Virus record (IMG/VR): IMGVR_UViG_3300001687_001192
Origin: a virus
Taxonomy: Duplodnaviria > Heunggongvirae > Uroviricota > Caudoviricetes
Direction: 5' to 3' (one strand)
Length of the DNA stretch: 64,000 nucleotides
Shown here: in pieces, positions 1 through 64,000 of the stretch
Layout: each line of letters starts with the position of its first letter
Position numbering within the stretch: position 1 is the first letter of the stretch
Position numbers and translations under genes: made by a program
The notes under the pieces: generated by a model
Told to the model about the DNA's origin: nothing
Database searches by the model: none
Seen by the model: the letters and a program-made list of their open reading frames with translations, nothing else

Positions 1-324
1 AGATTAGGAGATCCTTCTCTATGTGGGCGTTGGGTAGGATCTGCGCTTCGAGAACTCGAACCTACTGGCAAAATAACGGAGTTGCCAGAACTGGTTACTT
101 GTAAGACGTGTCTGAAGTATATGGGTGAGTCTACTTCAAACGATCTTCTACATGTTATTGAATACTTTAAGAAGCAAAGCGACTCTTTCGATGTAGTACC
201 TGTCGGTGGTGAAGTAGGAGCACTTAAAATAGTCACTGTTGAGGACAATATTGACAACCTTAGAGTGTTAGTAGATTTATTATTAGAGAGAGCACCTGGT
301 TTCTTAAAGCCACCAAAGGAATGA
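1..324 (+). CDS. hypothetical protein, 5'-partial (open to window start); paralog of 8324..8791 and 14533..14922 (VTCKTC ... LVITTVPxDPDxL ... LVLERG motifs)
   Basis: ORF track 82..324 has no in-frame stop back to nt 1; shared motifs with two other ORFs in window. Confidence 0.5.
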   Translation, partial: RLGDPSLCGRWVGSALRELEPTGKITELPELVTCKTCLKYMGESTSNDLLHVIEYFKKQSDSFDVVPVGGEVGALKIVTVEDNIDNLRVLVDLLLERAPGFLKPPKE

Positions 325-374
325 GTGTTGATAGAATTTGGTCTGAAGGGGTTCGAATCCTCTATCACTCGCCA
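323..374 (+). ncRNA. tRNA-like minihelix: acceptor stem (gagtgtt/atcactc) + T arm (GGTTCGAATCC) + encoded CCA; no anticodon arm
   Basis: T-loop consensus, 6/7 acceptor pairing, 3' gCCA, followed by GAAGGAG RBS and ATG at 394. Confidence 0.4.
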
Positions 375-393
375 ACTTTAGAAGGAGTTTCGC

Positions 394-603
394 ATGAAGT
401 TCTTCGCCGTGCATTACTCTGCTGGTAATAGCATGGACGTTAGGATAAGTCTTCGACTTAACCTGCATACGTCTATTGCTTCTGACATCGGGATTCTCGT
501 TGCCGGTCAAAACAGGTATCTGCTCTGTACGTGCAGCGACCGTGCGGCGAAGTCGCTGTTAGGTTTGTTGCAGCGGCATCCTCAGTTTCACATGGTTTCG
601 TAG
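394..603 (+). CDS. hypothetical protein
   Basis: ORF with GAAGGAG 8 nt upstream. Confidence 0.3.
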   Translation: MKFFAVHYSAGNSMDVRISLRLNLHTSIASDIGILVAGQNRYLLCTCSDRAAKSLLGLLQRHPQFHMVS

Positions 604-619
604 TAACGGAAAGAAGGCA

Positions 620-856
620 ATGAATAGACTGTTTCGTAGAATCGATGACTGGTGTCGAGGTGTAGCTGCTCACATCATTGTGGCCCCCATGAGATTGTTC
701 GATAATGGAGAAGCGAACATTCCTACCGAGATAGCGTTCTTGTGGTTTCTCATGATCGTGTGTCTGCCGGTCACTGGCCCCATATCGCTGCCTTTTTGGG
801 CAGTGGCATATGTGGCTAGCAAGGCTGCCGGGCCGGAAGAAGAGGATGTGGGATGA
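620..856 (+). CDS. hypothetical membrane protein
   Basis: ORF, hydrophobic segment. Confidence 0.35.
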   Translation: MNRLFRRIDDWCRGVAAHIIVAPMRLFDNGEANIPTEIAFLWFLMIVCLPVTGPISLPFWAVAYVASKAAGPEEEDVG

Positions 857-1068
857 CTGTAGAGGGTTTGGTCGGTAGGTTAAAAACACAGAAAGTGTAT
901 GCGGGACAGGTGCAGAGCGGAGATATCCTGGTAGAAGGCACTCCAACATTTATCCAGGCCGTGGCTTTCGTTGCGGATAGGGCGATCTTTGTTTTTGAGG
1001 ATGGAAGCAGGAGAGTCTACTGGGACTACGAAATGGTCAGTATTGTCGACCGTGGTTGTTTTAAGTAA
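853..1068 (+). CDS. hypothetical protein
   Basis: ATGA overlap with upstream ORF. Confidence 0.35.
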   Translation: MTVEGLVGRLKTQKVYAGQVQSGDILVEGTPTFIQAVAFVADRAIFVFEDGSRRVYWDYEMVSIVDRGCFK

Positions 1069-1069
1069 C

Positions 1070-1640
1070 GCGGCGTGGCAAGCGGCATGAGCACGGGCTG
1101 CCCACACGGGGTAGGCTACGGGGCCGGACTCCCACGCCGCCATATATAAGGAAACGCGGGGCGGCGGCTCGTTTATCAACAAAAAAACGTCGAGCTTGCA
1201 GCAATTTGGGCCGCCGCCCCGATTTTCCGGGTTTGCTGCCCGAAAAAATTTTCTTACATAGCCGTTAAAACGGTCGAGGGAGTAAAGGCTAAGTCTTGCG
1301 TTATCTAGGCTGATGATACTTCTTCCCGGTTTGCCCCTATGAAGGGTAAGCATGGTTGCTGGGAAGTCTTAGGCCGTGGTAGCGAGGTAGAGCGGTACCG
1401 GAACTAGGCAACGGTTTGGGCGTGTTTCCGGGACATGCAGCGCCGCGTGGGTTCGATTCCTACCTTAGCCTCCAAGTACGTCTAGCAGCCGGTAACGATG
1501 GGATGGTTGTCCGGTTATCGCCAAAGATCAACTCGTTACAATGGTCGGCTCGAGCCGCCGAGTTGTAGGACATCGACTGGGCAGATGGCTGCATAAATCT
1601 ACCCCATGACGTTCAATTTTTCACTTTTAACCAAGGAGGA
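1070..1640 (+). ncRNA. ORF-poor, GC-rich structured intergenic region (several long-range stems, e.g. gcggcgtgg/ccacgccgc and ggggcggcggc/gccgccgcccc); 3' part 1287-1474 ends in T arm + acceptor + encoded CCA
   Basis: no RBS-led ORF over 570 nt; multiple perfect 9-11 bp inverted repeats; gtgggttcgattcctac T arm, cttagcc-t-CCA pairing with ggctaag at 1287. Confidence 0.4.
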
Positions 1641-1643
1641 GAT

Positions 1644-2087
1644 ATGGTAACGGCGTACTACGTCATCTGTGTGCTCGCGTCTGTGTTTGTATACACGGTT
1701 CTCGGGTTGGTCTTCTACTCGCAAATCGTGGGGTGGTGGTGGGAGTTCGAGACGGTCATATCTTCAGCCGGCGCGACCTTTCGGCTGAAAAATCCGGCAG
1801 CAGGAAGCTATTGTGCTGCTGCTGCCATCTTCTGGCCTTTATCGCTGGCGGCGGCAATCGTGTCGCTAGTCATGAAAATCGTGATTCACGGCATCATACG
1901 CATCGCCGACATGACGTTGGGGCGCTTCTGGCGATTGCTCAAACGCTTGTTTAGTTCCATTCTAGGGGCGTTAATTCTGCCGCAAAGAGCCGCCTTCCCT
2001 GACATAATGGGTACATCGTTGGAGCCACTTGAGCCGGCGACCTGCGACATGTGTCGGGAAAAGTTATCCCAGGCCCCGTACCGCTAG
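1644..2087 (+). CDS. hypothetical membrane protein
   Basis: AACCAAGGAGGAGAT-ATG RBS; several hydrophobic helices. Confidence 0.6.
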   Translation: MVTAYYVICVLASVFVYTVLGLVFYSQIVGWWWEFETVISSAGATFRLKNPAAGSYCAAAAIFWPLSLAAAIVSLVMKIVIHGIIRIADMTLGRFWRLLKRLFSSILGALILPQRAAFPDIMGTSLEPLEPATCDMCREKLSQAPYR

Positions 2088-2095
2088 GAGGTCAC

Positions 2096-2323
2096 ATGGC
2101 ACAGCAACACAAGCCACTAGCAGCAGTGGTTGCGCTGCTCGATGATGGAGCGAAGGAAGATAGAATGATCGCCTACTTCCATCATCTCAACAAGACTCGC
2201 CGAACCGCCGAAGTAGTGCAGATATTTGAGGAGTTTTTCCAGGGCAGCGAGCATGTCCTAGAGAACAAGTTCCCGAGTCTGCACGAGCTTCTGCGGAAAC
2301 ATCGCGAGGCAACCCAGACTTAA
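2096..2323 (+). CDS. hypothetical protein
   Basis: in-frame ATG after CTAGGAGG RBS within track ORF 2051..2323. Confidence 0.5.
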   Translation: MAQQHKPLAAVVALLDDGAKEDRMIAYFHHLNKTRRTAEVVQIFEEFFQGSEHVLENKFPSLHELLRKHREATQT

Positions 2324-2324
2324 C

Positions 2325-2392
2325 GAAACCTATCTGCTGGCGGGGCAGGGGCTTTTAGCCTGATGGTGGTTCGAATTCACCAGGCTTTGCCA
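2325..2392 (+). ncRNA. tRNA-like element (acceptor gaaacct/aggcttt, D arm ctgc-tggcggg-gcag, T arm, encoded gCCA) with truncated 11-nt anticodon hairpin ggcttttagcc
   Basis: paralogous to elements at 4278 and 10332; TTCGAAT T-loop; too short (about 65 nt) for canonical tRNA. Confidence 0.5.
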
Positions 2393-2415
2393 GGAGAATA
2401 ACCAAGGAGACTACT

Positions 2416-2838
2416 ATGGCTGTTGATAAAAGAAGGGTTGCAATGCCTGACTGCTGGTCTCCGGTACGGAAGTTGGCCAGCGAGTTGGCAGATGGTTGCC
2501 AGCTTCAGAAGGGTGCCATTAGCTTGAAGCGAGATGGAGATTGCAAGTATACGCTCGCTCTTCGTAGTGGGCAGAAGCCTTTCACTTGTCCAGTGAAAGC
2601 GGTCTTCATGTTCATCTACTACGCCGGTGGCCCCGAGTCTATCGAGGTTATCGAGTACAAGGAACCGGAGCATAATTGGCGGGCTTATATCAACACTAGT
2701 GGGGCGTATGAAGGTGGAGATGATGTTGTCGTTTGCCCCCAGTGTTTGAAGGAGGACCCGTCATTGGAGGCTGATATCTATTGCTCTACCAGAGAGCCTT
2801 GTCTGAAGCATCAAGACCCGGCCAAGAACGGCCGGTAA
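2416..2838 (+). CDS. hypothetical Cys-rich protein
   Basis: AACCAAGGAGACTACT-ATG RBS. Confidence 0.6.
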   Translation: MAVDKRRVAMPDCWSPVRKLASELADGCQLQKGAISLKRDGDCKYTLALRSGQKPFTCPVKAVFMFIYYAGGPESIEVIEYKEPEHNWRAYINTSGAYEGGDDVVVCPQCLKEDPSLEADIYCSTREPCLKHQDPAKNGR

Positions 2839-3124
2839 GATCTCATGCCGCATGGCAGCGTTAACGTTAGGTCTGGATGCGTTGTTGCCATGCGTGAAGT
2901 CGTATAGGTTTGATGAGGACCTTTGGCTTCGGCTACCTCCCTCGCCTAGCGTGCGGTCAGTTTGACGAGGCGGAATAATAATCCAGATCACACTGACGTA
3001 CTATCGTAGTTTAGCGGAAAAGCGACCAAGGCCTACCGCATAACTTCTTAGAGGTGCTTGCGGATTCATAGGTTGGGGTAGACGAGAAGTTCGACTCTTC
3101 TCCGATAGTGCCAAGGAGGTCAAA

Positions 3125-3484
3125 ATGGCAAAGTATCATTATTCCTCTTATTGGGGAACATGGAGCCGTAGGCTCTCAAGTGACCACGAGAGCGGGCCAT
3201 ACGTGGAAGTAAACCTCACTCCAATCAAGGATGCGAACTATGCTTCTAGGTGGGACGATGAGGTAATACCAATCATCATTCGCACTCATTGCACGGCTTC
3301 AACGCCGAGAGACATCGATACCAACATCCTGCCGCTTGCAGTTGGTGAGGACATGGTAAAATTTCTTGGAGTTGAGCTGACCAAGAAGCTGTTGGATTAC
3401 GACTTTCTCGCCGACATCGATCCTGAACTTCTCAGGACCAAGATGACGGGCGGAGGCGTGCCATTCCGCGACTTGGTGAAGTGA
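3125..3484 (+). CDS. hypothetical protein
   Basis: CCAAGGAGGTCAAA-ATG RBS. Confidence 0.6.
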   Translation: MAKYHYSSYWGTWSRRLSSDHESGPYVEVNLTPIKDANYASRWDDEVIPIIIRTHCTASTPRDIDTNILPLAVGEDMVKFLGVELTKKLLDYDFLADIDPELLRTKMTGGGVPFRDLVK

Positions 3485-3516
3485 AGTGCTACACGAGATA
3501 ACCAAGGAGGCCAACA

Positions 3517-3957
3517 ATGCCTTTTAGAGTTGAGGCGAGAGAGAGATACATGAATGGTCGCCTCGTTGTCCAGATTTACGAGGACGACGATGGGCCGTTC
3601 TCCGGAATGCCGTATTGTACGCTGAGCACCAATGTACCTGGAGTGGAGCTGGAAGACGACGAGTTCGTACTGAACCATGACCTTAACGGTCCTTTGTTCG
3701 ACGAACTCAGGACCGAGATCCTGGCGAAGTGGTGTGAGGACACCGGTAAGCGGTGTAGTTACGGGTTCGTTCGCGACCAGCCGATTTGGAGGGTCGCGTT
3801 AGACGATACTAAGGTATCAGCTGATAAACTCAAGGCAGTTCCTTTTCCTGAATGCGGCGGCAAATGTGCAGCCGTCGAATACCTCGGTGTGGGCGAGTGT
3901 GAGGCTGTTTGTCCACATAAGTTTGATGGCAATGGTGATCCTATAGCCGATTTTTAA
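3517..3957 (+). CDS. hypothetical protein
   Basis: AACCAAGGAGGCCAACA-ATG RBS. Confidence 0.6.
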   Translation: MPFRVEARERYMNGRLVVQIYEDDDGPFSGMPYCTLSTNVPGVELEDDEFVLNHDLNGPLFDELRTEILAKWCEDTGKRCSYGFVRDQPIWRVALDDTKVSADKLKAVPFPECGGKCAAVEYLGVGECEAVCPHKFDGNGDPIADF

Positions 3958-4277
3958 AGATAGGTTTACGGTGACAATAGACAGGTAAAAGATCTCGATG
4001 GCAAGACTTGGGGCGTGTGCAACTTTATCACCTGCAAAGCTTGCGACGGCGATGATGTCTTGGACCGCTGGGTTCAGGCCAACGAGGAAGCCCACCAGAG
4101 ATTTTGGTGGCTATTATGATCACGCTAAGGTGACGCAATGAGTAAAGGGACTGAAGATGAGAAAAATCGTTAAGCTTATTCGCAGGCTGTGGTTTTGTGA
4201 TCCACCTCCCTTTGCTCGCTGCGAGATTTGTGGCGAGGACATTGAGGAGTGCAACACAAGAGATCATATGCGTTGAT

Positions 4278-4344
4278 GGGACCTATCTGCTAGTGGAGCA
4301 GGAGTCTTTATGACTCGAGGCTGGTTCGAATCCAGTAGGTTTCA
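4278..4344 (+). ncRNA. tRNA-like element (acceptor gggacct/aggtttc, D arm ctgc-tagtgga-gcag, T arm gctgg-TTCGAAT-ccagt) with short anticodon hairpin gagtc-tttat-gactc
   Basis: paralog of 2325 and 10332 elements; if folded as 4-bp stem the 7-nt loop ctttatg would present anticodon UUA. Confidence 0.5.
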
Positions 4345-4362
4345 CTGACTGAGGAGGATACA

Positions 4363-5133
4363 ATGGAGAAGACAGTGGACACTGCGTTCGTTTTCATTTG
4401 CTGCTTTGGCTTCAAATCTCACTACTGCCCATCGGATCTCGCTGATGGCTTGGTAGAGGACTTGGAGTCCAGGGAAGCTGACATCAGGTTCATCGAGAGC
4501 ACGGACAAGGGCTACATCGACCTGCCCGGGATGTGCATGGCTGACAGGCCGATGGAGGAGGTGGTGCTTGGGGAGTTCAGACTTTCCATTCCGTCCCAGG
4601 ACTTCGCATCCATGCTGAGTCGACTCAAGGCTGCTCCGCTAAGGAAATTTGCGGACGGCAGCGAGTACTTCAAACTTCACGGCTTCCATCAGTGCCTCGT
4701 GGTGAGCCCGGAGCAGCGCGATGAGCTTATCCGCATCATGGACGAGATGGTGGCCGACGCCGAGAAGCGAGCCGATGAGGCGGTTGTGGAGTTTGGCAAG
4801 CGCATGGAGAAAGTCGTCGAGAATCGTAATGTGTGCATCCTCGGCGACTCGGAAAGGAAGACGGTTGTACACCACGATGGCGGTGAGGAGTATCCCGAGG
4901 GAGTCACGATGGGGGATGGATCGGTCATGAAATATCGACCTCTCGCCACCATCAAGTGCATGTACTGTGGTAGGCTTGCTACCATGGCGAAGTTTCAGGA
5001 CGGCTCTGTCGGCGGCATCCATGAGACTCCAGAGTGCGCCGAGTTCGCGGCCATGGACGTGTTGGTCTTTTTCCGCGAGAATCGGAAGAAGATGGAACAA
5101 GAGGTTGACGAGGGTAAGTTCAAGCCCAATTAG
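4363..5133 (+). CDS. hypothetical protein (256 aa)
   Basis: ACTGAGGAGGATACA-ATG RBS directly after tRNA-like element. Confidence 0.65.
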   Translation: MEKTVDTAFVFICCFGFKSHYCPSDLADGLVEDLESREADIRFIESTDKGYIDLPGMCMADRPMEEVVLGEFRLSIPSQDFASMLSRLKAAPLRKFADGSEYFKLHGFHQCLVVSPEQRDELIRIMDEMVADAEKRADEAVVEFGKRMEKVVENRNVCILGDSERKTVVHHDGGEEYPEGVTMGDGSVMKYRPLATIKCMYCGRLATMAKFQDGSVGGIHETPECAEFAAMDVLVFFRENRKKMEQEVDEGKFKPN

Positions 5134-5142
5134 GAGGCTACG

Positions 5143-5304
5143 TTGCGCAGTGGTAGGCACAAAAAGGTAATAGAGGCACAACCGTTTGGAGTCGGCAAAT
5201 GGCTGTTATTCTTGGAATGCGGCCATGAGCTGATTCTCCCAAGGCGCAAAAGGAAGAGTGCGCCGAGGACGGCGGCATGCAAAGAGTGCCGCAGAAAGCC
5301 CTGA
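5143..5304 (+). CDS. small zinc-ribbon protein (ECGH ... CKEC), TTG start
   Basis: TTAGGAGG then TTG; CxxH..CxxC. Confidence 0.3.
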   Translation: MRSGRHKKVIEAQPFGVGKWLLFLECGHELILPRRKRKSAPRTAACKECRRKP

Positions 5305-5364
5305 GTTGTTGAGTGCCGCTTGTACTTTAGCGAGTGCAAGCGATACTAAACAAAGGAGGCAGAG

Positions 5365-5631
5365 ATGAAGGTAGCGTTTTGCGACAAGTGTAAGAAGCGG
5401 CTGCCAGGTGAGTTGTGGCATGGCCCACCGTGTCAGTGTCCTGGCAGCGAGAAGATCACCCAGATGTGGGAGAAAATCGGCGAAGCAACACTCGGAATTC
5501 CGGCCAGCGAGGACAACGATCTCACGCCTCTCCAGGGTTTAAGCGTGCTGGCGTACGTGGAGCGGAAGAGGAGAGACCCCGAGGAGTGGTGGAGGGAGCA
5601 GTACCTCATCGCCCAGATCAACAAGATGTGA
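5365..5631 (+). CDS. small zinc-binding protein (CDKC ... CQC)
   Basis: AAACAAAGGAGGCAGAG-ATG RBS. Confidence 0.6.
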   Translation: MKVAFCDKCKKRLPGELWHGPPCQCPGSEKITQMWEKIGEATLGIPASEDNDLTPLQGLSVLAYVERKRRDPEEWWREQYLIAQINKM

Positions 5632-5638
5632 GGTCCAG

Positions 5639-6058
5639 ATGCGAAATAAAGACATTCGTGGTTCAGTTTGCTACGACTGGAGAGACCGGATCGAACTGGT
5701 GATCGACAACGCTGGGCGGTGGCATCTGTGTCGTATTGTCCATATGGACCTCGTGCCAATCGAGGACGTAACGGACAAGCTAGACGAGCTAAACCAGGAG
5801 CGAGTCTCCGTTGCTTGGCAGTACGGCCAGATTGACAATCACATCAAAGCTATGAGGGCTCGCGAGAACTTCCTGGGGTGCCTGAGAGAGCTTGAGGCTG
5901 AAGCCTTCTGGCAGAAGGAGAGACGTAATTTCGGCAATGCTGCCGAGTACCAGAGGCTGGTCAAGAAATACGAGTCCGTCGCGGACGCTGTATGGACACG
6001 AGAGTGGTATGAGGGCTTGGAGATCATGCAATCGGTACTGGCGCGACTAGAGCCGTAG
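5639..6058 (+). CDS. hypothetical protein
   Basis: ORF closely following upstream stop. Confidence 0.5.
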   Translation: MRNKDIRGSVCYDWRDRIELVIDNAGRWHLCRIVHMDLVPIEDVTDKLDELNQERVSVAWQYGQIDNHIKAMRARENFLGCLRELEAEAFWQKERRNFGNAAEYQRLVKKYESVADAVWTREWYEGLEIMQSVLARLEP

Positions 6059-6068
6059 GAGGCGAAAG

Positions 6069-6323
6069 ATGAAGCTATATTACGTGAGGCACCAAGCAGA
6101 GTGTGTCAGATTTGATACGGTGTCAATCGACTCTGGAGTCGCAAAGCGTTCGTGGGCCATATGTGGTAGAGATGCTGCTGGCAATCCTTGTATCATTAAA
6201 GGAGAGGGTAGCATTGCCGGCATCGCGAGTTTTCGCGAGACGATGTCTGTACATGAGGTGCCACGCGAGCAGTACATCAGGGCGTTGGAGGCGGCGACCA
6301 GATTGGCTCCGCCCGCGAGCTAG
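6069..6323 (+). CDS. hypothetical protein
   Basis: GTAGGAGGCGAAAG-ATG RBS. Confidence 0.55.
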   Translation: MKLYYVRHQAECVRFDTVSIDSGVAKRSWAICGRDAAGNPCIIKGEGSIAGIASFRETMSVHEVPREQYIRALEAATRLAPPAS

Positions 6324-6334
6324 GAGACATAGAC

Positions 6335-6952
6335 TTGTCTAAAAGATATCGCAGACACTTATACCTGGCCCCTCCTAGCAATTTTTGTTTTTCGTACTGT
6401 GGAATATCTATTTCTCCATCTTGGAGATTGTCGTCAAGAAACTGCGAGTGGTGTAAGTTATGCTTAAAGTACGCGACTGCAAAGAATTCCTTTGCGGCGA
6501 CCACGTTGAATGTAGCAGGGCGATCGATGTTTATAGTTGCCAAGACGAACATATATTATTTGAATCCATCTAAATTCTTGAATGCTGCTACTCAGTTAGA
6601 TACCATTGCACATGGTCAGATGGTATACAGAGGTATTCCATATCCATCGAGTAGTTGTGGTTTCCCATCTGCCGTTGCGCGATTGGGTGGCTTTATTATT
6701 ATAACCACAGATGGCCGACACGGACGAGGCGATTGGTTTGAATTCAGACAATGGATGTACGAGATCTTTTGGTCCATGCTTACAGCGGATGCTGACAGCC
6801 TAGAGTGTAAATGTGCTTGGGAAGTATTAACGAGTCGCGAGAACAGCGACCCTGGCGATGCATTAGTTGGGTTGATGCACGTTGGCAATACTGGACCGAT
6901 AACAGACCATTTTAAGGAATGGGCGAAAGCATTTGGTCATACTATATTATGA
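6335..6952 (+). CDS. hypothetical protein in AT-rich segment, TTG start
   Basis: GCTAGGAGA RBS 7 nt before TTG; composition differs from neighbours. Confidence 0.4.
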   Translation: MSKRYRRHLYLAPPSNFCFSYCGISISPSWRLSSRNCEWCKLCLKYATAKNSFAATTLNVAGRSMFIVAKTNIYYLNPSKFLNAATQLDTIAHGQMVYRGIPYPSSSCGFPSAVARLGGFIIITTDGRHGRGDWFEFRQWMYEIFWSMLTADADSLECKCAWEVLTSRENSDPGDALVGLMHVGNTGPITDHFKEWAKAFGHTIL

Positions 6953-7010
6953 TTGTTGAGTGCCTCGTGGGTTCTGAGGAACCCAGGCGGGACCTAACAA
7001 AGGAGGAGAG

Positions 7011-7253
7011 ATGTCCAAGACCAGAAGGCAGCGTATCGAGGCGAAGCTGACCAGTGCGAAGGAGAACTTGAAGAGCCAGGTCGAGGTGATGGCGAAGAAA
7101 AACCGCAAGCAGGCCGGGATGCTCGCTGACCGGAACGGGACCCTCCGGGTCCTCGTTTCCATGCTCACTCCCGAGCAGCACGCCGAGATCGAGAAGCTCG
7201 ATGACGAGAAGCACGCGGAGGTCAAGAAGCTGGTGAAGGAGTTCATGCCGTAG
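7011..7253 (+). CDS. small coiled-coil protein
   Basis: AAAGGAGGAGAG-ATG RBS. Confidence 0.6.
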   Translation: MSKTRRQRIEAKLTSAKENLKSQVEVMAKKNRKQAGMLADRNGTLRVLVSMLTPEQHAEIEKLDDEKHAEVKKLVKEFMP

Positions 7254-7260
7254 CGGGGCA

Positions 7261-7330
7261 GGGGATGTAGCTCAGACGGCAGAGCCCCACGATAACGTGG
7301 AGGGCGTAGGTTCGACTCCTACCATCCCCT
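7261..7330 (+). ncRNA. tRNA-like gene, 70 nt: perfect acceptor (ggggatg/catcccc), canonical D arm (GCTCAGACGGCAGAGC) and T arm (gtagg-TTCGACT-cctac), but anticodon region ccacg-ATAA-cgtgg (4-nt loop)
   Basis: all tRNA arms except anticodon arm are canonical; no encoded CCA. Confidence 0.55.
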
Positions 7331-7376
7331 CTAAGCAGGCGACTAGACGAAAGGTCTGGTGGAAAGGAAGAACGTG

Positions 7377-8297
7377 ATGCCTTCTCCTAGGCTTGAAAAA
7401 GGTGGAGTATCAGATAAATCAGACTGGGTGGTCAATTGCAACACGCACAAGTGTCCCTTTGGGTGTGTCTATTGTGCCAGCAATGGTCTCAAAAATATCA
7501 GGGGAAAGAAGTTCAGTTGGGATGAGGGGAAGGTAACAATTCGCCGTTTAGATAGACATTGTGGCACAAACATATCCGAAAGTCTTTGGGAAATCAGGCC
7601 GGGGGACGTAGTTCAAGTTCCCAGCTCTCATGACATAACCTCATGCAAGATGGCCATGAAACTGGTAAAGCCAATCAGAGAGATTTTGGAGCGCGACGGC
7701 ATAGTAGTGGTCCACTCGAAAATGAGTCTCAGCGTAGCTAAGATAATAGGATCTGAATTATACAAGTACCGGAAGAAAAACCTAGTAATTCAGATCACTA
7801 TCGGAACAACTAACGCGAAGCTGATGTCTGCTGTTGAACCAAAGGCTCCAGGGTTGCAGGAAAGGCTTGGGTCTCTACAGTTTCTTTACAAGCTCGGGTT
7901 TAGGACTGGTGTGGCGTGCACGCCAGCGCTAGATGTCGATGTAAAGAGTACGCACAGAATGGTTTCACCGTATACCAAAATGCGGTTTCATATAGGATCG
8001 ATTAGGCTGGTGGGGAACGGCGCACTCGGCGACCGCGCGATGCATGCTTTTAATCGTGCATATGGTTGCCGGGATGCCAATGTCGCCAACGTACATCCGG
8101 AGAGTTGTAAGGCAAGAAAAATACTATCCGATTGGCTGTACAGTTACGGCGACCTCTTCGACGCCAATTGGGCCGAACGGGTGATTGGCTTTGCAAAGCG
8201 GCGTAAGAAGGTTGTGTGCGAACGAGACGTATATGACCTTACCAAGGCTTGGCACTTCTTTGTGGCACCACGGTATACGCTGTTTGATTTTCTATAG
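7377..8297 (+). CDS. radical SAM domain protein (N-terminal CPFGCVYC = CxxxCxxC)
   Basis: AAAGGAAG RBS 6 nt before ATG (track ORF starts at GTG 7359); CxxxCxxC cluster. Confidence 0.65.
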   Translation: MPSPRLEKGGVSDKSDWVVNCNTHKCPFGCVYCASNGLKNIRGKKFSWDEGKVTIRRLDRHCGTNISESLWEIRPGDVVQVPSSHDITSCKMAMKLVKPIREILERDGIVVVHSKMSLSVAKIIGSELYKYRKKNLVIQITIGTTNAKLMSAVEPKAPGLQERLGSLQFLYKLGFRTGVACTPALDVDVKSTHRMVSPYTKMRFHIGSIRLVGNGALGDRAMHAFNRAYGCRDANVANVHPESCKARKILSDWLYSYGDLFDANWAERVIGFAKRRKKVVCERDVYDLTKAWHFFVAPRYTLFDFL

Positions 8298-8323
8298 ATT
8301 TTGCTTAGTGCTGGAGAGAAGTA

Positions 8324-8791
8324 ATGGCAAACAAGAAGGTTCATTGGCGAGCGATGCCACGGCGATTTGGAAGAGAGGGCTCGCCTGATACTATGTGTGG
8401 TCACTACGGTACTACTACCAACATACTGAAGCGAGTAACGTGCAAGACCTGTATTAGGATTCTAAAAAAGGCTGGGAAAGAGATTCCAGGTCCTATGCCA
8501 GACCTTCATTTATATAGCCCATCGTTTAGCCTTAGACATGGGGCAAACGGCAAGGCTCAGCTTGTCATCACGACTGTCCCAAAGGATCCTGACGATCTGC
8601 GCCCCTTTATGGATTTGGTCCTAGAAAGGGGATACGATTACATACTGCCGCCGGCAGTTGCAAAAGAAGTAAATAAAGAGACGGCCAAGAAGAAGGTAGC
8701 CAAGAAGAAAGTGGTTAAGAGGAAGAATGTAGGGAAAAGAGCCATAGGGGGTAGAAGGAGAAGGACATTTGTGCCAGTCGTTTATCGCTGA
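8324..8791 (+). CDS. hypothetical protein, family with 1..324 and 14533..14922 (RVTCKTC ... LVITTVPKDPDDL ... LVLERGYDYILP); Lys-rich tail
   Basis: GGAGAGAAGTA-ATG RBS; shared motifs. Confidence 0.6.
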   Translation: MANKKVHWRAMPRRFGREGSPDTMCGHYGTTTNILKRVTCKTCIRILKKAGKEIPGPMPDLHLYSPSFSLRHGANGKAQLVITTVPKDPDDLRPFMDLVLERGYDYILPPAVAKEVNKETAKKKVAKKKVVKRKNVGKRAIGGRRRRTFVPVVYR

Positions 8792-8868
8792 CATGTCCAA
8801 GTTCCCGTTCGGCGGCCAGTCGATTTTGTGTCGCTACTTTCTTGTATCCCATGAAAAAGGAGAGTGCA

Positions 8869-9096
8869 ATGATTCCAAATACGCATTACTATGAGACGCC
8901 AGACGGCGAGTTTACCTACGTCACGAAGCGTCTGTTTCTCGCATACCATTCCGAGGAAGAGTGGAAGGTTTTCTCGAAGTGGATGACGGGGCAGACCGTC
9001 GGGCTAGTAGGTGGTCAGCAGGCGATCTACTCATGGGACTACGAGAGGTGGGCTCGTCAGGGAAAGCAGACCGAGCAAGGACCGGATTGGGATTAA
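8869..9096 (+). CDS. hypothetical protein
   Basis: AAAAAGGAGAGTGCA-ATG inside track ORF 8842..9096. Confidence 0.5.
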   Translation: MIPNTHYYETPDGEFTYVTKRLFLAYHSEEEWKVFSKWMTGQTVGLVGGQQAIYSWDYERWARQGKQTEQGPDWD

Positions 9097-9122
9097 AGAG
9101 GCTTGAGAAACAATACAAGTTG

Positions 9123-9181
9123 GCCGCTGAACGTTAAGTGGTAACGTGTCAGTAATATCGGTTCGATTCCGAACGGCGGCC
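9123..9181 (+). ncRNA. tRNA-like element, 59 nt: acceptor (gccgctg/cggcggc), D arm (cgtt-aagtggt-aacg), T arm (TTCGATT); anticodon arm absent
   Basis: only 9 nt between D and T arms; followed by AAAGGAGG RBS. Confidence 0.5.
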
Positions 9182-9201
9182 CTAGAGAAAGGAGGCCAAT
9201 A

Positions 9202-9375
9202 ATGGCGCGAAGGAAGAGGAGCTTCATCAGCTGGCTGATTTTGATCGTGGTCCTCACCATGGCGGTTGTGGGTGGTTACCACCTCTACAACAGCGACACG
9301 GGGCAGGCGACCTCGCGAGTGGTGAAGGAGGCGGTGAAGGCCGGTCACAACCAGGCAAAGAAGGAGATCGACTAG
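9202..9375 (+). CDS. small membrane protein (57 aa, one TM)
   Basis: GAAAGGAGGCCAATA-ATG; below track size cut-off. Confidence 0.45.
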   Translation: MARRKRSFISWLILIVVLTMAVVGGYHLYNSDTGQATSRVVKEAVKAGHNQAKKEID

Positions 9376-9387
9376 AAAGGAGGCCTA

Positions 9388-9618
9388 ATGAAACGTTATC
9401 GTGCGTGGAAGGTTCACTGTACCAAGAGTACATTCACCGAGGCAAACGCTGTGCGGGACGAGTTGCTGGCCAGCGATGAGCCGATTTATCTGGAGGAGCA
9501 TACCTTGTGTCCTTCGGACAAGCCGGTGAAGGTGCGGAGGAAGCCAAACGGCACCTTCGACGTGAAGGTTCTGACCATCGACAAAGAGGTGGAGGACGAC
9601 GATGCCCAAGGAGTTTGA
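9388..9618 (+). CDS. hypothetical protein
   Basis: GAAAGGAGGCCTA-ATG RBS. Confidence 0.55.
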   Translation: MKRYRAWKVHCTKSTFTEANAVRDELLASDEPIYLEEHTLCPSDKPVKVRRKPNGTFDVKVLTIDKEVEDDDAQGV

Positions 9619-10057
9619 CGTTCTACTCATATCCGTCATGGGGAGCTGCAGCGGCGAAGCCTGTGTGAACGGGATGAGGAGTTCTACCACCGGTCTCCAC
9701 GGGGTTGAAGAGAACTTCGAGAGAGTCAAATCGGGTGGATGGATCGTAGACCTCCGCGCCGTCCAAGACCCCGTGGTGAAGGTCATCAGGGCCCCGATGT
9801 TGGGGTTGAACCTGCAGCCGGACGAAGTGGACAGGTTGTCGAAGGAAGAACTCGACAGCAGCCTCGTCGCTCAGGCTGTAAAGTCTCAGCCCGGTAATCC
9901 TCTCGGGGCCATCGTGCGTCTCGAAGAGGCGTGCAGGGAGCAGGGTTTCTCGTCTCTCGACACTGTGGGCATTGACATATGGCTGCAGTACTGGAGGGAG
10001 AACGGCGCGAAGATCGGAAGGGTGGACGACGGCGAGGTGAAGTGGGAAGGAGGCTAA
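9602..10057 (+). CDS. hypothetical protein
   Basis: overlapping start within upstream 3' end. Confidence 0.55.
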   Translation: MPKEFDVLLISVMGSCSGEACVNGMRSSTTGLHGVEENFERVKSGGWIVDLRAVQDPVVKVIRAPMLGLNLQPDEVDRLSKEELDSSLVAQAVKSQPGNPLGAIVRLEEACREQGFSSLDTVGIDIWLQYWRENGAKIGRVDDGEVKWEGG

Positions 10058-10059
10058 GA

Positions 10060-10320
10060 ATGCTGAGGTACTGTCTGGTCATTCGGGAGAGCGAGTCGAG
10101 CGAAGACCACATCATGGCGACGGCGCCCAAAACGTTCGGGTCTGTGAAGGAGGCGTACGAGCACTTCTCTTCTTGCCTGAGCGGGCTGAGTGTTCATCCT
10201 TCTTTGCCCGAGAGCATGCCGTGTGGCGGATTCCTTGTTGCCGACGCCCCAGACTTCCCTGGAAGATTCTGGGAGATCGTAGGGGTGTTGAGTAGCGAGA
10301 CGCCGCGCGACCTGACATAG
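10060..10320 (+). CDS. hypothetical protein
   Basis: GGGAAGGAGGCTAAGA-ATG inside track ORF 9979..10320. Confidence 0.5.
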   Translation: MLRYCLVIRESESSEDHIMATAPKTFGSVKEAYEHFSSCLSGLSVHPSLPESMPCGGFLVADAPDFPGRFWEIVGVLSSETPRDLT

Positions 10321-10331
10321 ACTGCCAAGAC

Positions 10332-10400
10332 GGAACCTATCCGACAATGGGTCGGGGCATATAGAGTATGCTGAAGAGGGTTCAACTCCCTCAGGTTTCG
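10332..10400 (+). ncRNA. tRNA-like element (acceptor ggaacct/aggtttc, D arm ccga-caatggg-tcgg, T arm gaggg-TTCAACT-ccctc) with 15-nt anticodon hairpin gcata-tagag-tatgc
   Basis: third member of the gaaacct/aggtttc acceptor family; followed by GCTAAGGAGGAAACA-ATG. Confidence 0.5.
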
Positions 10401-10414
10401 CTAAGGAGGAAACA

Positions 10415-10873
10415 ATGGATAAGTTCAGAGAGAGTCTGTTGACGCTAAAAGAAAACGGCCATAAAGTGGTGGACATGCTGCGCGCTCATCGTTCATCTGC
10501 AGAAACCCTCTTGGAGCTTGGAGTGGTGGAGACAACCGATGTTTTGGACCGCATTAATCGCGAGATCGAACATTTTTTAATTTTGCCGTACATAGAGGCG
10601 GCTAGGGCGTCTCGCGAGGAGGAGTTCAAAGCGATGGGGACAGACGGTACGATCCGGCTACCGGATGAATGGGAGCCGATCCCCGACGACGCTCACCTTT
10701 TCACCAAGAGTGATTTTATCCAGATGTGTATGGCCGGCGTTATCATTGATGACGATGGCACGGGTTGCTACGCCCTTCCCGGCGGGATGACTCACATCGA
10801 AGTCTCTCCGTCTGATGTTGTTGGAGGACTCTGGGAACAGCCATGGACGCACGTTGTGTGGTTCGACAAGTAA
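10415..10873 (+). CDS. hypothetical protein
   Basis: strong RBS after tRNA-like element. Confidence 0.6.
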   Translation: MDKFRESLLTLKENGHKVVDMLRAHRSSAETLLELGVVETTDVLDRINREIEHFLILPYIEAARASREEEFKAMGTDGTIRLPDEWEPIPDDAHLFTKSDFIQMCMAGVIIDDDGTGCYALPGGMTHIEVSPSDVVGGLWEQPWTHVVWFDK

Positions 10874-11118
10874 CTTATTTTCAGGAGACGGTTGTGGGTC
10901 AGCTGACTAGTTGGTTGAATGCAGCTACTAACTGGATGTGGGTGCAGATAAATTGGATTCCCAGTTCGGTTTATTCTGTGGAATATTGCAGACCCGTATT
11001 CTGGGGCAAGCCTGTTGCCAACGTGGCGTTCCACTGCGTCCAGAGCATTGACTCACGAGAAGAGTCACACCAAGTGGCGGGTTGGTAGCTGCGTTCAGCC
11101 AATTAGAGGAGAAACGTC

Positions 11119-11814
11119 ATGAAACACTACCAGCGTGTTAATAAATATGGTGGGTACAGGAAAATGGAGAGTTCCGTTGTCAATTTGGGTGGACTTTGGA
11201 GAAACGCCTTGCGCGTTGCATTTGGCGGAATAAATCTGTTTCCGCTACCAGTGAAGCCAGATAGTGGTTTTACCATTTATGCGAGTTTTGGACGCAAGTT
11301 CGATGCGATGAGCGAGCAAGTCATCCCCGTCACGACAACTTTTCATCTACGTAAAAGCCGAGCATATAGGCTTTTAACTGAGAGTATACTTGAAGAGGCA
11401 GACAATTCAATACGGCCAAGACTCGTTGACAAACGAGGATGGAGTCCGGGCCCCGTTATTTTCAATGTCGTCTGGAGACATACTGGAGGCACTGGCAACT
11501 TTGCCAAGAATTTCCTCGTAGAAGCTGGAGGAGAGTTGTGGTTGCTTGTCAAGTTGAAGAACAGGTACAACCTTTTTCACGGCGACAAGGAGATTTTGGC
11601 AGTTATCCCAGACCACATGTTTCCGTCGGCGTCGGATGCGCTGTATAAGTTTGAGCAAACTGGACGTGGCGTATGGTTTCCAGAAAGCCGAGATCAATGG
11701 GTGCGGGAGAATTTTCCGTCCAAGCATCCTCCGTGGCGTATGCCACAATCAAGTTGGTATCGACATCAAGCAAGGCTTCCAGACAATACTAGAGAGTTTG
11801 TTGGGGTATGGTAA
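11119..11814 (+). CDS. hypothetical protein (231 aa)
   Basis: TTAGAGGAGAAACGTC-ATG RBS. Confidence 0.6.
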   Translation: MKHYQRVNKYGGYRKMESSVVNLGGLWRNALRVAFGGINLFPLPVKPDSGFTIYASFGRKFDAMSEQVIPVTTTFHLRKSRAYRLLTESILEEADNSIRPRLVDKRGWSPGPVIFNVVWRHTGGTGNFAKNFLVEAGGELWLLVKLKNRYNLFHGDKEILAVIPDHMFPSASDALYKFEQTGRGVWFPESRDQWVRENFPSKHPPWRMPQSSWYRHQARLPDNTREFVGVW

Positions 11815-11824
11815 GGAGGACATC

Positions 11825-12049
11825 ATGTATGTCGTTAAATCAAGAGATACGCAGTGGAAGTATGTTTGCGGAGTTTGCGGCAAATGGTGTATGGTCGATT
11901 TCTATCAAATTGTAGTACCTTTAGCTGATAGTGGTCTCATGTATCGCTATGCTTGTTGTAAAAAGCATGCTGCAGAGATCCAAGAGACTCCGGGCGCTGC
12001 AAAACCTGAGAAAGGATCAATATTTCCAAGCAGTTCTGCATGGTTGTAG
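11825..12049 (+). CDS. small Cys-rich protein (CGVCGKWC ... CCKKH)
   Basis: GGTAAGGAGGACATC-ATG inside track ORF 11636..12049. Confidence 0.5.
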   Translation: MYVVKSRDTQWKYVCGVCGKWCMVDFYQIVVPLADSGLMYRYACCKKHAAEIQETPGAAKPEKGSIFPSSSAWL

Positions 12050-12091
12050 ACCCGAGCCTCCGGGGTATGACGGAGGTATTCATACAAGGAG

Positions 12092-12283
12092 ATGAACATG
12101 GAAGTGAAGAAGAAGCGCAACATCAAGGCCCTCATCGCCTACATGAACCACGGCGTCTCGGAGGACCTGAAGCTCAAGATGAAGGACATCTTGCCGATGA
12201 AGAAGGAGGACGACGAGGGCTTGACCGAGTTGTGCATCCTCGCCGAGGCCGCCTGTAAGGAGGAGGGCATCGTCGTCAAGTAG
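12092..12283 (+). CDS. small acidic protein
   Basis: ACAAGGAG-ATG RBS. Confidence 0.5.
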   Translation: MNMEVKKKRNIKALIAYMNHGVSEDLKLKMKDILPMKKEDDEGLTELCILAEAACKEEGIVVK

Positions 12284-12301
12284 TAGCGATCTTTTCCAAT
12301 G

Positions 12302-12378
12302 AGGTTGTGTCGACATGGCAGTCGGATGTCGCGGGCTAGAGTTCTCTGGTCTAATGGGTTCAACTCCCATACAACCTA
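12302..12378 (+). ncRNA. tRNA-like element, 77 nt: acceptor aggttgt/acaacct, enlarged D-like hairpin cgacat-ggcagtcgg-atgtcg, hairpin taga(g)-ttctctg-(g)tcta, T arm atggg-TTCAACT-cccat
   Basis: T-loop consensus and 7-bp acceptor; non-canonical spacing of arms. Confidence 0.45.
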
Positions 12379-12392
12379 CCGAGGAGACGTCA

Positions 12393-12923
12393 ATGCCAGT
12401 ACAACTGTTTGCGGAAGGATACGCCAAAATGAAGGCTAACCGGCCTATACCATGGCTTGGTATGCCCGTGTGTTACGGCGGTATTTGGATGTTAGTTTCG
12501 TGTGCTTCCAGTTACAAACCTAAACTAGCCTCGACCGGCATGGGCATTACACTTAGCTCATATAGGTCTAGGTCTAATACTAATGCATTTAAGCTTCCTG
12601 GTGAGCCAGATGCTCCGCCGATGAGTGCATCATTTATTAGCAGAGTTTCTTTGGCCTATGCATGGGCTGATAAACGAGTCAGACGTGATGGTGACCTGTG
12701 GGTTGAAGTTCCACTATGTTCAATGCATGAGGCCCTCATCCTTCCGCACGGTTGGGAAATGCGTGATCTCTTTCCGAACAATGGGGAAGTTAAGTTAGCA
12801 CCCTGTGACCTCAAGATGCTGAACACAGATGGGCGTGTTAGTTGTGCTAAGTGCAGTAAGTTACTTGTGCCGTTATGGATAGGTAACACTAATCTTAGCT
12901 ACTGCTCAAAGTGTGAGCCATAA
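12393..12923 (+). CDS. family-A paralog 1: N-term NRPIPWLGMPVCY, middle LPGEPDAPPM, C-terminal zinc ribbon LNTDGRVSCAKCS...WIGNTNLSYCSKCEP
   Basis: ACCGAGGAGACGTCA-ATG after tRNA-like element; 5 tandem paralogs. Confidence 0.65.
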   Translation: MPVQLFAEGYAKMKANRPIPWLGMPVCYGGIWMLVSCASSYKPKLASTGMGITLSSYRSRSNTNAFKLPGEPDAPPMSASFISRVSLAYAWADKRVRRDGDLWVEVPLCSMHEALILPHGWEMRDLFPNNGEVKLAPCDLKMLNTDGRVSCAKCSKLLVPLWIGNTNLSYCSKCEP

Positions 12924-12933
12924 GGAGTAAATA

Positions 12934-13473
12934 ATGAAACCTGGTGAGTTGTTTACCGAGAGGTACAAAAAGCTACAAATGAACTTACCAATACCGTGGA
13001 TTGGTATGCCAGTTTGGTACAAACCTGGCAGATTTTGGTTAGTGGTCAATGGGGTTAACTGTGGCTATGCCGAGTGTGACGGAATCAGCCTCGTGTCATA
13101 TCTTGGCACATGTGCAAGGAATTCTTTCCTTGTTCCGGGCCAACCGGATACTCCTGAGATGCCCACAGATGTTATCGATAGAATAGATGCTGGATATTAC
13201 TGGGGTATCGGGGCCAAGTTGGTTAACGGAGTGTGGCAACGCGTAGAGTTGCTTCCGACTCGTGAAAACGAGATGCACACAGTTTTGATTTTACCACTTG
13301 GCGAGTCTATAGAAACTGTGTTTCCCAACAACGCGCCACTAGCGACCGAAGAGAAGAACTTAAAACAGCTCAACACAGACGGTCGGACCAGTTGCGCCTC
13401 CTGCGGCGGTCCATTAACGTCTTTGTGGATAGGTAACACTAATCTTAGCCATTGTCCGAAATGTGAGCCGTAA
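12934..13473 (+). CDS. family-A paralog 2
   Basis: TAAGGAGTAAATA-ATG; conserved N and C modules. Confidence 0.7.
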   Translation: MKPGELFTERYKKLQMNLPIPWIGMPVWYKPGRFWLVVNGVNCGYAECDGISLVSYLGTCARNSFLVPGQPDTPEMPTDVIDRIDAGYYWGIGAKLVNGVWQRVELLPTRENEMHTVLILPLGESIETVFPNNAPLATEEKNLKQLNTDGRTSCASCGGPLTSLWIGNTNLSHCPKCEP

Positions 13474-13483
13474 GGAGCTAACA

Positions 13484-14038
13484 ATGGAACCGGGCGAGCT
13501 GATACTAATTGAATTTTACCTTAACATGACGGTTAACAGACCTATACCGTGGGTCGGAATGCCGGTGTGCTTTGAAAAGAGGAAGTGGTTTTTAGTAGAG
13601 GGCCAGGTGAGAATTAGCGGCGGCCACAGTTACGCTTGCTTTAACGGCGGTCAGAATATCCTTTCTTCATATATAAACCATGATAAGCGTATGGATAGGT
13701 TTTCTCTACCAGGAGAGCCAGAAGCGCCGCCGATGGTCGAGTTCACGGATATCTATGCTGATGCCTACGAATGGGGAAAAGCTGTCAAGTGTGTGAATGG
13801 TATCTGGGTTTCAACGGAGATACCCAATAGGTGCGATGCTCATACTGCACTTATACTTCCAGCTGGAGTTAGCTTCGCAAAAGCTTTGCCAAATAACGGA
13901 GCCAAGCCTACGATCTCACAGGATTTGAAGAAACTCAACACAGACGGACGATCTACTTGTGCCAGATGTGGAAAGGTTCTTGCGCCGCTGTGGATTGGTA
14001 ACACCAATCTAAGTTACTGTCAAGCTTGTGAAGGCTGA
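13484..14038 (+). CDS. family-A paralog 3
   Basis: TAAGGAGCTAACA-ATG inside track ORF 13463..14038. Confidence 0.7.
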   Translation: MEPGELILIEFYLNMTVNRPIPWVGMPVCFEKRKWFLVEGQVRISGGHSYACFNGGQNILSSYINHDKRMDRFSLPGEPEAPPMVEFTDIYADAYEWGKAVKCVNGIWVSTEIPNRCDAHTALILPAGVSFAKALPNNGAKPTISQDLKKLNTDGRSTCARCGKVLAPLWIGNTNLSYCQACEG

Positions 14039-14304
14039 TGTGATATAAAGCCTGCCGATTGCGAAGTCGTAACCGGGTTATTGCCTGACGGTCGTCAGGT
14101 GATAGTCTAGGTAGGCGAATAGGCGGCAGGTATTGTCGGCCAGACAATTCCCTTAAGCTGGTGCCGGATGGCATCGGATTGGGAAGACCTGAGAGAATAT
14201 GCAGCCTAGCCAGGAAACTGGAGGGCGAATTAAAGGCTTAGGTGAAGGGCCGGCAAAAGAGGCGGCGAAAGCGCAGCTTCCATGTCCCGGATTTGCTGCG
14301 GGAC

Positions 14305-14512
14305 ACATGGATGGGGAATTGCCGTGACGAAAGACTAGGAGAGAAGAGAGGGCGATTCTGTGGAGATGCGGAGACAAGGAAATGCGTAAGCATCGGGGCT
14401 ACCTCCACAATCATGGATGGGGAGTCGTTTGAACGAAAGACTAGGAGAGAAGCGAGGACGACTCTGCGGGGATGCGGAGACAAGGAGATGCGTAAGCATT
14501 GGGGCTTCCCCC
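14305..14512 (+). repeat. tandem duplication (about 103 bp x2, roughly 85% identical) of a leader segment; each copy carries GGAGACAAGGA(A/G)-ATGCGTAAGCAT; first copy encodes a 16-aa uORF (14382..14432), second is in frame with the downstream gene
   Basis: direct comparison of 14305-14407 vs 14408-14512. Confidence 0.6.
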
Positions 14513-14532
14513 GCACTATTTTAGGAGGTAAG

Positions 14533-14922
14533 ATGGGCCGAAAACCTATACATTTTGCCGTGGAAAACGTAAAATACTACCATGCTGGGAGATGGTGGCG
14601 AAGATTTTCTGAGTGCGGCGGCCTAATAAGGGCTGTCGGTGTGTATCCGGATCCTAGGTGGCGTCTTACAGACGACGTCTCGTTGGTCACGTGCAGGTTA
14701 TGTATAGCGCGACTCGTGGAACGAGGTGCTCTGGGTACCGATAATAACGAGACATCTAGGTTGCGCTCGGCTTCCTTCAAGCGTAGGGTAGTGGGCCAAG
14801 GCAAAGAGCAACTGATTATAACGACGGTTCCTAGGAATCCCGATGAACTGGCTGTTTTAGAAGATTTAATACTCAGTTATGTCGGTGGCTATGTTCTGCC
14901 GTCGGCTAGTGAGGAAGAATAA
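14533..14922 (+). CDS. hypothetical protein, family with 1..324 / 8324..8791 (LVTCRLC ... LIITTVPRNPDEL ... LILSYVGGYVLP); possible alternative start at 14488
   Basis: TTTTAGGAGGTAAG-ATG; track ORF 14242..14922 extends through the duplicated leader. Confidence 0.55.
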   Translation: MGRKPIHFAVENVKYYHAGRWWRRFSECGGLIRAVGVYPDPRWRLTDDVSLVTCRLCIARLVERGALGTDNNETSRLRSASFKRRVVGQGKEQLIITTVPRNPDELAVLEDLILSYVGGYVLPSASEEE

Positions 14923-14961
14923 TCCGTGTAGTTAGTTTTAGTTAAGTGGAGTAAGATCATA

Positions 14962-15525
14962 ATGTTACTTAATGACTTCTACAAGATGATGATATTTAAT
15001 CGTCCTGTGCCATGGATTGGAATGCCTGTATGGTATCTTGGCAGTGGCGGCGAATGGGGCTTCGTGATGGAGGTTCGCGGGGATGGAGCTGCTGGTTCTA
15101 CACACGGCTTGCGACTTCATACTTATAGGGAGGAATCTCCAGACTGGCCGGTTGGAAGACATGGATATGGGAGCGAAAATACTAAGGAGTTCATCTTACC
15201 TGGGGAGAAGGATGCCCCACCGATGGGCAACGATTTTCTAGATGAGCTTGAGACCGCGTATTGTTGGGGCGATAGTTACAAATACGTTGACGGCTTGTGG
15301 CAGAGATGGAAGCGTCCTATCAGGTTTCAGAGACATATGACTTTGATTATTCCATACGGCGAAGATCAGGGCATTGTGTTTCCCAACAATTCGACGACTA
15401 ACGTACAGGGTCTCAAGGAACTCAACACAGATGGTCGGACTGAGTGTGCTCAGTGTGGCGGGTCACTTGCGTCGTTGTGGATAGGTAACACTAATCTTAG
15501 CCATTGTCCGAAATGTGAGCCATAA
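14962..15525 (+). CDS. family-A paralog 4
   Basis: conserved NRPVPWIGMPVWY / LPGEKDAPPM / LNTDGRTECAQCG...WIGNTNLSHCPKCEP. Confidence 0.7.
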   Translation: MLLNDFYKMMIFNRPVPWIGMPVWYLGSGGEWGFVMEVRGDGAAGSTHGLRLHTYREESPDWPVGRHGYGSENTKEFILPGEKDAPPMGNDFLDELETAYCWGDSYKYVDGLWQRWKRPIRFQRHMTLIIPYGEDQGIVFPNNSTTNVQGLKELNTDGRTECAQCGGSLASLWIGNTNLSHCPKCEP

Positions 15526-15535
15526 GGAGCTAATA

Positions 15536-15736
15536 ATGAAACCGGGCGAGCTTGTAAAGGGATACATAAAAATGATGAGGGTCAATCGTCCCATACCGTG
15601 GATCGGAATGCACATCCTCAATCTTTACCGGCATCTTTTCAAGTCTCTCGATGTGCATTGCCTTGTCGTTGAGGACCGGATCTATCGCGATGCCATGTTG
15701 CGAGCCTTTAGAACTCACCGGACACGATCCGGTTGA
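15536..15736 (+). pseudogene. family-A paralog 5, truncated: conserved N-terminus MKPGELVKGYIKMMRVNRPIPWIGM, then divergent and terminates early
   Basis: TAAGGAGCTAATA-ATG; loses LPGEP and zinc-ribbon modules. Confidence 0.45.
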
Positions 15737-15870
15737 AGAGTATGAAGATCTCGGATGCTTATCGCCTAAGCGTACCGTGAAAATATACGACATCACGGAT
15801 GTGAACAGACTCACAAACGAACTCATGGGGATTGCAAGCTCCGTGAGATAAACAACGGAACGGGTGACAA

Positions 15871-17943
15871 ATGGATGCTTTCAAACATCAGAGAATACTA
15901 GTCGAGAATGGCTTGGTTTTCATCCCTTCGGACGGAGTGGAGTGCCCTACTTACCAGCAGATCGTGACCATCTTGGGTAACATTACGTACTACGGCTTTA
16001 TGCTGTCGGAGTCTGCGTACGCCAAGATGACGAAGATGAGCGCGGCTTCTTTAAATGAGTGGTGGAGTTCGCTGGAGTTGGCTCTCAAAGTCATCACTGG
16101 AGACGACAAGAAGATGGCAGACTTCGTGGTCTATAAGAACTTCCCTAAGGAAGTACTTGATATGACGGAGGCTGAGTACTGGTTGAAACAGATCCTGATG
16201 TACTGGGGGTTTCCGAACGAGCATTTTACAGAGGAGCCGGAGGAGCGAAAGACTGCAATCGAGAAGCTACCGGTCAAGGTGCTTCAGCTCGCCAATGAGA
16301 CGAGCCTCGCCGGCATCTTCGAGTCTCTGCTGCGGTCTTCTGTACGTTGGACAGACAGGCAATGGGAGGTGGTTCAGGAACTCCTGGACGGATTCGACAC
16401 AGTCGATGTCTCTTCCATTTCCTTTAAGGAAAACATGGTACTATTGGCGCAACAGCTAATAGAGAATGGACACGACGTTTCTGTGAAGACGGCTACGGAT
16501 GTACTACGCCTAGCCGTTGGTATGTCGGACGGCGACGTCTCTCTGCGCACAAACAGCAAGTTGCGTCGGTTCTGTCGTCCGGAGAGACGCTTCCTCCTGT
16601 CCCTTCTTGAGAACTGCAAGAACCTTGAGGAAGATGTAGCCAGGAGGCGCGGACAATTCAAACGATTATTCTTCGAGCTTCATCCAGGTGATTACAAGGG
16701 TCGTTTCAAGAGGGTGTCGGTCGCCTACGATAAGCTATATCGCGGGGCGAAGATCAGGACGTTCAACTCCGAAATCGAACGTCTGCTCGCAGACTGCAAC
16801 CCTAGTGCCTTAGACTTGCTGAAGACCAGGCCAGGCGAGTTCCTGCGTCGTCTGCGGGTCGCCGTGTCGAAGTATGGGCTCGGTGCCGTAGGAGCTTTCA
16901 GCGAGGTTCTGCCGCGTTTGACTGTGCACCAGCTCCTCAAAATCGAGAGGCACCTGCGGACGGCCAACGGCCGCCAATACAGGACGTTTCCCCCAAAGGG
17001 AAATTGGACGAAGTTGCAGGTAGTTAAAGCCAAGGACCGTTGGGATGCTGGATGGGCTAGTCAGCTCGCCGACATAGTAGCCGTAGAGATCAAAGAGCGA
17101 GTCAGCGAGGTCATTCCTAGTGTTAAGATATCTCTTGACGTCGATAAGGTCAAACTACAGACAAGCGACAGTGATTTGACTCCTTATGGGAGAGGAACTG
17201 TCTTCGACATTCCCGAGAACATTACTTTCTTGCGTAGCGCTTCTTATTGGAAAACTGGTGGCGGTTTTGGCCGTAACATCTGGTACGACAACGGTTGGAA
17301 TTTCTTCGATTCCGAATGGAAGCCGACCGGCGCATGCTGCTGGACAAACGTGAACTGTCACGGCGGTGCTGCCATCTTCTCGGGTGACCCCACGAATTCT
17401 AAAGATCTCGAAGGTAGGGCTTGTCAAATGATCGACTTGTACATCAACAAACTAGGGAAATGCGGGGTACGGTATGCCGTGTGGAATATCCTCTGCTACT
17501 CTCGTCGTTCATTTGACCAGTCGGAAGAAGTTCACGCTGCGCTCCAGTGGGGGGAATATCCGCAGGAGAACAGGCTTTTCGAACCTTCAAGGTCCGTCTT
17601 TTCGTTTCCAGTGCGCGGTGCAAACATGACAAAGTATATCGCGTACATTGACGTGCAAGAGAGAAAGTTGATATATATCGACGCCAACCTCTATGGTACC
17701 GTTGCCACTGCTTTCCGCAACCAAAAGACGTTAGCAGCAAAGATGCCAGCATTTGTGGAATATCTCGATTCTCTTCCCTCTGTCTTCGACCTGTTCAAGG
17801 GCGTGTCAGTCTCGGAGGACGGTGTACCAATACTCTACGATGACACTGGTGAAAAGGTTCAGGGTGATGCGTACGTGTTTATGCAACGGAACAGAGACAA
17901 TGAGTTCCGCCAGCTAGATATCAACGCTTTGTTAAAGAAGTAA
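15871..17943 (+). CDS. large hypothetical protein (690 aa)
   Basis: longest ORF in window, no recognised motif. Confidence 0.7.
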   Translation: MDAFKHQRILVENGLVFIPSDGVECPTYQQIVTILGNITYYGFMLSESAYAKMTKMSAASLNEWWSSLELALKVITGDDKKMADFVVYKNFPKEVLDMTEAEYWLKQILMYWGFPNEHFTEEPEERKTAIEKLPVKVLQLANETSLAGIFESLLRSSVRWTDRQWEVVQELLDGFDTVDVSSISFKENMVLLAQQLIENGHDVSVKTATDVLRLAVGMSDGDVSLRTNSKLRRFCRPERRFLLSLLENCKNLEEDVARRRGQFKRLFFELHPGDYKGRFKRVSVAYDKLYRGAKIRTFNSEIERLLADCNPSALDLLKTRPGEFLRRLRVAVSKYGLGAVGAFSEVLPRLTVHQLLKIERHLRTANGRQYRTFPPKGNWTKLQVVKAKDRWDAGWASQLADIVAVEIKERVSEVIPSVKISLDVDKVKLQTSDSDLTPYGRGTVFDIPENITFLRSASYWKTGGGFGRNIWYDNGWNFFDSEWKPTGACCWTNVNCHGGAAIFSGDPTNSKDLEGRACQMIDLYINKLGKCGVRYAVWNILCYSRRSFDQSEEVHAALQWGEYPQENRLFEPSRSVFSFPVRGANMTKYIAYIDVQERKLIYIDANLYGTVATAFRNQKTLAAKMPAFVEYLDSLPSVFDLFKGVSVSEDGVPILYDDTGEKVQGDAYVFMQRNRDNEFRQLDINALLKK

Positions 17944-25828: not shown

Positions 25829-26236
25829 GTGCTTCTTCGTGCCAGTGGTGTACGCAATCATAATAACACGAAAACCTTTAGAGGGACCGACGGTCCGGCT
25901 ATCGAATGGGCCGATGGTACTAAGCTTTGGTACCAGAATGGTAGGCGTCACAGGACCGACGGTCCGGCTGTTGAATGGACCAGTGGTAATAGAGAGTGGT
26001 ACCAGAATGATAAGTTTCACAGGACCGACGGTCCGGCTATCGAGTACGCCAATAGTGATAGGCTTTGGTACCAGAATGGTAAGCTGCACAGGACCGACGG
26101 TCCGGCTGTTGAAATGGCCAGTGGTACTAAAGAGTACTGGGTAGAGGGAAAGCGGGTAGAATCTCTTCCTGATAATTGTGCTGGGAAGATTGTAGAGATT
26201 GACGGGAAGAGATATAAGTTATTAGAGCTTCTTTAG
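25829..26236 (+). CDS. MORN-variant (MORN_2-like) repeat protein: four 23-aa repeats HRTDGPA(I/V)E(W/Y)xxGxxxWYQNGK(L/F)
   Basis: repeat motif recognisable; GTG start weak; overlapping alternative frame 25788..26144 has ATG and TM helix. Confidence 0.45.
   Translation: MLLRASGVRNHNNTKTFRGTDGPAIEWADGTKLWYQNGRRHRTDGPAVEWTSGNREWYQNDKFHRTDGPAIEYANSDRLWYQNGKLHRTDGPAVEMASGTKEYWVEGKRVESLPDNCAGKIVEIDGKRYKLLELL
25884..26159 (+). repeat. 69-bp DNA tandem repeat x4 (anchor GGACCGACGGTCCGGCT, itself a near-palindrome)
   Basis: copies start 25884, 25953, 26022, 26091. Confidence 0.8.
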
Positions 26237-26296
26237 ATGAGCTGACCTAAGCTTGATCCTACATTTTTCGGTCTACAGATTAATTAGGAAATTTAA

Positions 26297-26662
26297 ATGT
26301 CTAGAGTACTTGAGAGAATTCCAGCAAAGGTAACGAGGATAGAAGAGCAGATATATCAATGCAATCAATGCGGATGTGGCAACGCGAAGGATATGACGGA
26401 AGGGCCGTGTCCGCGTCCTAGTTGCAGCGGACATCGGTTGGTTCGAATCGTAGAACGCTTTGATAGAACTCCTGGTTATGTTATAGTGAAGTGTGATTGC
26501 GGAGAAGAGGTAATGTGTCATGGTTTCACGAGCACGTGCGATAACTGCGAGGCCGACTATAACTGGGCTGGACAAAGACTCGCTCCACGTGAGCAGTGGG
26601 GCGAGGAGACTGGAGAGACATATGCCGACATCACAGGACCTGGAGACCCATTCGATGCTTGA
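26297..26662 (+). CDS. multi-Cys zinc-ribbon protein
   Basis: TTAGGAAATTTAA-ATG; four CxxC pairs. Confidence 0.55.
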   Translation: MSRVLERIPAKVTRIEEQIYQCNQCGCGNAKDMTEGPCPRPSCSGHRLVRIVERFDRTPGYVIVKCDCGEEVMCHGFTSTCDNCEADYNWAGQRLAPREQWGEETGETYADITGPGDPFDA

Positions 26663-26948
26663 GTATGAACGACGGCAGATCGTAATTAACCATTGTTGTA
26701 AGGCACTAGCGATTGCTGTTGCGAATGGGAAAAGATACGGGATACATACGGTAATACGTTTGGAAAAACACAAGATGCGACCGTTTTTGGAGGCCATAGC
26801 GACGACTAGGCACGGTTATATACCAGGACTACTGGCAAAGAGAATACTTAGGCGCTTTAATTATTTGGATGGCCTTGACAAAGTGCTGGAAGCCGCAAAT
26901 GAGCGAGCGTGGGATAACCGAGCTAGTCAAGATGTATCCGGAACGTAG
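26655..26948 (+). CDS. hypothetical protein
   Basis: in-frame ATG overlapping upstream stop within track ORF 26520..26948. Confidence 0.45.
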   Translation: MLEYERRQIVINHCCKALAIAVANGKRYGIHTVIRLEKHKMRPFLEAIATTRHGYIPGLLAKRILRRFNYLDGLDKVLEAANERAWDNRASQDVSGT

Positions 26949-27067
26949 AGGGCTGCCTCGAAGGAAATTTGCAGATAGTATAAGGGAATCTATAGTTTAT
27001 TAGAATAAGTTGATTTTGGAGTTTAATGGGAGAGTATACCAGATAGTGGTAAATGACGTAATCCCTG

Positions 27068-27388
27068 ATGGAGATAGAGATGGATGTTGACGAGGTTAGA
27101 GACTTCTTATCTCGACACATGAGTACAAGTGACGTTGATGCGTTAGTTGAATCTGTTTTAATGTGGGATGGACAAGCAGATGGTTTGCTACTTTCTTTAT
27201 GTTGGGGGGCTGTAGAACACGGATTAGATGCTGCGGTCGAGCATATATTCAAGTTCATATTAAGGTCTAAGAAGGCGGCTAAGGTGCTTGAGGGTACCGA
27301 CTACGAACAGTTTTTCAAGACGTTGGTAAAGATCGCTGAGAGCTTTCTTGCTACCATTCACATAGCGAGTCCTAAAAGACTAAATTAG
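27068..27388 (+). CDS. hypothetical protein
   Basis: ORF. Confidence 0.5.
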   Translation: MEIEMDVDEVRDFLSRHMSTSDVDALVESVLMWDGQADGLLLSLCWGAVEHGLDAAVEHIFKFILRSKKAAKVLEGTDYEQFFKTLVKIAESFLATIHIASPKRLN

Positions 27389-27397
27389 GGAGATAAC

Positions 27398-27838
27398 ATG
27401 CGATGTCCGTTATGCGGCGGCGATGGTGTCCTTATATTCACTTTTCATTGCAATAATGCAGATTGCCAAAACTACGACAAAGAGAATGCGGCCAAGGAAG
27501 TACTACAGTTTCCCTATGCTCCAATGGTGGAAGTAGGCGATAGGGTTAAAATGCGGCAGTATGACTCTGCCACACGCATGGATCAGGAAGAAGCAGAATA
27601 TCTGAAGAAATATCCGGGATTGTATAGTTATCCCATTCTGGCGTACTCAGATTATCCACGTTGTATTGCAGACAATGGAGGATGGCTTACAGTGCAAGAG
27701 GTAGTACAAGTGCCCGGTATGTCGCCAGATTGGAACCATTCTGGGCAGGCCAGCAGAGCATTTAGTGTCACTGAATATACTCGTACAGACATCGCCTTGT
27801 GGACCTCTATCTGGGTAGAGGAAGTGAAAAAATCATGA
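27398..27838 (+). CDS. hypothetical protein with N-terminal CPLCGG zinc knuckle
   Basis: TTAGGGAGATAAC-ATG. Confidence 0.55.
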   Translation: MRCPLCGGDGVLIFTFHCNNADCQNYDKENAAKEVLQFPYAPMVEVGDRVKMRQYDSATRMDQEEAEYLKKYPGLYSYPILAYSDYPRCIADNGGWLTVQEVVQVPGMSPDWNHSGQASRAFSVTEYTRTDIALWTSIWVEEVKKS

Positions 27839-28005
27839 TGCTAAACAAAGATCAAAGATTTAGGTGGGCTTTAGAATTAAAGAGCGTACGACGATACTTG
27901 AAGTCGAAAGATTCTGATACTGGCATAACAGTCCAAATACTGGAAAGCATGATCAAGCAGCTTGAAGGATACGAGGGTTGTGACGTAATCAAGCTGAAAC
28001 GATAA
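27835..28005 (+). CDS. small protein
   Basis: ATGATG overlap with upstream stop. Confidence 0.45.
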   Translation: MMLNKDQRFRWALELKSVRRYLKSKDSDTGITVQILESMIKQLEGYEGCDVIKLKR

Positions 28006-28016
28006 CCGCTAAAGAC

Positions 28017-29030
28017 TTGGAGGCTGAGATGTTTGACCAAGAGGAACTTGTGCAAGAGGTGTGGGGCGAGTTCACAGAGCTGACAGAAGATCCTCAAGAA
28101 ATCGTATGGGGGGATGTCGTTGGCACCGCCAACCTTATAGATCCTGCTATGGATCAATATGGACCGCACTTACAAGACGAGCTAGACATGCAAGAATGGC
28201 AGAAGCTGGCTTGTACCGCGTTTCCTCAAGGTGCGATTAATGATCACGGGAAAGCTGAAACATGTCTACGTTTACAGCGCAGGACTACGTGGCGTGGCGG
28301 CGTTTACTATATGGCTACTGTGGCGTGTAGTTGGGGCCAATACGATTACGAAGAAATGGAAAAGGCGCCTAGACAGACCAAAAAGACAAGGCTTCGCGAG
28401 TCTCCGAAGCCGGAGGAGCCGGGGACTCACGCTACGGTAGGAGAGATAAAGACTCGTATACAAGTTACTTTGAAACGTAAATCAAAGAACGTGCGGGGTG
28501 AGACTGGCAACTTCGTGGTTTATCAGGTGCACGCTGCTGACTTGAAACGCATGTTCGAGCCGCTGCTGTCTGTTTATCCAAAACAGAGAAAGTCTGAACA
28601 GGTCGTACGAGTTCAGTTTACTGAGTATAAGATCAGTGGCGGCAGTTATCGCAAGGAATGTGGCGCTAATTTAAACTTACACAACGCTAAGGTGTTGGTA
28701 ATTGTTGAGTACATTCATAATGCAATTAAGCAGCATAAGTGGAACTATACTTCGACAGTAGGTCAGCGCGTTGGCGAAATTGGCGATATTCTGATAGCCC
28801 AGGAAGTTGCGAAGTTTCCGGCAGTGTCAACGGACCAGTTTTACGATCCAGAGAAACATAGTGGGCTCTGGTGTTTGTGTAAAATAAAGGATAAGAAGTC
28901 TCTAGTATTAAAAACAGCACCAGAGGTAGCTAATATAGTGTTAAGCAGAAAAAAGTACAGCGAGTTTACCTATATCATAAATCCTAAGGGTGGTATATTG
29001 ATGTCAAAAGAAGTTGGACAGCTGAACTAG
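28017..29030 (+). CDS. hypothetical protein (337 aa)
   Basis: AAAGACTTGGAGGCTGAG-ATG. Confidence 0.65.
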   Translation: MEAEMFDQEELVQEVWGEFTELTEDPQEIVWGDVVGTANLIDPAMDQYGPHLQDELDMQEWQKLACTAFPQGAINDHGKAETCLRLQRRTTWRGGVYYMATVACSWGQYDYEEMEKAPRQTKKTRLRESPKPEEPGTHATVGEIKTRIQVTLKRKSKNVRGETGNFVVYQVHAADLKRMFEPLLSVYPKQRKSEQVVRVQFTEYKISGGSYRKECGANLNLHNAKVLVIVEYIHNAIKQHKWNYTSTVGQRVGEIGDILIAQEVAKFPAVSTDQFYDPEKHSGLWCLCKIKDKKSLVLKTAPEVANIVLSRKKYSEFTYIINPKGGILMSKEVGQLN

Positions 29031-29040
29031 GAGTTGAGTT

Positions 29041-29481
29041 ATGAAAGTACGACATGACAGTGCAGTATATTTTAGCACTCGCAGAGAAGCACTGATCGCT
29101 GCGGAAGAATGTATGAAGCTCATCAGCCGGGCCAGAGTATGGACTGGAACATGGGAACGCAGCGACACTTCGTATGAATTCTTTAATTATCCACAGGATT
29201 ATTTGCCGGAATGGGCGGCCAATGATGGGTTGATCTTTTGGGATATAAGTATCGAAATGGAGGAGTTTGGCGGTCTTAGGCTGTTTTATGTGATTGTAAC
29301 GATGGACGCTGATGACCAACGGTTCTATTCTTCTGCGATACCGCTGGACGGCGAGGCGCATTCTGTCATTAACGATTTCCTCGCTAACCGTGAAGAAGAT
29401 ATCGACAGTGGCGAAGAGCTGTGGTGGTGGCTTGACAGTCCTAGTTTGCCACACGTTACATTCTATTTCCCTAGTATATAA
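29041..29481 (+). CDS. hypothetical protein
   Basis: TAGGAGTTGAGTT-ATG. Confidence 0.55.
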   Translation: MKVRHDSAVYFSTRREALIAAEECMKLISRARVWTGTWERSDTSYEFFNYPQDYLPEWAANDGLIFWDISIEMEEFGGLRLFYVIVTMDADDQRFYSSAIPLDGEAHSVINDFLANREEDIDSGEELWWWLDSPSLPHVTFYFPSI

Positions 29482-29502
29482 AAGTCTACCAATGTAGAAT
29501 AC

Positions 29503-29928
29503 GTGAAAAGGAGGCAAGCTATGGCTGATTGTCCGGGATGTGGTTCTGGAATGTGGGAAACCACAATTCAGGGTAACGCACAAATATACTATATTTGTCA
29601 TAAATGTAACAGTCCTTTTCCTAGGGGTAGCATCGTTCGTGAAAAGGGCGGAGGCGGGGAGGCTACAGTAATTGGCTACGGCTACGGCAGAGACTATGGG
29701 CCTGGTCCTTGTCATTGGGTGGTCGTAGAGTGGTGTGATGGTACACCGGGGCAAGGAGTCAATCCGAGCGTTTTTGAGCTAGTAGAGAATACTACTGACC
29801 GGAGAAATGAATCTCAGCGAGCTGGCGATGCGTTGTTTTGCCAATGTCAAAACAAAGATTTAGTTGAGAACTTTGCCCTCGACAAAAAATTCTATGTATG
29901 CAGGAAATGTAGGAGAGAAGCAAGTTAA
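29503..29928 (+). CDS. hypothetical protein with C-terminal zinc ribbon (CQCQNKDL...YVCRKCRREAS)
   Basis: GAAAAGGAGGCAAGCT-ATG. Confidence 0.6.
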   Translation: MKRRQAMADCPGCGSGMWETTIQGNAQIYYICHKCNSPFPRGSIVREKGGGGEATVIGYGYGRDYGPGPCHWVVVEWCDGTPGQGVNPSVFELVENTTDRRNESQRAGDALFCQCQNKDLVENFALDKKFYVCRKCRREAS

Positions 29929-29935
29929 AAGTGTT

Positions 29936-30019
29936 GGCCGGGTGGCGTAACTGGTAGCCGCCTCAGACTTAAAATCTGATGTCCGTAAGGGCGTGCGGGT
30001 TCGAATCCCGCCCCGGCTA
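29936..30019 (+). tRNA. tRNA-Leu (anticodon UAA), type II with long variable arm, no encoded CCA
   Basis: acceptor ggccggg/cccggct, D arm ggcg-taactggtagc-cgcc, anticodon stem tcaga/tctga with loop CTTAAAA (U33, A37), 15-nt variable arm, T arm gcggg-TTCGAAT-cccgc. Confidence 0.8.
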
Positions 30020-30037
30020 CTAATTGGGGAGAACGTA

Positions 30038-30358
30038 ATGAACATAACTTGGGTGCTTGAGGCAGAGGCTTTTAGAGACAACGAGGAAGCGCTGAAGGAA
30101 GCCGCGAAAGCAGCTGGCCACCGGGTTGTAGCGTGGAACGATGAATGGATAGAAACACGGAAGTGGCCAGTGCTAGAAGGCGAGCGGGTAGTATTTCACG
30201 GTAGCCTAGAGAACGCTTCTTACATCCATCGGAATATATCTTGGGAGCCTGGGGCATTTTGCAGAAGCCGAGTCCCCAGTGCTGTTGTCATGGGTGTCAC
30301 GAGGGAAGATGGCCATAAAATATTAGGAGGTAGGATATGTTTCAGATCGTCTTGTTAG
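30038..30358 (+). CDS. hypothetical protein
   Basis: GGGGAGAACGTA-ATG; track start 29993 lies inside tRNA. Confidence 0.5.
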   Translation: MNITWVLEAEAFRDNEEALKEAAKAAGHRVVAWNDEWIETRKWPVLEGERVVFHGSLENASYIHRNISWEPGAFCRSRVPSAVVMGVTREDGHKILGGRICFRSSC

Positions 30359-30603
30359 TAGTCATACCAATAGTGCTGGCATTAGTAGCATGTATCCAAT
30401 ATGGTACTGCAATTCCTGCCCTCGTCGTTGGCGGTATAGCAGTTGTAGCGCTTGTGGTGAGTACGTTCATGTTTCGTAAGGCCGAACATTTTGAAGTAGG
30501 AATCGCGTGGATGTTGTTCTTCATGTTACCGGCATTGATCGTAGCAGTGACCCTTTTACTTGGTTCAGGAATCCATTATTTCATTCAATACGTTGCGTCA
30601 TGA
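30337..30603 (+). CDS. membrane protein (3 TM)
   Basis: TATTAGGAGGTAGGAT-ATG. Confidence 0.55.
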   Translation: MFQIVLLVVIPIVLALVACIQYGTAIPALVVGGIAVVALVVSTFMFRKAEHFEVGIAWMLFFMLPALIVAVTLLLGSGIHYFIQYVAS

Positions 30604-30613
30604 GAGGAGTACG

Positions 30614-31099
30614 ATGGTGAGGTTACTTAGTATCTTGTGCGTTCTGGTCATCGGATGTGGAGAGGTAGTACATACTTGGGATGCCGGCCCGGATATATAT
30701 GTGCCTCCTCCAGATGGTGGGGTAGTACCGGCGCTACTGGACGTGCACCGAATTGATATAGGGAAGTTAAATTTCAGGCCAGATGCTGGGCCACACAAAT
30801 GCTCTCCGTCTGGTTATTACGTCATGTACGTCAGGGTTATGAGTAATAGTTGTCCTGAGTCTATTATAGAGAAAAACTCATGGTGGACTAAACCCTCGTT
30901 CCACAAATCATATTGGTGTGGGACATATTTTTGGGATGACGGTGCGACGCTGGACGGTGACAGGACTATGTTGTGTTGGAATTATATGGAGGTAACTATA
31001 GATGGCCTAGAATCGTGGTCAGACTGTACAGTCTATGAATCGGACTGGAAAATATTCTGCGAATTCAGCATTAGGACTCCGCTAACCAGACCACAGTGA
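30614..31099 (+). CDS. lipoprotein (LVIGCG lipobox), Cys/Trp-rich
   Basis: TGAGAGGAGTACG-ATG inside track ORF 30560..31099. Confidence 0.55.
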   Translation: MVRLLSILCVLVIGCGEVVHTWDAGPDIYVPPPDGGVVPALLDVHRIDIGKLNFRPDAGPHKCSPSGYYVMYVRVMSNSCPESIIEKNSWWTKPSFHKSYWCGTYFWDDGATLDGDRTMLCWNYMEVTIDGLESWSDCTVYESDWKIFCEFSIRTPLTRPQ

Positions 31100-31146
31100 A
31101 GTAGAAAATGGAGCATATAAGTTCGACTGCTGTTTTAGGATAATGT

Positions 31147-31452
31147 ATGGAATACCTGCTGTTTCTAGCGTTACCTGGTCTTGCTTTTTTAGGGGCATAT
31201 ACCAGCAGAAAAACGAAGGTATCGAATAGATTCATCTTCATCCCGCCTTTGGTTTCATTTGCTGTTGGCTGGGCCTGGATTTTATTTGCCAAATTTACTG
31301 TCATGTCACTAGCCGTAGCGCAAGTTATCTTCGATACTTCATATGTACTTAGCTATTTCTTTGCATTTATACTGCTAGGGGAGAGTGTTACCTGGCTTCA
31401 AGGAATCGGAGTTAGTTTGGCAATAATAGGTATCGTCCTATTAAGTGTATAG
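31147..31452 (+). CDS. membrane protein (3 TM)
   Basis: ORF. Confidence 0.5.
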   Translation: MEYLLFLALPGLAFLGAYTSRKTKVSNRFIFIPPLVSFAVGWAWILFAKFTVMSLAVAQVIFDTSYVLSYFFAFILLGESVTWLQGIGVSLAIIGIVLLSV

Positions 31453-31460
31453 GAGGAAAT

Positions 31461-31778
31461 GTGGGACTAAACGATAGTGCCGAACATACATATATAGAAT
31501 GTGACTGCGATCACGCTGAGCACATCTTAAGATTTACTCGATACTCTGGCCTTGATGAACTCGATAAGATGCTTACCGTAGATGTTTATTTGTCCAATTA
31601 TATGAGCTTACCTCAAAGAATATGGTATGGCATTAAGTATATTTTCGGTTTTAAATCTGGATATGGGGCCTTTGACTGCGTTCTTCTAAATAAGAAGAAC
31701 GTTAAGAGACTTCGAGACTTATGTAACATGCATCTGGAGGCGTTGGATGCAGAGGAGGGCAATAATGGGAGCGTGTGA
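31461..31778 (+). CDS. hypothetical protein
   Basis: TATAGGAGGAAAT-GTG/ATG. Confidence 0.5.
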   Translation: MGLNDSAEHTYIECDCDHAEHILRFTRYSGLDELDKMLTVDVYLSNYMSLPQRIWYGIKYIFGFKSGYGAFDCVLLNKKNVKRLRDLCNMHLEALDAEEGNNGSV

Positions 31779-32055
31779 GTCATGCAGAAACTTTTATGTT
31801 GCCGTTGGTAAAGATCCTGAATGCAAATTTGGTTTTAGCCAAGAGGAAGATTGTGGTTTATACGAGTCCGTGCAATTTGTTAAAGTTAGACCAAAATGTA
31901 AACACGAGGCGGATTGGGATCGTGCTCAATTGGTGCTGGAACATTTAGTTGACGACGGAGGTGCAGAGATTATCATAGATGTGCCATGTGAACACTGCCC
32001 CAGAACAGGGTCGTTTAGTTTAACTGCTCTAGGTCAAGATATTAACTGGGATTAG
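31747..32055 (+). CDS. Cys-rich protein
   Basis: overlap with upstream 3' end. Confidence 0.5.
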   Translation: MQRRAIMGACESCRNFYVAVGKDPECKFGFSQEEDCGLYESVQFVKVRPKCKHEADWDRAQLVLEHLVDDGGAEIIIDVPCEHCPRTGSFSLTALGQDINWD

Positions 32056-32101
32056 GACAAGTCCATAAGGAACGCGAGAAACCACCAGACAGGAGGAAAA
32101 G

Positions 32102-32272
32102 ATGAGTGTTTTGAAAGACATTGATGGCGATCTCAAGACGGCTAAAGAGTATATCGAAAGTGCAGGCAGGAAAGCAAAGCGCGTCAAAGACACCGATGGC
32201 AGCGACAAAGCGGATAAGCTTGCGGAAAGGGTTGACGAACTCCGAGAGGATTTTAAAAGGAAAGGCAAATAA
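32102..32272 (+). CDS. small charged protein (56 aa)
   Basis: ACAGGAGGAAAAG-ATG; below track cut-off. Confidence 0.45.
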   Translation: MSVLKDIDGDLKTAKEYIESAGRKAKRVKDTDGSDKADKLAERVDELREDFKRKGK

Positions 32273-32282
32273 GGTGTGAGAG

Positions 32283-32540
32283 ATGGACTTCCTCAATGTA
32301 ATACTTGATAACGGGAATGTTTGGGAATCAGACCGTAGTAGTTTGTTTCCTGTTAATGAGGAAGTCCATTTCTTATCTTCTGAGATTGATATCTTCGATC
32401 TTCTGGTGATGCTGGGATCTTTCCCATCTAGAACTCAAGCTAGAAAGAACTGGAAACATGGGCCAATTCCGGATGGCTGGAGTGAGTTTTATGTGGGAAA
32501 GCTTAAGAGGCATCTCTGCATTTGGAATCCGAGTACATGA
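32283..32540 (+). CDS. hypothetical protein
   Basis: AAGGTGTGAGAG-ATG. Confidence 0.4.
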   Translation: MDFLNVILDNGNVWESDRSSLFPVNEEVHFLSSEIDIFDLLVMLGSFPSRTQARKNWKHGPIPDGWSEFYVGKLKRHLCIWNPST

Positions 32541-32553
32541 AAGGAAGAGCAAG

Positions 32554-32790
32554 ATGGATTCTCTAATGATATTCCTAATTGTCGTATATATCTTAGGTGT
32601 AGTGGTAACATCTACAGTACTGTATATAAAGGAATGGTGGGATCTCGACGACACACTCAGCAGCGTGCCCTGGTTCTTGTTTAGCTTGGTGTGGCCAACA
32701 TTCTTATTTTTGGTCTTACTTCTCCTACCAGCAAAACTTTTGCTGTGTGTCTCTAAGCAGATCGCCAAAACTGGTGGTTGGAAAGGCTAA
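32554..32790 (+). CDS. membrane protein (2 TM)
   Basis: GAAAGGAAGAGCAAG-ATG inside track ORF 32458..32790. Confidence 0.45.
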   Translation: MDSLMIFLIVVYILGVVVTSTVLYIKEWWDLDDTLSSVPWFLFSLVWPTFLFLVLLLLPAKLLLCVSKQIAKTGGWKG

Positions 32791-32813
32791 AACTTTCACG
32801 AAGGAGTCTAGAG

Positions 32814-33374
32814 ATGATCGCAGATTTCGACATGCTTGAATGGCATGAGACTTCGCAGCTGGTTGATGAGGAGACGGCGGAGGCCGTTAAGCACCTTCAC
32901 GTTGCTAGCTATATGTTTCGGCTAACTGGTAGTAGATACTTTGGGTCGTGGCAACGCCGATCAGACTTCGACTTTTTTACTGAGAATACTGCTTCCATCA
33001 ACTCATATCTCAAGTCAAAAGGTTTTGTAATAGTACTTTCAGGCGACTATACCGATGCTCTCACGGACCTGGTATACAGAAAGGGGAAGGTCCATGTGCA
33101 GATCATTAACAATGTTCTGTTAAAGCAAAGGATTCAAAAAGCTATCAATGACAGCGGCGTTATCGGAACGATAATGAGAGGTAGTGTAAAAGAGATAACG
33201 CGAAAATTATGGGATCTTGGGGTAAAACTGGCGGATCCTATAGATGTCGCGAAACCGCAGGTTACCGTAGAGTCGAAATTTTGTTCGTGTCCTGGAGAGA
33301 AGGTTCGGACGACGGTAAACGGCAGGGATTTTTTCAACTATTGCAGAGGGTGCAAGAAAGAGTGCAAACCGTAG
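32814..33374 (+). CDS. hypothetical protein with C-terminal zinc ribbon (CSCPGEKV...FFNYCRGCKKECKP)
   Basis: CGAAGGAGTCTAGAG-ATG inside track ORF 32778..33374. Confidence 0.6.
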   Translation: MIADFDMLEWHETSQLVDEETAEAVKHLHVASYMFRLTGSRYFGSWQRRSDFDFFTENTASINSYLKSKGFVIVLSGDYTDALTDLVYRKGKVHVQIINNVLLKQRIQKAINDSGVIGTIMRGSVKEITRKLWDLGVKLADPIDVAKPQVTVESKFCSCPGEKVRTTVNGRDFFNYCRGCKKECKP

Positions 33375-33385
33375 AGGAGGTAGAG

Positions 33386-33685
33386 ATGCGAAACATTATA
33401 TTTGCTACGCTGATCGTACTGTCAGCAGCTATTTTCGGCTGTATGGAAACGTACGACCACGGGATGTGCGAACATGCGTGTCAAAGGAAATTCGGGTACA
33501 AAATTGGAGAATACTGTAGCGTTACGGGGCGTTGCATTGATTTTGACTGGGGTGCTGACAGTCGTCGTCTGAATAGGGTGTGTAAATGTAGGTGCATTGG
33601 AGGGCCTATTGGATCCGTATTCATAAGTGAGGAGGGGAAACGGATTATGATAACGGCCGAGGCAGAGGTTGAAGGCGGCAAATAA
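33386..33685 (+). CDS. secreted/lipo Cys-rich protein (8 Cys)
   Basis: GTAGAGGAGGTAGAG-ATG; signal peptide. Confidence 0.5.
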   Translation: MRNIIFATLIVLSAAIFGCMETYDHGMCEHACQRKFGYKIGEYCSVTGRCIDFDWGADSRRLNRVCKCRCIGGPIGSVFISEEGKRIMITAEAEVEGGK

Positions 33686-33723
33686 TTATCGGACGGCATT
33701 CACACTTGGGCTAAGGAGTAAAT

Positions 33724-33945
33724 ATGTTGCCATCGATGTGCGATAAAAGAATGCGCTTAAGCGTTGATCAAATGGCCGAATTAAATGGTTTGGCCGATAA
33801 AGCCAGTAACTTAAGCAGTTTACTAAGGGGAGCCGCGCAATTGGGAGAAAAGGGACATCCGGTAATAGTAGCAGAGATAGATGCCGCTTTCAAAGAATTA
33901 AAGCAGATTGTAGATCGAGTTAGGAGATTTATAGAATGTCTGTAA
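33724..33945 (+). CDS. hypothetical protein
   Basis: CTAAGGAGTAAAT-ATG. Confidence 0.5.
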   Translation: MLPSMCDKRMRLSVDQMAELNGLADKASNLSSLLRGAAQLGEKGHPVIVAEIDAAFKELKQIVDRVRRFIECL

Positions 33946-34139
33946 AACCAGAAGTTTCCAAGCCTGTTTCAGGTAGTAATAACATGTTGTCGAAGCAACT
34001 ATCTTGTGGTGCCGTGGTGGAAATTCATAGAACCGATAATGGTATTAAAGTCTTGACATTTGCGTTTGATTCTAAAGGCAACAAAATATGCATAGGACGC
34101 AGGGTATTCACCGAGAAAGACCTCACGGGTGGCCAATGA
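33936..34139 (+). CDS. hypothetical protein
   Basis: overlap. Confidence 0.4.
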   Translation: MSVKPEVSKPVSGSNNMLSKQLSCGAVVEIHRTDNGIKVLTFAFDSKGNKICIGRRVFTEKDLTGGQ

Positions 34140-34657
34140 AATCCTTGGCGTTCGTGCTCACATTTTTCGTGGCGTCTACAAGTTTTGCTGACCAAAGACT
34201 GGCGCGATTGTGTAGTGATACTGCACTAGCTCTTAACGGACACGCGCTCAGTTTATCGCTCATTGTTACAGATGTTGCCTTGGAGTTGACCGCGCTTCCA
34301 AAAGCCAAGGTAGCTACTGCTCGGGCGGCAATTGAGGCGGTAAATGTTGCGGGTGCTATCGTATTCGAGGAGCTTAGTTTCCTCGGAGTACATATTATTC
34401 TTAGAAATGGTGGGGCTAAGATCAAAGATAAGGTTATAATAATTTTCCTTCTAAATTCGATTAATGATCTGGAGAGTTATTATACATTGGCTAGAATGCT
34501 ACCGGGTAAGGTAATTAGGGATAAGAAGAAGAGGGATACTATTCTTAAAAAGATGGATAAGAATTATGCTATATTTGGCTCTATAGCTGACGCCGCGACA
34601 AAGATGATTAGAAAGAGGCTTTTAAAGGTTCCAAAGGGCAGGAAAGAAAAGATATGA
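34136..34657 (+). CDS. secreted protein (signal peptide MKSLAFVLTFFVASTSFA); Lys/Ile-rich C-terminal half overlaps a diverged copy of the 17944-18540 repeat unit
   Basis: signal peptide; 34404-34500 contains GGGGCT..TTCCTTCTAAATTCGA..GAATGCTACC. Confidence 0.4.
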   Translation: MKSLAFVLTFFVASTSFADQRLARLCSDTALALNGHALSLSLIVTDVALELTALPKAKVATARAAIEAVNVAGAIVFEELSFLGVHIILRNGGAKIKDKVIIIFLLNSINDLESYYTLARMLPGKVIRDKKKRDTILKKMDKNYAIFGSIADAATKMIRKRLLKVPKGRKEKI

Positions 34658-34878
34658 GATTTCAGCCGTTTAGTGTAGAATCGATCTTGATGGGTGGTCC
34701 AGTTGATTGGGAAGCTGCTGCCAGTTCTTTATCAAGAATGGGTATAGATATTCCCATAGAAAGTCTTAAAGAGTTTTGTAGAGAAAGAGGGATTGAAACG
34801 GGGCGGCAGTTTGCTGACTCGGTGTATGAAATTATCATGTACTTTACTGCTGGGGGATCTATTGGGCAAAGGAGTTAA
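34654..34878 (+). CDS. hypothetical protein
   Basis: ATGA overlap. Confidence 0.45.
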   Translation: MRFQPFSVESILMGGPVDWEAAASSLSRMGIDIPIESLKEFCRERGIETGRQFADSVYEIIMYFTAGGSIGQRS

Positions 34879-34979
34879 AGGACTGTGGATATGTGCTTGG
34901 GGTGTAGTACATCTAGTGGTTATTCACACCATCCGTTCTGGCATCGACCGCTTGATTAGCAAGTATTTATGGAGGTAAA

Positions 34980-35381
34980 ATGCGTGGCGAACTGTTATTG
35001 TGGATGTCTGTCTCTATATTAGTGATAATGGCTATTTGGCACATTATCACAGAGTTTATTAATTACATAAATGGAAAAAGGCGACTTTCCTTCGTCTTTC
35101 TTAAGGGTTCTTTCATAGTGTGTGCTATAATTCTTCTAATAATGTCTTATGGGAAGAGGATGTCAGAGGAGTCGATTAACGTTGGTGGAAGCGGCACTGT
35201 AGAGACAGTAACACAACGGAGAACAGACGAAGTGGCAAAGAAAAGAGTTGAAGAGGAGAAAGGAAAGATAAAGGTCGACAAGGAAAAGCAGAGGGAGGAT
35301 GAGGAAGAGGCGATAGAATCTATGGATGAATTCCGTAAGAGAATTATGAACAGAAGGAAAATCGAAGGAGAACAACAATGA
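34980..35381 (+). CDS. membrane protein with charged coiled-coil tail
   Basis: GGAGGTAAA-ATG. Confidence 0.55.
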   Translation: MRGELLLWMSVSILVIMAIWHIITEFINYINGKRRLSFVFLKGSFIVCAIILLIMSYGKRMSEESINVGGSGTVETVTQRRTDEVAKKRVEEEKGKIKVDKEKQREDEEEAIESMDEFRKRIMNRRKIEGEQQ

Positions 35382-36313
35382 AGAAATATCTAATCGTTCT
35401 TGGTCTTATTTCGCTGCTCGGTGTGTTTGGATGTAACGATACGGTTCCTCCTGGTCACGTTGGAATGGTGCGGACGCCTCAGGGATTAACAGGTGACGTA
35501 TTGGCGCCTGGATTACATACTTGTTGGGGCAGAGACAAGATGCAGTTGGTAGAAGTAAGTGATAAAACTTACAAACAGAAGATGAATGTTCTCTGTACGG
35601 ATGAACTAAATTTTGGTTTCTCTGTACACATCCTAGCATCTGTAAATAAATCTAAGAAGGAACTCATTAAGAGTGTATTCGAGAATGTTACGCCTTCAGA
35701 AGGTGGGGTTGTAACAGCGAGGCAGCTCTACGATATGTATGTGCGCCCGGTGGTCGACCAAGAGGCAAGGAAGGCTGTAGGTAAGTACGCCACTAGTCAA
35801 CTGGTAAAAAACAGGCTCAAGGTAATTCAAGAGACAGGAGCCTCGATTCAGGAGGCTTTGGGTGATAGTATTATGAACATTAAACGGATTTCCGTTACTA
35901 ACTTGGATTTTCCGGACTCTATCACTAAGGCCCAGGAACTTAAAGCTACACGCCGTGTCGAAATCGAGACCGAGAAGGCGGAACAAGAAAAACGCATTGT
36001 GATCGCTAAGAATAAGATCAAGACTGCTCAGCTCGAGTATAAGCGTAGGTTAATTGAGGCGGCTATGATCGCCGACGCCAATAAAATTATTGGCTCCTCG
36101 TTGTCTCAGGAATATTTGGCGTGGTGGCAGCTTAAAGTCTTCAGCAAGGCGGCGTTGGGTAACAATAACTGGGGTTTTATTCCCTATACCGATCATACCA
36201 ACCAGAAATTTGGTATTAAAAAGCTAGCCATTGATGCTGCATTGCGTAAACGTATTGAGCAGGCGCAATTAGCTGAGGCAGAGCAAAGAACTAAATACAA
36301 GGGGAAGAAATAA
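35378..36313 (+). CDS. SPFH/band-7 (HflK/C-like) domain lipoprotein
   Basis: lipobox LLGVFGC; VPPGHVGMVRT ... band-7 like core; ATGA overlap. Confidence 0.55.
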   Translation: MKKYLIVLGLISLLGVFGCNDTVPPGHVGMVRTPQGLTGDVLAPGLHTCWGRDKMQLVEVSDKTYKQKMNVLCTDELNFGFSVHILASVNKSKKELIKSVFENVTPSEGGVVTARQLYDMYVRPVVDQEARKAVGKYATSQLVKNRLKVIQETGASIQEALGDSIMNIKRISVTNLDFPDSITKAQELKATRRVEIETEKAEQEKRIVIAKNKIKTAQLEYKRRLIEAAMIADANKIIGSSLSQEYLAWWQLKVFSKAALGNNNWGFIPYTDHTNQKFGIKKLAIDAALRKRIEQAQLAEAEQRTKYKGKK

Positions 36314-36526
36314 ATGGATAAGAGGTCGACTTTAGCAGAATTGAAGGAGGAAGCGGACGAACTTTATGCTGCTATAGCAGAGTTAGAGAATAGGGCTCGA
36401 AGTTTAAAGGAGAAGCTCTCCCTGCGTGGTATTGACTCGTTTCGGGCCGAGGAAACAGTGTTGAGTCTAGTCGAGGCACAAGGCCGTCTCAGTAGACAAC
36501 TGAGCTACTTGGAGCTACCTGATTGA
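36314..36526 (+). CDS. small coiled-coil protein
   Basis: TAAATGG overlap. Confidence 0.5.
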   Translation: MDKRSTLAELKEEADELYAAIAELENRARSLKEKLSLRGIDSFRAEETVLSLVEAQGRLSRQLSYLELPD

Positions 36527-36544
36527 GAAATATGGAGGAGAAGT

Positions 36545-36799
36545 ATGAGAACGTTTAAGATAATTGCTCTTGTGATAGGCATCTTGGCCGTCATATTTCT
36601 GGCGGGTTATCTCGGTATTTGGGTGATGTTAGTTGGCGGCATTGTTCAGATTATCGAAGCTGCAGGTGTGTCTCCCGTTGATGCTCTCGGAGTAGCTATT
36701 GGAATCGTCCGTGTATTGGGCGCTGGATTCGTTGGCCTACTCATATTTTGGCTGGGGACATTAGTCATTGGGGGAATAGCCATATTTTCTAATAGGTAG
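36545..36799 (+). CDS. membrane protein (Gly-zipper-like)
   Basis: ATGGAGGAGAAGT-ATG. Confidence 0.5.
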   Translation: MRTFKIIALVIGILAVIFLAGYLGIWVMLVGGIVQIIEAAGVSPVDALGVAIGIVRVLGAGFVGLLIFWLGTLVIGGIAIFSNR

Positions 36800-36806
36800 G
36801 TTGCAC

Positions 36807-37292
36807 ATGGCATCTTTGAGCGATGTACTTTCACTTGCAAGGAAGGTTAGGAACGCGTTCGAAGAGATTGGTGAAAACAAAAGACTGGGCGGATTCTGTG
36901 CGCGGGCTTCTATACAATTACATTTAGCAGCTGAGCGAATGGGTATAAGAGGAGTAGATATATGTATAGGGCAAGGTCATGTCTATTGCATGTACAATGA
37001 CACAGTGATAGACGTTACCGCTACACAATTTGGTATAGAGGACGAGGTGTTTACGTCAAAGATACTAGACCTGAAAGAGACTGTTAATAAAGATGGCGTC
37101 CGAAGACACTCTAGCTGGGAACAATTAAATAGGTTCCATGATCTTGCAGATGGGTATAAGGTTGCCAAGCGTATAGGCAGTTGGGCGAACTGGTGGGTCT
37201 GTGACAAACAAACAATTGCAGACGACATGCACTATGTGCTTAAGCATACAGGTGAGCTGATTACTGACAGCATTGACGAGGCTACAGTGTAG
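36807..37292 (+). CDS. paralog pair member 1 (VRNAFEEIG ... GVDICIGQGHVYCMYNDTVIDVTATQFG)
   Basis: tandem paralog of 37309..37728. Confidence 0.55.
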   Translation: MASLSDVLSLARKVRNAFEEIGENKRLGGFCARASIQLHLAAERMGIRGVDICIGQGHVYCMYNDTVIDVTATQFGIEDEVFTSKILDLKETVNKDGVRRHSSWEQLNRFHDLADGYKVAKRIGSWANWWVCDKQTIADDMHYVLKHTGELITDSIDEATV

Positions 37293-37308
37293 TCATACGG
37301 TTAGCGAC

Positions 37309-37728
37309 ATGGTTCCATACGATCTTATTAAACTGGCAGAAAAAGTAAGAGCAGCATTTGAGGAGATAGGCTCCTGTAATTGCGACCTCGCAGGGTGGTG
37401 TGGTACAGCCTCATCTCACCTTGCCGAGGCTGCTAAAAGGTTGGGAATTCACGGCGTGGATATCTGCGTCGGCAGTGGCCACGTCTATTGTATGTATTCT
37501 GATAATATTATAGATATTACTGCTACGCAATTTGGAGTGCAAGATAAGGTTTTTATAGTGTCGTTGTTTGATTTGAAGGAAGAGCTTGCCAAGCGCCAAT
37601 TAGACAATTGGTTTTACTGGAAACAGACTTCTAGGAACATCGCACCGTATCCATTAAAATCAGAGCATCTGCAAGTAGTGCAGAGGCATACTGGTGAGCT
37701 TGCTGAGCAAAAGGAGGCAACAGTATAA
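37309..37728 (+). CDS. paralog pair member 2 (VRAAFEEIG ... GVDICVGSGHVYCMYSDNIIDITATQFG)
   Basis: in-frame ATG aligned with paralog 1 start. Confidence 0.55.
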   Translation: MVPYDLIKLAEKVRAAFEEIGSCNCDLAGWCGTASSHLAEAAKRLGIHGVDICVGSGHVYCMYSDNIIDITATQFGVQDKVFIVSLFDLKEELAKRQLDNWFYWKQTSRNIAPYPLKSEHLQVVQRHTGELAEQKEATV

Positions 37729-37733
37729 TCGAA

Positions 37734-37755
37734 GGCCGCAGTCTATGCTGCGGCC
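37734..37755 (+). terminator. perfect 8-bp GC hairpin ggccgcag-tctatg-ctgcggcc after stop codon
   Basis: stem-loop right after TAA of 37309..37728; no clear U-tract. Confidence 0.4.
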
Positions 37756-37760
37756 CACCT

Positions 37761-37814
37761 GCGTCCGTAGCTCATGGGGAGCAGTTGTATTGGGTTCGAT
37801 TCCCTACGGATGCG
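37761..37814 (+). ncRNA. tRNA-like element, 54 nt: acceptor gcgtccg/cggatgc, D arm gctc-atggg-gagc, T arm TTCGATT; anticodon arm absent
   Basis: T-loop consensus; followed by GCTAGGAGGTTGTA-ATG. Confidence 0.5.
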
Positions 37815-37827
37815 CTAGGAGGTTGTA

Positions 37828-38010
37828 ATGTTATACTGTATATGTCTCGGAATTGGAGAAGCTATAGTTGGAATTATATTGGTCGTGTTAGGGACTTTTA
37901 AACTTATCAAGAAGAAGAGGAAAAACCTGAAGGACGTATACTCTCAAGAAAAACGGCATACGATAGCACCTTGTTGTAAAATAGAACAGCCGGAAAAACA
38001 ATTAAGATAA
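37828..38010 (+). CDS. small membrane protein
   Basis: strong RBS. Confidence 0.45.
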   Translation: MLYCICLGIGEAIVGIILVVLGTFKLIKKKRKNLKDVYSQEKRHTIAPCCKIEQPEKQLR

Positions 38011-38109
38011 AGATATATCTGACGATAAATATCGGGGAGTAACCTTATACGTACGTGAAAAAGATCTAATGATAAGTCGTCTTATTAGAGTAAATCGAGG
38101 GGATGGAAG

Positions 38110-38364
38110 ATGCTTAGGAAATATATAGCCAAGAGACCATGCGACGTCATGGATAAATTACAGGCGGCATTTGTGCGCCAATTTAAAGACTTTATTGGCG
38201 ATGGTTGGTCCAGCTTTTCATGGGATCGTAACTTTGATGCTGCAAAGCAATTGGCTGACTGGGCTATTAGAGACGGAAAGTTAGACTTTGACGACGGAGA
38301 CCGCCGGGCACTTATGTTTTTGCTCGAGAATGCTGTAGCACTATTGAGAGAGGAAAAGAAATGA
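38110..38364 (+). CDS. hypothetical protein
   Basis: GAGGGGATGGAAG-ATG. Confidence 0.5.
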   Translation: MLRKYIAKRPCDVMDKLQAAFVRQFKDFIGDGWSSFSWDRNFDAAKQLADWAIRDGKLDFDDGDRRALMFLLENAVALLREEKK

Positions 38365-39218
38365 AGCTCATCACACTAAATCGAGCGCAGGTTGAGAAGG
38401 AGAATTGTATCCGGGACTCACACACCATTATTTCAATCTACAACTCTGGAGACGAGCCACCAAAGCTAAAGACTAACGAACACACTTTGGCCACTAAATT
38501 TTTCCAGTTCGATGACGTGGATTTGGAGGAGCCTGGCAAAGTAGTATTTAATGAGAATTTAGCTAGAGAGATTAAGAATTTTATATACGGGTGGCCTTCT
38601 GCTGAGATAGTAGTGTGCCAGTGTGAAGCGGGTCAAAGTAGGAGTGTCGGATTGGCGGCGGCCTTGGCCAAGTTCTTCAATGACGACGACTTGGAATTCT
38701 TTGAGGGTCCTGGCATGTACGCACCAGCTAGACTGCCCAACATGCATGTATACAGGGTAATGCTAAACCTTCTTCATGAGGAACCCTTAAAGATATATCG
38801 CCTCGTGTATAGTTGGGTTGATGATGACGATGAATCCTGGGATGAGTGCGTGGTTGTTGCAGAGGACTCGATCAAAGCTCTGTCAGCTGCCGGATACACG
38901 ACAGAAGATAAAGTGCATTGTGAATATATTGGCGTAGCGGCGCAGGGCGAAACTGGGACCGGAGTAATATGTCACGGTACACACGAGTACCCTAAAGGTC
39001 AGTCGCTTGATCGTGTAAAACTCGCAATGGACTTTTTTCCTCAGGCAGATGCCGGGGCGACTGGCACGATCCTAGGCGTTGAACTTACGTGCGATAAGAA
39101 ATTCATCCGTGTAGCATGGGATAAAGATAATGACAAGTGGCATGGCATGCCAGATAAGTTCTATAACGCAGTTTGGTTTGACGTGATAGAGGACGATGAA
39201 GAAGATTTGTCACAGTGA
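38361..39218 (+). CDS. Cys-based phosphatase (PTP/DSP superfamily, VCQCEAGQSRSVG = CxAGxxRS P-loop)
   Basis: CX5R signature; ATGA overlap. Confidence 0.55.
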   Translation: MKLITLNRAQVEKENCIRDSHTIISIYNSGDEPPKLKTNEHTLATKFFQFDDVDLEEPGKVVFNENLAREIKNFIYGWPSAEIVVCQCEAGQSRSVGLAAALAKFFNDDDLEFFEGPGMYAPARLPNMHVYRVMLNLLHEEPLKIYRLVYSWVDDDDESWDECVVVAEDSIKALSAAGYTTEDKVHCEYIGVAAQGETGTGVICHGTHEYPKGQSLDRVKLAMDFFPQADAGATGTILGVELTCDKKFIRVAWDKDNDKWHGMPDKFYNAVWFDVIEDDEEDLSQ

Positions 39219-39236
39219 TGATCAAAGGAGAAGGCT

Positions 39237-40247
39237 ATGACACGACGCGACGATGATGACATCGAGCAGGAAATTGAGGAAACTCAAGCCACGCAATGGC
39301 ATAAGTTTGGCGACATCTATTTTCCGGCCAAGCCGACTGTCAGCAGTTTGCCGCCTGGCTACTATAATGTTTTTAGTACCTATAACGGCCTTCGGTTTGA
39401 GAAAGTCGACATTTCTACTACCGGCATATTTCTGACTGGATCTCCTAATGCTCACGAGATCATTGCGGACATCGACACATTTTGGGATGCGAGAGCTTTG
39501 TTTGACGAGTATGAATTTCCATATAAACGTGGAGTTTTCTTGTCTGGCCCGCCAGGATCTGGAAAGACATGCATCATTAAATTAGCTGCTCAGAAGCTAA
39601 TTAAGAGGGGTGGCGCACTCTTGGACGTTGGGTCGAATGTCGGCATTATTGCGAGTGCTGTAAAGGAGGTTAGAACTATTCATCCCGCGATGCCGTTGAT
39701 TATAGTTATGGAAGACGTGGATCGATGGTTGCCTGATAGTGGTCCACAATATCTCATGAATACTATGGATGGGATAACGGCGATTAACGGCGTGTTGTTC
39801 GTCGCGACGGCTAATTGTACTGACGACTTGGACGACGCCATTATGGATAGGCCAGGGCGCTTCGATGTTCATTATAAAATCATGCCTCCGCGCGACGATG
39901 TGAGAAGGGATTTTATAACGCGATCTTTAAGGAGTCGGGCCGAGACAGAAGATATAGATAAATGGACACGTGATACGAATAGTTTATCCTTTGGACACAT
40001 TAAAGAGCTAGTCGTGTCCGTAGTAGTGTTTGGAAAAGATTACAGTAAAACTCTAGGTCGACTTATGTCGATGAGGGAGGGACAAAATGAGGATGCAGAG
40101 GAATCGGATCAAGAGTTTATTGAACAATTTCTTGGGAAAGCGAAACAGAGGACATTGCGTAAGGCTCAGTTTGTTTTTGGCGAAAGAAAAGCTCCGGTAA
40201 AAGCAACTCCGGCGCAGATGGAAAAGGCACTAAGGAAAAAGTCATGA
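39237..40247 (+). CDS. AAA+ ATPase (Walker A GPPGSGKT, Walker B IIVMEDVD, sensor RPGRFD)
   Basis: canonical AAA motifs; CAAAGGAGAAGGCT-ATG. Confidence 0.75.
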   Translation: MTRRDDDDIEQEIEETQATQWHKFGDIYFPAKPTVSSLPPGYYNVFSTYNGLRFEKVDISTTGIFLTGSPNAHEIIADIDTFWDARALFDEYEFPYKRGVFLSGPPGSGKTCIIKLAAQKLIKRGGALLDVGSNVGIIASAVKEVRTIHPAMPLIIVMEDVDRWLPDSGPQYLMNTMDGITAINGVLFVATANCTDDLDDAIMDRPGRFDVHYKIMPPRDDVRRDFITRSLRSRAETEDIDKWTRDTNSLSFGHIKELVVSVVVFGKDYSKTLGRLMSMREGQNEDAEESDQEFIEQFLGKAKQRTLRKAQFVFGERKAPVKATPAQMEKALRKKS

Positions 40248-40447
40248 GGCCCTCATCTAGAGATTACCACTTCAATATAGAATGGAATAGTGAAGATAGA
40301 CTCTATTATGCCAGATGCGTGGAGATTCCCTGTTGTACGGGACAGGGTGCAGATATCCTTATTGCAGTTGTAAGTGCTAGAAACTCTGTAAGAGATTATC
40401 TAGAGTATCGAGAAGAATTGGGAATGCCGTATCCGGTCCCAGAGTGA
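40244..40447 (+). CDS. HicB-like (UPF0150) antitoxin-fold protein
   Basis: YHFNIEWxxEDRLYYARCVEIPCCTGQGADI ... YPVPE pattern; ATGA overlap. Confidence 0.45.
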   Translation: MRPSSRDYHFNIEWNSEDRLYYARCVEIPCCTGQGADILIAVVSARNSVRDYLEYREELGMPYPVPE

Positions 40448-40459
40448 AGGAGAGTTACC

Positions 40460-40756
40460 ATGAAGAAATTTGCCATTCTTATCCTTATATTTTTACTTGG
40501 CTTTGCCTGTACGACTGCTTGTATTATCGTAGGCTTTGCTGGCTGTACGGCGCAACAAAGGGCAAAGAAGTTTGGTGGAAGCGCTACAATTAATATTCCA
40601 CAAAGTGAGAAGTTAGTAATCGTGACCTGGAAAGATGATGATCTGTGGTTACTTACTCGTACTCGCAGAAATAATGAAAAACCGGAGACTTATAAGTTTC
40701 AGGAAAGTAGCTCCTGGGGTGTGCTTGAAGGGACGATTACAATTAAGGAGCGGTAA
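40460..40756 (+). CDS. lipoprotein
   Basis: GAAGGAGAGTTACC-ATG; lipobox LLGFAC. Confidence 0.5.
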   Translation: MKKFAILILIFLLGFACTTACIIVGFAGCTAQQRAKKFGGSATINIPQSEKLVIVTWKDDDLWLLTRTRRNNEKPETYKFQESSSWGVLEGTITIKER

Positions 40757-41085
40757 TGGATAACGAAAAGGTGCTTGTTGTGGCCGTAAAGTATGCGCCG
40801 CAAAAAATTATAAAAGCAAAGCCTTTCAGAGAGGGCGATCTTCAGGAGCCGTGTATTGGCAAGAGTTACTTTTGCTGCGGCTTGATCACTAGCGCGGTAG
40901 ATAGTTTCTCACCTCTAGAAGAAGGAGGCTGGCTTGTTAAGACCATGAACAGCACATATAAGTTTCTTAGGTGCACAGTTGAAGAGGTTGAAGGACTGGT
41001 AAAGGAATTAGGACTTGTAGGTCCATTGCAATATAATCCTCCGTCCCTGTCATTTTATTGGAAAGAAAAGGAACAGACCAACTAA
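40756..41085 (+). CDS. hypothetical protein
   Basis: TAATGG overlap. Confidence 0.5.
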   Translation: MDNEKVLVVAVKYAPQKIIKAKPFREGDLQEPCIGKSYFCCGLITSAVDSFSPLEEGGWLVKTMNSTYKFLRCTVEEVEGLVKELGLVGPLQYNPPSLSFYWKEKEQTN

Positions 41086-41645
41086 TGAGTGATTTATTTT
41101 TCTCTACGAGACCCAAGCCGTTTGCGGGGATGTTAATATATGGTTCGCGTTCGCTGAGGGGTCGTAGTGTATGGTGGCGGCTTGCCGAGCCAGATCAGAA
41201 CCCCAGGTGGGTTAATACAGCTTGGATGTTAATAGATACAGAAGGCGTCATTACGACACAGTATGTCGAGACAGCTGTGTCTAAGTCTGAAGTGTCAGCC
41301 CAATACCGTCTGCCGGGAGAACCTGGGTGTCCGCCAATTCCAGATTTCCTGCAGCATACATATAAAGATGGAGACCTGTATTACTTTTTCAGCGATATGA
41401 CTAAAAAGTGGCAGAATACTGCTCCTCTCTTTACCATGGATCCCATAACTGGAGCGTTTGTTTTTGACTCGCGAGAGACATACGTACCAGACTTCTCAGC
41501 TAGGGCGCTATATCGACCTCCGAACGGCGTTCAGGTTGTTGAGTCTGGCGTTTATTGTACGTGTTCCACACCAAACCTAGCTGTCACGGGCATCGGTCCT
41601 TTGGTAATTCGTTCCTGCAGAAATTGTAAACTTGAGGTGAGATAA
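41085..41645 (+). CDS. distant family-A-like protein (RLPGEPGCPPIPDF; C-terminal CTCSTPNLAVTGIGPLVIRSCRNCKLEV zinc ribbon)
   Basis: TAATG overlap; shares LPGEP and C-terminal zinc-ribbon motifs. Confidence 0.55.
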   Translation: MSDLFFSTRPKPFAGMLIYGSRSLRGRSVWWRLAEPDQNPRWVNTAWMLIDTEGVITTQYVETAVSKSEVSAQYRLPGEPGCPPIPDFLQHTYKDGDLYYFFSDMTKKWQNTAPLFTMDPITGAFVFDSRETYVPDFSARALYRPPNGVQVVESGVYCTCSTPNLAVTGIGPLVIRSCRNCKLEVR

Positions 41646-41649
41646 TCGT

Positions 41650-43005
41650 ATGGATATAAATGCTATAGACATACCTAGTCAAGTTTTAGAAGTGTGCCGT
41701 CGCCTCAGAGATGTCGGATACGAAAGTTATTTGGTAGGTGGCGCTTTAAGGGATCATATAGTTGGTCGCGTACCTAAAGACTACGACGTAGCTACAAACG
41801 CTCTACCTGATAAAGTCACAACATTATTTAAGAAAGTGGTCCCTACTGGGTTACAGTTTGGGACAGTGTCTGTACATTTGGGCGGCATGGAAATAGAAGT
41901 AACCACATATAGATCAGATGGTCGGTACTTAGATGGTAGAAGGCCGTCCGAAGTTTCGTTCGCAAATTCGGTCGAGGAAGATTTGGCTCGCCGGGATTTC
42001 ACAATAAATGCGCTAGCCTTCGACCCGATCGGAGAATCGAGAGTTATCGACCCATTCGGCGGAGAGTCAGATATATATAGCAAACGCATCAGGGCGGTAG
42101 GAGATCCGGCCGCAAGATTCGCCGAAGACGGCTTGCGGGCGATGAGAGCTGTTCGGTTCGCTGCACAGTTAGGCTTTACCATAGAGGCTCCCACATTCAA
42201 GGCTATTAAGCGCTCGTATGACGTGTTTGAGAAAATAAGTATGGAGCGTATCAGGGACGAGCTGATCAAGGTACTTGAGTCAGAGCATCGCACTTATGGA
42301 GTCGAGTTACTCGTGTCATCTGGACTAATGGCCCATATCATACCGGCCATTTCACGGATGCAGGGATGCGTTCAGAACAGATACCATAATAAGGATGTGT
42401 ACGGCCATTCTCTGGCTACTCTCCTTGGAGTAGTACAAAAAGATTACATCCTAAGACTGGCCGGGCTGTTACATGACATTGGAAAACCTGATACATCTGT
42501 ACTGGACAGGGATCGGAATGGTGCATTTAAGTTCCCAGAACACGAACGAGTCGGAGCTTTATATGTCGAGGCTATATCTAAGCGGCTTAAATTCTCTAGA
42601 GAAGATGTTATAAGGCTTACACACTTAGTGCGCTATCATATGAGACTAGCGGCACCGCCAAAGTCTGACGCTGGGCTGAGGAAAATGATTAGGAAATTGG
42701 GGCGTGAGCATATTGATGACTTTATAGCACTTAGAAGGGCAGATCTATTCGACTCGCCTAATAAAGATCACTTACTTTTTGATTTGGATGGCGTATCGCA
42801 GCGGATTGATAGGATATTAGCTGAGAAACATCCATTGGAAATGAGAGACCTTGCCGTGTCTGGGAATGACATAATGGAGCATTTGGGCATTGAATCTGGC
42901 CCGCGCGTCGGGCAAGTTTTGTCATTTCTAATGAATAAGGTACTTGAGCAACCGTTACTAAACGAAAAGGAAAAATTATTGGAGCTTGCAAATGAGTACA
43001 GGTAA
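41650..43005 (+). CDS. cca: CCA-adding tRNA nucleotidyltransferase with HD domain
   Basis: GGALRD...DYD head-domain motifs, RRDFTINA, HD motif HDIGK; 451 aa. Confidence 0.85.
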   Translation: MDINAIDIPSQVLEVCRRLRDVGYESYLVGGALRDHIVGRVPKDYDVATNALPDKVTTLFKKVVPTGLQFGTVSVHLGGMEIEVTTYRSDGRYLDGRRPSEVSFANSVEEDLARRDFTINALAFDPIGESRVIDPFGGESDIYSKRIRAVGDPAARFAEDGLRAMRAVRFAAQLGFTIEAPTFKAIKRSYDVFEKISMERIRDELIKVLESEHRTYGVELLVSSGLMAHIIPAISRMQGCVQNRYHNKDVYGHSLATLLGVVQKDYILRLAGLLHDIGKPDTSVLDRDRNGAFKFPEHERVGALYVEAISKRLKFSREDVIRLTHLVRYHMRLAAPPKSDAGLRKMIRKLGREHIDDFIALRRADLFDSPNKDHLLFDLDGVSQRIDRILAEKHPLEMRDLAVSGNDIMEHLGIESGPRVGQVLSFLMNKVLEQPLLNEKEKLLELANEYR

Positions 43006-43201
43006 ATTCACTGTTTGGGCTTTGACCCCGACAGCTCCCAATTGGATTGATTGGTGCGAAGTTGGAAAAACGGATAGTCTAGAGGAAGCTAGGAGTGTTG
43101 GAGCGAAGTGCGGTTACAAATGTTGGGGGATTAGGAAAACATCGGAAGTAAAGCCTAGTTACGTATGTGGCGGGCTAGATGATGGAAGATGGCTCAAGTG
43201 A
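42986..43201 (+). CDS. hypothetical protein
   Basis: overlap. Confidence 0.45.
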   Translation: MQMSTGKFTVWALTPTAPNWIDWCEVGKTDSLEEARSVGAKCGYKCWGIRKTSEVKPSYVCGGLDDGRWLK

Positions 43202-43208
43202 GGTGAGA

Positions 43209-43421
43209 ATGGGCAACAAGAAACGGCCGATAGTCGAACACGTTAAAAGAAGGGGACCTAAACCACCCCAAACCTTTGTATACAGGGAAATAGTGCGAGT
43301 AGATAAAGAAAAATCTAATAGGATGATCGCGGTGATGGAGAAGCTGACACGAGACGTTGCCCATGCTATCTCTGTAGCTAAATTTCGCCTTATGGATCTC
43401 AGGAAAGGTTTAGGAAAGTAA
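43209..43421 (+). CDS. small basic protein
   Basis: GTGAGGTGAGA-ATG in track ORF 43179..43421. Confidence 0.4.
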   Translation: MGNKKRPIVEHVKRRGPKPPQTFVYREIVRVDKEKSNRMIAVMEKLTRDVAHAISVAKFRLMDLRKGLGK

Positions 43422-43422
43422 A

Positions 43423-43809
43423 ATGTCGTTTGAGGGATATTATCAGATCCTTTGCAGTAATGGGCATGAGACTTGTGTAGATTGCTACGACCACCCACAT
43501 TTTGGGAAAGAGGAGACAGACGAATTCGGAACGAGGTATCCGTGGAAATGTCATTGTGGAGCTAACGCTACTTGGTGGAACCTGGTTGATGTTACAAATG
43601 GTTCATCTTGTACAGCATGCGACGGTGTTGAAGAATGCGAATGGTGTATGGATGGGCGTGTAGACGGATGCGTGACACTTGAAGAGAAGGCACCTTCCAA
43701 ACGTTGTAAGTGTAATAAATGTGGTAATTCGCACTTAGCGGAGGAAGCTACATATAAAGTTCCGCTGAAGTCATGTGGTCACCATATTGGAGAGGAGAAT
43801 GAAAAATGA
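43423..43809 (+). CDS. Cys-rich zinc-binding protein (multiple CxxC pairs)
   Basis: TAAAATGTCG. Confidence 0.55.
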   Translation: MSFEGYYQILCSNGHETCVDCYDHPHFGKEETDEFGTRYPWKCHCGANATWWNLVDVTNGSSCTACDGVEECEWCMDGRVDGCVTLEEKAPSKRCKCNKCGNSHLAEEATYKVPLKSCGHHIGEENEK

Positions 43810-44243
43810 GGTTTATTTTATTAGTGATTGTGATGGCAATGACAGTTGGGTGTGCTACACTCAATAAAGATAATAATAGCGATAAAGATCGCATATGTTT
43901 AGAGCCTGGCAACTATCATTTTACTAATATTGCCTACGATCCTAAGATACCAAGTATTAATTCGTGTCCTAAAGATGTTATCACATGGGGGGACAAATGG
44001 GGAGCTACTGTAAAAATACCACCTGGGTCTGATATATTGTTGTGTGGTAATGTACACATAGGTGAGGAACACCGTAAAATACCCGAAAAAGCTGTTGCAG
44101 ATAACATCTATATGTCATTCAAGAACAGGCTCACAATGATTACCATGCCGGAACGCCTTGTAGGAGTTCTTATATTGCGCATGAGACTTGGCGGACACCA
44201 ATGCTTTTCTTTCTATCGTATAGAGGGAAGGAAGGCAAAGTGA
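43806..44243 (+). CDS. lipoprotein (MTVGCATL)
   Basis: ATGA overlap. Confidence 0.55.
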   Translation: MRFILLVIVMAMTVGCATLNKDNNSDKDRICLEPGNYHFTNIAYDPKIPSINSCPKDVITWGDKWGATVKIPPGSDILLCGNVHIGEEHRKIPEKAVADNIYMSFKNRLTMITMPERLVGVLILRMRLGGHQCFSFYRIEGRKAK

Positions 44244-44656
44244 TGTTCTTTAAGCTTGGAGAGAATGTGTGCTATAATCCAGAGTTCTTTAGGCTCGCTA
44301 AAGAAACCAAGTACAAACCCCAATGTCTCTACTGCCCTATAAAAGACCTCGGATGGTTTTTGAAGGCAGAAGGCCACATTGGGAAGGTTTTTGTTATCAG
44401 AAATATAGTTGTACGTGACGATAACCACATAGAGGTGTCGTTTGAAAACAAATCAGATAAAATAAGCGAGACTTTCGGCGTTATGCGCAGTGGTCAATTC
44501 GGACATTGGGAGGATGGTCCAGTTCTCTTGATTGCTCCTAATGAATGTATAGGTAAATCTTTAGAGACAGACAAACTGTGTCCAAAGGGTTGTGGAGTCG
44601 AGGGAATCTGGGTTAACCTTGGTCAGAGGTGTCCAAAGTGTGGCGAAGTGTACTAA
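44243..44656 (+). CDS. Cys-containing protein (C-terminal CPKGCG...CPKCGEVY)
   Basis: GTGATG overlap; AGGGAAGGAAGG RBS. Confidence 0.55.
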   Translation: MFFKLGENVCYNPEFFRLAKETKYKPQCLYCPIKDLGWFLKAEGHIGKVFVIRNIVVRDDNHIEVSFENKSDKISETFGVMRSGQFGHWEDGPVLLIAPNECIGKSLETDKLCPKGCGVEGIWVNLGQRCPKCGEVY

Positions 44657-44666
44657 AGGAGGAGAT

Positions 44667-44996
44667 ATGTTGGCGTTCGGTATAGTCACTATAGTAATCT
44701 TAGGGTTTACTATTATCTTCTTGACCTATATTGGTTTTAAGGAAAGCAACGCTACGGCAGCAGCTTTTATTTGTCCGTTAGCAATATCCACGGTGTTTGC
44801 CTCTTTAGCACTTGCTGGGATAACTATAGTGCCACTCGGAGTTTTATCCATCATATTTATGATACTTTTAATACTATTTCTCATAATTATGATCTTCTGG
44901 GCTGCTGCCTATGATAGCAGTGATGTAGCGATGGGTGGTATTATACTTTTATGTGTCTCAACTAATACTATTGTTTATTTAGGTTGTGTGTTATGA
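44667..44996 (+). CDS. membrane protein (3 TM)
   Basis: CTAAAGGAGGAGAT-ATG in track ORF 44592..44996. Confidence 0.5.
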   Translation: MLAFGIVTIVILGFTIIFLTYIGFKESNATAAAFICPLAISTVFASLALAGITIVPLGVLSIIFMILLILFLIIMIFWAAAYDSSDVAMGGIILLCVSTNTIVYLGCVL

Positions 44997-45649
44997 GAAT
45001 ATTTCTAGTTAGGCACGGAGAATCTATTAGTAACATAGATCATTCCGTGCATAAAGGATTTGCTGACCATGCTATACCCTTATCAGATAAAGGAGTTATA
45101 CAGGCAATTGAAGCTGGGAAAGTGATATGCGACTATCTTGATTCGTCTCTTGAGTTTGCAGATCCCTGCTGCCGTCTGTGGTGTAGTCCATATAAGCGAA
45201 CGAGACAAACGGCGGACGGCATTATGAAAAGTTGCGGGGAATTTATTATTGATAGAAAAGAACATGTGCTTTTATGTGAACAGCAATTTGGGCTGTTTGA
45301 TGGTCTTTCCAGAGAGGAGCGTGCTTCCTTATATCCGAATGAGTACGCTTTTTATTCCAAGTGTAAAGGATTTGAAGGCAAATTTTGGGCTAGGATGCCC
45401 TTGGGAGAGAGTAGATTCGACGTTGCTACTCGCGTACATCAAGCTTTTGGGACGTTCCACAGAGACCATGATAAACATGGAGTAGAAAATATTATTGTGG
45501 TATGTCATGGAGTTACACTTAGAGCATTTGTAATGATGTGGTGCCACCTTAGCCCTGAGTGGTTTGATGCTGAGCCCAATCCTAAAAACGGGGCGGTCAG
45601 ATTAATTTGGGACAGTGTAGATCAAGGATATTTAACAGATGGATCTTAA
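44993..45649 (+). CDS. histidine phosphatase superfamily (phosphoglycerate-mutase-like; RHGES motif)
   Basis: LVRHGES catalytic motif; ATGA overlap. Confidence 0.6.
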   Translation: MRIFLVRHGESISNIDHSVHKGFADHAIPLSDKGVIQAIEAGKVICDYLDSSLEFADPCCRLWCSPYKRTRQTADGIMKSCGEFIIDRKEHVLLCEQQFGLFDGLSREERASLYPNEYAFYSKCKGFEGKFWARMPLGESRFDVATRVHQAFGTFHRDHDKHGVENIIVVCHGVTLRAFVMMWCHLSPEWFDAEPNPKNGAVRLIWDSVDQGYLTDGS

Positions 45650-45767
45650 GAATGAATGGACTGAGGGATATAGCAGTGTAGATGATGAGGAAGAAGACAA
45701 TGAGTAGACCGAACGTCGTTTACTGATAGTTCCGGGCTGTTGTGTAGAGTCTAAAACACTTGCCACA

Positions 45768-46076
45768 GTGGGTTTGAAATTAGGCGACGAGGATATTTAT
45801 GAGAACGAAGTTGGACAGGCTGACTGCAAGCCCGAATGGGAGGTGTTAAAGTCGTGGGGAGATTATGTAAGTCCGCACTGCCCCAAGTTTCATAGACTAA
45901 TAGTTAAATTTTGCCCACATTGTGGAGCTAAAATGCCATCGATTAGACGTAGAGAGGAGCCAATGTCTCCCATTTGTGAAGTCGTAGATGGTGGATATTA
46001 TTGTAACACCTGCGATGAGCGCTTACACGGATGCAAGTGTTGGCCTTGTGAGGCACACTGGGAAGTAGACGAATAA
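45768..46076 (+). CDS. zinc-ribbon protein
   Basis: ORF with CxxC pairs. Confidence 0.5.
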   Translation: MGLKLGDEDIYENEVGQADCKPEWEVLKSWGDYVSPHCPKFHRLIVKFCPHCGAKMPSIRRREEPMSPICEVVDGGYYCNTCDERLHGCKCWPCEAHWEVDE

Positions 46077-46246
46077 AAAACGTGCGCGTGATAGAGTCGT
46101 GCGCGTGAACTCAGATTGCGCGGCGTTGCCGATTTCAGCGCCCCGAAAGTCGCCAATGATTGGTGCAAAAATAGGACAGAGTTTCCGAACCTACCCAGGT
46201 GTTCTGGGGTCGATAGGGAGCGACAGCCAGGTAAAGGAGAGTTATC

Positions 46247-46564
46247 ATGGCTATGCTGAGGATGAATGGACTCGCAACGATTATCGGGTCCAAAGAGTTG
46301 CCACATGAGGTAAAACAGCAAATCATGTCGGCCAGTGAAGGTAAAGCGAAAGCTATCCGCGTCGTCTTGAAAGATCATGAAGGCAACGAGATAGTTCTGA
46401 GAGGGAAACTGGAGCTATCCAGTAAAGGTTCTCTGATGGCTCGCTTTGCTAACGTTATCAAATCTTTTAAACTGGTGGAGGTCGATAGGCCGCAAGCCAA
46501 GGACAAGGAGGCCGAGGCAAAGGAGAGGGCGAAAACCCTCGCCAGAGAACTGACGAATCTCTAA
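46247..46564 (+). CDS. paralog E-1 (GKLELSSKGSLMARF ... FKLVEVD)
   Basis: AAAGGAGAGTTATC-ATG; conserved leader shared with 46691. Confidence 0.6.
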   Translation: MAMLRMNGLATIIGSKELPHEVKQQIMSASEGKAKAIRVVLKDHEGNEIVLRGKLELSSKGSLMARFANVIKSFKLVEVDRPQAKDKEAEAKERAKTLARELTNL

Positions 46565-46690
46565 CAACGAATCGCCCAATGGTCTGGGGCGTATATTAAA
46601 ATACCAGGCCGTGACTCATAGGTTACGCTCTGAACCTACCTACAAAGAAAATAGTGGGGTCGATAGGAGCAATGTCCAAAGGAGGACATC

Positions 46691-46999
46691 ATGGCTAGAT
46701 TGCAGGTTACTGGGTTTGTCACGATCGCGAAGAGTTCTGAGCTGAGTGACGAGGACAAGGCGAAGGTGCTCAAGGCTGCCGAAGGCAAGGTGAAAGCTGT
46801 CCGTGCGGTACTGGTGGACGCCGAGGGCAACGAAGTAGTGATTAGCGGCAAGCTGCAGCTGAGCAGCAAGGGGTCTCTGACCGCTCGCTTTGGCGCCAAG
46901 ATCGAGTCTTTCGAGCTGGTCGAGGTAGACGCCGAAAAGAGCAAGTCTGCTCCCAAGGCTGACAACCTTGCCAAGGAACTGCTAGGTCTCACCGACTAG
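46691..46999 (+). CDS. paralog E-2 (GKLQLSSKGSLTARF ... FELVEVD)
   Basis: AAAGGAGGACATC-ATG; conserved leader. Confidence 0.6.
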   Translation: MARLQVTGFVTIAKSSELSDEDKAKVLKAAEGKVKAVRAVLVDAEGNEVVISGKLQLSSKGSLTARFGAKIESFELVEVDAEKSKSAPKADNLAKELLGLTD

Positions 47000-47083
47000 T
47001 AATCCTTAATCCCACCAAGCAGTTACGCCTGGCCCTGGGGCGTGTCAAATACCAGGGCAACCGTCCCACCAAAAGGAGCTGCT

Positions 47084-47650
47084 ATGCATATCAATCATCT
47101 CTGGACTGAGAGCCGCCCCAATAATATCTCCACGCATATGATAGAAGTAGACGGACTTCCAACCATTGTTGAAGCTAGAGGGCTTGCCCTGCGACTGATA
47201 TCGGAGCTTAATCGGCGAGAGGAGAAAATAGGAGTCGCGGAATCCTGTACTGGTGGTTTAATCGGAAGCCTTATAACCGACATCCCCGGCAGCTCGTCGG
47301 TCTTTGAGATTGGTGTTGTTAGTTACTCGAATGATGCCAAGCATCGCTTACTCGGAGTGTCACGGCATATTCTAACTACTCGCGGCGCGGTCAGCGGCGA
47401 GTGCGTTCTATCGATGGCTAACGGAGTGCGGTTGTTATCTAAAGCTGAATATGGCGTCGCCGTCTCCGGGATAGCAGGACCTGGGGGAGCCACTGAGCAC
47501 AAGCCAGTTGGCACTGTGTTCTTTGGGTTTTCTAGTGTAGATACAAATGTATACACAGAGATCAAGTTCCGTTTAGAAAGGATCGATACCAAATTGGCGT
47601 CCGCGTGTGTGGCGCTATCACTGGCGTCGCATATGATTAAAGAAATATGA
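47084..47650 (+). CDS. CinA C-terminal domain / PncC-like NMN amidohydrolase
   Basis: AESCTGG ... TDIPGSS ... YSN ... GAVS ... SGIAGPGG motifs align with PncC; AAAAGGAGCTGCT-ATG. Confidence 0.7.
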   Translation: MHINHLWTESRPNNISTHMIEVDGLPTIVEARGLALRLISELNRREEKIGVAESCTGGLIGSLITDIPGSSSVFEIGVVSYSNDAKHRLLGVSRHILTTRGAVSGECVLSMANGVRLLSKAEYGVAVSGIAGPGGATEHKPVGTVFFGFSSVDTNVYTEIKFRLERIDTKLASACVALSLASHMIKEI

Positions 47651-47665
47651 GAGAAGGGAATTGAG

Positions 47666-48202
47666 ATGAGTGAAGCGTTTCGAGTCATAGGTAAAGATCT
47701 GGTGCGCAAAGTCTACAACGAGCTTCTAACTCCTGGCCGTCCGCTAGACTGGCGACGACAACTAGCGATTGATATTGAGACTTATATAGATACACTGCAC
47801 TATGACAATAAGGAGGCGGAAGCTAGTATAGAAAAGCTATCTAGAGAAATAGGAGAATTACATAAAGCTAATGTCCATGTGGCGGAAGAACAGACGCATG
47901 CGGTTGAAGACGCACTAAGAATATGTAAAGAGATGGAGGAAAAGTGGAGAAAAGCCGAGAACAAAGCTTATGAATTAGCGAGGCAATGGGCCAAACTTAA
48001 AGCATATGTATCAGAGCAATGTAACGATGTAGAGGGTAGGTGTAAAAGAGCGGAGGAGTCGGCAGTTTTCCCGGAATTCTTATTGGATAGAATGCGTGAA
48101 GAAATTAGTTCCTTACGTGATGTGCTGGATTGTATGAGCCTTATTGAGGAAGAAGGATGCGATCACCCGGCGCCATGCAATCTCGCATGTGAACCTTCGT
48201 GA
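47666..48202 (+). CDS. coiled-coil protein
   Basis: GAGAAGGGAATTGAG-ATG. Confidence 0.55.
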   Translation: MSEAFRVIGKDLVRKVYNELLTPGRPLDWRRQLAIDIETYIDTLHYDNKEAEASIEKLSREIGELHKANVHVAEEQTHAVEDALRICKEMEEKWRKAENKAYELARQWAKLKAYVSEQCNDVEGRCKRAEESAVFPEFLLDRMREEISSLRDVLDCMSLIEEEGCDHPAPCNLACEPS

Positions 48203-48470
48203 AGCCCATGACGATAACCTGGTATAACTATTGGACAACATCAGATTGTTCAACTTATAAGTACACGGGAGAGCTAGGAGATAACGGTGGAGGATATGTG
48301 TGATGTCGGTGTAGGATCCAACCTAGGACTTTTGCTTTCTACAGTCGTCTAGAAGACTTTCACAGACCCTCTGTATGTTCATTCTGGAAATCCCCTGACT
48401 GGAAAAGATCTCTGTTTTCTCGTATTGTAACTCTATTCTGGTCATATATGAAACGAATAAGGAGATAAAG

Positions 48471-48602
48471 ATGATAGGCAAGATCCTTTGTTTGCTTGGG
48501 TTTCACCACTATGAACTAGCTCGTCATTGTGTCTACATTTGCGGCCCGGATAAACTCCTTAGATGCACTCGCTGTGGCAGAGAGAAGTGGAGTCGCCCGT
48601 AA
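48471..48602 (+). CDS. small zinc-ribbon protein (43 aa)
   Basis: AATAAGGAGATAAAG-ATG in a 270-nt otherwise ORF-free spacer. Confidence 0.4.
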   Translation: MIGKILCLLGFHHYELARHCVYICGPDKLLRCTRCGREKWSRP

Positions 48603-48644
48603 GGGGAGACGAATGAAGATCCCTATAGAATATATGCGTAGAAA

Positions 48645-49280
48645 GTGCGAAGAATGAGGTATTCAGTAACTGTTGTAATGGATCTAATTGCGGAGGCGGT
48701 TAGACGTAAACGTGGTAGCATAAGTCTGCCAGACGAGACTCAAATTAGGTTGACGAGAACTTTACGGACTTTTTACCGCATGGGAGTAGTTTGCACTAGA
48801 TGCGGCCTTACTGGAACGGTTTTCCGTTCGGTATTACATGATGATAAAGTGCACCTCAACCTATTCGGCGACAAAAATGGGACGCAAGTACTCATGACTT
48901 GCGACCATATTATTCCGCAGTCGCACGGCGGCTCAAACAATTTCCACAATCTACAGGTCTTATGCTGCCAGTGTAACTGTGAAAAAGATAGCCAGTTTGA
49001 CCGGCGGTTGACTGAGAACGCATGGTACTCTTACAAGAGTATTAAAGACTATGTCTGCAACACCTTTAGTGAAACGTCCCAACGCCGTAGATTCTATAGG
49101 GAATTTAAACACATTCAGACGCGGGCCCGAGAGGTCCACAGCGAGAGCAAGCTGCTATGCGGCAGCGCTGACGAGATCCTTCAACTCCTATACTATATTA
49201 GAGAAAAGTACGGCTACGACATTCGTCTACGCCACCTAAAGAGAATTCCGGCACCGATAGGAGAATCATGTGCTTATTGA
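48645..49280 (+). CDS. HNH endonuclease
   Basis: CTRCG ... LMTCDHIIPQSHGGSNNFHNLQVLCCQCNCEK HNH motif. Confidence 0.75.
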   Translation: MRRMRYSVTVVMDLIAEAVRRKRGSISLPDETQIRLTRTLRTFYRMGVVCTRCGLTGTVFRSVLHDDKVHLNLFGDKNGTQVLMTCDHIIPQSHGGSNNFHNLQVLCCQCNCEKDSQFDRRLTENAWYSYKSIKDYVCNTFSETSQRRRFYREFKHIQTRAREVHSESKLLCGSADEILQLLYYIREKYGYDIRLRHLKRIPAPIGESCAY

Positions 49281-50577
49281 GACATCGTTGATATCCTCTG
49301 CTTATCCGAGCTGGGGAATTTTTGAGGGAGTTCGGGAAATATTTCAGAATATGAGAGACGGCCATTTGGAAGGCTACGATATGCATATTAATGTAGAGCC
49401 GGACGCAGTTACATTCTCAAACACTGGCGTCTCTCTTCCGCGAGAGGCTCTCTTGATAGGATATACGACGAAGGTCGATAAAGAAGACCAAGCCGGATGT
49501 TTTGGCGAAGGCCTAAAAATAGGATCGCTGGTGTTGGCTAGGTCTGGGAAGAACGTAAAGATTAGATTTGGCACGGAGATGTGGGTTCCAAAAATAGTCA
49601 AGAGTAACGTCTACAACGCCGAAGTTCTTGCCGTGGAGATTGTAGATGGCTTTGAAGATTACGGAGTGCTTAGCGTTGTCGTGCCGCTATCTCAAATGGA
49701 ATGGAATGAGCTAAAGTATAACTTTTTGACAGTCGTAGACTACGAGTCATTTCATTGTTCTAGTGGAGAAATTCTGACTGAACCTAGGTATAAGGGCAGA
49801 GTATATGTGAAAGATATATTCGTCCAAAAGATGGACAAGTTAGAATATGGCTACAATTTGCATAACGTAAAGACCGACCGCGATAGAAAAATGGTCGATG
49901 AGTGGGACGCGAAGAGGGCCGTCAGGAAAATTTGGGGGACTGCCTGCGAAGAGGGTCCACTTTTCTACCGTGCGTTTTGGAACATGTTGATGGACAACAA
50001 AAGAGATACTGACTTTTTTATGTATAGTTCAAGTGGGATCCCAGAGTGTGTTGCGAAACAAATAACCGACGACTTTCAGGATAAATACGGCGAAAATTCG
50101 TACCCAGTACTTTACGAGTCGGAGGTTAAAGATCTTAGTCATTTTGGTGGTAGAGGTGTGGTGGTCAGCTGTAACGCTCTAGTGCAAATTATCCAGACAG
50201 TTACTGGGGATACTGACGAAATTAAAAAGCAACTGGCGTCGTCAGTAAAATATGAGTATAAATCCAACGAGCTAGACGGAGTGGAAAAAGTTAACTTATT
50301 TAAAGTTGCATCACTGCTATCTAAGATATTAAATTGTCCAGACCTGCGATTCAAGATAGACATCGTGGACTTTAGCGCCTCTAATACATTAGGTCAGTAC
50401 AGAGGTGGCCGATACTTAATAGCCCGCAAGGTGCTGAGCAACTTGTCTGAGACTATGAAGACACTAATCCATGAGATAGCCCACGGGTGTGGGCGCGATG
50501 GCGAGAAATCACACGTTAGCAGTATAGAACAGATTTGGGCAAAATTGTTCGACTATAAAGATAGGAGGTCAAAATGA
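49270..50577 (+). CDS. hypothetical protein (435 aa) with C-terminal HEIAH motif
   Basis: overlaps HNH gene end. Confidence 0.65.
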   Translation: MLIETSLISSAYPSWGIFEGVREIFQNMRDGHLEGYDMHINVEPDAVTFSNTGVSLPREALLIGYTTKVDKEDQAGCFGEGLKIGSLVLARSGKNVKIRFGTEMWVPKIVKSNVYNAEVLAVEIVDGFEDYGVLSVVVPLSQMEWNELKYNFLTVVDYESFHCSSGEILTEPRYKGRVYVKDIFVQKMDKLEYGYNLHNVKTDRDRKMVDEWDAKRAVRKIWGTACEEGPLFYRAFWNMLMDNKRDTDFFMYSSSGIPECVAKQITDDFQDKYGENSYPVLYESEVKDLSHFGGRGVVVSCNALVQIIQTVTGDTDEIKKQLASSVKYEYKSNELDGVEKVNLFKVASLLSKILNCPDLRFKIDIVDFSASNTLGQYRGGRYLIARKVLSNLSETMKTLIHEIAHGCGRDGEKSHVSSIEQIWAKLFDYKDRRSK

Positions 50578-50933
50578 TCGGTGGAGTCTTATTTGGTGTT
50601 GGGTTCTTTGCATGGATGCTATCGATGAGGATAGCAGAGTCTAAGTCCTTAGAAGTTCTAAATATTTCTAAGCTCGCAAACATGTTTCATATATTGTTTA
50701 TAGCCGGGCTGGCGACGCTGGTAGTGGTACTTAGTGCGCCACATGGCAACAGAATAGGCTTTGAACATTTGTGGCTCGTACCACTTGCAGCGCCGGTATA
50801 CTATCTAGTATATGCCCTGTTTGCGAGAAAGCATCGAGAGTCGTGGGCAGAACTATTTAGAGTGGATAAATGGAATGGTTTGGTTCTAGCCACCTCTATA
50901 CTTGCCGTAACTACGGTTACTGTGTTTGTCTAA
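50574..50933 (+). CDS. membrane protein (4 TM)
   Basis: ATGA overlap. Confidence 0.5.
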   Translation: MIGGVLFGVGFFAWMLSMRIAESKSLEVLNISKLANMFHILFIAGLATLVVVLSAPHGNRIGFEHLWLVPLAAPVYYLVYALFARKHRESWAELFRVDKWNGLVLATSILAVTTVTVFV

Positions 50934-51220
50934 TGAAACAACGCACACTCGACGAATTGTTTGATAGTATCTTAGAACCATGTTTGAAACGCGACCTTGA
51001 TGCTGCATATGTAATAGAAAGGGTACTCCAAGAATTTCCCAGTTCCGAGGCAGGAACGCGCCGTCTTATAGAGACGCTTAAATCTGCTAAAGATATGGCT
51101 GCGGCATGTCATGGTGTTGTATCCATGCCAGTTAATTTGTTTGATGCAATAGTAAAAGTTGCTGAGGTCGCAGCAATATTAAATACATATAAATCTAAGA
51201 CGGATATTTGTGATTTATAG
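50933..51220 (+). CDS. hypothetical protein
   Basis: TAATG overlap. Confidence 0.5.
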   Translation: MKQRTLDELFDSILEPCLKRDLDAAYVIERVLQEFPSSEAGTRRLIETLKSAKDMAAACHGVVSMPVNLFDAIVKVAEVAAILNTYKSKTDICDL

Positions 51221-51316
51221 GTACCCGTAGCTCAGTCTGGTCTAGAGCCACTTGATCTTGGGGTCTGGGATCGCGACCCTTCTCAAGATGCGCAGGTTCA
51301 AATCCTGCCGGGTACT
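51221..51316 (+). tRNA. atypical tRNA, 96 nt: canonical acceptor (gtacccg/cgggtac), U8A9, D arm gctc-agtctggtcta-gagc, T arm gcagg-TTCAAAT-cctgc; 43-nt central region with stem cttga/tcaag enclosing hairpin gggtc-tgggatcgc-gaccc; anticodon not assignable
   Basis: arm-by-arm fold; starts immediately after stop codon. Confidence 0.55.
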
Positions 51317-51340
51317 CTATTTATTTTTAAGGAGAGAAAC

Positions 51341-51766
51341 ATGGACAAAAAAGAGAAGATTATAGAAATTATTAATGTTTTGGGAGATGAAGGTAGGGAC
51401 AAGATGGTTAGGGGACTCTTGGAACAATTCCATGCGATGGCTGTTAATGGTGACCCTACTATAGATGCCGATTTGTTGAAGAGGGTTTTGGACAAGTTTG
51501 CTGATTCTTTGCCGACAGTTTTATCCACTACAGAGGATCAAATTGTCGCTGTCTATGATCGTCACCTTTCAGAGACCGAGGTAGACGATTTGTTGAGTTT
51601 CTATAGATCCGAAAGTGGGATTAGCATTGTAGAGAAGCTACCTGTTGTCCAACTGGAGTCGTATTTGATTTACTCTGGTGCCGCGAGTCTTGCGTTCGAG
51701 AAAATTATGGATGAGGAGATAGCAGCTGGTCCGCAAGAAAAAAAAGGTGAGAAAGAGTGGAATTAA
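51341..51766 (+). CDS. hypothetical protein
   Basis: TTTTTAAGGAGAGAAAC-ATG. Confidence 0.6.
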   Translation: MDKKEKIIEIINVLGDEGRDKMVRGLLEQFHAMAVNGDPTIDADLLKRVLDKFADSLPTVLSTTEDQIVAVYDRHLSETEVDDLLSFYRSESGISIVEKLPVVQLESYLIYSGAASLAFEKIMDEEIAAGPQEKKGEKEWN

Positions 51767-51997
51767 ATGACCTGGAAACATCAAAGGAAGATACATATAG
51801 GCAATGAGGTGTGGTATTATGCCATTACTAAGACTGGCATTTCTAGGTGTCGTGATGTAGTAATTAAAAGTCCAGATGGTAAAGTTTACAGGTATAATGC
51901 TAGGAATGAAGCCATTACTCCATCGATAGTTAAAGAGTACATAGAAGGAGCAATTCTTGGCAAGTCAGAAATACATTCGAAAGGGAAGAAAATATAG
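51767..51997 (+). CDS. hypothetical protein
   Basis: TAAATGA overlap. Confidence 0.5.
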   Translation: MTWKHQRKIHIGNEVWYYAITKTGISRCRDVVIKSPDGKVYRYNARNEAITPSIVKEYIEGAILGKSEIHSKGKKI

Positions 51998-52364
51998 TCC
52001 AGATGAGGTACTCGTCCGTATTTATCCCGCCGGACGTTGGAAAAAGAAAATCGACCTCGATGGTGACATGGTCAAGATTACGTCCGATAGGCTTTTCATC
52101 TTTAAGAAAAGTCTTACCTGTGTTCGATGTGGCATTAAAGGTTCCTTTCTTGTTAAAGAAAGGTGTTCTGGACAACCGGCTTTCCATCTTAATCTATATG
52201 CAATAGACGACGACGGTAACGAGATATTAATGACCAAGGACCATATCGTTCCCAGGTCTAAGTTCGGTCCTGATCATATAAATAACTATCAGACAATGTG
52301 TCGTAAATGTAATGCAGAGAAAAAAGATGAATCAGAAACTAAGAGAGAAAGTAGTAGCGTATAA
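51957..52364 (+). CDS. HNH endonuclease (TTG start)
   Basis: CVRCG ... LMTKDHIVPRSKFGPDHINNYQTMCRKCNAEK; AGAAGGAGCAATTC-TTG. Confidence 0.7.
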   Translation: MASQKYIRKGRKYSPDEVLVRIYPAGRWKKKIDLDGDMVKITSDRLFIFKKSLTCVRCGIKGSFLVKERCSGQPAFHLNLYAIDDDGNEILMTKDHIVPRSKFGPDHINNYQTMCRKCNAEKKDESETKRESSSV

Positions 52365-52380
52365 GAATACATGGAAGGAG

Positions 52381-52473
52381 ATGAGTCTTGTTGAAAAGAT
52401 ATTCATGCTAGCCATGATAGTTGTCGGGACGGCCATGATCGTGTCGGGGGGGTCTATGGTATGTAACTCATGA
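52381..52473 (+). CDS. 30-aa hydrophobic peptide
   Basis: ATGGAAGGAG-ATG strong RBS. Confidence 0.35.
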   Translation: MSLVEKIFMLAMIVVGTAMIVSGGSMVCNS

Positions 52474-53063
52474 CATTATCAAAGGTTTATGGGTGGTTTG
52501 TCCTGATATTTTCTATCTCGATCTGTGTATTTCAAGGTCTGTGTGATATTAGTACTAAAGTGCAAAACACCAAAACGGCCAAACATAGGAAGTCTATTAT
52601 TTTTAGAGTAGATAGTTCTTTTACCAAAGCAGAACAAGAGGCGATTGCCCAGGCGCTATGGAACTGGGAACTTTCTAGCGGCGGGTATTTCCAGTTCGGT
52701 TTCTATGTAGATGATATAGGTTTAGGCGATGTCTTAACGTGGCAGGAAGATGGCATTATGACCATCTATGACGCCTCGTCATTTTTATCATGGAAGTTGT
52801 ATATTGGAAAGACCCTTCTAACTGTTTCTGGTACGATAGGGCTAGCAATGCTATATCCAGGGGACATATTCATCTTTTCTACCGTTTTACATGGAAGACA
52901 GATGGAACAGTTAGTAGTACATGAAGTGGGCCATTTGTTGGGAGTGCCGCATTCCAGCGATCCTAAAAGTGTCATGCATGGCAAGTTATTCGACCCACGT
53001 ACAGTGTCGCTCCAAGGATATGATATCGAAACGGCAAAGAAACTTCACGAGTCTTTCAAATGA
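52470..53063 (+). CDS. metzincin-type zinc metalloprotease (HEVGHLLGVPHS ... Met-turn SVMHG) with signal peptide
   Basis: HExxHxxGxxH + downstream Met. Confidence 0.65.
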   Translation: MTLSKVYGWFVLIFSISICVFQGLCDISTKVQNTKTAKHRKSIIFRVDSSFTKAEQEAIAQALWNWELSSGGYFQFGFYVDDIGLGDVLTWQEDGIMTIYDASSFLSWKLYIGKTLLTVSGTIGLAMLYPGDIFIFSTVLHGRQMEQLVVHEVGHLLGVPHSSDPKSVMHGKLFDPRTVSLQGYDIETAKKLHESFK

Positions 53064-54172
53064 GTCTTCCCCCAGAAGTTTTATCTCAAAGGCCAATAGC
53101 GGTTCCAGGAAGTCCATTCTGGAATGTGTTTAAAAGATTTGGAAGAGATGAAATAATTGCAATGGCTGTCAATGTGCTTGGCACAGCCATAATGAGCCTG
53201 TTCTCGGCCAGTGCGGTGCTGCTAGCGGCCGTTGGCCCGGTGGTCGAAAAGATTGGATTTTTCCCGGCACATTTCGTCGAAGCATGGAAAATCTATAAGA
53301 CAACGTCCGAGATGCAACGGCGAAATCTTTTCCATTATATAAAGAGAGCGGCACGCGGCGGCACGGTCAGCCTAGTAGAAGACGTGCTCGTACATGATCC
53401 TGTATATATTGTCTTGATGTATTTGGGCTTAAATGCATACAGTGGGACACCGGCATGGGTTTTATCTGCTATAAGTTTTGTAATTGCCGTAGTCGTAGTA
53501 GCATTTATAGAGGTAGGCGTTACTGAGGGGCGCTATCTCTTTTTTAAGTGGAGAGCTGGCAGAGCTGGCTTTGAAGTAGAGAAGTACTTTGAATCCAGGT
53601 TCCTCGTCGACGTTACTGTTGACCCAGACCAAGCGATGAAACTCGTGTCGAAGGAGTTCGAGCTTAACACCACATATGAAATGGCGTATAGTGATACCTA
53701 CTTCGAAAGCAAGTTTCCTGAATACTCCGATAGGACGGTGAAGTTCAGGTTAAGGAAACGGACAAATGAGGCGGGCAATTTCGTACGTTCCGCACAGATT
53801 ATATATACTAGAGCTGGAGAAGTCTATCGAAATAAATTAGAACAGTCAAGATTTTTCCCAATTAGAAAGGAGAAGATCTATTTCGAGTTAGATTCGTTGC
53901 ATCCACCTGCCGAACTGGAAGGCACGGCAGGAGAGTTCCTCCGAAAATATATAAACGATTCTAAGCCGCAACCATTACACTTTACTAGGATTGTCGCATA
54001 TAATAAGGTGTTATTAGTATCTGCTGATAGAGTTAAAGGTTCTAGGGATTTCTATTTGTTAGAAGTTAAGGTGTATAAAGAAATCGAAACTTTGATAAAG
54101 GCCATGCGCTTTATTATGAGGAAACTTCCTGTATTACAGACTACGCATGGAAAACTGGAACTTACGACGTAA
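53060..54172 (+). CDS. membrane protein (N-terminal TM bundle, 370 aa)
   Basis: ATGA overlap. Confidence 0.65.
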   Translation: MSLPPEVLSQRPIAVPGSPFWNVFKRFGRDEIIAMAVNVLGTAIMSLFSASAVLLAAVGPVVEKIGFFPAHFVEAWKIYKTTSEMQRRNLFHYIKRAARGGTVSLVEDVLVHDPVYIVLMYLGLNAYSGTPAWVLSAISFVIAVVVVAFIEVGVTEGRYLFFKWRAGRAGFEVEKYFESRFLVDVTVDPDQAMKLVSKEFELNTTYEMAYSDTYFESKFPEYSDRTVKFRLRKRTNEAGNFVRSAQIIYTRAGEVYRNKLEQSRFFPIRKEKIYFELDSLHPPAELEGTAGEFLRKYINDSKPQPLHFTRIVAYNKVLLVSADRVKGSRDFYLLEVKVYKEIETLIKAMRFIMRKLPVLQTTHGKLELTT

Positions 54173-54189
54173 GAAAAAGGAGAAACAGA

Positions 54190-54375
54190 ATGTTTCTAGA
54201 GATCGAGGTTGATACTCGAACTGGTATCGAGAAAGGACAAAAGGAAGTAGATGGAGACCACATTATTGAAAAGCACCCTAACGTTCTTGATCTAATGTCT
54301 TGGGTCAAAGGAGCGCGTGTTGGGTCTGTATTTTCTATTATAAGTCGCGGGTATAAATATAAGAAGGTGTCGTGA
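54190..54375 (+). CDS. small protein
   Basis: AAAAGGAGAAACAGA-ATG. Confidence 0.4.
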   Translation: MFLEIEVDTRTGIEKGQKEVDGDHIIEKHPNVLDLMSWVKGARVGSVFSIISRGYKYKKVS

Positions 54376-54656
54376 TGAATCGGGCACACAAAGCCAAAGC
54401 TTTGCTGCTTTATAATGCAGAACGTATAGAAATGTTGGCCGAAGCCGCCCACATGATCGGCTTCGAAGATCTAGGTGACCGGCTTTTTAATATATCAAAT
54501 GGTATCAAAGATAGCACAAACGCGTTGTTCCGTGCATGGAAGAAGGAGTTCTTCGATCATTGCGATTCTATAAAGGAGGCGGGCGAGAATATACTGGCAG
54601 CGACCTTAGCGGGATTAGAACTAGCAGAAAAGTCAACGACGGAGGACCAAGAGTGA
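54372..54656 (+). CDS. hypothetical protein
   Basis: GTGATG overlap. Confidence 0.5.
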   Translation: MMNRAHKAKALLLYNAERIEMLAEAAHMIGFEDLGDRLFNISNGIKDSTNALFRAWKKEFFDHCDSIKEAGENILAATLAGLELAEKSTTEDQE

Positions 54657-55210
54657 AAGACGGCGACAAGAAGAAGTTGTCTAAGTTTATGAGTCTTGTG
54701 TTGCGACATAAACTAGGAAGTTTAAAATTAGACTCTAGGGGATGTTGCAAAATAGACGATTTAATAAATGTCGTTAATAGAAGAACTAGGCTAAACGTTA
54801 CCCGCGCCGACGTGATTAAACTTACAATTCCGTCCGAAGATCCAAATATTAAAACTAGATTTGAACTGGAAGGAAATTTTATACGAGCTGGACATGGGCA
54901 TTCGATTAAAATAGAAGGGTACGAGAAATTGATTCCGAGTCAACCGCTTTACCATGCTACTACGGAGTCTGTCATAGATTCTATCATGCGATCGGGTTTG
55001 TGTGCTATGAACAGACAAAAGGTACACTTGTCATATGATAAAGCTATTACTATCGAGGCTGCTAAAAGACGTAGCAGAAACATAGTGCTTATACGAATTA
55101 AAAGCGAGGAGGCTGTGTCTGGCGGAGTATCTTTCTATAAAAGTGCAGATGAAAGGATCGTGTTGTCTGATGACATTCCGCCGGAATATTTGGAGGTCGA
55201 GGCATTATGA
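54653..55210 (+). CDS. Tpt1/KptA family RNA 2'-phosphotransferase (NAD-dependent), GTG start
   Basis: SKFMSLVLRH, IRAGHGHS, LYHATT, VHLS motifs; GACGGAGGACCAAGA-GTG overlapping upstream TGA. Confidence 0.7.
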   Translation: MKDGDKKKLSKFMSLVLRHKLGSLKLDSRGCCKIDDLINVVNRRTRLNVTRADVIKLTIPSEDPNIKTRFELEGNFIRAGHGHSIKIEGYEKLIPSQPLYHATTESVIDSIMRSGLCAMNRQKVHLSYDKAITIEAAKRRSRNIVLIRIKSEEAVSGGVSFYKSADERIVLSDDIPPEYLEVEAL

Positions 55211-56265
55211 GATGTTTACTTGTGACTGGTAAATTTGATACCTATGGTGGCAGACCATCGAAGATAGGCCAGATTGTTGCGGAGTCAATCGTCACTTACA
55301 ACAAAGCTTTCAGAGAAGTAAGGCATATAAACGGTGGTAGAATAGAGTTAATACCGAGCTTGGTACGCGATTCCGGGCCCAACTACGACATTATATTCTG
55401 GTTTCCAGACGTGGCAGATCGAGGCTTTGGAATTAAATATGTAGATTTTATTAAAAACCACAACCAAAAGTGCGTCCTAGTAACCTCCAAGAACAATATT
55501 GATTGTAAATACAGTATCAGTAAAATGGTTCAAGGAGCGTTAAAGCAAAAAGCCAACTTGTTTGTAGAATTACAGAAACGCTCAGACAAATACATAGCCC
55601 GAGTACTAGATCCGCTAGGTAATCAATTTTCCGGCTGGAGCGACAACTTTTCCGAGGTCACAACGGCTTTGGTAGGTAGAGCTATAAGGATAAGTGATTT
55701 TACGAGGGTTCCAAGCTCTGCTGCGCATAAAATCGAGACGCCATACAGCGGAGAATTTATAAAGTTTGTTAGGAGTACGGCTGAGCGCATCGGCAGATTC
55801 TTTCAGCCATCTCTTACTCATAGGTTTGTCGGTAACGCGTCGTTTAAGAAAGACGACATGGTCTTTATTACTAGAAGGAATATCGATAAAGCTACTTTAC
55901 ACTGTTCAAATTTTGTAGGGATCTCTAACTTACAACCACGTGGATACAGTTTTCACGGACAGTTCAAACCTTCTGTTGACTCTCCAATTCATCTACGACT
56001 CTATGAAATATACCCTGAGATAAATTATATTGTACATGGTCATGCATATATAAATGGTTTTGTTACTACAGAAACGGTAGTTCCGTGTGGGTCACTGGAA
56101 GAGGCAGATTTAATACATAGCTGTTTTCCTGATAAAAGACGTACCAGTTTTGCTTTAAATCTAAAAGGACATGGATTTATTGCCTTAGCTAACGAAGTAG
56201 ACGCATTGCGCGATCTGACCTTTAACTTGGTTCCTAGACCATTGCCGGAAATGATTAATGAATGA
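55207..56265 (+). CDS. protein with C-terminal class II aldolase/adducin-like domain
   Basis: YIVHGH ... ALNLKGHGFIALANEVDAL resembles class II aldolase fold; N-terminal half unknown. Confidence 0.5.
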   Translation: MRCLLVTGKFDTYGGRPSKIGQIVAESIVTYNKAFREVRHINGGRIELIPSLVRDSGPNYDIIFWFPDVADRGFGIKYVDFIKNHNQKCVLVTSKNNIDCKYSISKMVQGALKQKANLFVELQKRSDKYIARVLDPLGNQFSGWSDNFSEVTTALVGRAIRISDFTRVPSSAAHKIETPYSGEFIKFVRSTAERIGRFFQPSLTHRFVGNASFKKDDMVFITRRNIDKATLHCSNFVGISNLQPRGYSFHGQFKPSVDSPIHLRLYEIYPEINYIVHGHAYINGFVTTETVVPCGSLEEADLIHSCFPDKRRTSFALNLKGHGFIALANEVDALRDLTFNLVPRPLPEMINE

Positions 56266-56687
56266 GAGTTATTAACAAAAGATTTAACGAATTTCCGACA
56301 CCCATAAGAAAAGCCATTAAGAGCTTGAGTCTCAGGAAAGAGGGTCATTCGAGCCTTGTATTCCAAAGTGAACCAGATATAGATACATTTATTGCTTTAA
56401 ACGAGGACGGTATCTTGATAGGATGGGCTATATGCAGTAGGAAATGGCTTGAACATCCCGTGGTCGTGAATAGAGTGGGCGTCAACATCGAAATGAAACG
56501 ACCTGTTATAATGCTTTACGTGCGTAAATCTATGAGAAGAAAGGGAGTTGGCTCCATACTAATGTCAGCTGTAATAGCTAAACATAGTAAGGTTGCTGTC
56601 TGTCCATGGAATTCGGAGTCGCGAGGATTTTTTAACAAACTTAAGAAAAACTATGCTGGTCTACCAAATGCTCCAGGATATTGGTGA
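56262..56687 (+). CDS. GNAT family acetyltransferase
   Basis: RRKGVGSILM acetyl-CoA binding motif. Confidence 0.55.
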   Translation: MRVINKRFNEFPTPIRKAIKSLSLRKEGHSSLVFQSEPDIDTFIALNEDGILIGWAICSRKWLEHPVVVNRVGVNIEMKRPVIMLYVRKSMRRKGVGSILMSAVIAKHSKVAVCPWNSESRGFFNKLKKNYAGLPNAPGYW

Positions 56688-56691
56688 TAAA

Positions 56692-57147
56692 ATGCCTCGA
56701 TATTTTAAACGTATAACAATACCAGAACTTAGAGAAGAAATTAAAGAATCAATAGTATATGAAGATGGTTTGCATGGTTATGCTTGGCCTTTAGATATCC
56801 CACAAGTAAAGAAAGACCTTAAAAAGTGTAAGTTTGATTTTGAGAACCATGAGGTATCTCCGGAGTTATGGACTCCTCAGAGATTGATGGGGTTAGTAAC
56901 ATTGAATAACGGCTTGACGTTTTGGGGACAGTCTGCTGGTGGAGACTGGGAGTTTCCAGTATTCTTTATTCTATATTGGGATGGCAAAAAAGTAAGAGGG
57001 TATATTCCTAATGAAGGTAATCATTGGAATAAAAAGACAAAAATGGCTTATGGAAATGGTGAAGATGAGATGATCATAGTAGACAAACTTAAGTTTGACG
57101 TTGACAAGCTTGAAGCAGATATAAGGGAACGAATCAAAGAGAGGTAA
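56692..57147 (+). CDS. hypothetical protein
   Basis: in-frame ATG in track ORF 56593..57147 just after upstream stop. Confidence 0.5.
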   Translation: MPRYFKRITIPELREEIKESIVYEDGLHGYAWPLDIPQVKKDLKKCKFDFENHEVSPELWTPQRLMGLVTLNNGLTFWGQSAGGDWEFPVFFILYWDGKKVRGYIPNEGNHWNKKTKMAYGNGEDEMIIVDKLKFDVDKLEADIRERIKER

Positions 57148-57150
57148 TGG

Positions 57151-58197
57151 ATGTTAAGGAAGCTAGCTTCAATTCAAGTAGTTGACAAACTAGAGTCTAT
57201 TTCTGGAGCCGATAGAATAGAGCTGGCTTCTATCATGGGCTGGAAAGTCATTGTAAAGAAAGGAGAATTCGCCGAGGGAGATAAATGCGTATTTTTTGAG
57301 ATAGATTCTATCCTGCCAGACGGTCAGCCTTGGGCAGAGTTCATGAGGCCACGAAAATTTAGGGTTAAAACCCTTAAGATGCGCGGCGTTCTATCTCAGG
57401 GGCTTGCCCTCCCACTGAGCATACTTGGAAAACCAGGCATGTTTAGGACGCTATTTTATAAGATAACTAAACTCAGTCCTTGGAAGGTTGGAGATGACGT
57501 AACCAAAACTCTTAAGATAAAGAAGCATGATCCCACCGTGAGAGGCCATGGTTTCGATTCTGGGAGCTTTTTAGCTCCATTTCCTCCTTTCATCCCGAAA
57601 ACGGACGAAATCCGCTTACAATCGGCTCTAGGGCTTCTGAGCGAATTGAAGGGACATCCGTTTTACATTTCGGTTAAATGTGATGGGACATCTGGTACAT
57701 TTTATAAGTTAAATAATGAATTATTCTGCTGTTCTAGGAATCGAATTGTCAAACCTGGTGACAACGTCTACTGGGAGATCGCACGTAAATATAATTTGGA
57801 AAAGAAACTTCCGGAAGGTATAGCTATTCAAGGAGAAATCTGTAGTCCTGGTATACAGAAAAACAGATTGTCTCTTAAAGAGCCGGAATTATTTGTATTT
57901 GACGTTTTACGGATTAAAGGGGTAGAATACTTTGATCTGCCACAAATGCAATTGTTCTGCCAGGAACACGGCTTAGAGACTGTACCAATCGAGCGTGTTG
58001 TAGCTAGTCCCGATAATTTCGACTATTCTCTTGAGAATTGGATTGACCTTGCAAAAGGCAAATATCCGAACGGAATTAATCGCAGGGAGGGAATTGTCGT
58101 AAGACCAGTCACCAAGGTACGTAGCCAAGTGTTACGCGGCGGCAGGGTAAGTTTTAAAGTCATTAACAACGACTATTTATTGAAAGACGAGGATTAA
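57151..58197 (+). CDS. ATP-dependent RNA ligase, DraRnl/Rnl5-like (N-terminal OB domain + nucleotidyltransferase KxDG)
   Basis: N-terminus MLRKLASIQVVDKLESISGADRIELASIMGWKVIVKKGEF; motif I ISVKCDGTSGTF. Confidence 0.65.
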   Translation: MLRKLASIQVVDKLESISGADRIELASIMGWKVIVKKGEFAEGDKCVFFEIDSILPDGQPWAEFMRPRKFRVKTLKMRGVLSQGLALPLSILGKPGMFRTLFYKITKLSPWKVGDDVTKTLKIKKHDPTVRGHGFDSGSFLAPFPPFIPKTDEIRLQSALGLLSELKGHPFYISVKCDGTSGTFYKLNNELFCCSRNRIVKPGDNVYWEIARKYNLEKKLPEGIAIQGEICSPGIQKNRLSLKEPELFVFDVLRIKGVEYFDLPQMQLFCQEHGLETVPIERVVASPDNFDYSLENWIDLAKGKYPNGINRREGIVVRPVTKVRSQVLRGGRVSFKVINNDYLLKDED

Positions 58198-58500
58198 ATG
58201 CTAGGCCGGCCTCTTTTATTTGTAGGCTTTATTGTCATGCTTATAACGGCTGTGTTCCTTATATGTATGACAATACATTATACTGAGGGATCTAATGCGA
58301 CACCGCAGACAGTAGGAAAGTGTTATAATGAGTGCGTGACTAAAGGTATAAAACGTCTTGAAGTCACTGCTTCCAACTGTGTCTCAAGGATCAACAAAAA
58401 ACAGAGGATTGATGCCCAATGCATGCGACGTGTATTTTCAGTAGTACATGATTCTTGTAACAGTCATTGTAAGAACGCGACGCGTGGTGTAGTATGGTAG
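58198..58500 (+). CDS. membrane-anchored Cys-rich protein
   Basis: TAAATG overlap. Confidence 0.5.
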   Translation: MLGRPLLFVGFIVMLITAVFLICMTIHYTEGSNATPQTVGKCYNECVTKGIKRLEVTASNCVSRINKKQRIDAQCMRRVFSVVHDSCNSHCKNATRGVVW

Positions 58501-58706
58501 TAGTATCTTTCTTTTGTGCTTGTTATATTATTCTCGCTTTAATCTTTACTTCCGTAATACAATTTTTGACTGCACATTTCGCACTTACCAGTACTAAGTT
58601 GAAGTGGAACTATAAGACTGCGTTTATATGGCCTATAACTGTACCAGTTTTTCTTATTCTTATAATATATTATGTTTATAGAAAAGAGACAAATCATGAT
58701 CCCTAA
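58494..58706 (+). CDS. membrane protein
   Basis: overlap. Confidence 0.45.
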   Translation: MVVVSFFCACYIILALIFTSVIQFLTAHFALTSTKLKWNYKTAFIWPITVPVFLILIIYYVYRKETNHDP

Positions 58707-59049
58707 AAGAGGTGATCTAGTAAGAATAAATCCAGAATACATTAAAGCAATACGGTTAATTGGAGATCCGAGTTGGCATGCATGTGAAAATGCTGAGGTT
58801 GAGATCATAGAAGTTATGAATTGGGGTGACAAATTTAAAGTAAGATGGCAGCACAAAGATGATACATATAGTGTTTTTCTTGGGAACGATGGAACCTTTT
58901 TCTATGGTAGAACTAATATCAAGTTTTTTACGTCATTAGTACACAATATACAATCGGATAAATGTATATGTAATTCTCCAGATATAACTATAACAGGTAT
59001 TGGTAGGTTGGCATTTCAAGTATGTAGAATATGTAAGAAAGAGATATGA
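58672..59049 (+). CDS. protein with C-terminal zinc ribbon of the shared type (CICNSPDITITGIGRLAFQVCRICKKEI)
   Basis: C-terminal module shared with family A/B proteins. Confidence 0.55.
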   Translation: MFIEKRQIMIPKRGDLVRINPEYIKAIRLIGDPSWHACENAEVEIIEVMNWGDKFKVRWQHKDDTYSVFLGNDGTFFYGRTNIKFFTSLVHNIQSDKCICNSPDITITGIGRLAFQVCRICKKEI

Positions 59050-59405
59050 TGCTTCGTATTGTCATTTTTTCAATACTAACGTTAGTGGGTTGTGGCGAAT
59101 CAAGTTATACACAACTAACTACGATTTGTAGCCAACGCTCCATTGGTTTTCAAGATTCACATATGATATGTGGTGCTTTAGAAGAATGCGTTACCGGTGA
59201 TACAATACAATATTATAGGTACTTATGTTTTTGTGATATAATATGTATGTGTTTTTATAGTGAATCTAATTGTGTCAATAATAAAGATTGTGATATTGCT
59301 AGTACGTTAATGTTATTTGGAGACGCTTTCTGCGATCTTTCAGAGTCCCGTAGGAAATCATTAGTCTTCGATATTAAACGTCAGGTGGAAGAAGTTTATA
59401 AATAG
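59046..59405 (+). CDS. lipoprotein, Cys-rich
   Basis: ATGA overlap; LTLVGCG lipobox. Confidence 0.5.
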   Translation: MMLRIVIFSILTLVGCGESSYTQLTTICSQRSIGFQDSHMICGALEECVTGDTIQYYRYLCFCDIICMCFYSESNCVNNKDCDIASTLMLFGDAFCDLSESRRKSLVFDIKRQVEEVYK

Positions 59406-59431
59406 AGTTTTTTTATGGAGGATAATAAAAC

Positions 59432-59653
59432 ATGAATGAGAAACAGGCTGAACTTTTCAGTGCCATGACTGCTGTTGTAGAAGAATCTGTGCCAGTTGGC
59501 CCATTGAGAGATTATATTCTAATCGAGACCAAGGCTGTTTGTGAGCAGTCTGAGAACCCGCATGATGATATAGCCTCTATACTTTTTTGCTCTGCAAGTA
59601 GTGTATTACAAGTTGGTAGGCGAATACTGGCCTTGCGATGTAAAGAATCTTAG
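59432..59653 (+). CDS. hypothetical protein
   Basis: TTTATGGAGGATAATAAAAC-ATG. Confidence 0.5.
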   Translation: MNEKQAELFSAMTAVVEESVPVGPLRDYILIETKAVCEQSENPHDDIASILFCSASSVLQVGRRILALRCKES

Positions 59654-59662
59654 GAGGAAGTT

Positions 59663-60145
59663 GTGGATTACCGTTACTTGGCCAAAGCAACATCGCAGTG
59701 GTGGGAGTCCTACGATAAAGCGAAACGTCTCGTCAGAATTTCCTTCTCCGATATTATTTCTGAGGCATTAGAACTTGGAGAGGAAATTAACAACGATACT
59801 TTAAAATTATTAGATAAAGACGAGTGTATTTTGCTACCATTTAAGTTTGTAGTTTGCGGAACTTGTGGTGGTAGTGGCACACACGTAAATCCTAGTATTG
59901 ATTCTCATGGCATAACAATGGACGAATGGGATAGCGAATGGAGTTATGACGACCAAGAAAGATATACATCTGGATTTTATGATGTACAGTGTTACGAGTG
60001 TAATGGTAAGAGAGTTGTTCCGGAGATCGAAAAAACCAGATTAGATAAAAGAAAGATGGAATTAGTACGCCTTTTAGAGGAACATATGCAGGACCGCATC
60101 GATGCCGCGAAGGAAAGGTATCATGAGGTAAAAATGGGATATTAA
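59663..60145 (+). CDS. Cys-rich protein (GTG start)
   Basis: TAGGAGGAAGTT-GTG. Confidence 0.55.
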   Translation: MDYRYLAKATSQWWESYDKAKRLVRISFSDIISEALELGEEINNDTLKLLDKDECILLPFKFVVCGTCGGSGTHVNPSIDSHGITMDEWDSEWSYDDQERYTSGFYDVQCYECNGKRVVPEIEKTRLDKRKMELVRLLEEHMQDRIDAAKERYHEVKMGY

Positions 60146-60162
60146 AATAAAGGAGGATCTCA

Positions 60163-60462
60163 ATGAGCACAGGATTAGAGTGCCTTTTTCTAGAGAGAAG
60201 TCAGGGCAGATGGTTTTATATTTTAGAGCATTGGGACGCTCCGAAACACGCTTTTGATTGGCTAGACTATGCCACTGCATATGGTCCATTTACTAGCAAA
60301 GAATTGGCTCAAGAAGATTTAGATAATAACCATCCGAATCCTGGTGGGTGGTCTGTTATAGATGCCAGTCATTTTGATACTTTGACTAAAAGTATGCAAG
60401 AGAAGCTTGAGGATCTTATTGGTCATCCTTCTTGTCCAGTAACCCTATTTAGGTTCTTGTAA
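60163..60462 (+). CDS. hypothetical protein
   Basis: AATAAAGGAGGATCTCA-ATG. Confidence 0.55.
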   Translation: MSTGLECLFLERSQGRWFYILEHWDAPKHAFDWLDYATAYGPFTSKELAQEDLDNNHPNPGGWSVIDASHFDTLTKSMQEKLEDLIGHPSCPVTLFRFL

Positions 60463-60836
60463 TGTCGGATGGCAAAGGTTTTGGGGACTTTTCCCAGAGA
60501 GTACGTCCCTCTGGAGGTAGAAGACAACCAAAAACATCAGAACATAAAGATGCGGCATCTGATAGAATAATAAGGCTTCTTGAAAAGGGAGAAAAAGGAT
60601 GTCGACTTACTGCTCCTTTTCCAGAATTAGATGACAGAGATATAAAGAGAATAAAAGAGCACGAACGCTTTGCAGCGGCAGACGACGAGACGAAGCTAGA
60701 GATCTTAAACAATAAGATAATAGAGCTGTACGATAAGAAAATTCTTAACAGAAATAATAAAAAGAAATTGAGGGGAATTAATAGGAAAATTAGCAGGATA
60801 CAAAGGGAGATTGCTGAGTTGCTCGTAAAGAAGTAG
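60462..60836 (+). CDS. basic/Lys-rich protein
   Basis: TAATG overlap. Confidence 0.5.
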   Translation: MSDGKGFGDFSQRVRPSGGRRQPKTSEHKDAASDRIIRLLEKGEKGCRLTAPFPELDDRDIKRIKEHERFAAADDETKLEILNNKIIELYDKKILNRNNKKKLRGINRKISRIQREIAELLVKK

Positions 60837-60920
60837 CGCGAGTATATCGTGCGCGTGAACTCAGAGGCGACCGCTTTGCCGGTCTCAGGCGGCAAAGCCA
60901 CATTTGTGCGAGGATATGCT

Positions 60921-61355
60921 ATGTATAAAGACGACCTACAAGCAGCCCAAGCCAGAGCTGAGGCTGCCGAGCAGCGTGCGCGTCAGCTAGCAAGGTTACT
61001 AGAGGAATCTCAGAGCGTTCGCTGGAAACGTATAATCTTAGTACCGTTTAAATGGATGTGGGGAAATAAGGGAAGCATATTGGCTATATTTGGCATCCTA
61101 GCATTGCTTTTATTTATTGGTACATGTATAGTTGCGGTAACCAATGAAGATAGAAGAATAGAAAAAGTCAAGGAATGCCTTGTATTGCATTGCCATAAGA
61201 TTTGTAAAAAGGATCTCGAAGGCTTTTTAACGTCAAGGGTCGAGCGGATTAGGCAATATTCTGGGTCGTATTACACTTGTACTTGTTATTTAGAACAGAG
61301 TAAAAGGACTTTTAATTTCTCGATCCCAGATGCGTGTAGCAGATTTCTTAAATAG
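60921..61355 (+). CDS. membrane protein with N-terminal coiled coil
   Basis: in-frame ATG in track ORF 60849..61355; GTG start would run through a conserved DNA motif. Confidence 0.5.
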   Translation: MYKDDLQAAQARAEAAEQRARQLARLLEESQSVRWKRIILVPFKWMWGNKGSILAIFGILALLLFIGTCIVAVTNEDRRIEKVKECLVLHCHKICKKDLEGFLTSRVERIRQYSGSYYTCTCYLEQSKRTFNFSIPDACSRFLK

Positions 61356-61371
61356 AAAAGGGAACGGATTG

Positions 61372-61491
61372 ATGGAGCGCGATAAATATAACCAAGGCAG
61401 CAAAGCAGTAATGATTGCATGTATAATATTTATTGTCGTTATGTTAACGATTATGAGTCTTACAGAGATTGTGCGAACTTGTTCTGTATAG
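61372..61491 (+). CDS. 39-aa hydrophobic peptide
   Basis: small ORF in spacer. Confidence 0.3.
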   Translation: MERDKYNQGSKAVMIACIIFIVVMLTIMSLTEIVRTCSV

Positions 61492-61501
61492 GAGGAAAGA
61501 A

Positions 61502-61975
61502 ATGGTAGAAGAAAACAAAGTTAATAAGGTTGCTCGAATTGTCAAAGCGTTGTTTGATTTGGACGGCGTTAAAATTTCTCTCAAAGATATTGCTGAGATT
61601 ATTCAAAACGATTCCCTTGCTGATGTATACAATCTAAAAAATAAGGTAACTAAAGAAATCGACGAGCGCAAATCTAAAACAAAACAGTCGGACAGGCGCG
61701 AATCTATTAAGCAATTTGTCGTACGACATTGGGATCTTATCAAAGACAACGAACATGTGAAAACCCTCTTTTTTAATGGTTATTGTGCTGGTAGATATAA
61801 AAAAGATAAGAGAGAAGCAATGTTGCAGGAGTTGATTTCAGCTGCCGAAGACAAAGAAATGTTACAAGAGTTAGTTGACACAACAGTAGCTGTAGCTCCT
61901 GCTAAAGATGATATCGACCCTTCAGATGTAGAACTTCGCCCTGAAGATACAGATTACGATAAACTTGAGTTTTAG
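61502..61975 (+). CDS. hypothetical protein
   Basis: ATAGGAGGAAAGAA-ATG in track ORF 61469..61975. Confidence 0.55.
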   Translation: MVEENKVNKVARIVKALFDLDGVKISLKDIAEIIQNDSLADVYNLKNKVTKEIDERKSKTKQSDRRESIKQFVVRHWDLIKDNEHVKTLFFNGYCAGRYKKDKREAMLQELISAAEDKEMLQELVDTTVAVAPAKDDIDPSDVELRPEDTDYDKLEF

Positions 61976-61985
61976 TATCTTACAA

Positions 61986-64000: not shown

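Follow-up and report, generated by a model that had tools for sequence, protein, structure and literature searches.

tRNA-like elements without a functional anticodon loop in an XacN1-like jumbo phage: probable RNA-processing or tRNA-mimic modules

Results

Why should a phage carry a dispersed family of tRNA-like elements that have no functional anticodon arm? Such a family, each member immediately 5' of a gene's RBS, had been predicted in a 64,000-nt stretch (the window) of a 461-kb XacN1-like jumbo phage. We find that the family is real, and that its members form a recognisable, tRNA-shaped, non-decoding class. Fourteen copies of the motif GGTTCRANTCC lie on the + strand of the window and none on the - strand; first-order Markov simulations yield 0.125 on average and never more than 2. 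As this search went through intact T arms, relics with broken T arms would escape it, an ascertainment bias to which we return. Together with two variant T arms (2372, 3088), these sites define 16 tRNA-shaped elements, all on the gene strand and all in intergenic gaps:

323..374, + strand: minihelix-type element; 6/7 acceptor, T arm AGGGG-TTCGAAT-CCTCT, end G-CCA; no D or anticodon arm; overlaps the upstream stop codon at 322-324; next start 394
1287..1474, + strand: long tRNA-like RNA, 184 nt plus T-CCA; acceptor GGCTAAG/CTTAGCC 7/7; canonical T arm
2325..2392, + strand: GRRACCT-family member; 5-bp D stem, 4-bp central hairpin with 3-nt loop, T arm, G-CCA; begins 1 nt past the upstream stop; next start 2416
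3000..3113, + strand: 110-nt tRNA-like RNA; acceptor ACTATCG/CGATAGT 7/7, long central hairpin, 6-bp T arm; z -2.6; G-CCA end overlaps the RBS of the gene starting at 3125
4278..4344, + strand: GRRACCT-family member; D arm, 5-bp central stem, 5-nt loop, T arm; z -2.8; next start 4363
7261..7330, + strand: near-perfect tRNA with 4-nt anticodon loop ATAA; top-scoring in the window
9123..9181, + strand: anticodon-arm-less element; acceptor 7/7, D arm, 11 nt, T arm; tail C-CTA; next start 9202
10332..10400, + strand: GRRACCT-family member; central stem 5-7 bp and loop 3-7 nt, depending on the reading; G-CTA; z -3.95
12302..12378, + strand: tetraloop element; acceptor 7/7, D-like arm, 8-bp stem and tetraloop in place of the anticodon arm, T arm; z -2.9; next start probably 12393
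18540..18602, + strand: tRNA-Lys-derived element; acceptor, D and T arms intact; 7-nt loop absent (0 nt), both halves of the anticodon stem remaining
19049..19253, + strand: long noncoding RNA ending in T arm, acceptor 3' strand and A-CCA (19226-19253); 5' boundary ambiguous, with the acceptor partner at 19049 (7/7) or 19191 (6/7); strong hairpin and T-run follow at ~19255-19330
21745..21787, + strand: minihelix; 6-bp acceptor, 9-nt bulge, 7-bp T arm; no D or anticodon arm
29936..30019, + strand: canonical tRNA Leu-UAA; tail A-CTA, as in non-canonical elements
37761..37814, + strand: anticodon-arm-less element; acceptor 7/7 with G3:U70, D arm, 7 nt, T arm; G-CTA; z -2.5; next start 37828
51221..51316, + strand: tRNA-like, with 27-nt structured 'anticodon loop'
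61986..62061, + strand: tRNA-Lys(UUU)-like, one extra anticodon-loop base; loop TCTTTTAA, 8 nt, or alternatively a 6-bp stem with a 6-nt loop

The elements at 1287-1474, 3000-3113, 51221 and 61986 are additions to the original prediction, the last two lying beyond its range and displaying the same phenomenon. About 15 of the window's elements are non-canonical: they keep the acceptor and T arm, usually the D arm too, and their anticodon loop is deleted or cut down to 0-5 nt, or a long insert takes its place. A 7-nt anticodon loop on a 5-bp stem is found in none of the 15. Canonical tRNAs had been claimed in the plural, but Leu-UAA is the only one in the window.

The predicted canonical T arm and 7-bp acceptor held up. 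In every element the 7 nt that follow the T stem find an acceptor partner of equal length, paired at 7/7 positions in ten cases (1287, 3000, 4278, 7261, 9123, 10332, 12302, 18540, 19049 and 37761) and at 6/7 in 323, 2325 and 21745. T stems are paired 5/5, except in 9123 and 37761 (4/5 each), and the T loop matches the consensus in all 15 non-canonical elements. Folded by MFE without constraints, the elements form a cloverleaf minus the anticodon loop. Folding z-scores of most elements range from -1.8 to -3.95 (canonical Leu tRNA, -2.4); 21745 reaches -3.5, with 0 of 200 shuffles as stable, and the scores are weak for 323 (-1.0) and 2325 (-0.7).

Most of the hand folds behind the prediction also proved sound. 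The loop of 7261 (ccacg-ATAA-cgtgg) does have 4 nt, consistent with a 3-nt deletion from CTNATAA, and the trio 2325/4278/10332 are true paralogues. The 6-14 nt claimed between D and T arms is roughly right: stem to stem, we count 11 nt in 9123, 16 in 18540 and 7 in 37761. Two of the three supposed bare minihelices, 323 and 21745, indeed have neither D nor anticodon arm; the third, at 19226, belongs to a longer RNA, of which it forms the 3' end. Nor is 12302 'rearranged': its D arm is followed by an 8-bp stem with a tetraloop at its tip. In five elements (9123, 18540, 37761, 323 and 21745) the anticodon loop is absent altogether.

Standard tRNA finders miss most of these elements. ARAGORN calls only 7261 ('tRNA-???' with a 2-nt anticodon), 10332 ('Ser-aga'), 29936, 51221 (Arg-tct with an insert) and 61987 (a tRNA with a 2-nt anticodon); the isotype given to 10332 is implausible, the long variable arm being missing. 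The Rfam tRNA model exceeds threshold only at 7261, 29936, 51221 and 61986. A covariance model trained on 38 canonical tRNAs of related phages and run with filters off recovered all claimed sites on the + strand: 7261 (58.4 bits), 61986 (48.7), 29936 (41.5), 18540 (36.4), 37761 (34.4), 4278 (24.2), 9123 (23.8), 51221 (23), 10332 (22.8), 12302 (17) and 2348 (15.9), with T-arm-only matches at 21762 (14.5), 1446 (14), 19203 (12.5), 347 (11.3) and 3085 (9.8). The - strand of the window gave a single weak match.

Origin from a tRNA island

The elements occupy a tRNA island of the kind typical for XacN1-like jumbo phages. In relatives of this phage, canonical tRNAs are interspersed with small ORFs in an equal layout. 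The order stop codon, tRNA, RBS is found with canonical tRNAs in the XacN1 terminal repeat and in contigs L009 and L011, and the canonical tRNAs of XacN1 and L009 lie 7-30 nt before the next gene. Furthermore, the counterpart of 18540 at the orthologous position in L014 is a canonical tRNA-Lys(UUU), and the window's Leu-UAA is homologous to tRNA-Leu(UAA) of L009. The shared layout and the 18540 orthology indicate that the elements are derived tRNA genes of the phage's tRNA island, rather than a class distinct from phage tRNAs, and that their placement 5' of an RBS was inherited from that compact island.

That placement is not special in itself. An RBS and start codon follow 11 elements, bearing out the claimed proximity, at 10-43 nt instead of 10-30 nt; in most cases, the upstream stop codon is overlapped by 2 nt or lies at most 43 nt before the element, a distance as short as that to the RBS. 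The 3' ends resemble those of tRNA genes as well. In 14 of 16 elements the base after the discriminator is C; CCA is encoded, as predicted for some, in five (323, 1287, 2325, 3000 and 19049), and seven others end in N-CTA. A similar CCA/CTA mix occurs in the phage's canonical tRNAs (Leu-UAA ACTA; L018 Ile ACCA and Glu ACTA).

Structural constraint and occurrence in other phages

The GRRACCT family comprises seven copies in three phages (five in this phage, plus L017 and L020). These paralogues are deeply diverged and still fully paired, in 35/35 cells of the D stem and 35/35 of the T stem, with several double compensatory changes; the acceptor, GRRACCT/AGGYTTY, is nearly invariant while the D and T stems covary. 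A non-canonical element common to L014 and L015 likewise has compensatory changes in acceptor and T stem.

We also searched IMG/VR with a narrow pattern that left the acceptor unconstrained. Of 122 matches, 91 have at least 6/7 acceptor pairs (chance expectation for 7/7, ~0.1%), giving at least 91 anticodon-arm-less tRNA-like elements in 32 sequence clusters, all unannotated, with a modal length of 58 nt. They often lie directly upstream of terminase genes, and members of seven different clusters precede terminase, portal or scaffold genes by 12-82 nt. In ~40-kb temperate phages they are solitary and highly conserved inside mosaic flanks. This wide occurrence, and the compensatory changes that preserve the GRRACCT D and T stems, argue that the elements are not plain decay products and that at least one family is under structural constraint. 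The commonness of similar elements in other phages makes it probable that they serve RNA processing or tRNA mimicry rather than decoding.

Transcription and associated genes

Neither sigma-70-like promoters (18 versus 16.6 expected) nor intrinsic terminators (31 versus 34.1) are enriched. Since no transcription signals evidently belong to the elements, which point the same way as the small ORFs around them, polycistronic transcription is implied; any maturation would then inevitably sever the mRNA. Only ~13 of ~130 gene junctions bear an element, so this is no general expression mechanism for the region.

The window encodes three proteins of tRNA metabolism, the first of them as predicted:

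41650..43005, + strand: CCA-adding enzyme with HD domain
54536..55210, + strand: Tpt1/KptA RNA 2'-phosphotransferase, in an RNA-repair gene set
57151..58197, + strand: RNA ligase (PHA02142 OB fold plus RNA_ligase domain), in the same set

The CCA-adding enzyme likely completes the 3' ends of both tRNAs and tRNA-like elements. An HNH endonuclease gene is also present.

Discussion

In bacteria, RNase P, RNase Z and CCA-adding enzymes all accept acceptor-T-arm minihelices as substrates; it is the elbow that they touch, and the anticodon arm has no part in the contact. In bacterial RNase P RNA, the P15 loop is what pairs with C74/C75. Punctuation by RNase P/Z and CCA addition, two of the roles first suggested, would thus fit the anatomy of the elements. 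We tentatively propose, at somewhat less than an even chance, that they are non-decoding 'top-half' modules that segment polycistronic mRNA. Former tRNA genes would have lost the anticodon loop or arm and kept the half read by the end-maturation machinery: the acceptor-T-arm helix and, in most cases, the D arm and variable loop, which together make up the elbow. Within long polycistronic RNAs, their 5' ends would be cut by host RNase P, their 3' ends trimmed by RNase Z, or by RNase E plus exonucleases, and CCA completed by the phage enzyme. The mRNA would be severed just upstream of the next RBS, and a 45-75-nt non-decoding tRNA-shaped RNA freed. Cleavage itself, and selection on the processing event as opposed to the released RNA, we infer. 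That the phage carries its own CCA-adding enzyme counts in favour of processing; that most genes in the region manage without an element counts against it, as does 323, where a clean RNase P cut in the overlapped stop codon would leave a non-stop mRNA.

Alternatively, selection may act on the released RNA as a trans-acting tRNA mimic, excision being merely its production route. As a sponge or adaptor, it could engage a protein that recognises the elbow or acceptor of tRNAs (an acceptor/CCA-end defence effector, a modification enzyme, EF-Tu or an aminoacyl-tRNA synthetase), or it could be an aminoacyl carrier kept off the ribosome. The full core (GG D arm, variable loop, T loop) retained in 7261, 9123, 18540, 37761, the GRRACCT family and the 58-nt IMG/VR elements is more than minimal RNase P substrates need. 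Indeed, D arm, variable loop and a near-invariant GRRACCT acceptor, exceeding what a cleavage signal requires, point to a specific partner of the released RNA, and an invariant acceptor beside covarying D and T stems is the pattern expected for sequence-specific acceptor recognition. The solitary elements of temperate phages fit as well, and ligase, Tpt1 and CCA-adding enzyme form a tRNA-repair kit that suggests a tRNA-directed conflict with the host. The minihelices 323 and 21745, however, have no core; a stoichiometric decoy would face ~10^5 competing cellular tRNAs; and G3:U70 (alanine identity) is limited to 37761 and 3 of 7 GRRACCT copies. Anticodon nucleases, the best-known tRNA-directed defences, recognise the anticodon loop, precisely the missing part, which makes the decoy role first suggested unlikely. 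Overall, we regard the mimic explanation as a serious candidate, on balance unlikely.

Could the elements instead be neutral pseudogenes of a decaying island, their top halves intact through recent deletions and a search that requires a T arm? The heterogeneous lesions (loop deletion, mini-hairpins, long inserts, D-arm loss) do look like a decay series; 18540 has a canonical orthologue, 7261 is a perfect tRNA but for its loop deletion, and orthologues of most elements were not found. Nearby, the phage still has canonical tRNAs for Lys, Ile, Glu, Val and Leu, as well as a tmRNA. Yet acceptor and T arm are paired in 15/15, decoding is always what the lesion removes, and the full-model, filters-off search of the window turned up no relic of the opposite kind, in which the anticodon arm is intact and the T arm broken. 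Retention of C74 (14/16), full pairing of the diverged GRRACCT paralogues, and conservation of the architecture across 32 unrelated clusters in mosaic flanks also make neutrality improbable.

That some elements decode with unusual anticodon loops is very improbable. Candidates are 10332 (5-bp stem, 7-nt loop ATAGAGT), 4278 (loop CTTTATG, anticodon UUA) and 61986 (8-nt loop); the ARAGORN calls at 10332 and 61987, the high covariance score of 61986 and a 7-nt loop ATAAGGA on a 7-bp stem in the GRRACCT-family element L018:1975 speak for it. The paralogues of 10332, however, have 3-5-nt loops and no consistent anticodon, the long variable arm required by bacterial tRNA-Ser is absent, and five elements have no loop at all.

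A function in DNA, as integration or recombination sites, pac/cos-associated sequences or homing-endonuclease targets that are tRNA-derived by chance, has hardly any probability: tRNA genes are frequent integration targets (PMC9897764), small-phage elements adjoin terminase genes, where pac sites lie, and the window has its HNH gene, but integration would leave 3' fragments and not both acceptor strands minus the middle, the conserved trait is RNA pairing (G-U tolerated, compensatory changes) with tRNA tertiary-contact bases, and the strand bias is absolute (16 to 0).

The 1287 element has a structured insert of ~150 nt where the anticodon arm would be, a topology like that of tmRNA, and gives a weak match to the beta_tmRNA model (13.9 bits).

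tRNA-like elements without a normal anticodon arm

The T-arm motif GGTTCRANTCC occurs 14 times on the + strand of the window and not once on the - strand; the simulated mean for the window is 0.125. Counting two variant T arms (at 2372 and 3088), there are 16 elements with an intact T arm, the feature on which discovery relied, and all of them are intergenic. In each of the 16, the T arm has a 5-bp stem and a 7-nt loop (GTTCRANNC form), and an upstream 7-nt segment pairs at six or all seven positions with the 7 nt after the T stem to form an acceptor. Unconstrained folds consist of an acceptor, a D arm and a T arm around a collapsed middle. Folding z-scores lie mostly between -1.8 and -3.95, with the canonical Leu tRNA at -2.4; the folds of 323 and 2325 (elements are named by start position) are thermodynamically weak. 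A D arm with G18 and G19 is present in 7261, 9123, 18540, 37761, 12302 and a family that we call GRRACCT after its acceptor sequence, is missing from 323 and 21745, and is ambiguous in 1287, 3000 and 19049. Only 29936 has an anticodon arm with a 5-bp stem, a 7-nt loop, U33 and a purine at 37. In the other elements the anticodon loop measures 0-5, 8 or 27 nt, the arm is missing altogether or a long insert takes its place.

ARAGORN calls five genes in the window, two of them as 'tRNA-???', and the Rfam tRNA model exceeds its threshold at four sites. We built a covariance model from 38 canonical tRNAs taken from XacN1 (a Xanthomonas jumbo phage relative), from four contigs of other phages (L009, L011, L014 and L015) and from L018, a contig of the same phage upstream of the window. 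Run on the window with filters off, it recovered every claimed element on the + strand, with scores from 58 down to 10 bits, and gave one weak match on the - strand. In every alignment the anticodon loop or arm is what is missing. Thus 7261 retains four of the seven anticodon-loop bases, 18540 keeps both anticodon-stem halves around a loop of 0 nt, and 37761 and 9123 skip 16 model positions; 51221 has 23 additional bases and 61986 has one. The original prediction of tRNA-shaped elements without a functional anticodon arm is therefore borne out by motif count, folds and covariance model, with 15 of the 16 being non-canonical. The search for normal anticodon arms with ARAGORN, Rfam and the covariance model did not overturn it, since only Leu-UAA (29936), which had been named as a normal tRNA of the same window, is canonical. 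ARAGORN's reading of 10332 as 'Ser-aga' is implausible: the element lacks a long variable arm, and the loops of its paralogues measure 3-5 nt.

Grades of tRNA-like elements in the window (all + strand)
(a) 9123, 37761, 18540: full tRNA body with a short linker in place of the anticodon arm (in 18540, loop-less stem halves)
(b) 7261, 12302, 2325, 4278, 10332: body with a mini-hairpin, loop 3-5 nt
(c) 1287-1474, 3000-3113, 19049-19253, 51221: body with a long insert at the anticodon-arm site, tmRNA-like topology
(d) 323, 21745: bare acceptor-T minihelix

A third proposed minihelix, 19226, is better read as the 3' end of 19049-19253 with its long insert; 323 and 21745 remain as described. A C directly follows the discriminator in 14 of the 16 elements, as CCA in five and as CTA in seven; the canonical Leu tRNA also has CTA. 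The predicted placement before ribosome-binding sites holds for 11 elements, which are followed within 10-43 nt by an RBS and start codon, but the upstream stop codon is equally near. It is overlapped by 323, lies 1 nt before 2325, and is 8-12 nt from the starts of 7261, 10332 and 21745.

Two elements beyond the originally described range are also abnormal in the anticodon loop. The element at 51221-51316 is an Arg-like tRNA with a 27-nt structured anticodon loop that could be an intron or an insert, and 61986-62061 is a Lys(UUU)-like tRNA with one extra anticodon-loop base. Directly 3' of the ACCA of 19049-19253, positions 19255-19330 form a long perfect hairpin (ACCTTTACAATAGAGGATTGAGGC...GCCTCAATTCTTTATTGTAAAGGT) followed by ATTTT; this terminator-like hairpin suggests that the long tRNA-like RNA of 19049-19253 is a stand-alone gene. 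We consider an Rfam 'mir-240' match at the hairpin spurious. Upstream of 1287, the noncoding stretch 1069-1290 contains two long GC-rich hairpins, cgcggcgtggca...tcccacgccgc and gcggggcggcggc...gccgccgccccg. A different element, TTGTTGAGTGCC followed by a GC-rich hairpin and ..ACYAAACAAAGGAGG, is common to the intergenic gaps 5305-5364 and 6953-7010 and occurs in these two copies only. Each gap folds as one long imperfect hairpin (-23 and -24 kcal/mol, respectively) ending at the RBS, and these may be RNase III-type intercistronic processing hairpins.

Relation to tRNA islands

The 690-aa marker protein encoded at 15871-17943 has an identical copy on a 460,921-bp ENA metagenome contig (ERZ27279932:k141_1082626), where the window is placed about 9 kb from one of the two ends. 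XacN1, of the same phage lineage, is the best annotated relative, with a marker protein 46% identical over 99% of its length; IMG/VR relatives reach only 46-47%. Megablast of window positions 1-24000 against 50,697 phage records found no DNA-level similarity, and a protein-anchored search of JGI metagenomes with the 306-aa product of the gene downstream of 7261 was negative. Logan assemblies offer no usable population variation, because independent ones of this phage are 100% identical.

XacN1 carries 26 canonical tRNAs, two suppressors and one pseudogene among 131 small ORFs in its terminal repeat (PMC5852040). In its GenBank record the tRNAs occupy short gaps between co-oriented ORFs; for example, a tRNA-Ser at 29948-30037 lies between a CDS ending at 29934 and one starting at 30045. 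The window resembles such islands: short gaps between its small, co-oriented ORFs harbor tRNA-sized genes that end a few nucleotides ahead of the next start codon. Its genes are essentially all on the + strand and mostly small and without known function; one encodes a Band-7 protein and lies near the marker gene, and this arrangement, like the encoded CCA-adding enzyme, recalls XacN1-type jumbo phages. The contigs with the closest marker-protein homologues are likewise phage-like and rich in canonical tRNAs, with 10 in 22 kb of L009 (66% identity) and 15 in 15 kb of L011 (65%), both laid out as in the window. The difference lies in the tRNAs themselves, nearly all of which are canonical decoders in XacN1, L009 and L011, compared with one of 16 in the window.

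The 8.2 kb upstream of the window (L018) contain canonical Lys, Ile, Glu and Val tRNAs, a tmRNA and further odd elements. One of these, a 97-nt tRNA-like element at L018 3569-3665, is, like the four canonical tRNAs, near the tmRNA. The tmRNA (L018 5535-5884, about 2.3 kb upstream of window position 1) is bona fide, with an Rfam score of 165 bits, and lies within a noncoding stretch of about 950 nt that holds three more T-arm motifs (L018 5170, 5202 and 5410).

At least one element, 18540, is on positional evidence a derived tRNA gene, since the contig L014 (marker 76% identical) has a canonical tRNA at the corresponding place. There, the marker gene is followed by a window-like repeat region and then by tRNA-Lys(UUU) behind a CTTTCCNCAA..ATT flank; the window has 18540 at this position behind the same flank, making it the positional orthologue. 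By the covariance model, 7261 is a tRNA minus 3 nt. It follows from the orthology of 18540 that the stop-element-RBS layout is inherited from a compact tRNA island and is no new design. The region between the marker gene and 18540 (17944-18540; L014 3384-3846) is conserved in L014 and consists of three repeat units of about 213 nt, each with a promoter-like TTCAGA-17/18-TATAAT site and a block, GAGGCCATNNNNTTCCTTCCTTCTA, that reads on the minus strand as an RBS and then ATGGCC.

The window also encodes a set of RNA-repair and NAD-related genes, including the CCA-adding enzyme that had been predicted, now confirmed.

RNA-repair genes of the window
41650-43005: CCA-adding enzyme with HD domain
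54536-55210: Tpt1/KptA 2'-phosphotransferase
57151-58197: RNA ligase

With 44984-45649, 47042-47650 and 23259-23738, the set also includes a histidine phosphatase, CinA and NADAR, and it suggests tRNA repair of the heal-and-seal type, with a 2'-phosphate left at the junction. An HNH endonuclease gene (48645-49280) lies among the RNA-repair genes.

Constraint on structure

Three results argue against simple decay of these elements: the GRRACCT family, an orthologous pair in L014 and L015, and a pattern in IMG/VR. Constraint is measurable for the GRRACCT and IMG/VR families; for the other window elements the searches above found no close relatives.

The elements 2325, 4278 and 10332, which had been described as paralogues with a common acceptor, indeed belong to a family, now of seven copies: these three, two in L018, one in L017 (a 301-kb IMG/VR contig) and one in L020, another phage contig. 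The acceptor, GRRACCT/AGGYTTY, is nearly invariant. We parsed the stems by register, the MAFFT alignment being unusable in the variable central region, and found that all 70 of 70 cells of the D and T stems are paired, with compensatory changes; a single position may show as many as five pair types. Central hairpins range between 3 and 9 bp and have loops of 3-9 nt. Because the proteins that flank the trio are unrelated, the three elements are not the 5' UTRs of a duplicated gene family. A relaxed family pattern yielded one real member among 29 IMG/VR matches, and nine matches to the strict pattern in JGI metagenomes were all judged to be chance. The family resembles tRNA-Pyl in its compact core, G73 and similar acceptor. 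Pyrrolysine or selenocysteine identity was nevertheless rejected: the family has a canonical T loop and neither a CUA nor a UCA anticodon, and its Rfam tRNA-Sec score of 22 bits falls short of the threshold of 47.

Just upstream of the marker gene, L014 (about 1190-1285) and L015 (about 2600-2690) share an orthologous non-canonical tRNA-like element that ARAGORN does not call and that has no counterpart in the window. Direct reading of the two sequences shows compensatory changes in its acceptor (G-C to A-T, T-A to C-G) and in its T stem (C-G to T-A). Its D arm is class-II-like, and the anticodon arm is replaced by about 50 nt that include a CTTTGGTACCAAAG hairpin.

Related elements in other phages and in bacteria

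The pattern with which we searched IMG/VR (TAGCTC-N4-9-GAGCA-N3-16-GGTTCGANTCC) joins a canonical D arm to a canonical T arm 3-16 nt further on, a spacing that excludes normal tRNAs, and leaves the acceptor unconstrained. At least 120 loci match. Among the 122 matches listed, 76 have 7/7 and 15 have 6/7 acceptor pairs, the chance rate for 7/7 being about 0.1%, and 81 of these 91 have a 5/5 T stem. The 91 elements comprise 61 distinct sequences in at least 32 clusters at 80% identity, a census that, coming from one narrow pattern, is a lower bound. Among those listed, 58 nt is the commonest length, 64 have A as N73, and most lack an encoded CCA; the Rfam tRNA model scores them at 41-55 bits. 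In two families the element is about 96-97% identical and its flanks only 36-46%, a contrast inflated by the selecting regular expression. The Lactobacillus phages LBR48 (GU967410.1, about 20008-20065) and Lb (MG020111.1) carry a 58-nt element at a site where their GenBank records show no feature. These data show that the oddity of the window connects to a broader, unannotated, phage-wide phenomenon.

Many of the 53-64-nt elements in the IMG/VR loci (L049-L168) lie 12-43 nt upstream of genes for the small or large terminase subunit, or else upstream of a portal or scaffold gene. Gene neighborhoods, covering eight clusters, place a head or packaging gene 12-82 nt downstream in representatives of seven and a transposase gene next in one. 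In the Lactobacillus family (LBR48/Lb) the element comes just after an ArpU-like late activator.

Head and packaging genes next downstream of IMG/VR elements
Terminase small subunit: three clusters (L124 and L137, one cluster; L065; L091)
Terminase large subunit: L120
Portal: L054
Scaffold: L136

Among 111 matches listed from one-genome-per-species bacterial contigs, only 15 have a 7/7 acceptor; roughly half of the 15 represent the LBR48/Lb family, in Levilactobacillus genomes. The other listed matches are ordinary tRNAs, matched via the anticodon arm, or a tandem-array structure of Bacteroidota. In these arrays, found on Chitinophagaceae and Flavobacteriia chromosomes (loci such as L211, L187, L199 and L265), the unit is hairpin-TA-D arm-about 12 nt-T arm-hairpin. 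Pairing joins the strand downstream of each T arm to the strand upstream of the following D arm, so that anticodon-less tRNA-like modules form chains.

Possible mode of action

Bacterial RNase P, RNase Z and CCA-adding enzymes use the acceptor-T helix of about 12 bp, the elbow formed by the T and D loops, and N73 with C74, and minihelices serve as substrates for RNase P and the CCA enzyme. RCCA pairs with the P15 loop of RNase P RNA, and CCA is an anti-determinant for RNase Z. Every element keeps features used by these end-maturation enzymes, and the part that is lost is the only one needed for decoding. In the region we found no excess of sigma-70-type promoters or intrinsic terminators, and before the elements no conserved promoter or leader motif beyond the CTTTCCNCAA..ATT flank common to 18540 and its orthologue. 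All elements are co-oriented with the genes. Given this orientation and the lack of a promoter or terminator excess, maturation would cut polycistronic RNA, and the cut would fall a few nucleotides before the next RBS. The mode of action that we tentatively favor, at slightly less than even confidence, is that the elements are tRNA-derived modules retained as substrates for end-maturation enzymes; we infer that cleavage occurs and that the cut, not the RNA set free by it, is under selection.

The reverse, that the released RNA is the selected product and acts in trans as a tRNA mimic, seems to us unlikely, but it stays a serious rival because the whole tRNA core is retained, the GRRACCT acceptor is invariant and the phage carries tRNA-repair genes. 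Somewhat less probable overall is that the elements are neutral relics, a reading that may hold for individual cases such as 7261, 323 and 21745. Descent from functional tRNA genes, which it presupposes, is evident in the orthology of 18540 and the 3-nt deficit of 7261; the full pairing with compensatory changes in the GRRACCT D and T stems, and the constraint on the IMG/VR families, speak against neutrality in these families. The suggestion that the elements are decoys for anticodon nucleases is unlikely because they lack the loop that such nucleases recognize.

A wider reading, conceivable although we lean against it, is that gene-encoded, anticodon-arm-less tRNA bodies form a widespread, unannotated phage RNA class with a dedicated function. 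A typical member would measure 53-64 nt and comprise an acceptor, a D arm, a 3-8-nt linker, a variable loop and a T arm. In small phages its site would be the leader of the terminase or late operon, and in the jumbo phage some 15 elements, together with the conserved-acceptor family, would have replaced most of the tRNA island. The function might be regulated RNase P/Z processing that sets downstream mRNA 5' ends, or that of a mimic, possibly aminoacylated, engaging a specific host or phage protein.

Discussion

Phage tRNA genes are usually discussed as decoders that supply codons or replace tRNAs cut by host defenses. Here, one phage keeps about 15 tRNA-shaped genes that do not decode, and the same architecture occurs unannotated in at least 32 unrelated phage sequence clusters, often directly upstream of terminase genes. 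If the elements are matured, phages would use host tRNA-processing enzymes for mRNA processing, a bacterial-virus counterpart of mitochondrial tRNA punctuation; alternatively, the products would be tRNA mimics. Either would change the annotation and interpretation of phage 'pseudo-tRNAs'. Processing predicts defined RNA ends at +1 and at N73/CCA. Searches of full-text literature, which covered few subscription journals, gave no account of phage elements that are gene-encoded, tRNA-like and anticodon-less; the sole match to 'anticodon-less' concerned tRNAs trimmed after Schlafen cleavage.

Several known RNAs share parts of this design. Like tRNA pseudogenes and fragments, the elements are tRNA-derived, non-decoding and scored as tRNA or pseudo-tRNA by covariance models. 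Fragments derived from integration, however, are one-sided, consisting of the 3' part only, and flank mobile elements (PMC9897764), whereas the elements keep both ends, lack the middle and conserve this architecture across many phages. The bacterial Y RNA YrlA, which also occurs in phages, mimics a tRNA through its T and D arms and has no anticodon, but in its circularly permuted structure a loop closes the acceptor-like stem and the ends lie in a Ro60-binding stem (PMC4201824). The window elements are not permuted and have an open acceptor ending in N-CCA or N-CTA; we saw no Ro60 gene, and Rfam matched none of them to Y RNA.

The tRNA-like domain of tmRNA has an acceptor, a T arm, a reduced D region and no anticodon arm. 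The topology of 1287, 3000 and 19049, with 5' and 3' ends around an insert at the anticodon-arm site, resembles it, unlike that of the short elements without any insert. We rejected tmRNA identity for these three, which have no tag frame and no model match and share the topology alone. In the window ARAGORN found no tmRNA, and Rfam gave only a 13.9-bit beta_tmRNA fragment against a threshold of 84. G3:U70 is present only in 37761 (with G73) and three of the seven GRRACCT copies, and the tmRNA alanine identity with A73 was not found.

Cloverleaf-like RNAs whose anticodon arm is reduced or without function are known from eukaryotes and herpesviruses: the mascRNA of MALAT1, the MEN-beta tRNA-like RNAs and the vtRNAs of MHV68. 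These RNAs are pol II or pol III products. Each longer transcript contains one or a few of them, which RNase P and RNase Z cut out; they receive CCA but are not aminoacylated. They are, to our knowledge, evolutionarily unrelated to the window elements.

For the processing explanation, the closest functional analogy is provided by t-elements and mitochondrial tRNA punctuation. In plant mitochondria, non-decoding t-elements lie beside coding sequences, and RNase P and RNase Z make mRNA ends there (PMC1920247). The window's non-decoding tRNA-like folds similarly adjoin coding sequences, intergenic and co-oriented, and they match the t-element definition in its structural half. The t-elements are organellar and their processing has been mapped by experiment (PMC1920247), whereas the window belongs to a bacteriophage and its processing is proposed; as tRNA mimics, however, t-elements are usually poorer than the elements of the window.

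Follow-up and report, generated by a model that had tools for sequence, protein, structure and literature searches.

A Predicted Zinc-Ribbon Domain at the C-Termini of Many Unrelated Phage Proteins

Results

Eleven Genes Ending in Four Cysteines

The DNA analysed here (the window, 64,000 nucleotides) belongs to the 460,921-bp metagenomic contig ENA ERZ27279932 k141_1082626, probably of a huge phage, whose nearest cultured relative, judged by one protein, is the Xanthomonas jumbo phage XacN1; our analysis covered approximately 83 kb of the 461-kb contig. Eleven open reading frames (ORFs), all on the + strand, stop exactly where a sequence-only reading of the window had placed the ends of its tailed proteins, and each carries four Cys within its last ~30 residues. 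These cysteines form two short knuckles, CxC...CxxC in seven tails and CxxC...CxxC in four, and no minus-strand ORF of the window has a four-Cys C-terminal tail. The eleven genes and one remnant are as follows.

12315..12923, + strand: family A paralog 1, 202 aa (P0002); tail CxxC-x16-CxxC-EP, core 12843-12914
12934..13473, + strand: family A paralog 2, 179 aa (P0001); class-A tail core 13393-13464
13484..14038, + strand: family A paralog 3, 184 aa (P0003); class-A tail core 13958-14029
14962..15525, + strand: family A paralog 4, 187 aa (P0004); class-A tail core 15445-15516
15536..15619, + strand: what is left of a fifth family-A copy, recognizable solely over its first ~28 codons (71% identical to P0010)
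19460..19807, + strand: class-B protein, 115 aa (P0019); SH3-like family B head; tail Cys core 19712-19783
19804..20139, + strand: class-B protein, 111 aa (P0016); family B head; tail core 20050-20121
20143..20730, + strand: class-B protein, 195 aa (P0018); family B head with an extra middle domain; tail core 20641-20712
29521..29928, + strand: class-B protein, 135 aa (P0021); unique head; tail core 29839-29910
32814..33374, + strand: class-B protein, 186 aa (P0024); unique head; tail core 33282-33353
41058..41645, + strand: class-B protein of the "TGIG" subtype; tail core 41556-41627
58696..59049, + strand: class-B protein, 117 aa (P0017), of the "TGIG" subtype; unique head; tail core 58963-59034

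Two Classes of Tail

The sequence-only reading had drawn one consensus through all eleven endings. That consensus describes seven proteins (those starting at 19460, 19804, 20143, 29521, 32814, 41058, and 58696, by which we call them below), whereas the four tandem proteins between 12315 and 15525 have a different pattern and a different interior; the tails constitute two classes, not one, which we term class B (n = 7) and class A (n = 4). Shuffling the residues of the 199 + strand ORFs gave an expectation of 0.002 per pattern, against 7 (class B) and 4 (class A) observed.

Within the window, class B follows the pattern CxC-x17-CxxC-[KR]-[KRL]-E without indels across the 7 proteins. Its consensus is [FY]-C-x-C-x2-P-x-[LVI]-[VI]-x-N-x-A-x-G-x2-F-x-[YVF]-C-R-x-C-K-K-E, and two residues usually separate the final Glu from the stop. 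The resemblance extends well past the spacing of the cysteines, and a hidden Markov model (HMM) of the seven tails, run against the six-frame translation of the window, matched only those seven, at 53-66 bits, the next best match reaching 10 bits. The class-A tail reads CxxC-x16-CxxC-E-[PG], with the interior LNTDGR..CA.C...L..LWIGNTNLS.C..CE. Its carriers at 12315, 12934, 13484, and 14962 are full-length paralogs of ~43% identity, the tailless remnant at 15536..15619 is followed by a 690-aa gene, and a search for loci related to family A yielded no viral relative. WBK39808.1 adds a further class-A tail.

It is possible, if somewhat doubtful, that all eleven tails form one homologous family that diverged at the first knuckle (CxC versus CxxC). 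The two classes share an identical C1-C3-C4 register and align without gaps; class-B tails sit on family-A-like heads in the 41058 protein, P0050, and P0044; in IMG/VR variants, CRSCKKE occurs together with a first knuckle of the form CxxC; and the class-A tail that an unrelated head carries in the 44-kb Rhodobacteraceae phage LS06-2018-MD06 ends in CPKCEKE. However, class-A tails score only ~1 bit with the class-B HMM, the hhalign score of class A against class B (7.7) falls inside the range given by Cys-fixed shuffles (7.0-16.8), and isolated class-A tails, unlike class-B tails, resemble the generic Zn_ribbon_TFIIB and DZR models. These HMM and profile-profile comparisons lend no support to the original pooling of all eleven tails. 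Homology of the two classes is not demonstrable from their sequences, and class A may be a distant relative of class B.

Heads of the Class-B Proteins

The 19460, 19804, and 20143 proteins have a common N-terminal head (family B), the head of the 41058 protein is a distant relative of family A, and the heads of 29521, 32814, and 58696 show no relation to other heads by BLAST or hhalign. The class-B tail occurs on five head types within the window. The proteins had been described as otherwise unrelated; the description fits 29521, 32814, and 58696, but not the family A paralogs, the family B trio, or 41058. An SH3-like origin common to all class-B heads, which we considered, receives no support from hhalign. 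The 29521 head has its own N-terminal CxxC...CxxC, the 32814 protein carries the most divergent of the seven class-B tails, and the 41058 gene, which has an ortholog (P0050) in a syntenic contig, starts at either 41058 (TTG) or 41085 (ATG). Neither the 32814 head nor family A matched PDB sequences. By eye, the 32814 head has a GS...DxD motif that looks nucleotidyltransferase-like. In this phage the class-B tail would have multiplied both by whole-gene duplication and by association with different heads.

Distribution

A class-B tail profile searched against 1.84 billion proteins matched 176 clusters at E ≤ 0.001, which marks a rare, specific family rather than a ubiquitous zinc ribbon. Among the best 150 of these 176 matches, 139 are real, and the tail lies within 6 residues of the C-terminus in 122 of the 150; the other 11 are leucine-rich-repeat proteins (TIPDSVTSIGxxAFxxC), which we rejected as false since only profile columns 12-28 matched. 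The 128 heads of tail-bearing proteins, almost all of metagenomic origin, fall into at least 78 BLAST-unrelated groups. With five head types in the window and this many among the 128 heads, the class-B tail behaves as an autonomous module, which supports the original idea of one tail on diverse heads. One protein has two internal copies of the class-B tail, and a 110-kb viral contig encodes three tandem paralogs.

All matches to the profile are metagenomic. Every context examined looks phage-like (terminase plus portal, or Prim-Pol) or is an IMG/VR viral contig, and the class-B tail is the only family common to the five contexts that we compared. In 185,579 species genomes (GTDB), none of 53 matches to a DNA pattern that captures part of the family is a full domain. 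The consensus tail and the 20143 and 41085 proteins found no match by tblastn in 50,697 GenBank phage records, and word-indexed protein searches with tail alignments returned nothing useful, the domain being too short for the index. No family in PHROGs, NCBIfam, or PADLOC covers the class-B tail, Pfam has no model for it, and PADLOC gave no defense or anti-defense annotation. Across these searches the class-B domain is confined to sequences of viral or metagenomic origin.

That the proteins end alike by chance, or through an insignificant generic CxxC motif, is exceedingly improbable, and we reject the notion. Cysteine pairs are frequent in small phage proteins, and CxxC pairs occur in other ORFs of the window too, but the shuffling result, the scores of the individual tails, and the specificity of the database matches all argue against it.

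Conservation and Predicted Fold

We aligned 120 class-B tails chosen by their Cys pattern (120 of the best 150 matches fit it exactly), and conservation of the four Cys among them is 100%. The alignment also has an invariant Glu following KK and 72-90% conservation at F, P, N, G, K, and K. Exactly 5 residues separate the last Cys from the C-terminus in 80 of 119 class-B tails, and the C-R-x-C-K-K-E-[KR] patch has a net charge of +3. Each of the 11 homologous pairs tested shows higher identity in the tail than in the head. The sequence-only reading had raised the question of whether the DNA encoding the tail is more conserved than expected, which would point to recombination. It is conserved no further than the protein requires: third-codon-position identity between class-B tails is 0.21-0.50, near random, and we therefore reject a recent exchange of tail DNA by recombination or gene conversion. 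Class-B tails are linked by a single direct repeat, 24 nt long and encoding YC.RCKKE (family D15).

In an AlphaFold model of the 19804 protein (P0016), a beta-barrel SH3-like head is joined by a flexible linker to a beta-hairpin ribbon. The strands span residues 90-95 and 98-103 in P0016 and 20-25 and 28-33 in the isolated tail, with pLDDT >90; the tail hairpin scores 92-97 and the linker 58-77 (pTM 0.57). We predict that the class-B tail is a C4 zinc ribbon, with one Cys knuckle on either side of a beta-hairpin, that would bind zinc and fold apart from the head, held by a flexible linker. The tail is an undescribed domain of ~32 residues, probably of the known zinc-ribbon kind.

Discussion

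A Proposed Common Anchor for Diverse Heads

In our preferred reading, to which we assign a probability of roughly 45%, the class-B domain would serve as a shared anchor through which different heads reach a single type of target. Its fusions, to dozens of small heads that have no relation to one another and are mostly net acidic, would be ancient. As the target we favor nucleic acid, whether DNA or RNA, with a conserved protein as second choice; nucleic acid takes first place because of the +3 patch, the similarity to the Fpg/Nei fingers considered below, the types of head, and the replication-module neighbors. The heads include an SH3/KOW/Tudor-like barrel and weak methyltransferase-like matches, and two tail genes lie in replication modules, one adjoining a DnaB-like helicase and the other a Prim-Pol. 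Against this ranking, much of the +3 of the tail would be canceled by the -2 of a Zn(Cys)4 centre, and the net acidity of the heads fits a protein-mimic or a protein-docking role equally well.

We rather doubt that the tail is a protein-protein docking adaptor, attaching the heads to a single conserved partner of host or phage origin, be it a protein or a complex (for example RNA polymerase, the ribosome, a chaperone or unfoldase, or the virion). Several features would suit such an adaptor: (i) in tails on unrelated heads, the residues of surface type (N, K, K, and E) hardly vary; (ii) the tail is strictly C-terminal, its invariant Glu being followed by a constant overhang of two residues; (iii) the heads are acidic; (iv) the linker between head and tail is predicted to be flexible; and (v) by analogy, giant viruses have a parallel in their 2-cysteine adaptor. 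However, the five contexts compared, which have short flanks, share no conserved neighboring or co-occurring partner gene, and a nearby AAA ATPase, considered as the conserved partner, found no support. Since the carriers are phages of 44 kb to 461 kb from different environments, any partner must be very widely conserved. Somewhat doubtful, too, is the more novel idea that the CxC...CxxCKKE tail serves as a phage-specific "address label," a new adaptor domain that would carry small effector heads of dozens of unrelated kinds to a single conserved target in the cell (for example the nucleoid, ribosome, or RNA polymerase). If this idea is true, the heads constitute a ready catalogue of host-takeover effectors in uncultured phages, huge ones included.

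The tail could instead be a zinc-stabilized structural cap that aids the folding of very small, fast-evolving phage proteins, with no target in common, but this we consider improbable. Many heads are shorter than 100 aa, zinc ribbons are common stabilizing elements, and the aromatic before C1, the P, the F, and the aromatic before C3 are the kinds of residue that pack the core of a ribbon. On the other hand, the low linker confidence and pTM of the model predict a flexible linker and a tail not packed on the head. The charged K, K, and E are conserved as much as the core, and the tail is conserved more than the heads that it supposedly stabilizes.

If the tail does act as an anchor, finding its target once would suggest a site of action for all of the heads. 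Most genes of huge phages are without annotation, and a small, recognizable, virus-restricted module on at least 78 types of head provides a handle on them; a Pfam-style model could label well over 100 protein clusters that now have no annotation.

Comparison with Known Systems

The closest likeness is to the C-terminal zinc finger of Fpg/MutM/Nei (zf-FPG_IleRS, PF06827), a C4 beta-hairpin that lies at the extreme C-terminus and, like the tails, ends 2-3 residues past its last Cys. In Fpg this finger binds DNA. Its spacing, CxxC-x16-CxxC, is that of class A and differs from class B (CxC-x17-CxxC); its second knuckle, [FY]-[YW]-C-[RP]-x-C-[QK], resembles the class-B F-x-Y-C-R-x-C-K. Against the E. 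coli Fpg and Nei zinc fingers, hhalign gave a probability of 85% for class A and 73% for class B, scores reached by 0 of 40 Cys-fixed shuffles, and Foldseek returned weak matches of the tail to MutM/Fpg/Nei fingers. The zf-FPG_IleRS Pfam model was not listed for any of 106 class-B and 15 class-A tails, even at E ≤ 10, a Pfam scan of 139 members revealed no Fpg/Nei glycosylase or IleRS head, and the KKE ending is peculiar to the class-B family, unlike the Fpg/Nei fingers. The similarity may merely mirror the generic zinc-ribbon pattern.

Among the matches to generic Pfam zinc ribbons that are listed with bit scores, all fall under the curated cut-offs (DZR, 18.6 versus 27.3 bits; Zn_ribbon_TFIIB, 16 versus 22). 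By E-value, the best generic match is Zn_ribbon_TFIIB for class-A tails taken in isolation (6.8e-5; 9 of 15 tails) and A2L_zn_ribbon for class B (0.0035; 5 of 106). The CSL zinc finger of DPH3/KTI11 (PF05207), a redox/iron carrier of eukaryotes and archaea, has a rare CxC...CxxC arrangement with an aromatic before the first Cys. It shares the ligand pattern and the aromatic with class B but has a spacing of x19 rather than x17 and ends in C-S-L rather than C-K-K-E; its HMM did not match the tails at E ≤ 10. The only PDB sequence match was to the PHD finger of CFP1 (9c0o, E 0.0046), in two short pieces (YCxC and YYCRRCKKE). A PHD finger needs eight ligands in a cross-brace, whereas the class-B tail has four Cys and no PHD middle.

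The nearest parallel in concept is the 2-cysteine adaptor (2C_adapt, PF08793), a small Cys module of giant viruses that is fused to many catalytic and unknown domains and is thought to direct these to a common partner. It has two conserved Cys rather than four and belongs to eukaryotic viruses, and its HMM did not match the tails. Among phages, the precedent is Bacillus phage G, which has a lineage-specific expansion of a zinc ribbon in ~35 copies, gp32 for example, for which roles in transcription, as factors, or in DNA structure, as binding proteins, have been proposed (Iyer et al. 2021, PMC7824862). The gp32 ribbon (CPxC-x16-CxxxC) lies near the N-terminus, unlike the C-terminal class-B tail, and hhalign excludes kinship (gp32, YP_009015343.1; probability 0.4%). 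Both are huge phages with many zinc-ribbon proteins, built from one paralogous family in phage G and, in the phage described here, from one tail on many heads, and the latter would represent the second documented case of zinc-ribbon proliferation in a huge phage.

Two classes of cysteine tail in the window

A six-frame scan of the window for ORFs ending in C-x(1-2)-C-x(12-22)-C-x2-C-x(0-8)-stop returned eleven ORFs and nothing else, all on the + strand; the sequence-only reading had listed the same eleven, and each of its stop positions was recovered. They divide into two classes, named here by start coordinate.

Tail-bearing genes of the window
Class B, ending in C-x-C-x17-C-x2-C-[KR]-[KRL]-E
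19460-19807, + strand, class B
19804-20139, + strand, class B
20143-20730, + strand, class B
29521-29928, + strand, class B
32814-33374, + strand, class B
41058-41645, + strand, class B
58696-59049, + strand, class B
Class A, in tandem, ending in C-x2-C-x16-C-x2-C-E-[PG]
12315-12923, + strand, class A
12934-13473, + strand, class A
13484-14038, + strand, class A
14962-15525, + strand, class A

When the residues of the 199 + strand ORFs of at least 60 aa were shuffled, each exact pattern was expected 0.002 times, against the seven (class B) and four (class A) observed; the feature is thus real, and chance falls far short of explaining it. Neither pattern occurs on the minus strand of the window (0 occurrences). 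The seven class-B tails share their pattern without a single indel, and the class-A tails have a separate conserved interior, LNTDGR..CA.C...L..LWIGNTNLS.C..CE. An HMM built from the class-B tails scores its own seven at 53-66 bits, the next six-frame ORF at 10 bits, and a class-A tail at about 1 bit. The single consensus that had been written for all eleven tails fits the seven proteins of class B but not the four of class A.

The heads, described earlier as eleven otherwise unrelated ones, are indeed of several distinct types, but these number only five and include paralogs. The class-A proteins are paralogous end to end (40-45% identity); 19460, 19804 and 20143 have one N-terminal head in common; and 41058 is related to family A, with 24% identity in an alignment spanning its full length, the common motifs RPxPWxGM and LPGEPxxPP, and recovery by a family-A head HMM (14 sequences) at E 4e-4. 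The heads of 29521, 32814 and 58696 match no other head in the set by BLAST or hhalign. A fifth family-A copy survives as 28 codons at 15536-15619, which shows birth-and-death turnover in the tandem array. Between copies 3 and 4, an ORF contains a 104-nt tandem DNA duplication (14306-14515), and paralog pairs, tandem or dispersed, can be seen by eye in the translations (36801-37292/37273-37728, 46247-46564/46691-46999 and 8324-8791/14242-14922); this part of the genome has evidently seen frequent gene duplication.

A specific family, old in its associations

No model in Pfam, PHROGs, NCBIfam or PADLOC spans the class-B tail. An exhaustive HMMER search of 1.84 billion cluster representatives with a 34-position class-B profile found 176 proteins at E<=0.001, seven of them at E<=1e-10. 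Among the best 150, 139 are real and 11 are false positives, leucine-rich-repeat proteins whose match is confined to the middle of the profile; the exact CxC-x17-CxxC occurs in 120 of these 150, and the tail lies within six residues of the C-terminus in 122. In the 120 tails chosen for the exact pattern, the conserved positions are Y/F before C1 (91%), P at C1+5 (84%), N at C1+10 (72%), A at C1+12 (67%), G at C1+14 (77%), F at C1+17 (90%), R/K after C3 (79%), K after C4 (77%), K second after C4 (88%) and E third after C4 (100%). The last cysteine stands exactly five residues from the protein end in 80 of 119 class-B tails. Far from being a ubiquitous generic ribbon that aligns only at its cysteine spacing, the outcome named beforehand as fatal to the sequence-only reading, class B is rare and specific and aligns far beyond the cysteines.

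The tail is a conserved autonomous domain, mostly C-terminal; the many heads that carry it are less constrained than the tail itself. With the tails trimmed off, 128 heads form 78 BLAST components (E<1e-3), and the 139 members give only stray matches to Pfam or PHROG, one to a hexapeptide transferase and one, weak, to an M.Eco57I C-terminal domain. Across five genomic contexts compared, the sole common family is that of the tail-bearing proteins. The domain is not obligatorily terminal, since a 506-aa protein (locus L014) has two internal class-B copies. Tail identity exceeds head identity in all 11 homologous pairs (e.g., 66% vs 33%). The test proposed for recombination, excess similarity of the tail-coding DNA, is negative: the similarity does not go beyond what the protein demands, and third-position identity among class-B tails is 0.21-0.50. 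The associations of head and tail are therefore old.

Class A and class B may be homologous. HMM scoring and profile comparison give no statistical support for homology; in its favor, the C1-C3-C4 register is identical in the two, 41058, its ortholog P0050 and the protein P0044 join family-A-like heads to class-B tails, and variants exist with a CxxC first knuckle and a CRSCKKE ending. In addition, WBK39808.1 of Rhodobacteraceae phage LS06-2018-MD06 (1063-1620 of locus L083) combines a class-A-type tail with an unrelated head and ends in CPKCEKE. Its alignment to class A, limited to the tail, shows 47% identity over 43 columns (hhalign Prob 97.7%); class A is therefore also a reusable module. 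The next gene downstream in its early/replication operon encodes a DnaB-like helicase. No other deposited phage record was found to carry a tail of either type, and this phage is a possible experimental entry point.

Distribution and genome setting

All class-B matches are metagenomic, singletons or near-singletons. Their contexts include an 80.7-kb contig with intein-containing terminase and portal genes, a contig with Prim-Pol, DUF3987 and DUF3799, a contig syntenic with 39-52 kb of the window that encodes P0050, and a contig of 93 kb that encodes two or more tail proteins. At the DNA level, a degenerate pattern for F-x-[YF]-C-R-x-C-K-K-E, estimated to capture about a quarter of the family, matched 12 IMG/VR contigs, some matches being variants with a CxxC first knuckle. 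Of these 12, a 318-kb contig encodes a tail protein with a weak methyltransferase-like head, and a 110-kb one (UViG_3300010035_000001; 2904-5751 of locus L019) three tandem paralogs of 315-344 aa, their heads without a Pfam match, each with a class-B variant two residues longer, C.C....RKLV.N.AGGK.F..C.TCKKE[YF][KR]. The full domain is absent at all 53 pattern matches in 185,579 GTDB species genomes, the best of which (27 bits) covers the second knuckle only. Within reach of a DNA pattern capturing about a quarter of the family, then, the domain is virus-restricted. Class-B tblastn queries (the consensus tail, 20143, and 41058 from its alternative start, 41085) found nothing in 50,697 GenBank phage records, and the flanking sequence, covered to 10 kb on the downstream side of the window and about 9 kb on the upstream side, holds no more copies.

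ENA contig ERZ27279932:k141_1082626 (460,921 bp) carries records of all four family-A proteins, and its positions from about 387,986 to 451,985, reversed, correspond to the window. The longer, plausibly coding ORFs are all on the + strand, GC skew is positive throughout, and a 690-aa protein is 46% identical to one from the Xanthomonas jumbo phage XacN1 (385 kb). Strong PHROG matches are to phrog_33734 (3e-153), RNA ligase and tRNA nucleotidyltransferase. The source is, on good grounds, a huge phage; this is inferred rather than demonstrated, because the window contains no capsid or terminase gene. Identical proteins are present in SRR6207735/6 and IMG 3300001855, the latter an assembly from sulfate-rich White Oak River estuary sediment (Baker et al. 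2015, PMC4411801).

G+C declines steadily along the window: it is about 0.50-0.54 over the first 18 kb and about 0.37-0.40 over the last 8 kb. Genes for RNA repair and tRNA maturation are dense (41650-43005, 47042-47650, 54536-55210, 57151-58197 and 63061-63594, and 10897-11892 of locus L002), the set comprising a CCA-adding enzyme, CinA, Tpt1/KptA 2'-phosphotransferase, RNA ligase, an HD_4 domain protein and Thg1, the gene for the last lying just beyond the window end; a NADAR protein is encoded at 23259-23738. Five tRNA genes were called. Three ARAGORN tRNAs (7261-7331, 51221-51317, 61987-62061) all pass Rfam tRNA too; two have undetermined anticodons, with two-base loops 'aa' and 'tt', and the remaining one, a 97-nt tRNA-Arg(TCT), may contain an intron. 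T-arm/acceptor-like GGGTTCGATTCCC... recurs outside the five called genes at 9159-9184, 18580-18605, 21764-21789 and 37792-37817; these sites may represent tRNA genes that were missed or that are split or degenerate. Some 600 bp without convincing ORFs (17946-18540) hold 7-8 degenerate copies of the ~32-nt motif TTGGGGCCATGATATCTCTTCCTTCTAAA, spaced 68-144 nt apart with longer sub-repeats nested within, followed by a tRNA-like 3' end (GGGTTCGATTCCC...CCCA-CTA, 18540-18605). ARAGORN and Rfam make no call in 17946-18605, which could be a small RNA array, decayed tRNA genes or regulatory repeats. The gene at 25829-26236 specifies a protein of MORN-like repeats (TDGPA.EW..G.K.WYQNG..HR), encoded in three DNA repeats at 69-nt spacing; a long overlapping ORF is present in another frame.

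Predicted structure, probable role and possible relatives of the tail

The AlphaFold2 model of the 19804 product (P0016; mean pLDDT 89, alignment of 106 rows) predicts a small beta-barrel (residues 1-65, pLDDT around 95), a low-confidence linker (61-80, pLDDT 58-77) and a confident beta-hairpin ribbon (81-111), so that the tail would be a zinc-ribbon hairpin flexibly tethered to the head. Because conservation is as high at its surface-type charged positions (K, K, E, N) as in its core, and because it stands apart from the head without packing against it, the tail probably recognizes some common target and is unlikely to be only a stabilizer. We rank nucleic acid first as the candidate target, because of the basic end (net +3, entirely within C-R-x-C-K-K-E-[KR]), the resemblance to the Fpg/Nei finger, the head types (KOW/Tudor-like and methyltransferase-like among them), two occurrences in replication modules (the Prim-Pol contig and beside the DnaB-like helicase) and the general tendency of zinc ribbons toward nucleic-acid binding. 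A Zn(Cys)4 center, however, carries a charge of -2, and the heads are acidic; a conserved protein partner would come second.

The likeness to the Fpg/Nei finger is real but modest. In hhalign comparisons with the C-terminal 29 residues of E. coli Fpg and Nei (NC_000913), class A scores 23.5 (Prob 85%) against a best of 22.6 in 40 Cys-fixed shuffles, and class B 19.9 (Prob 73%) against 15.1; no shuffle of either class reaches the real score. Such shuffling also destroys the generic strand/turn pattern of a zinc ribbon, and a specific relationship is therefore not proven. Pfam zf-FPG_IleRS is absent from the matches to both classes even at E<=10. Isolated class-A tails match generic ribbons below threshold (9 of the 15 match Zn_ribbon_TFIIB, and DZR also appears); class B shows no matches of this kind. 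The sole PDB sequence match, to the CFP1 PHD finger, is local and in two pieces, and homology in the usual sense is ruled out, since PHD fingers depend on eight ligands.

Thus the observation of eleven proteins with one zinc-ribbon tail is partly confirmed, and its reading as module shuffling, perhaps for common docking, partly supported. The zinc ribbon as a promiscuous module, expanded in a huge phage, is already known in kind: the gp32 ribbon of Bacillus phage G, unrelated to the tails described here, is a precedent for such proliferation (Iyer et al. 2021, PMC7824862). The novelty lies in a domain family, perhaps two related ones, that current libraries lack.
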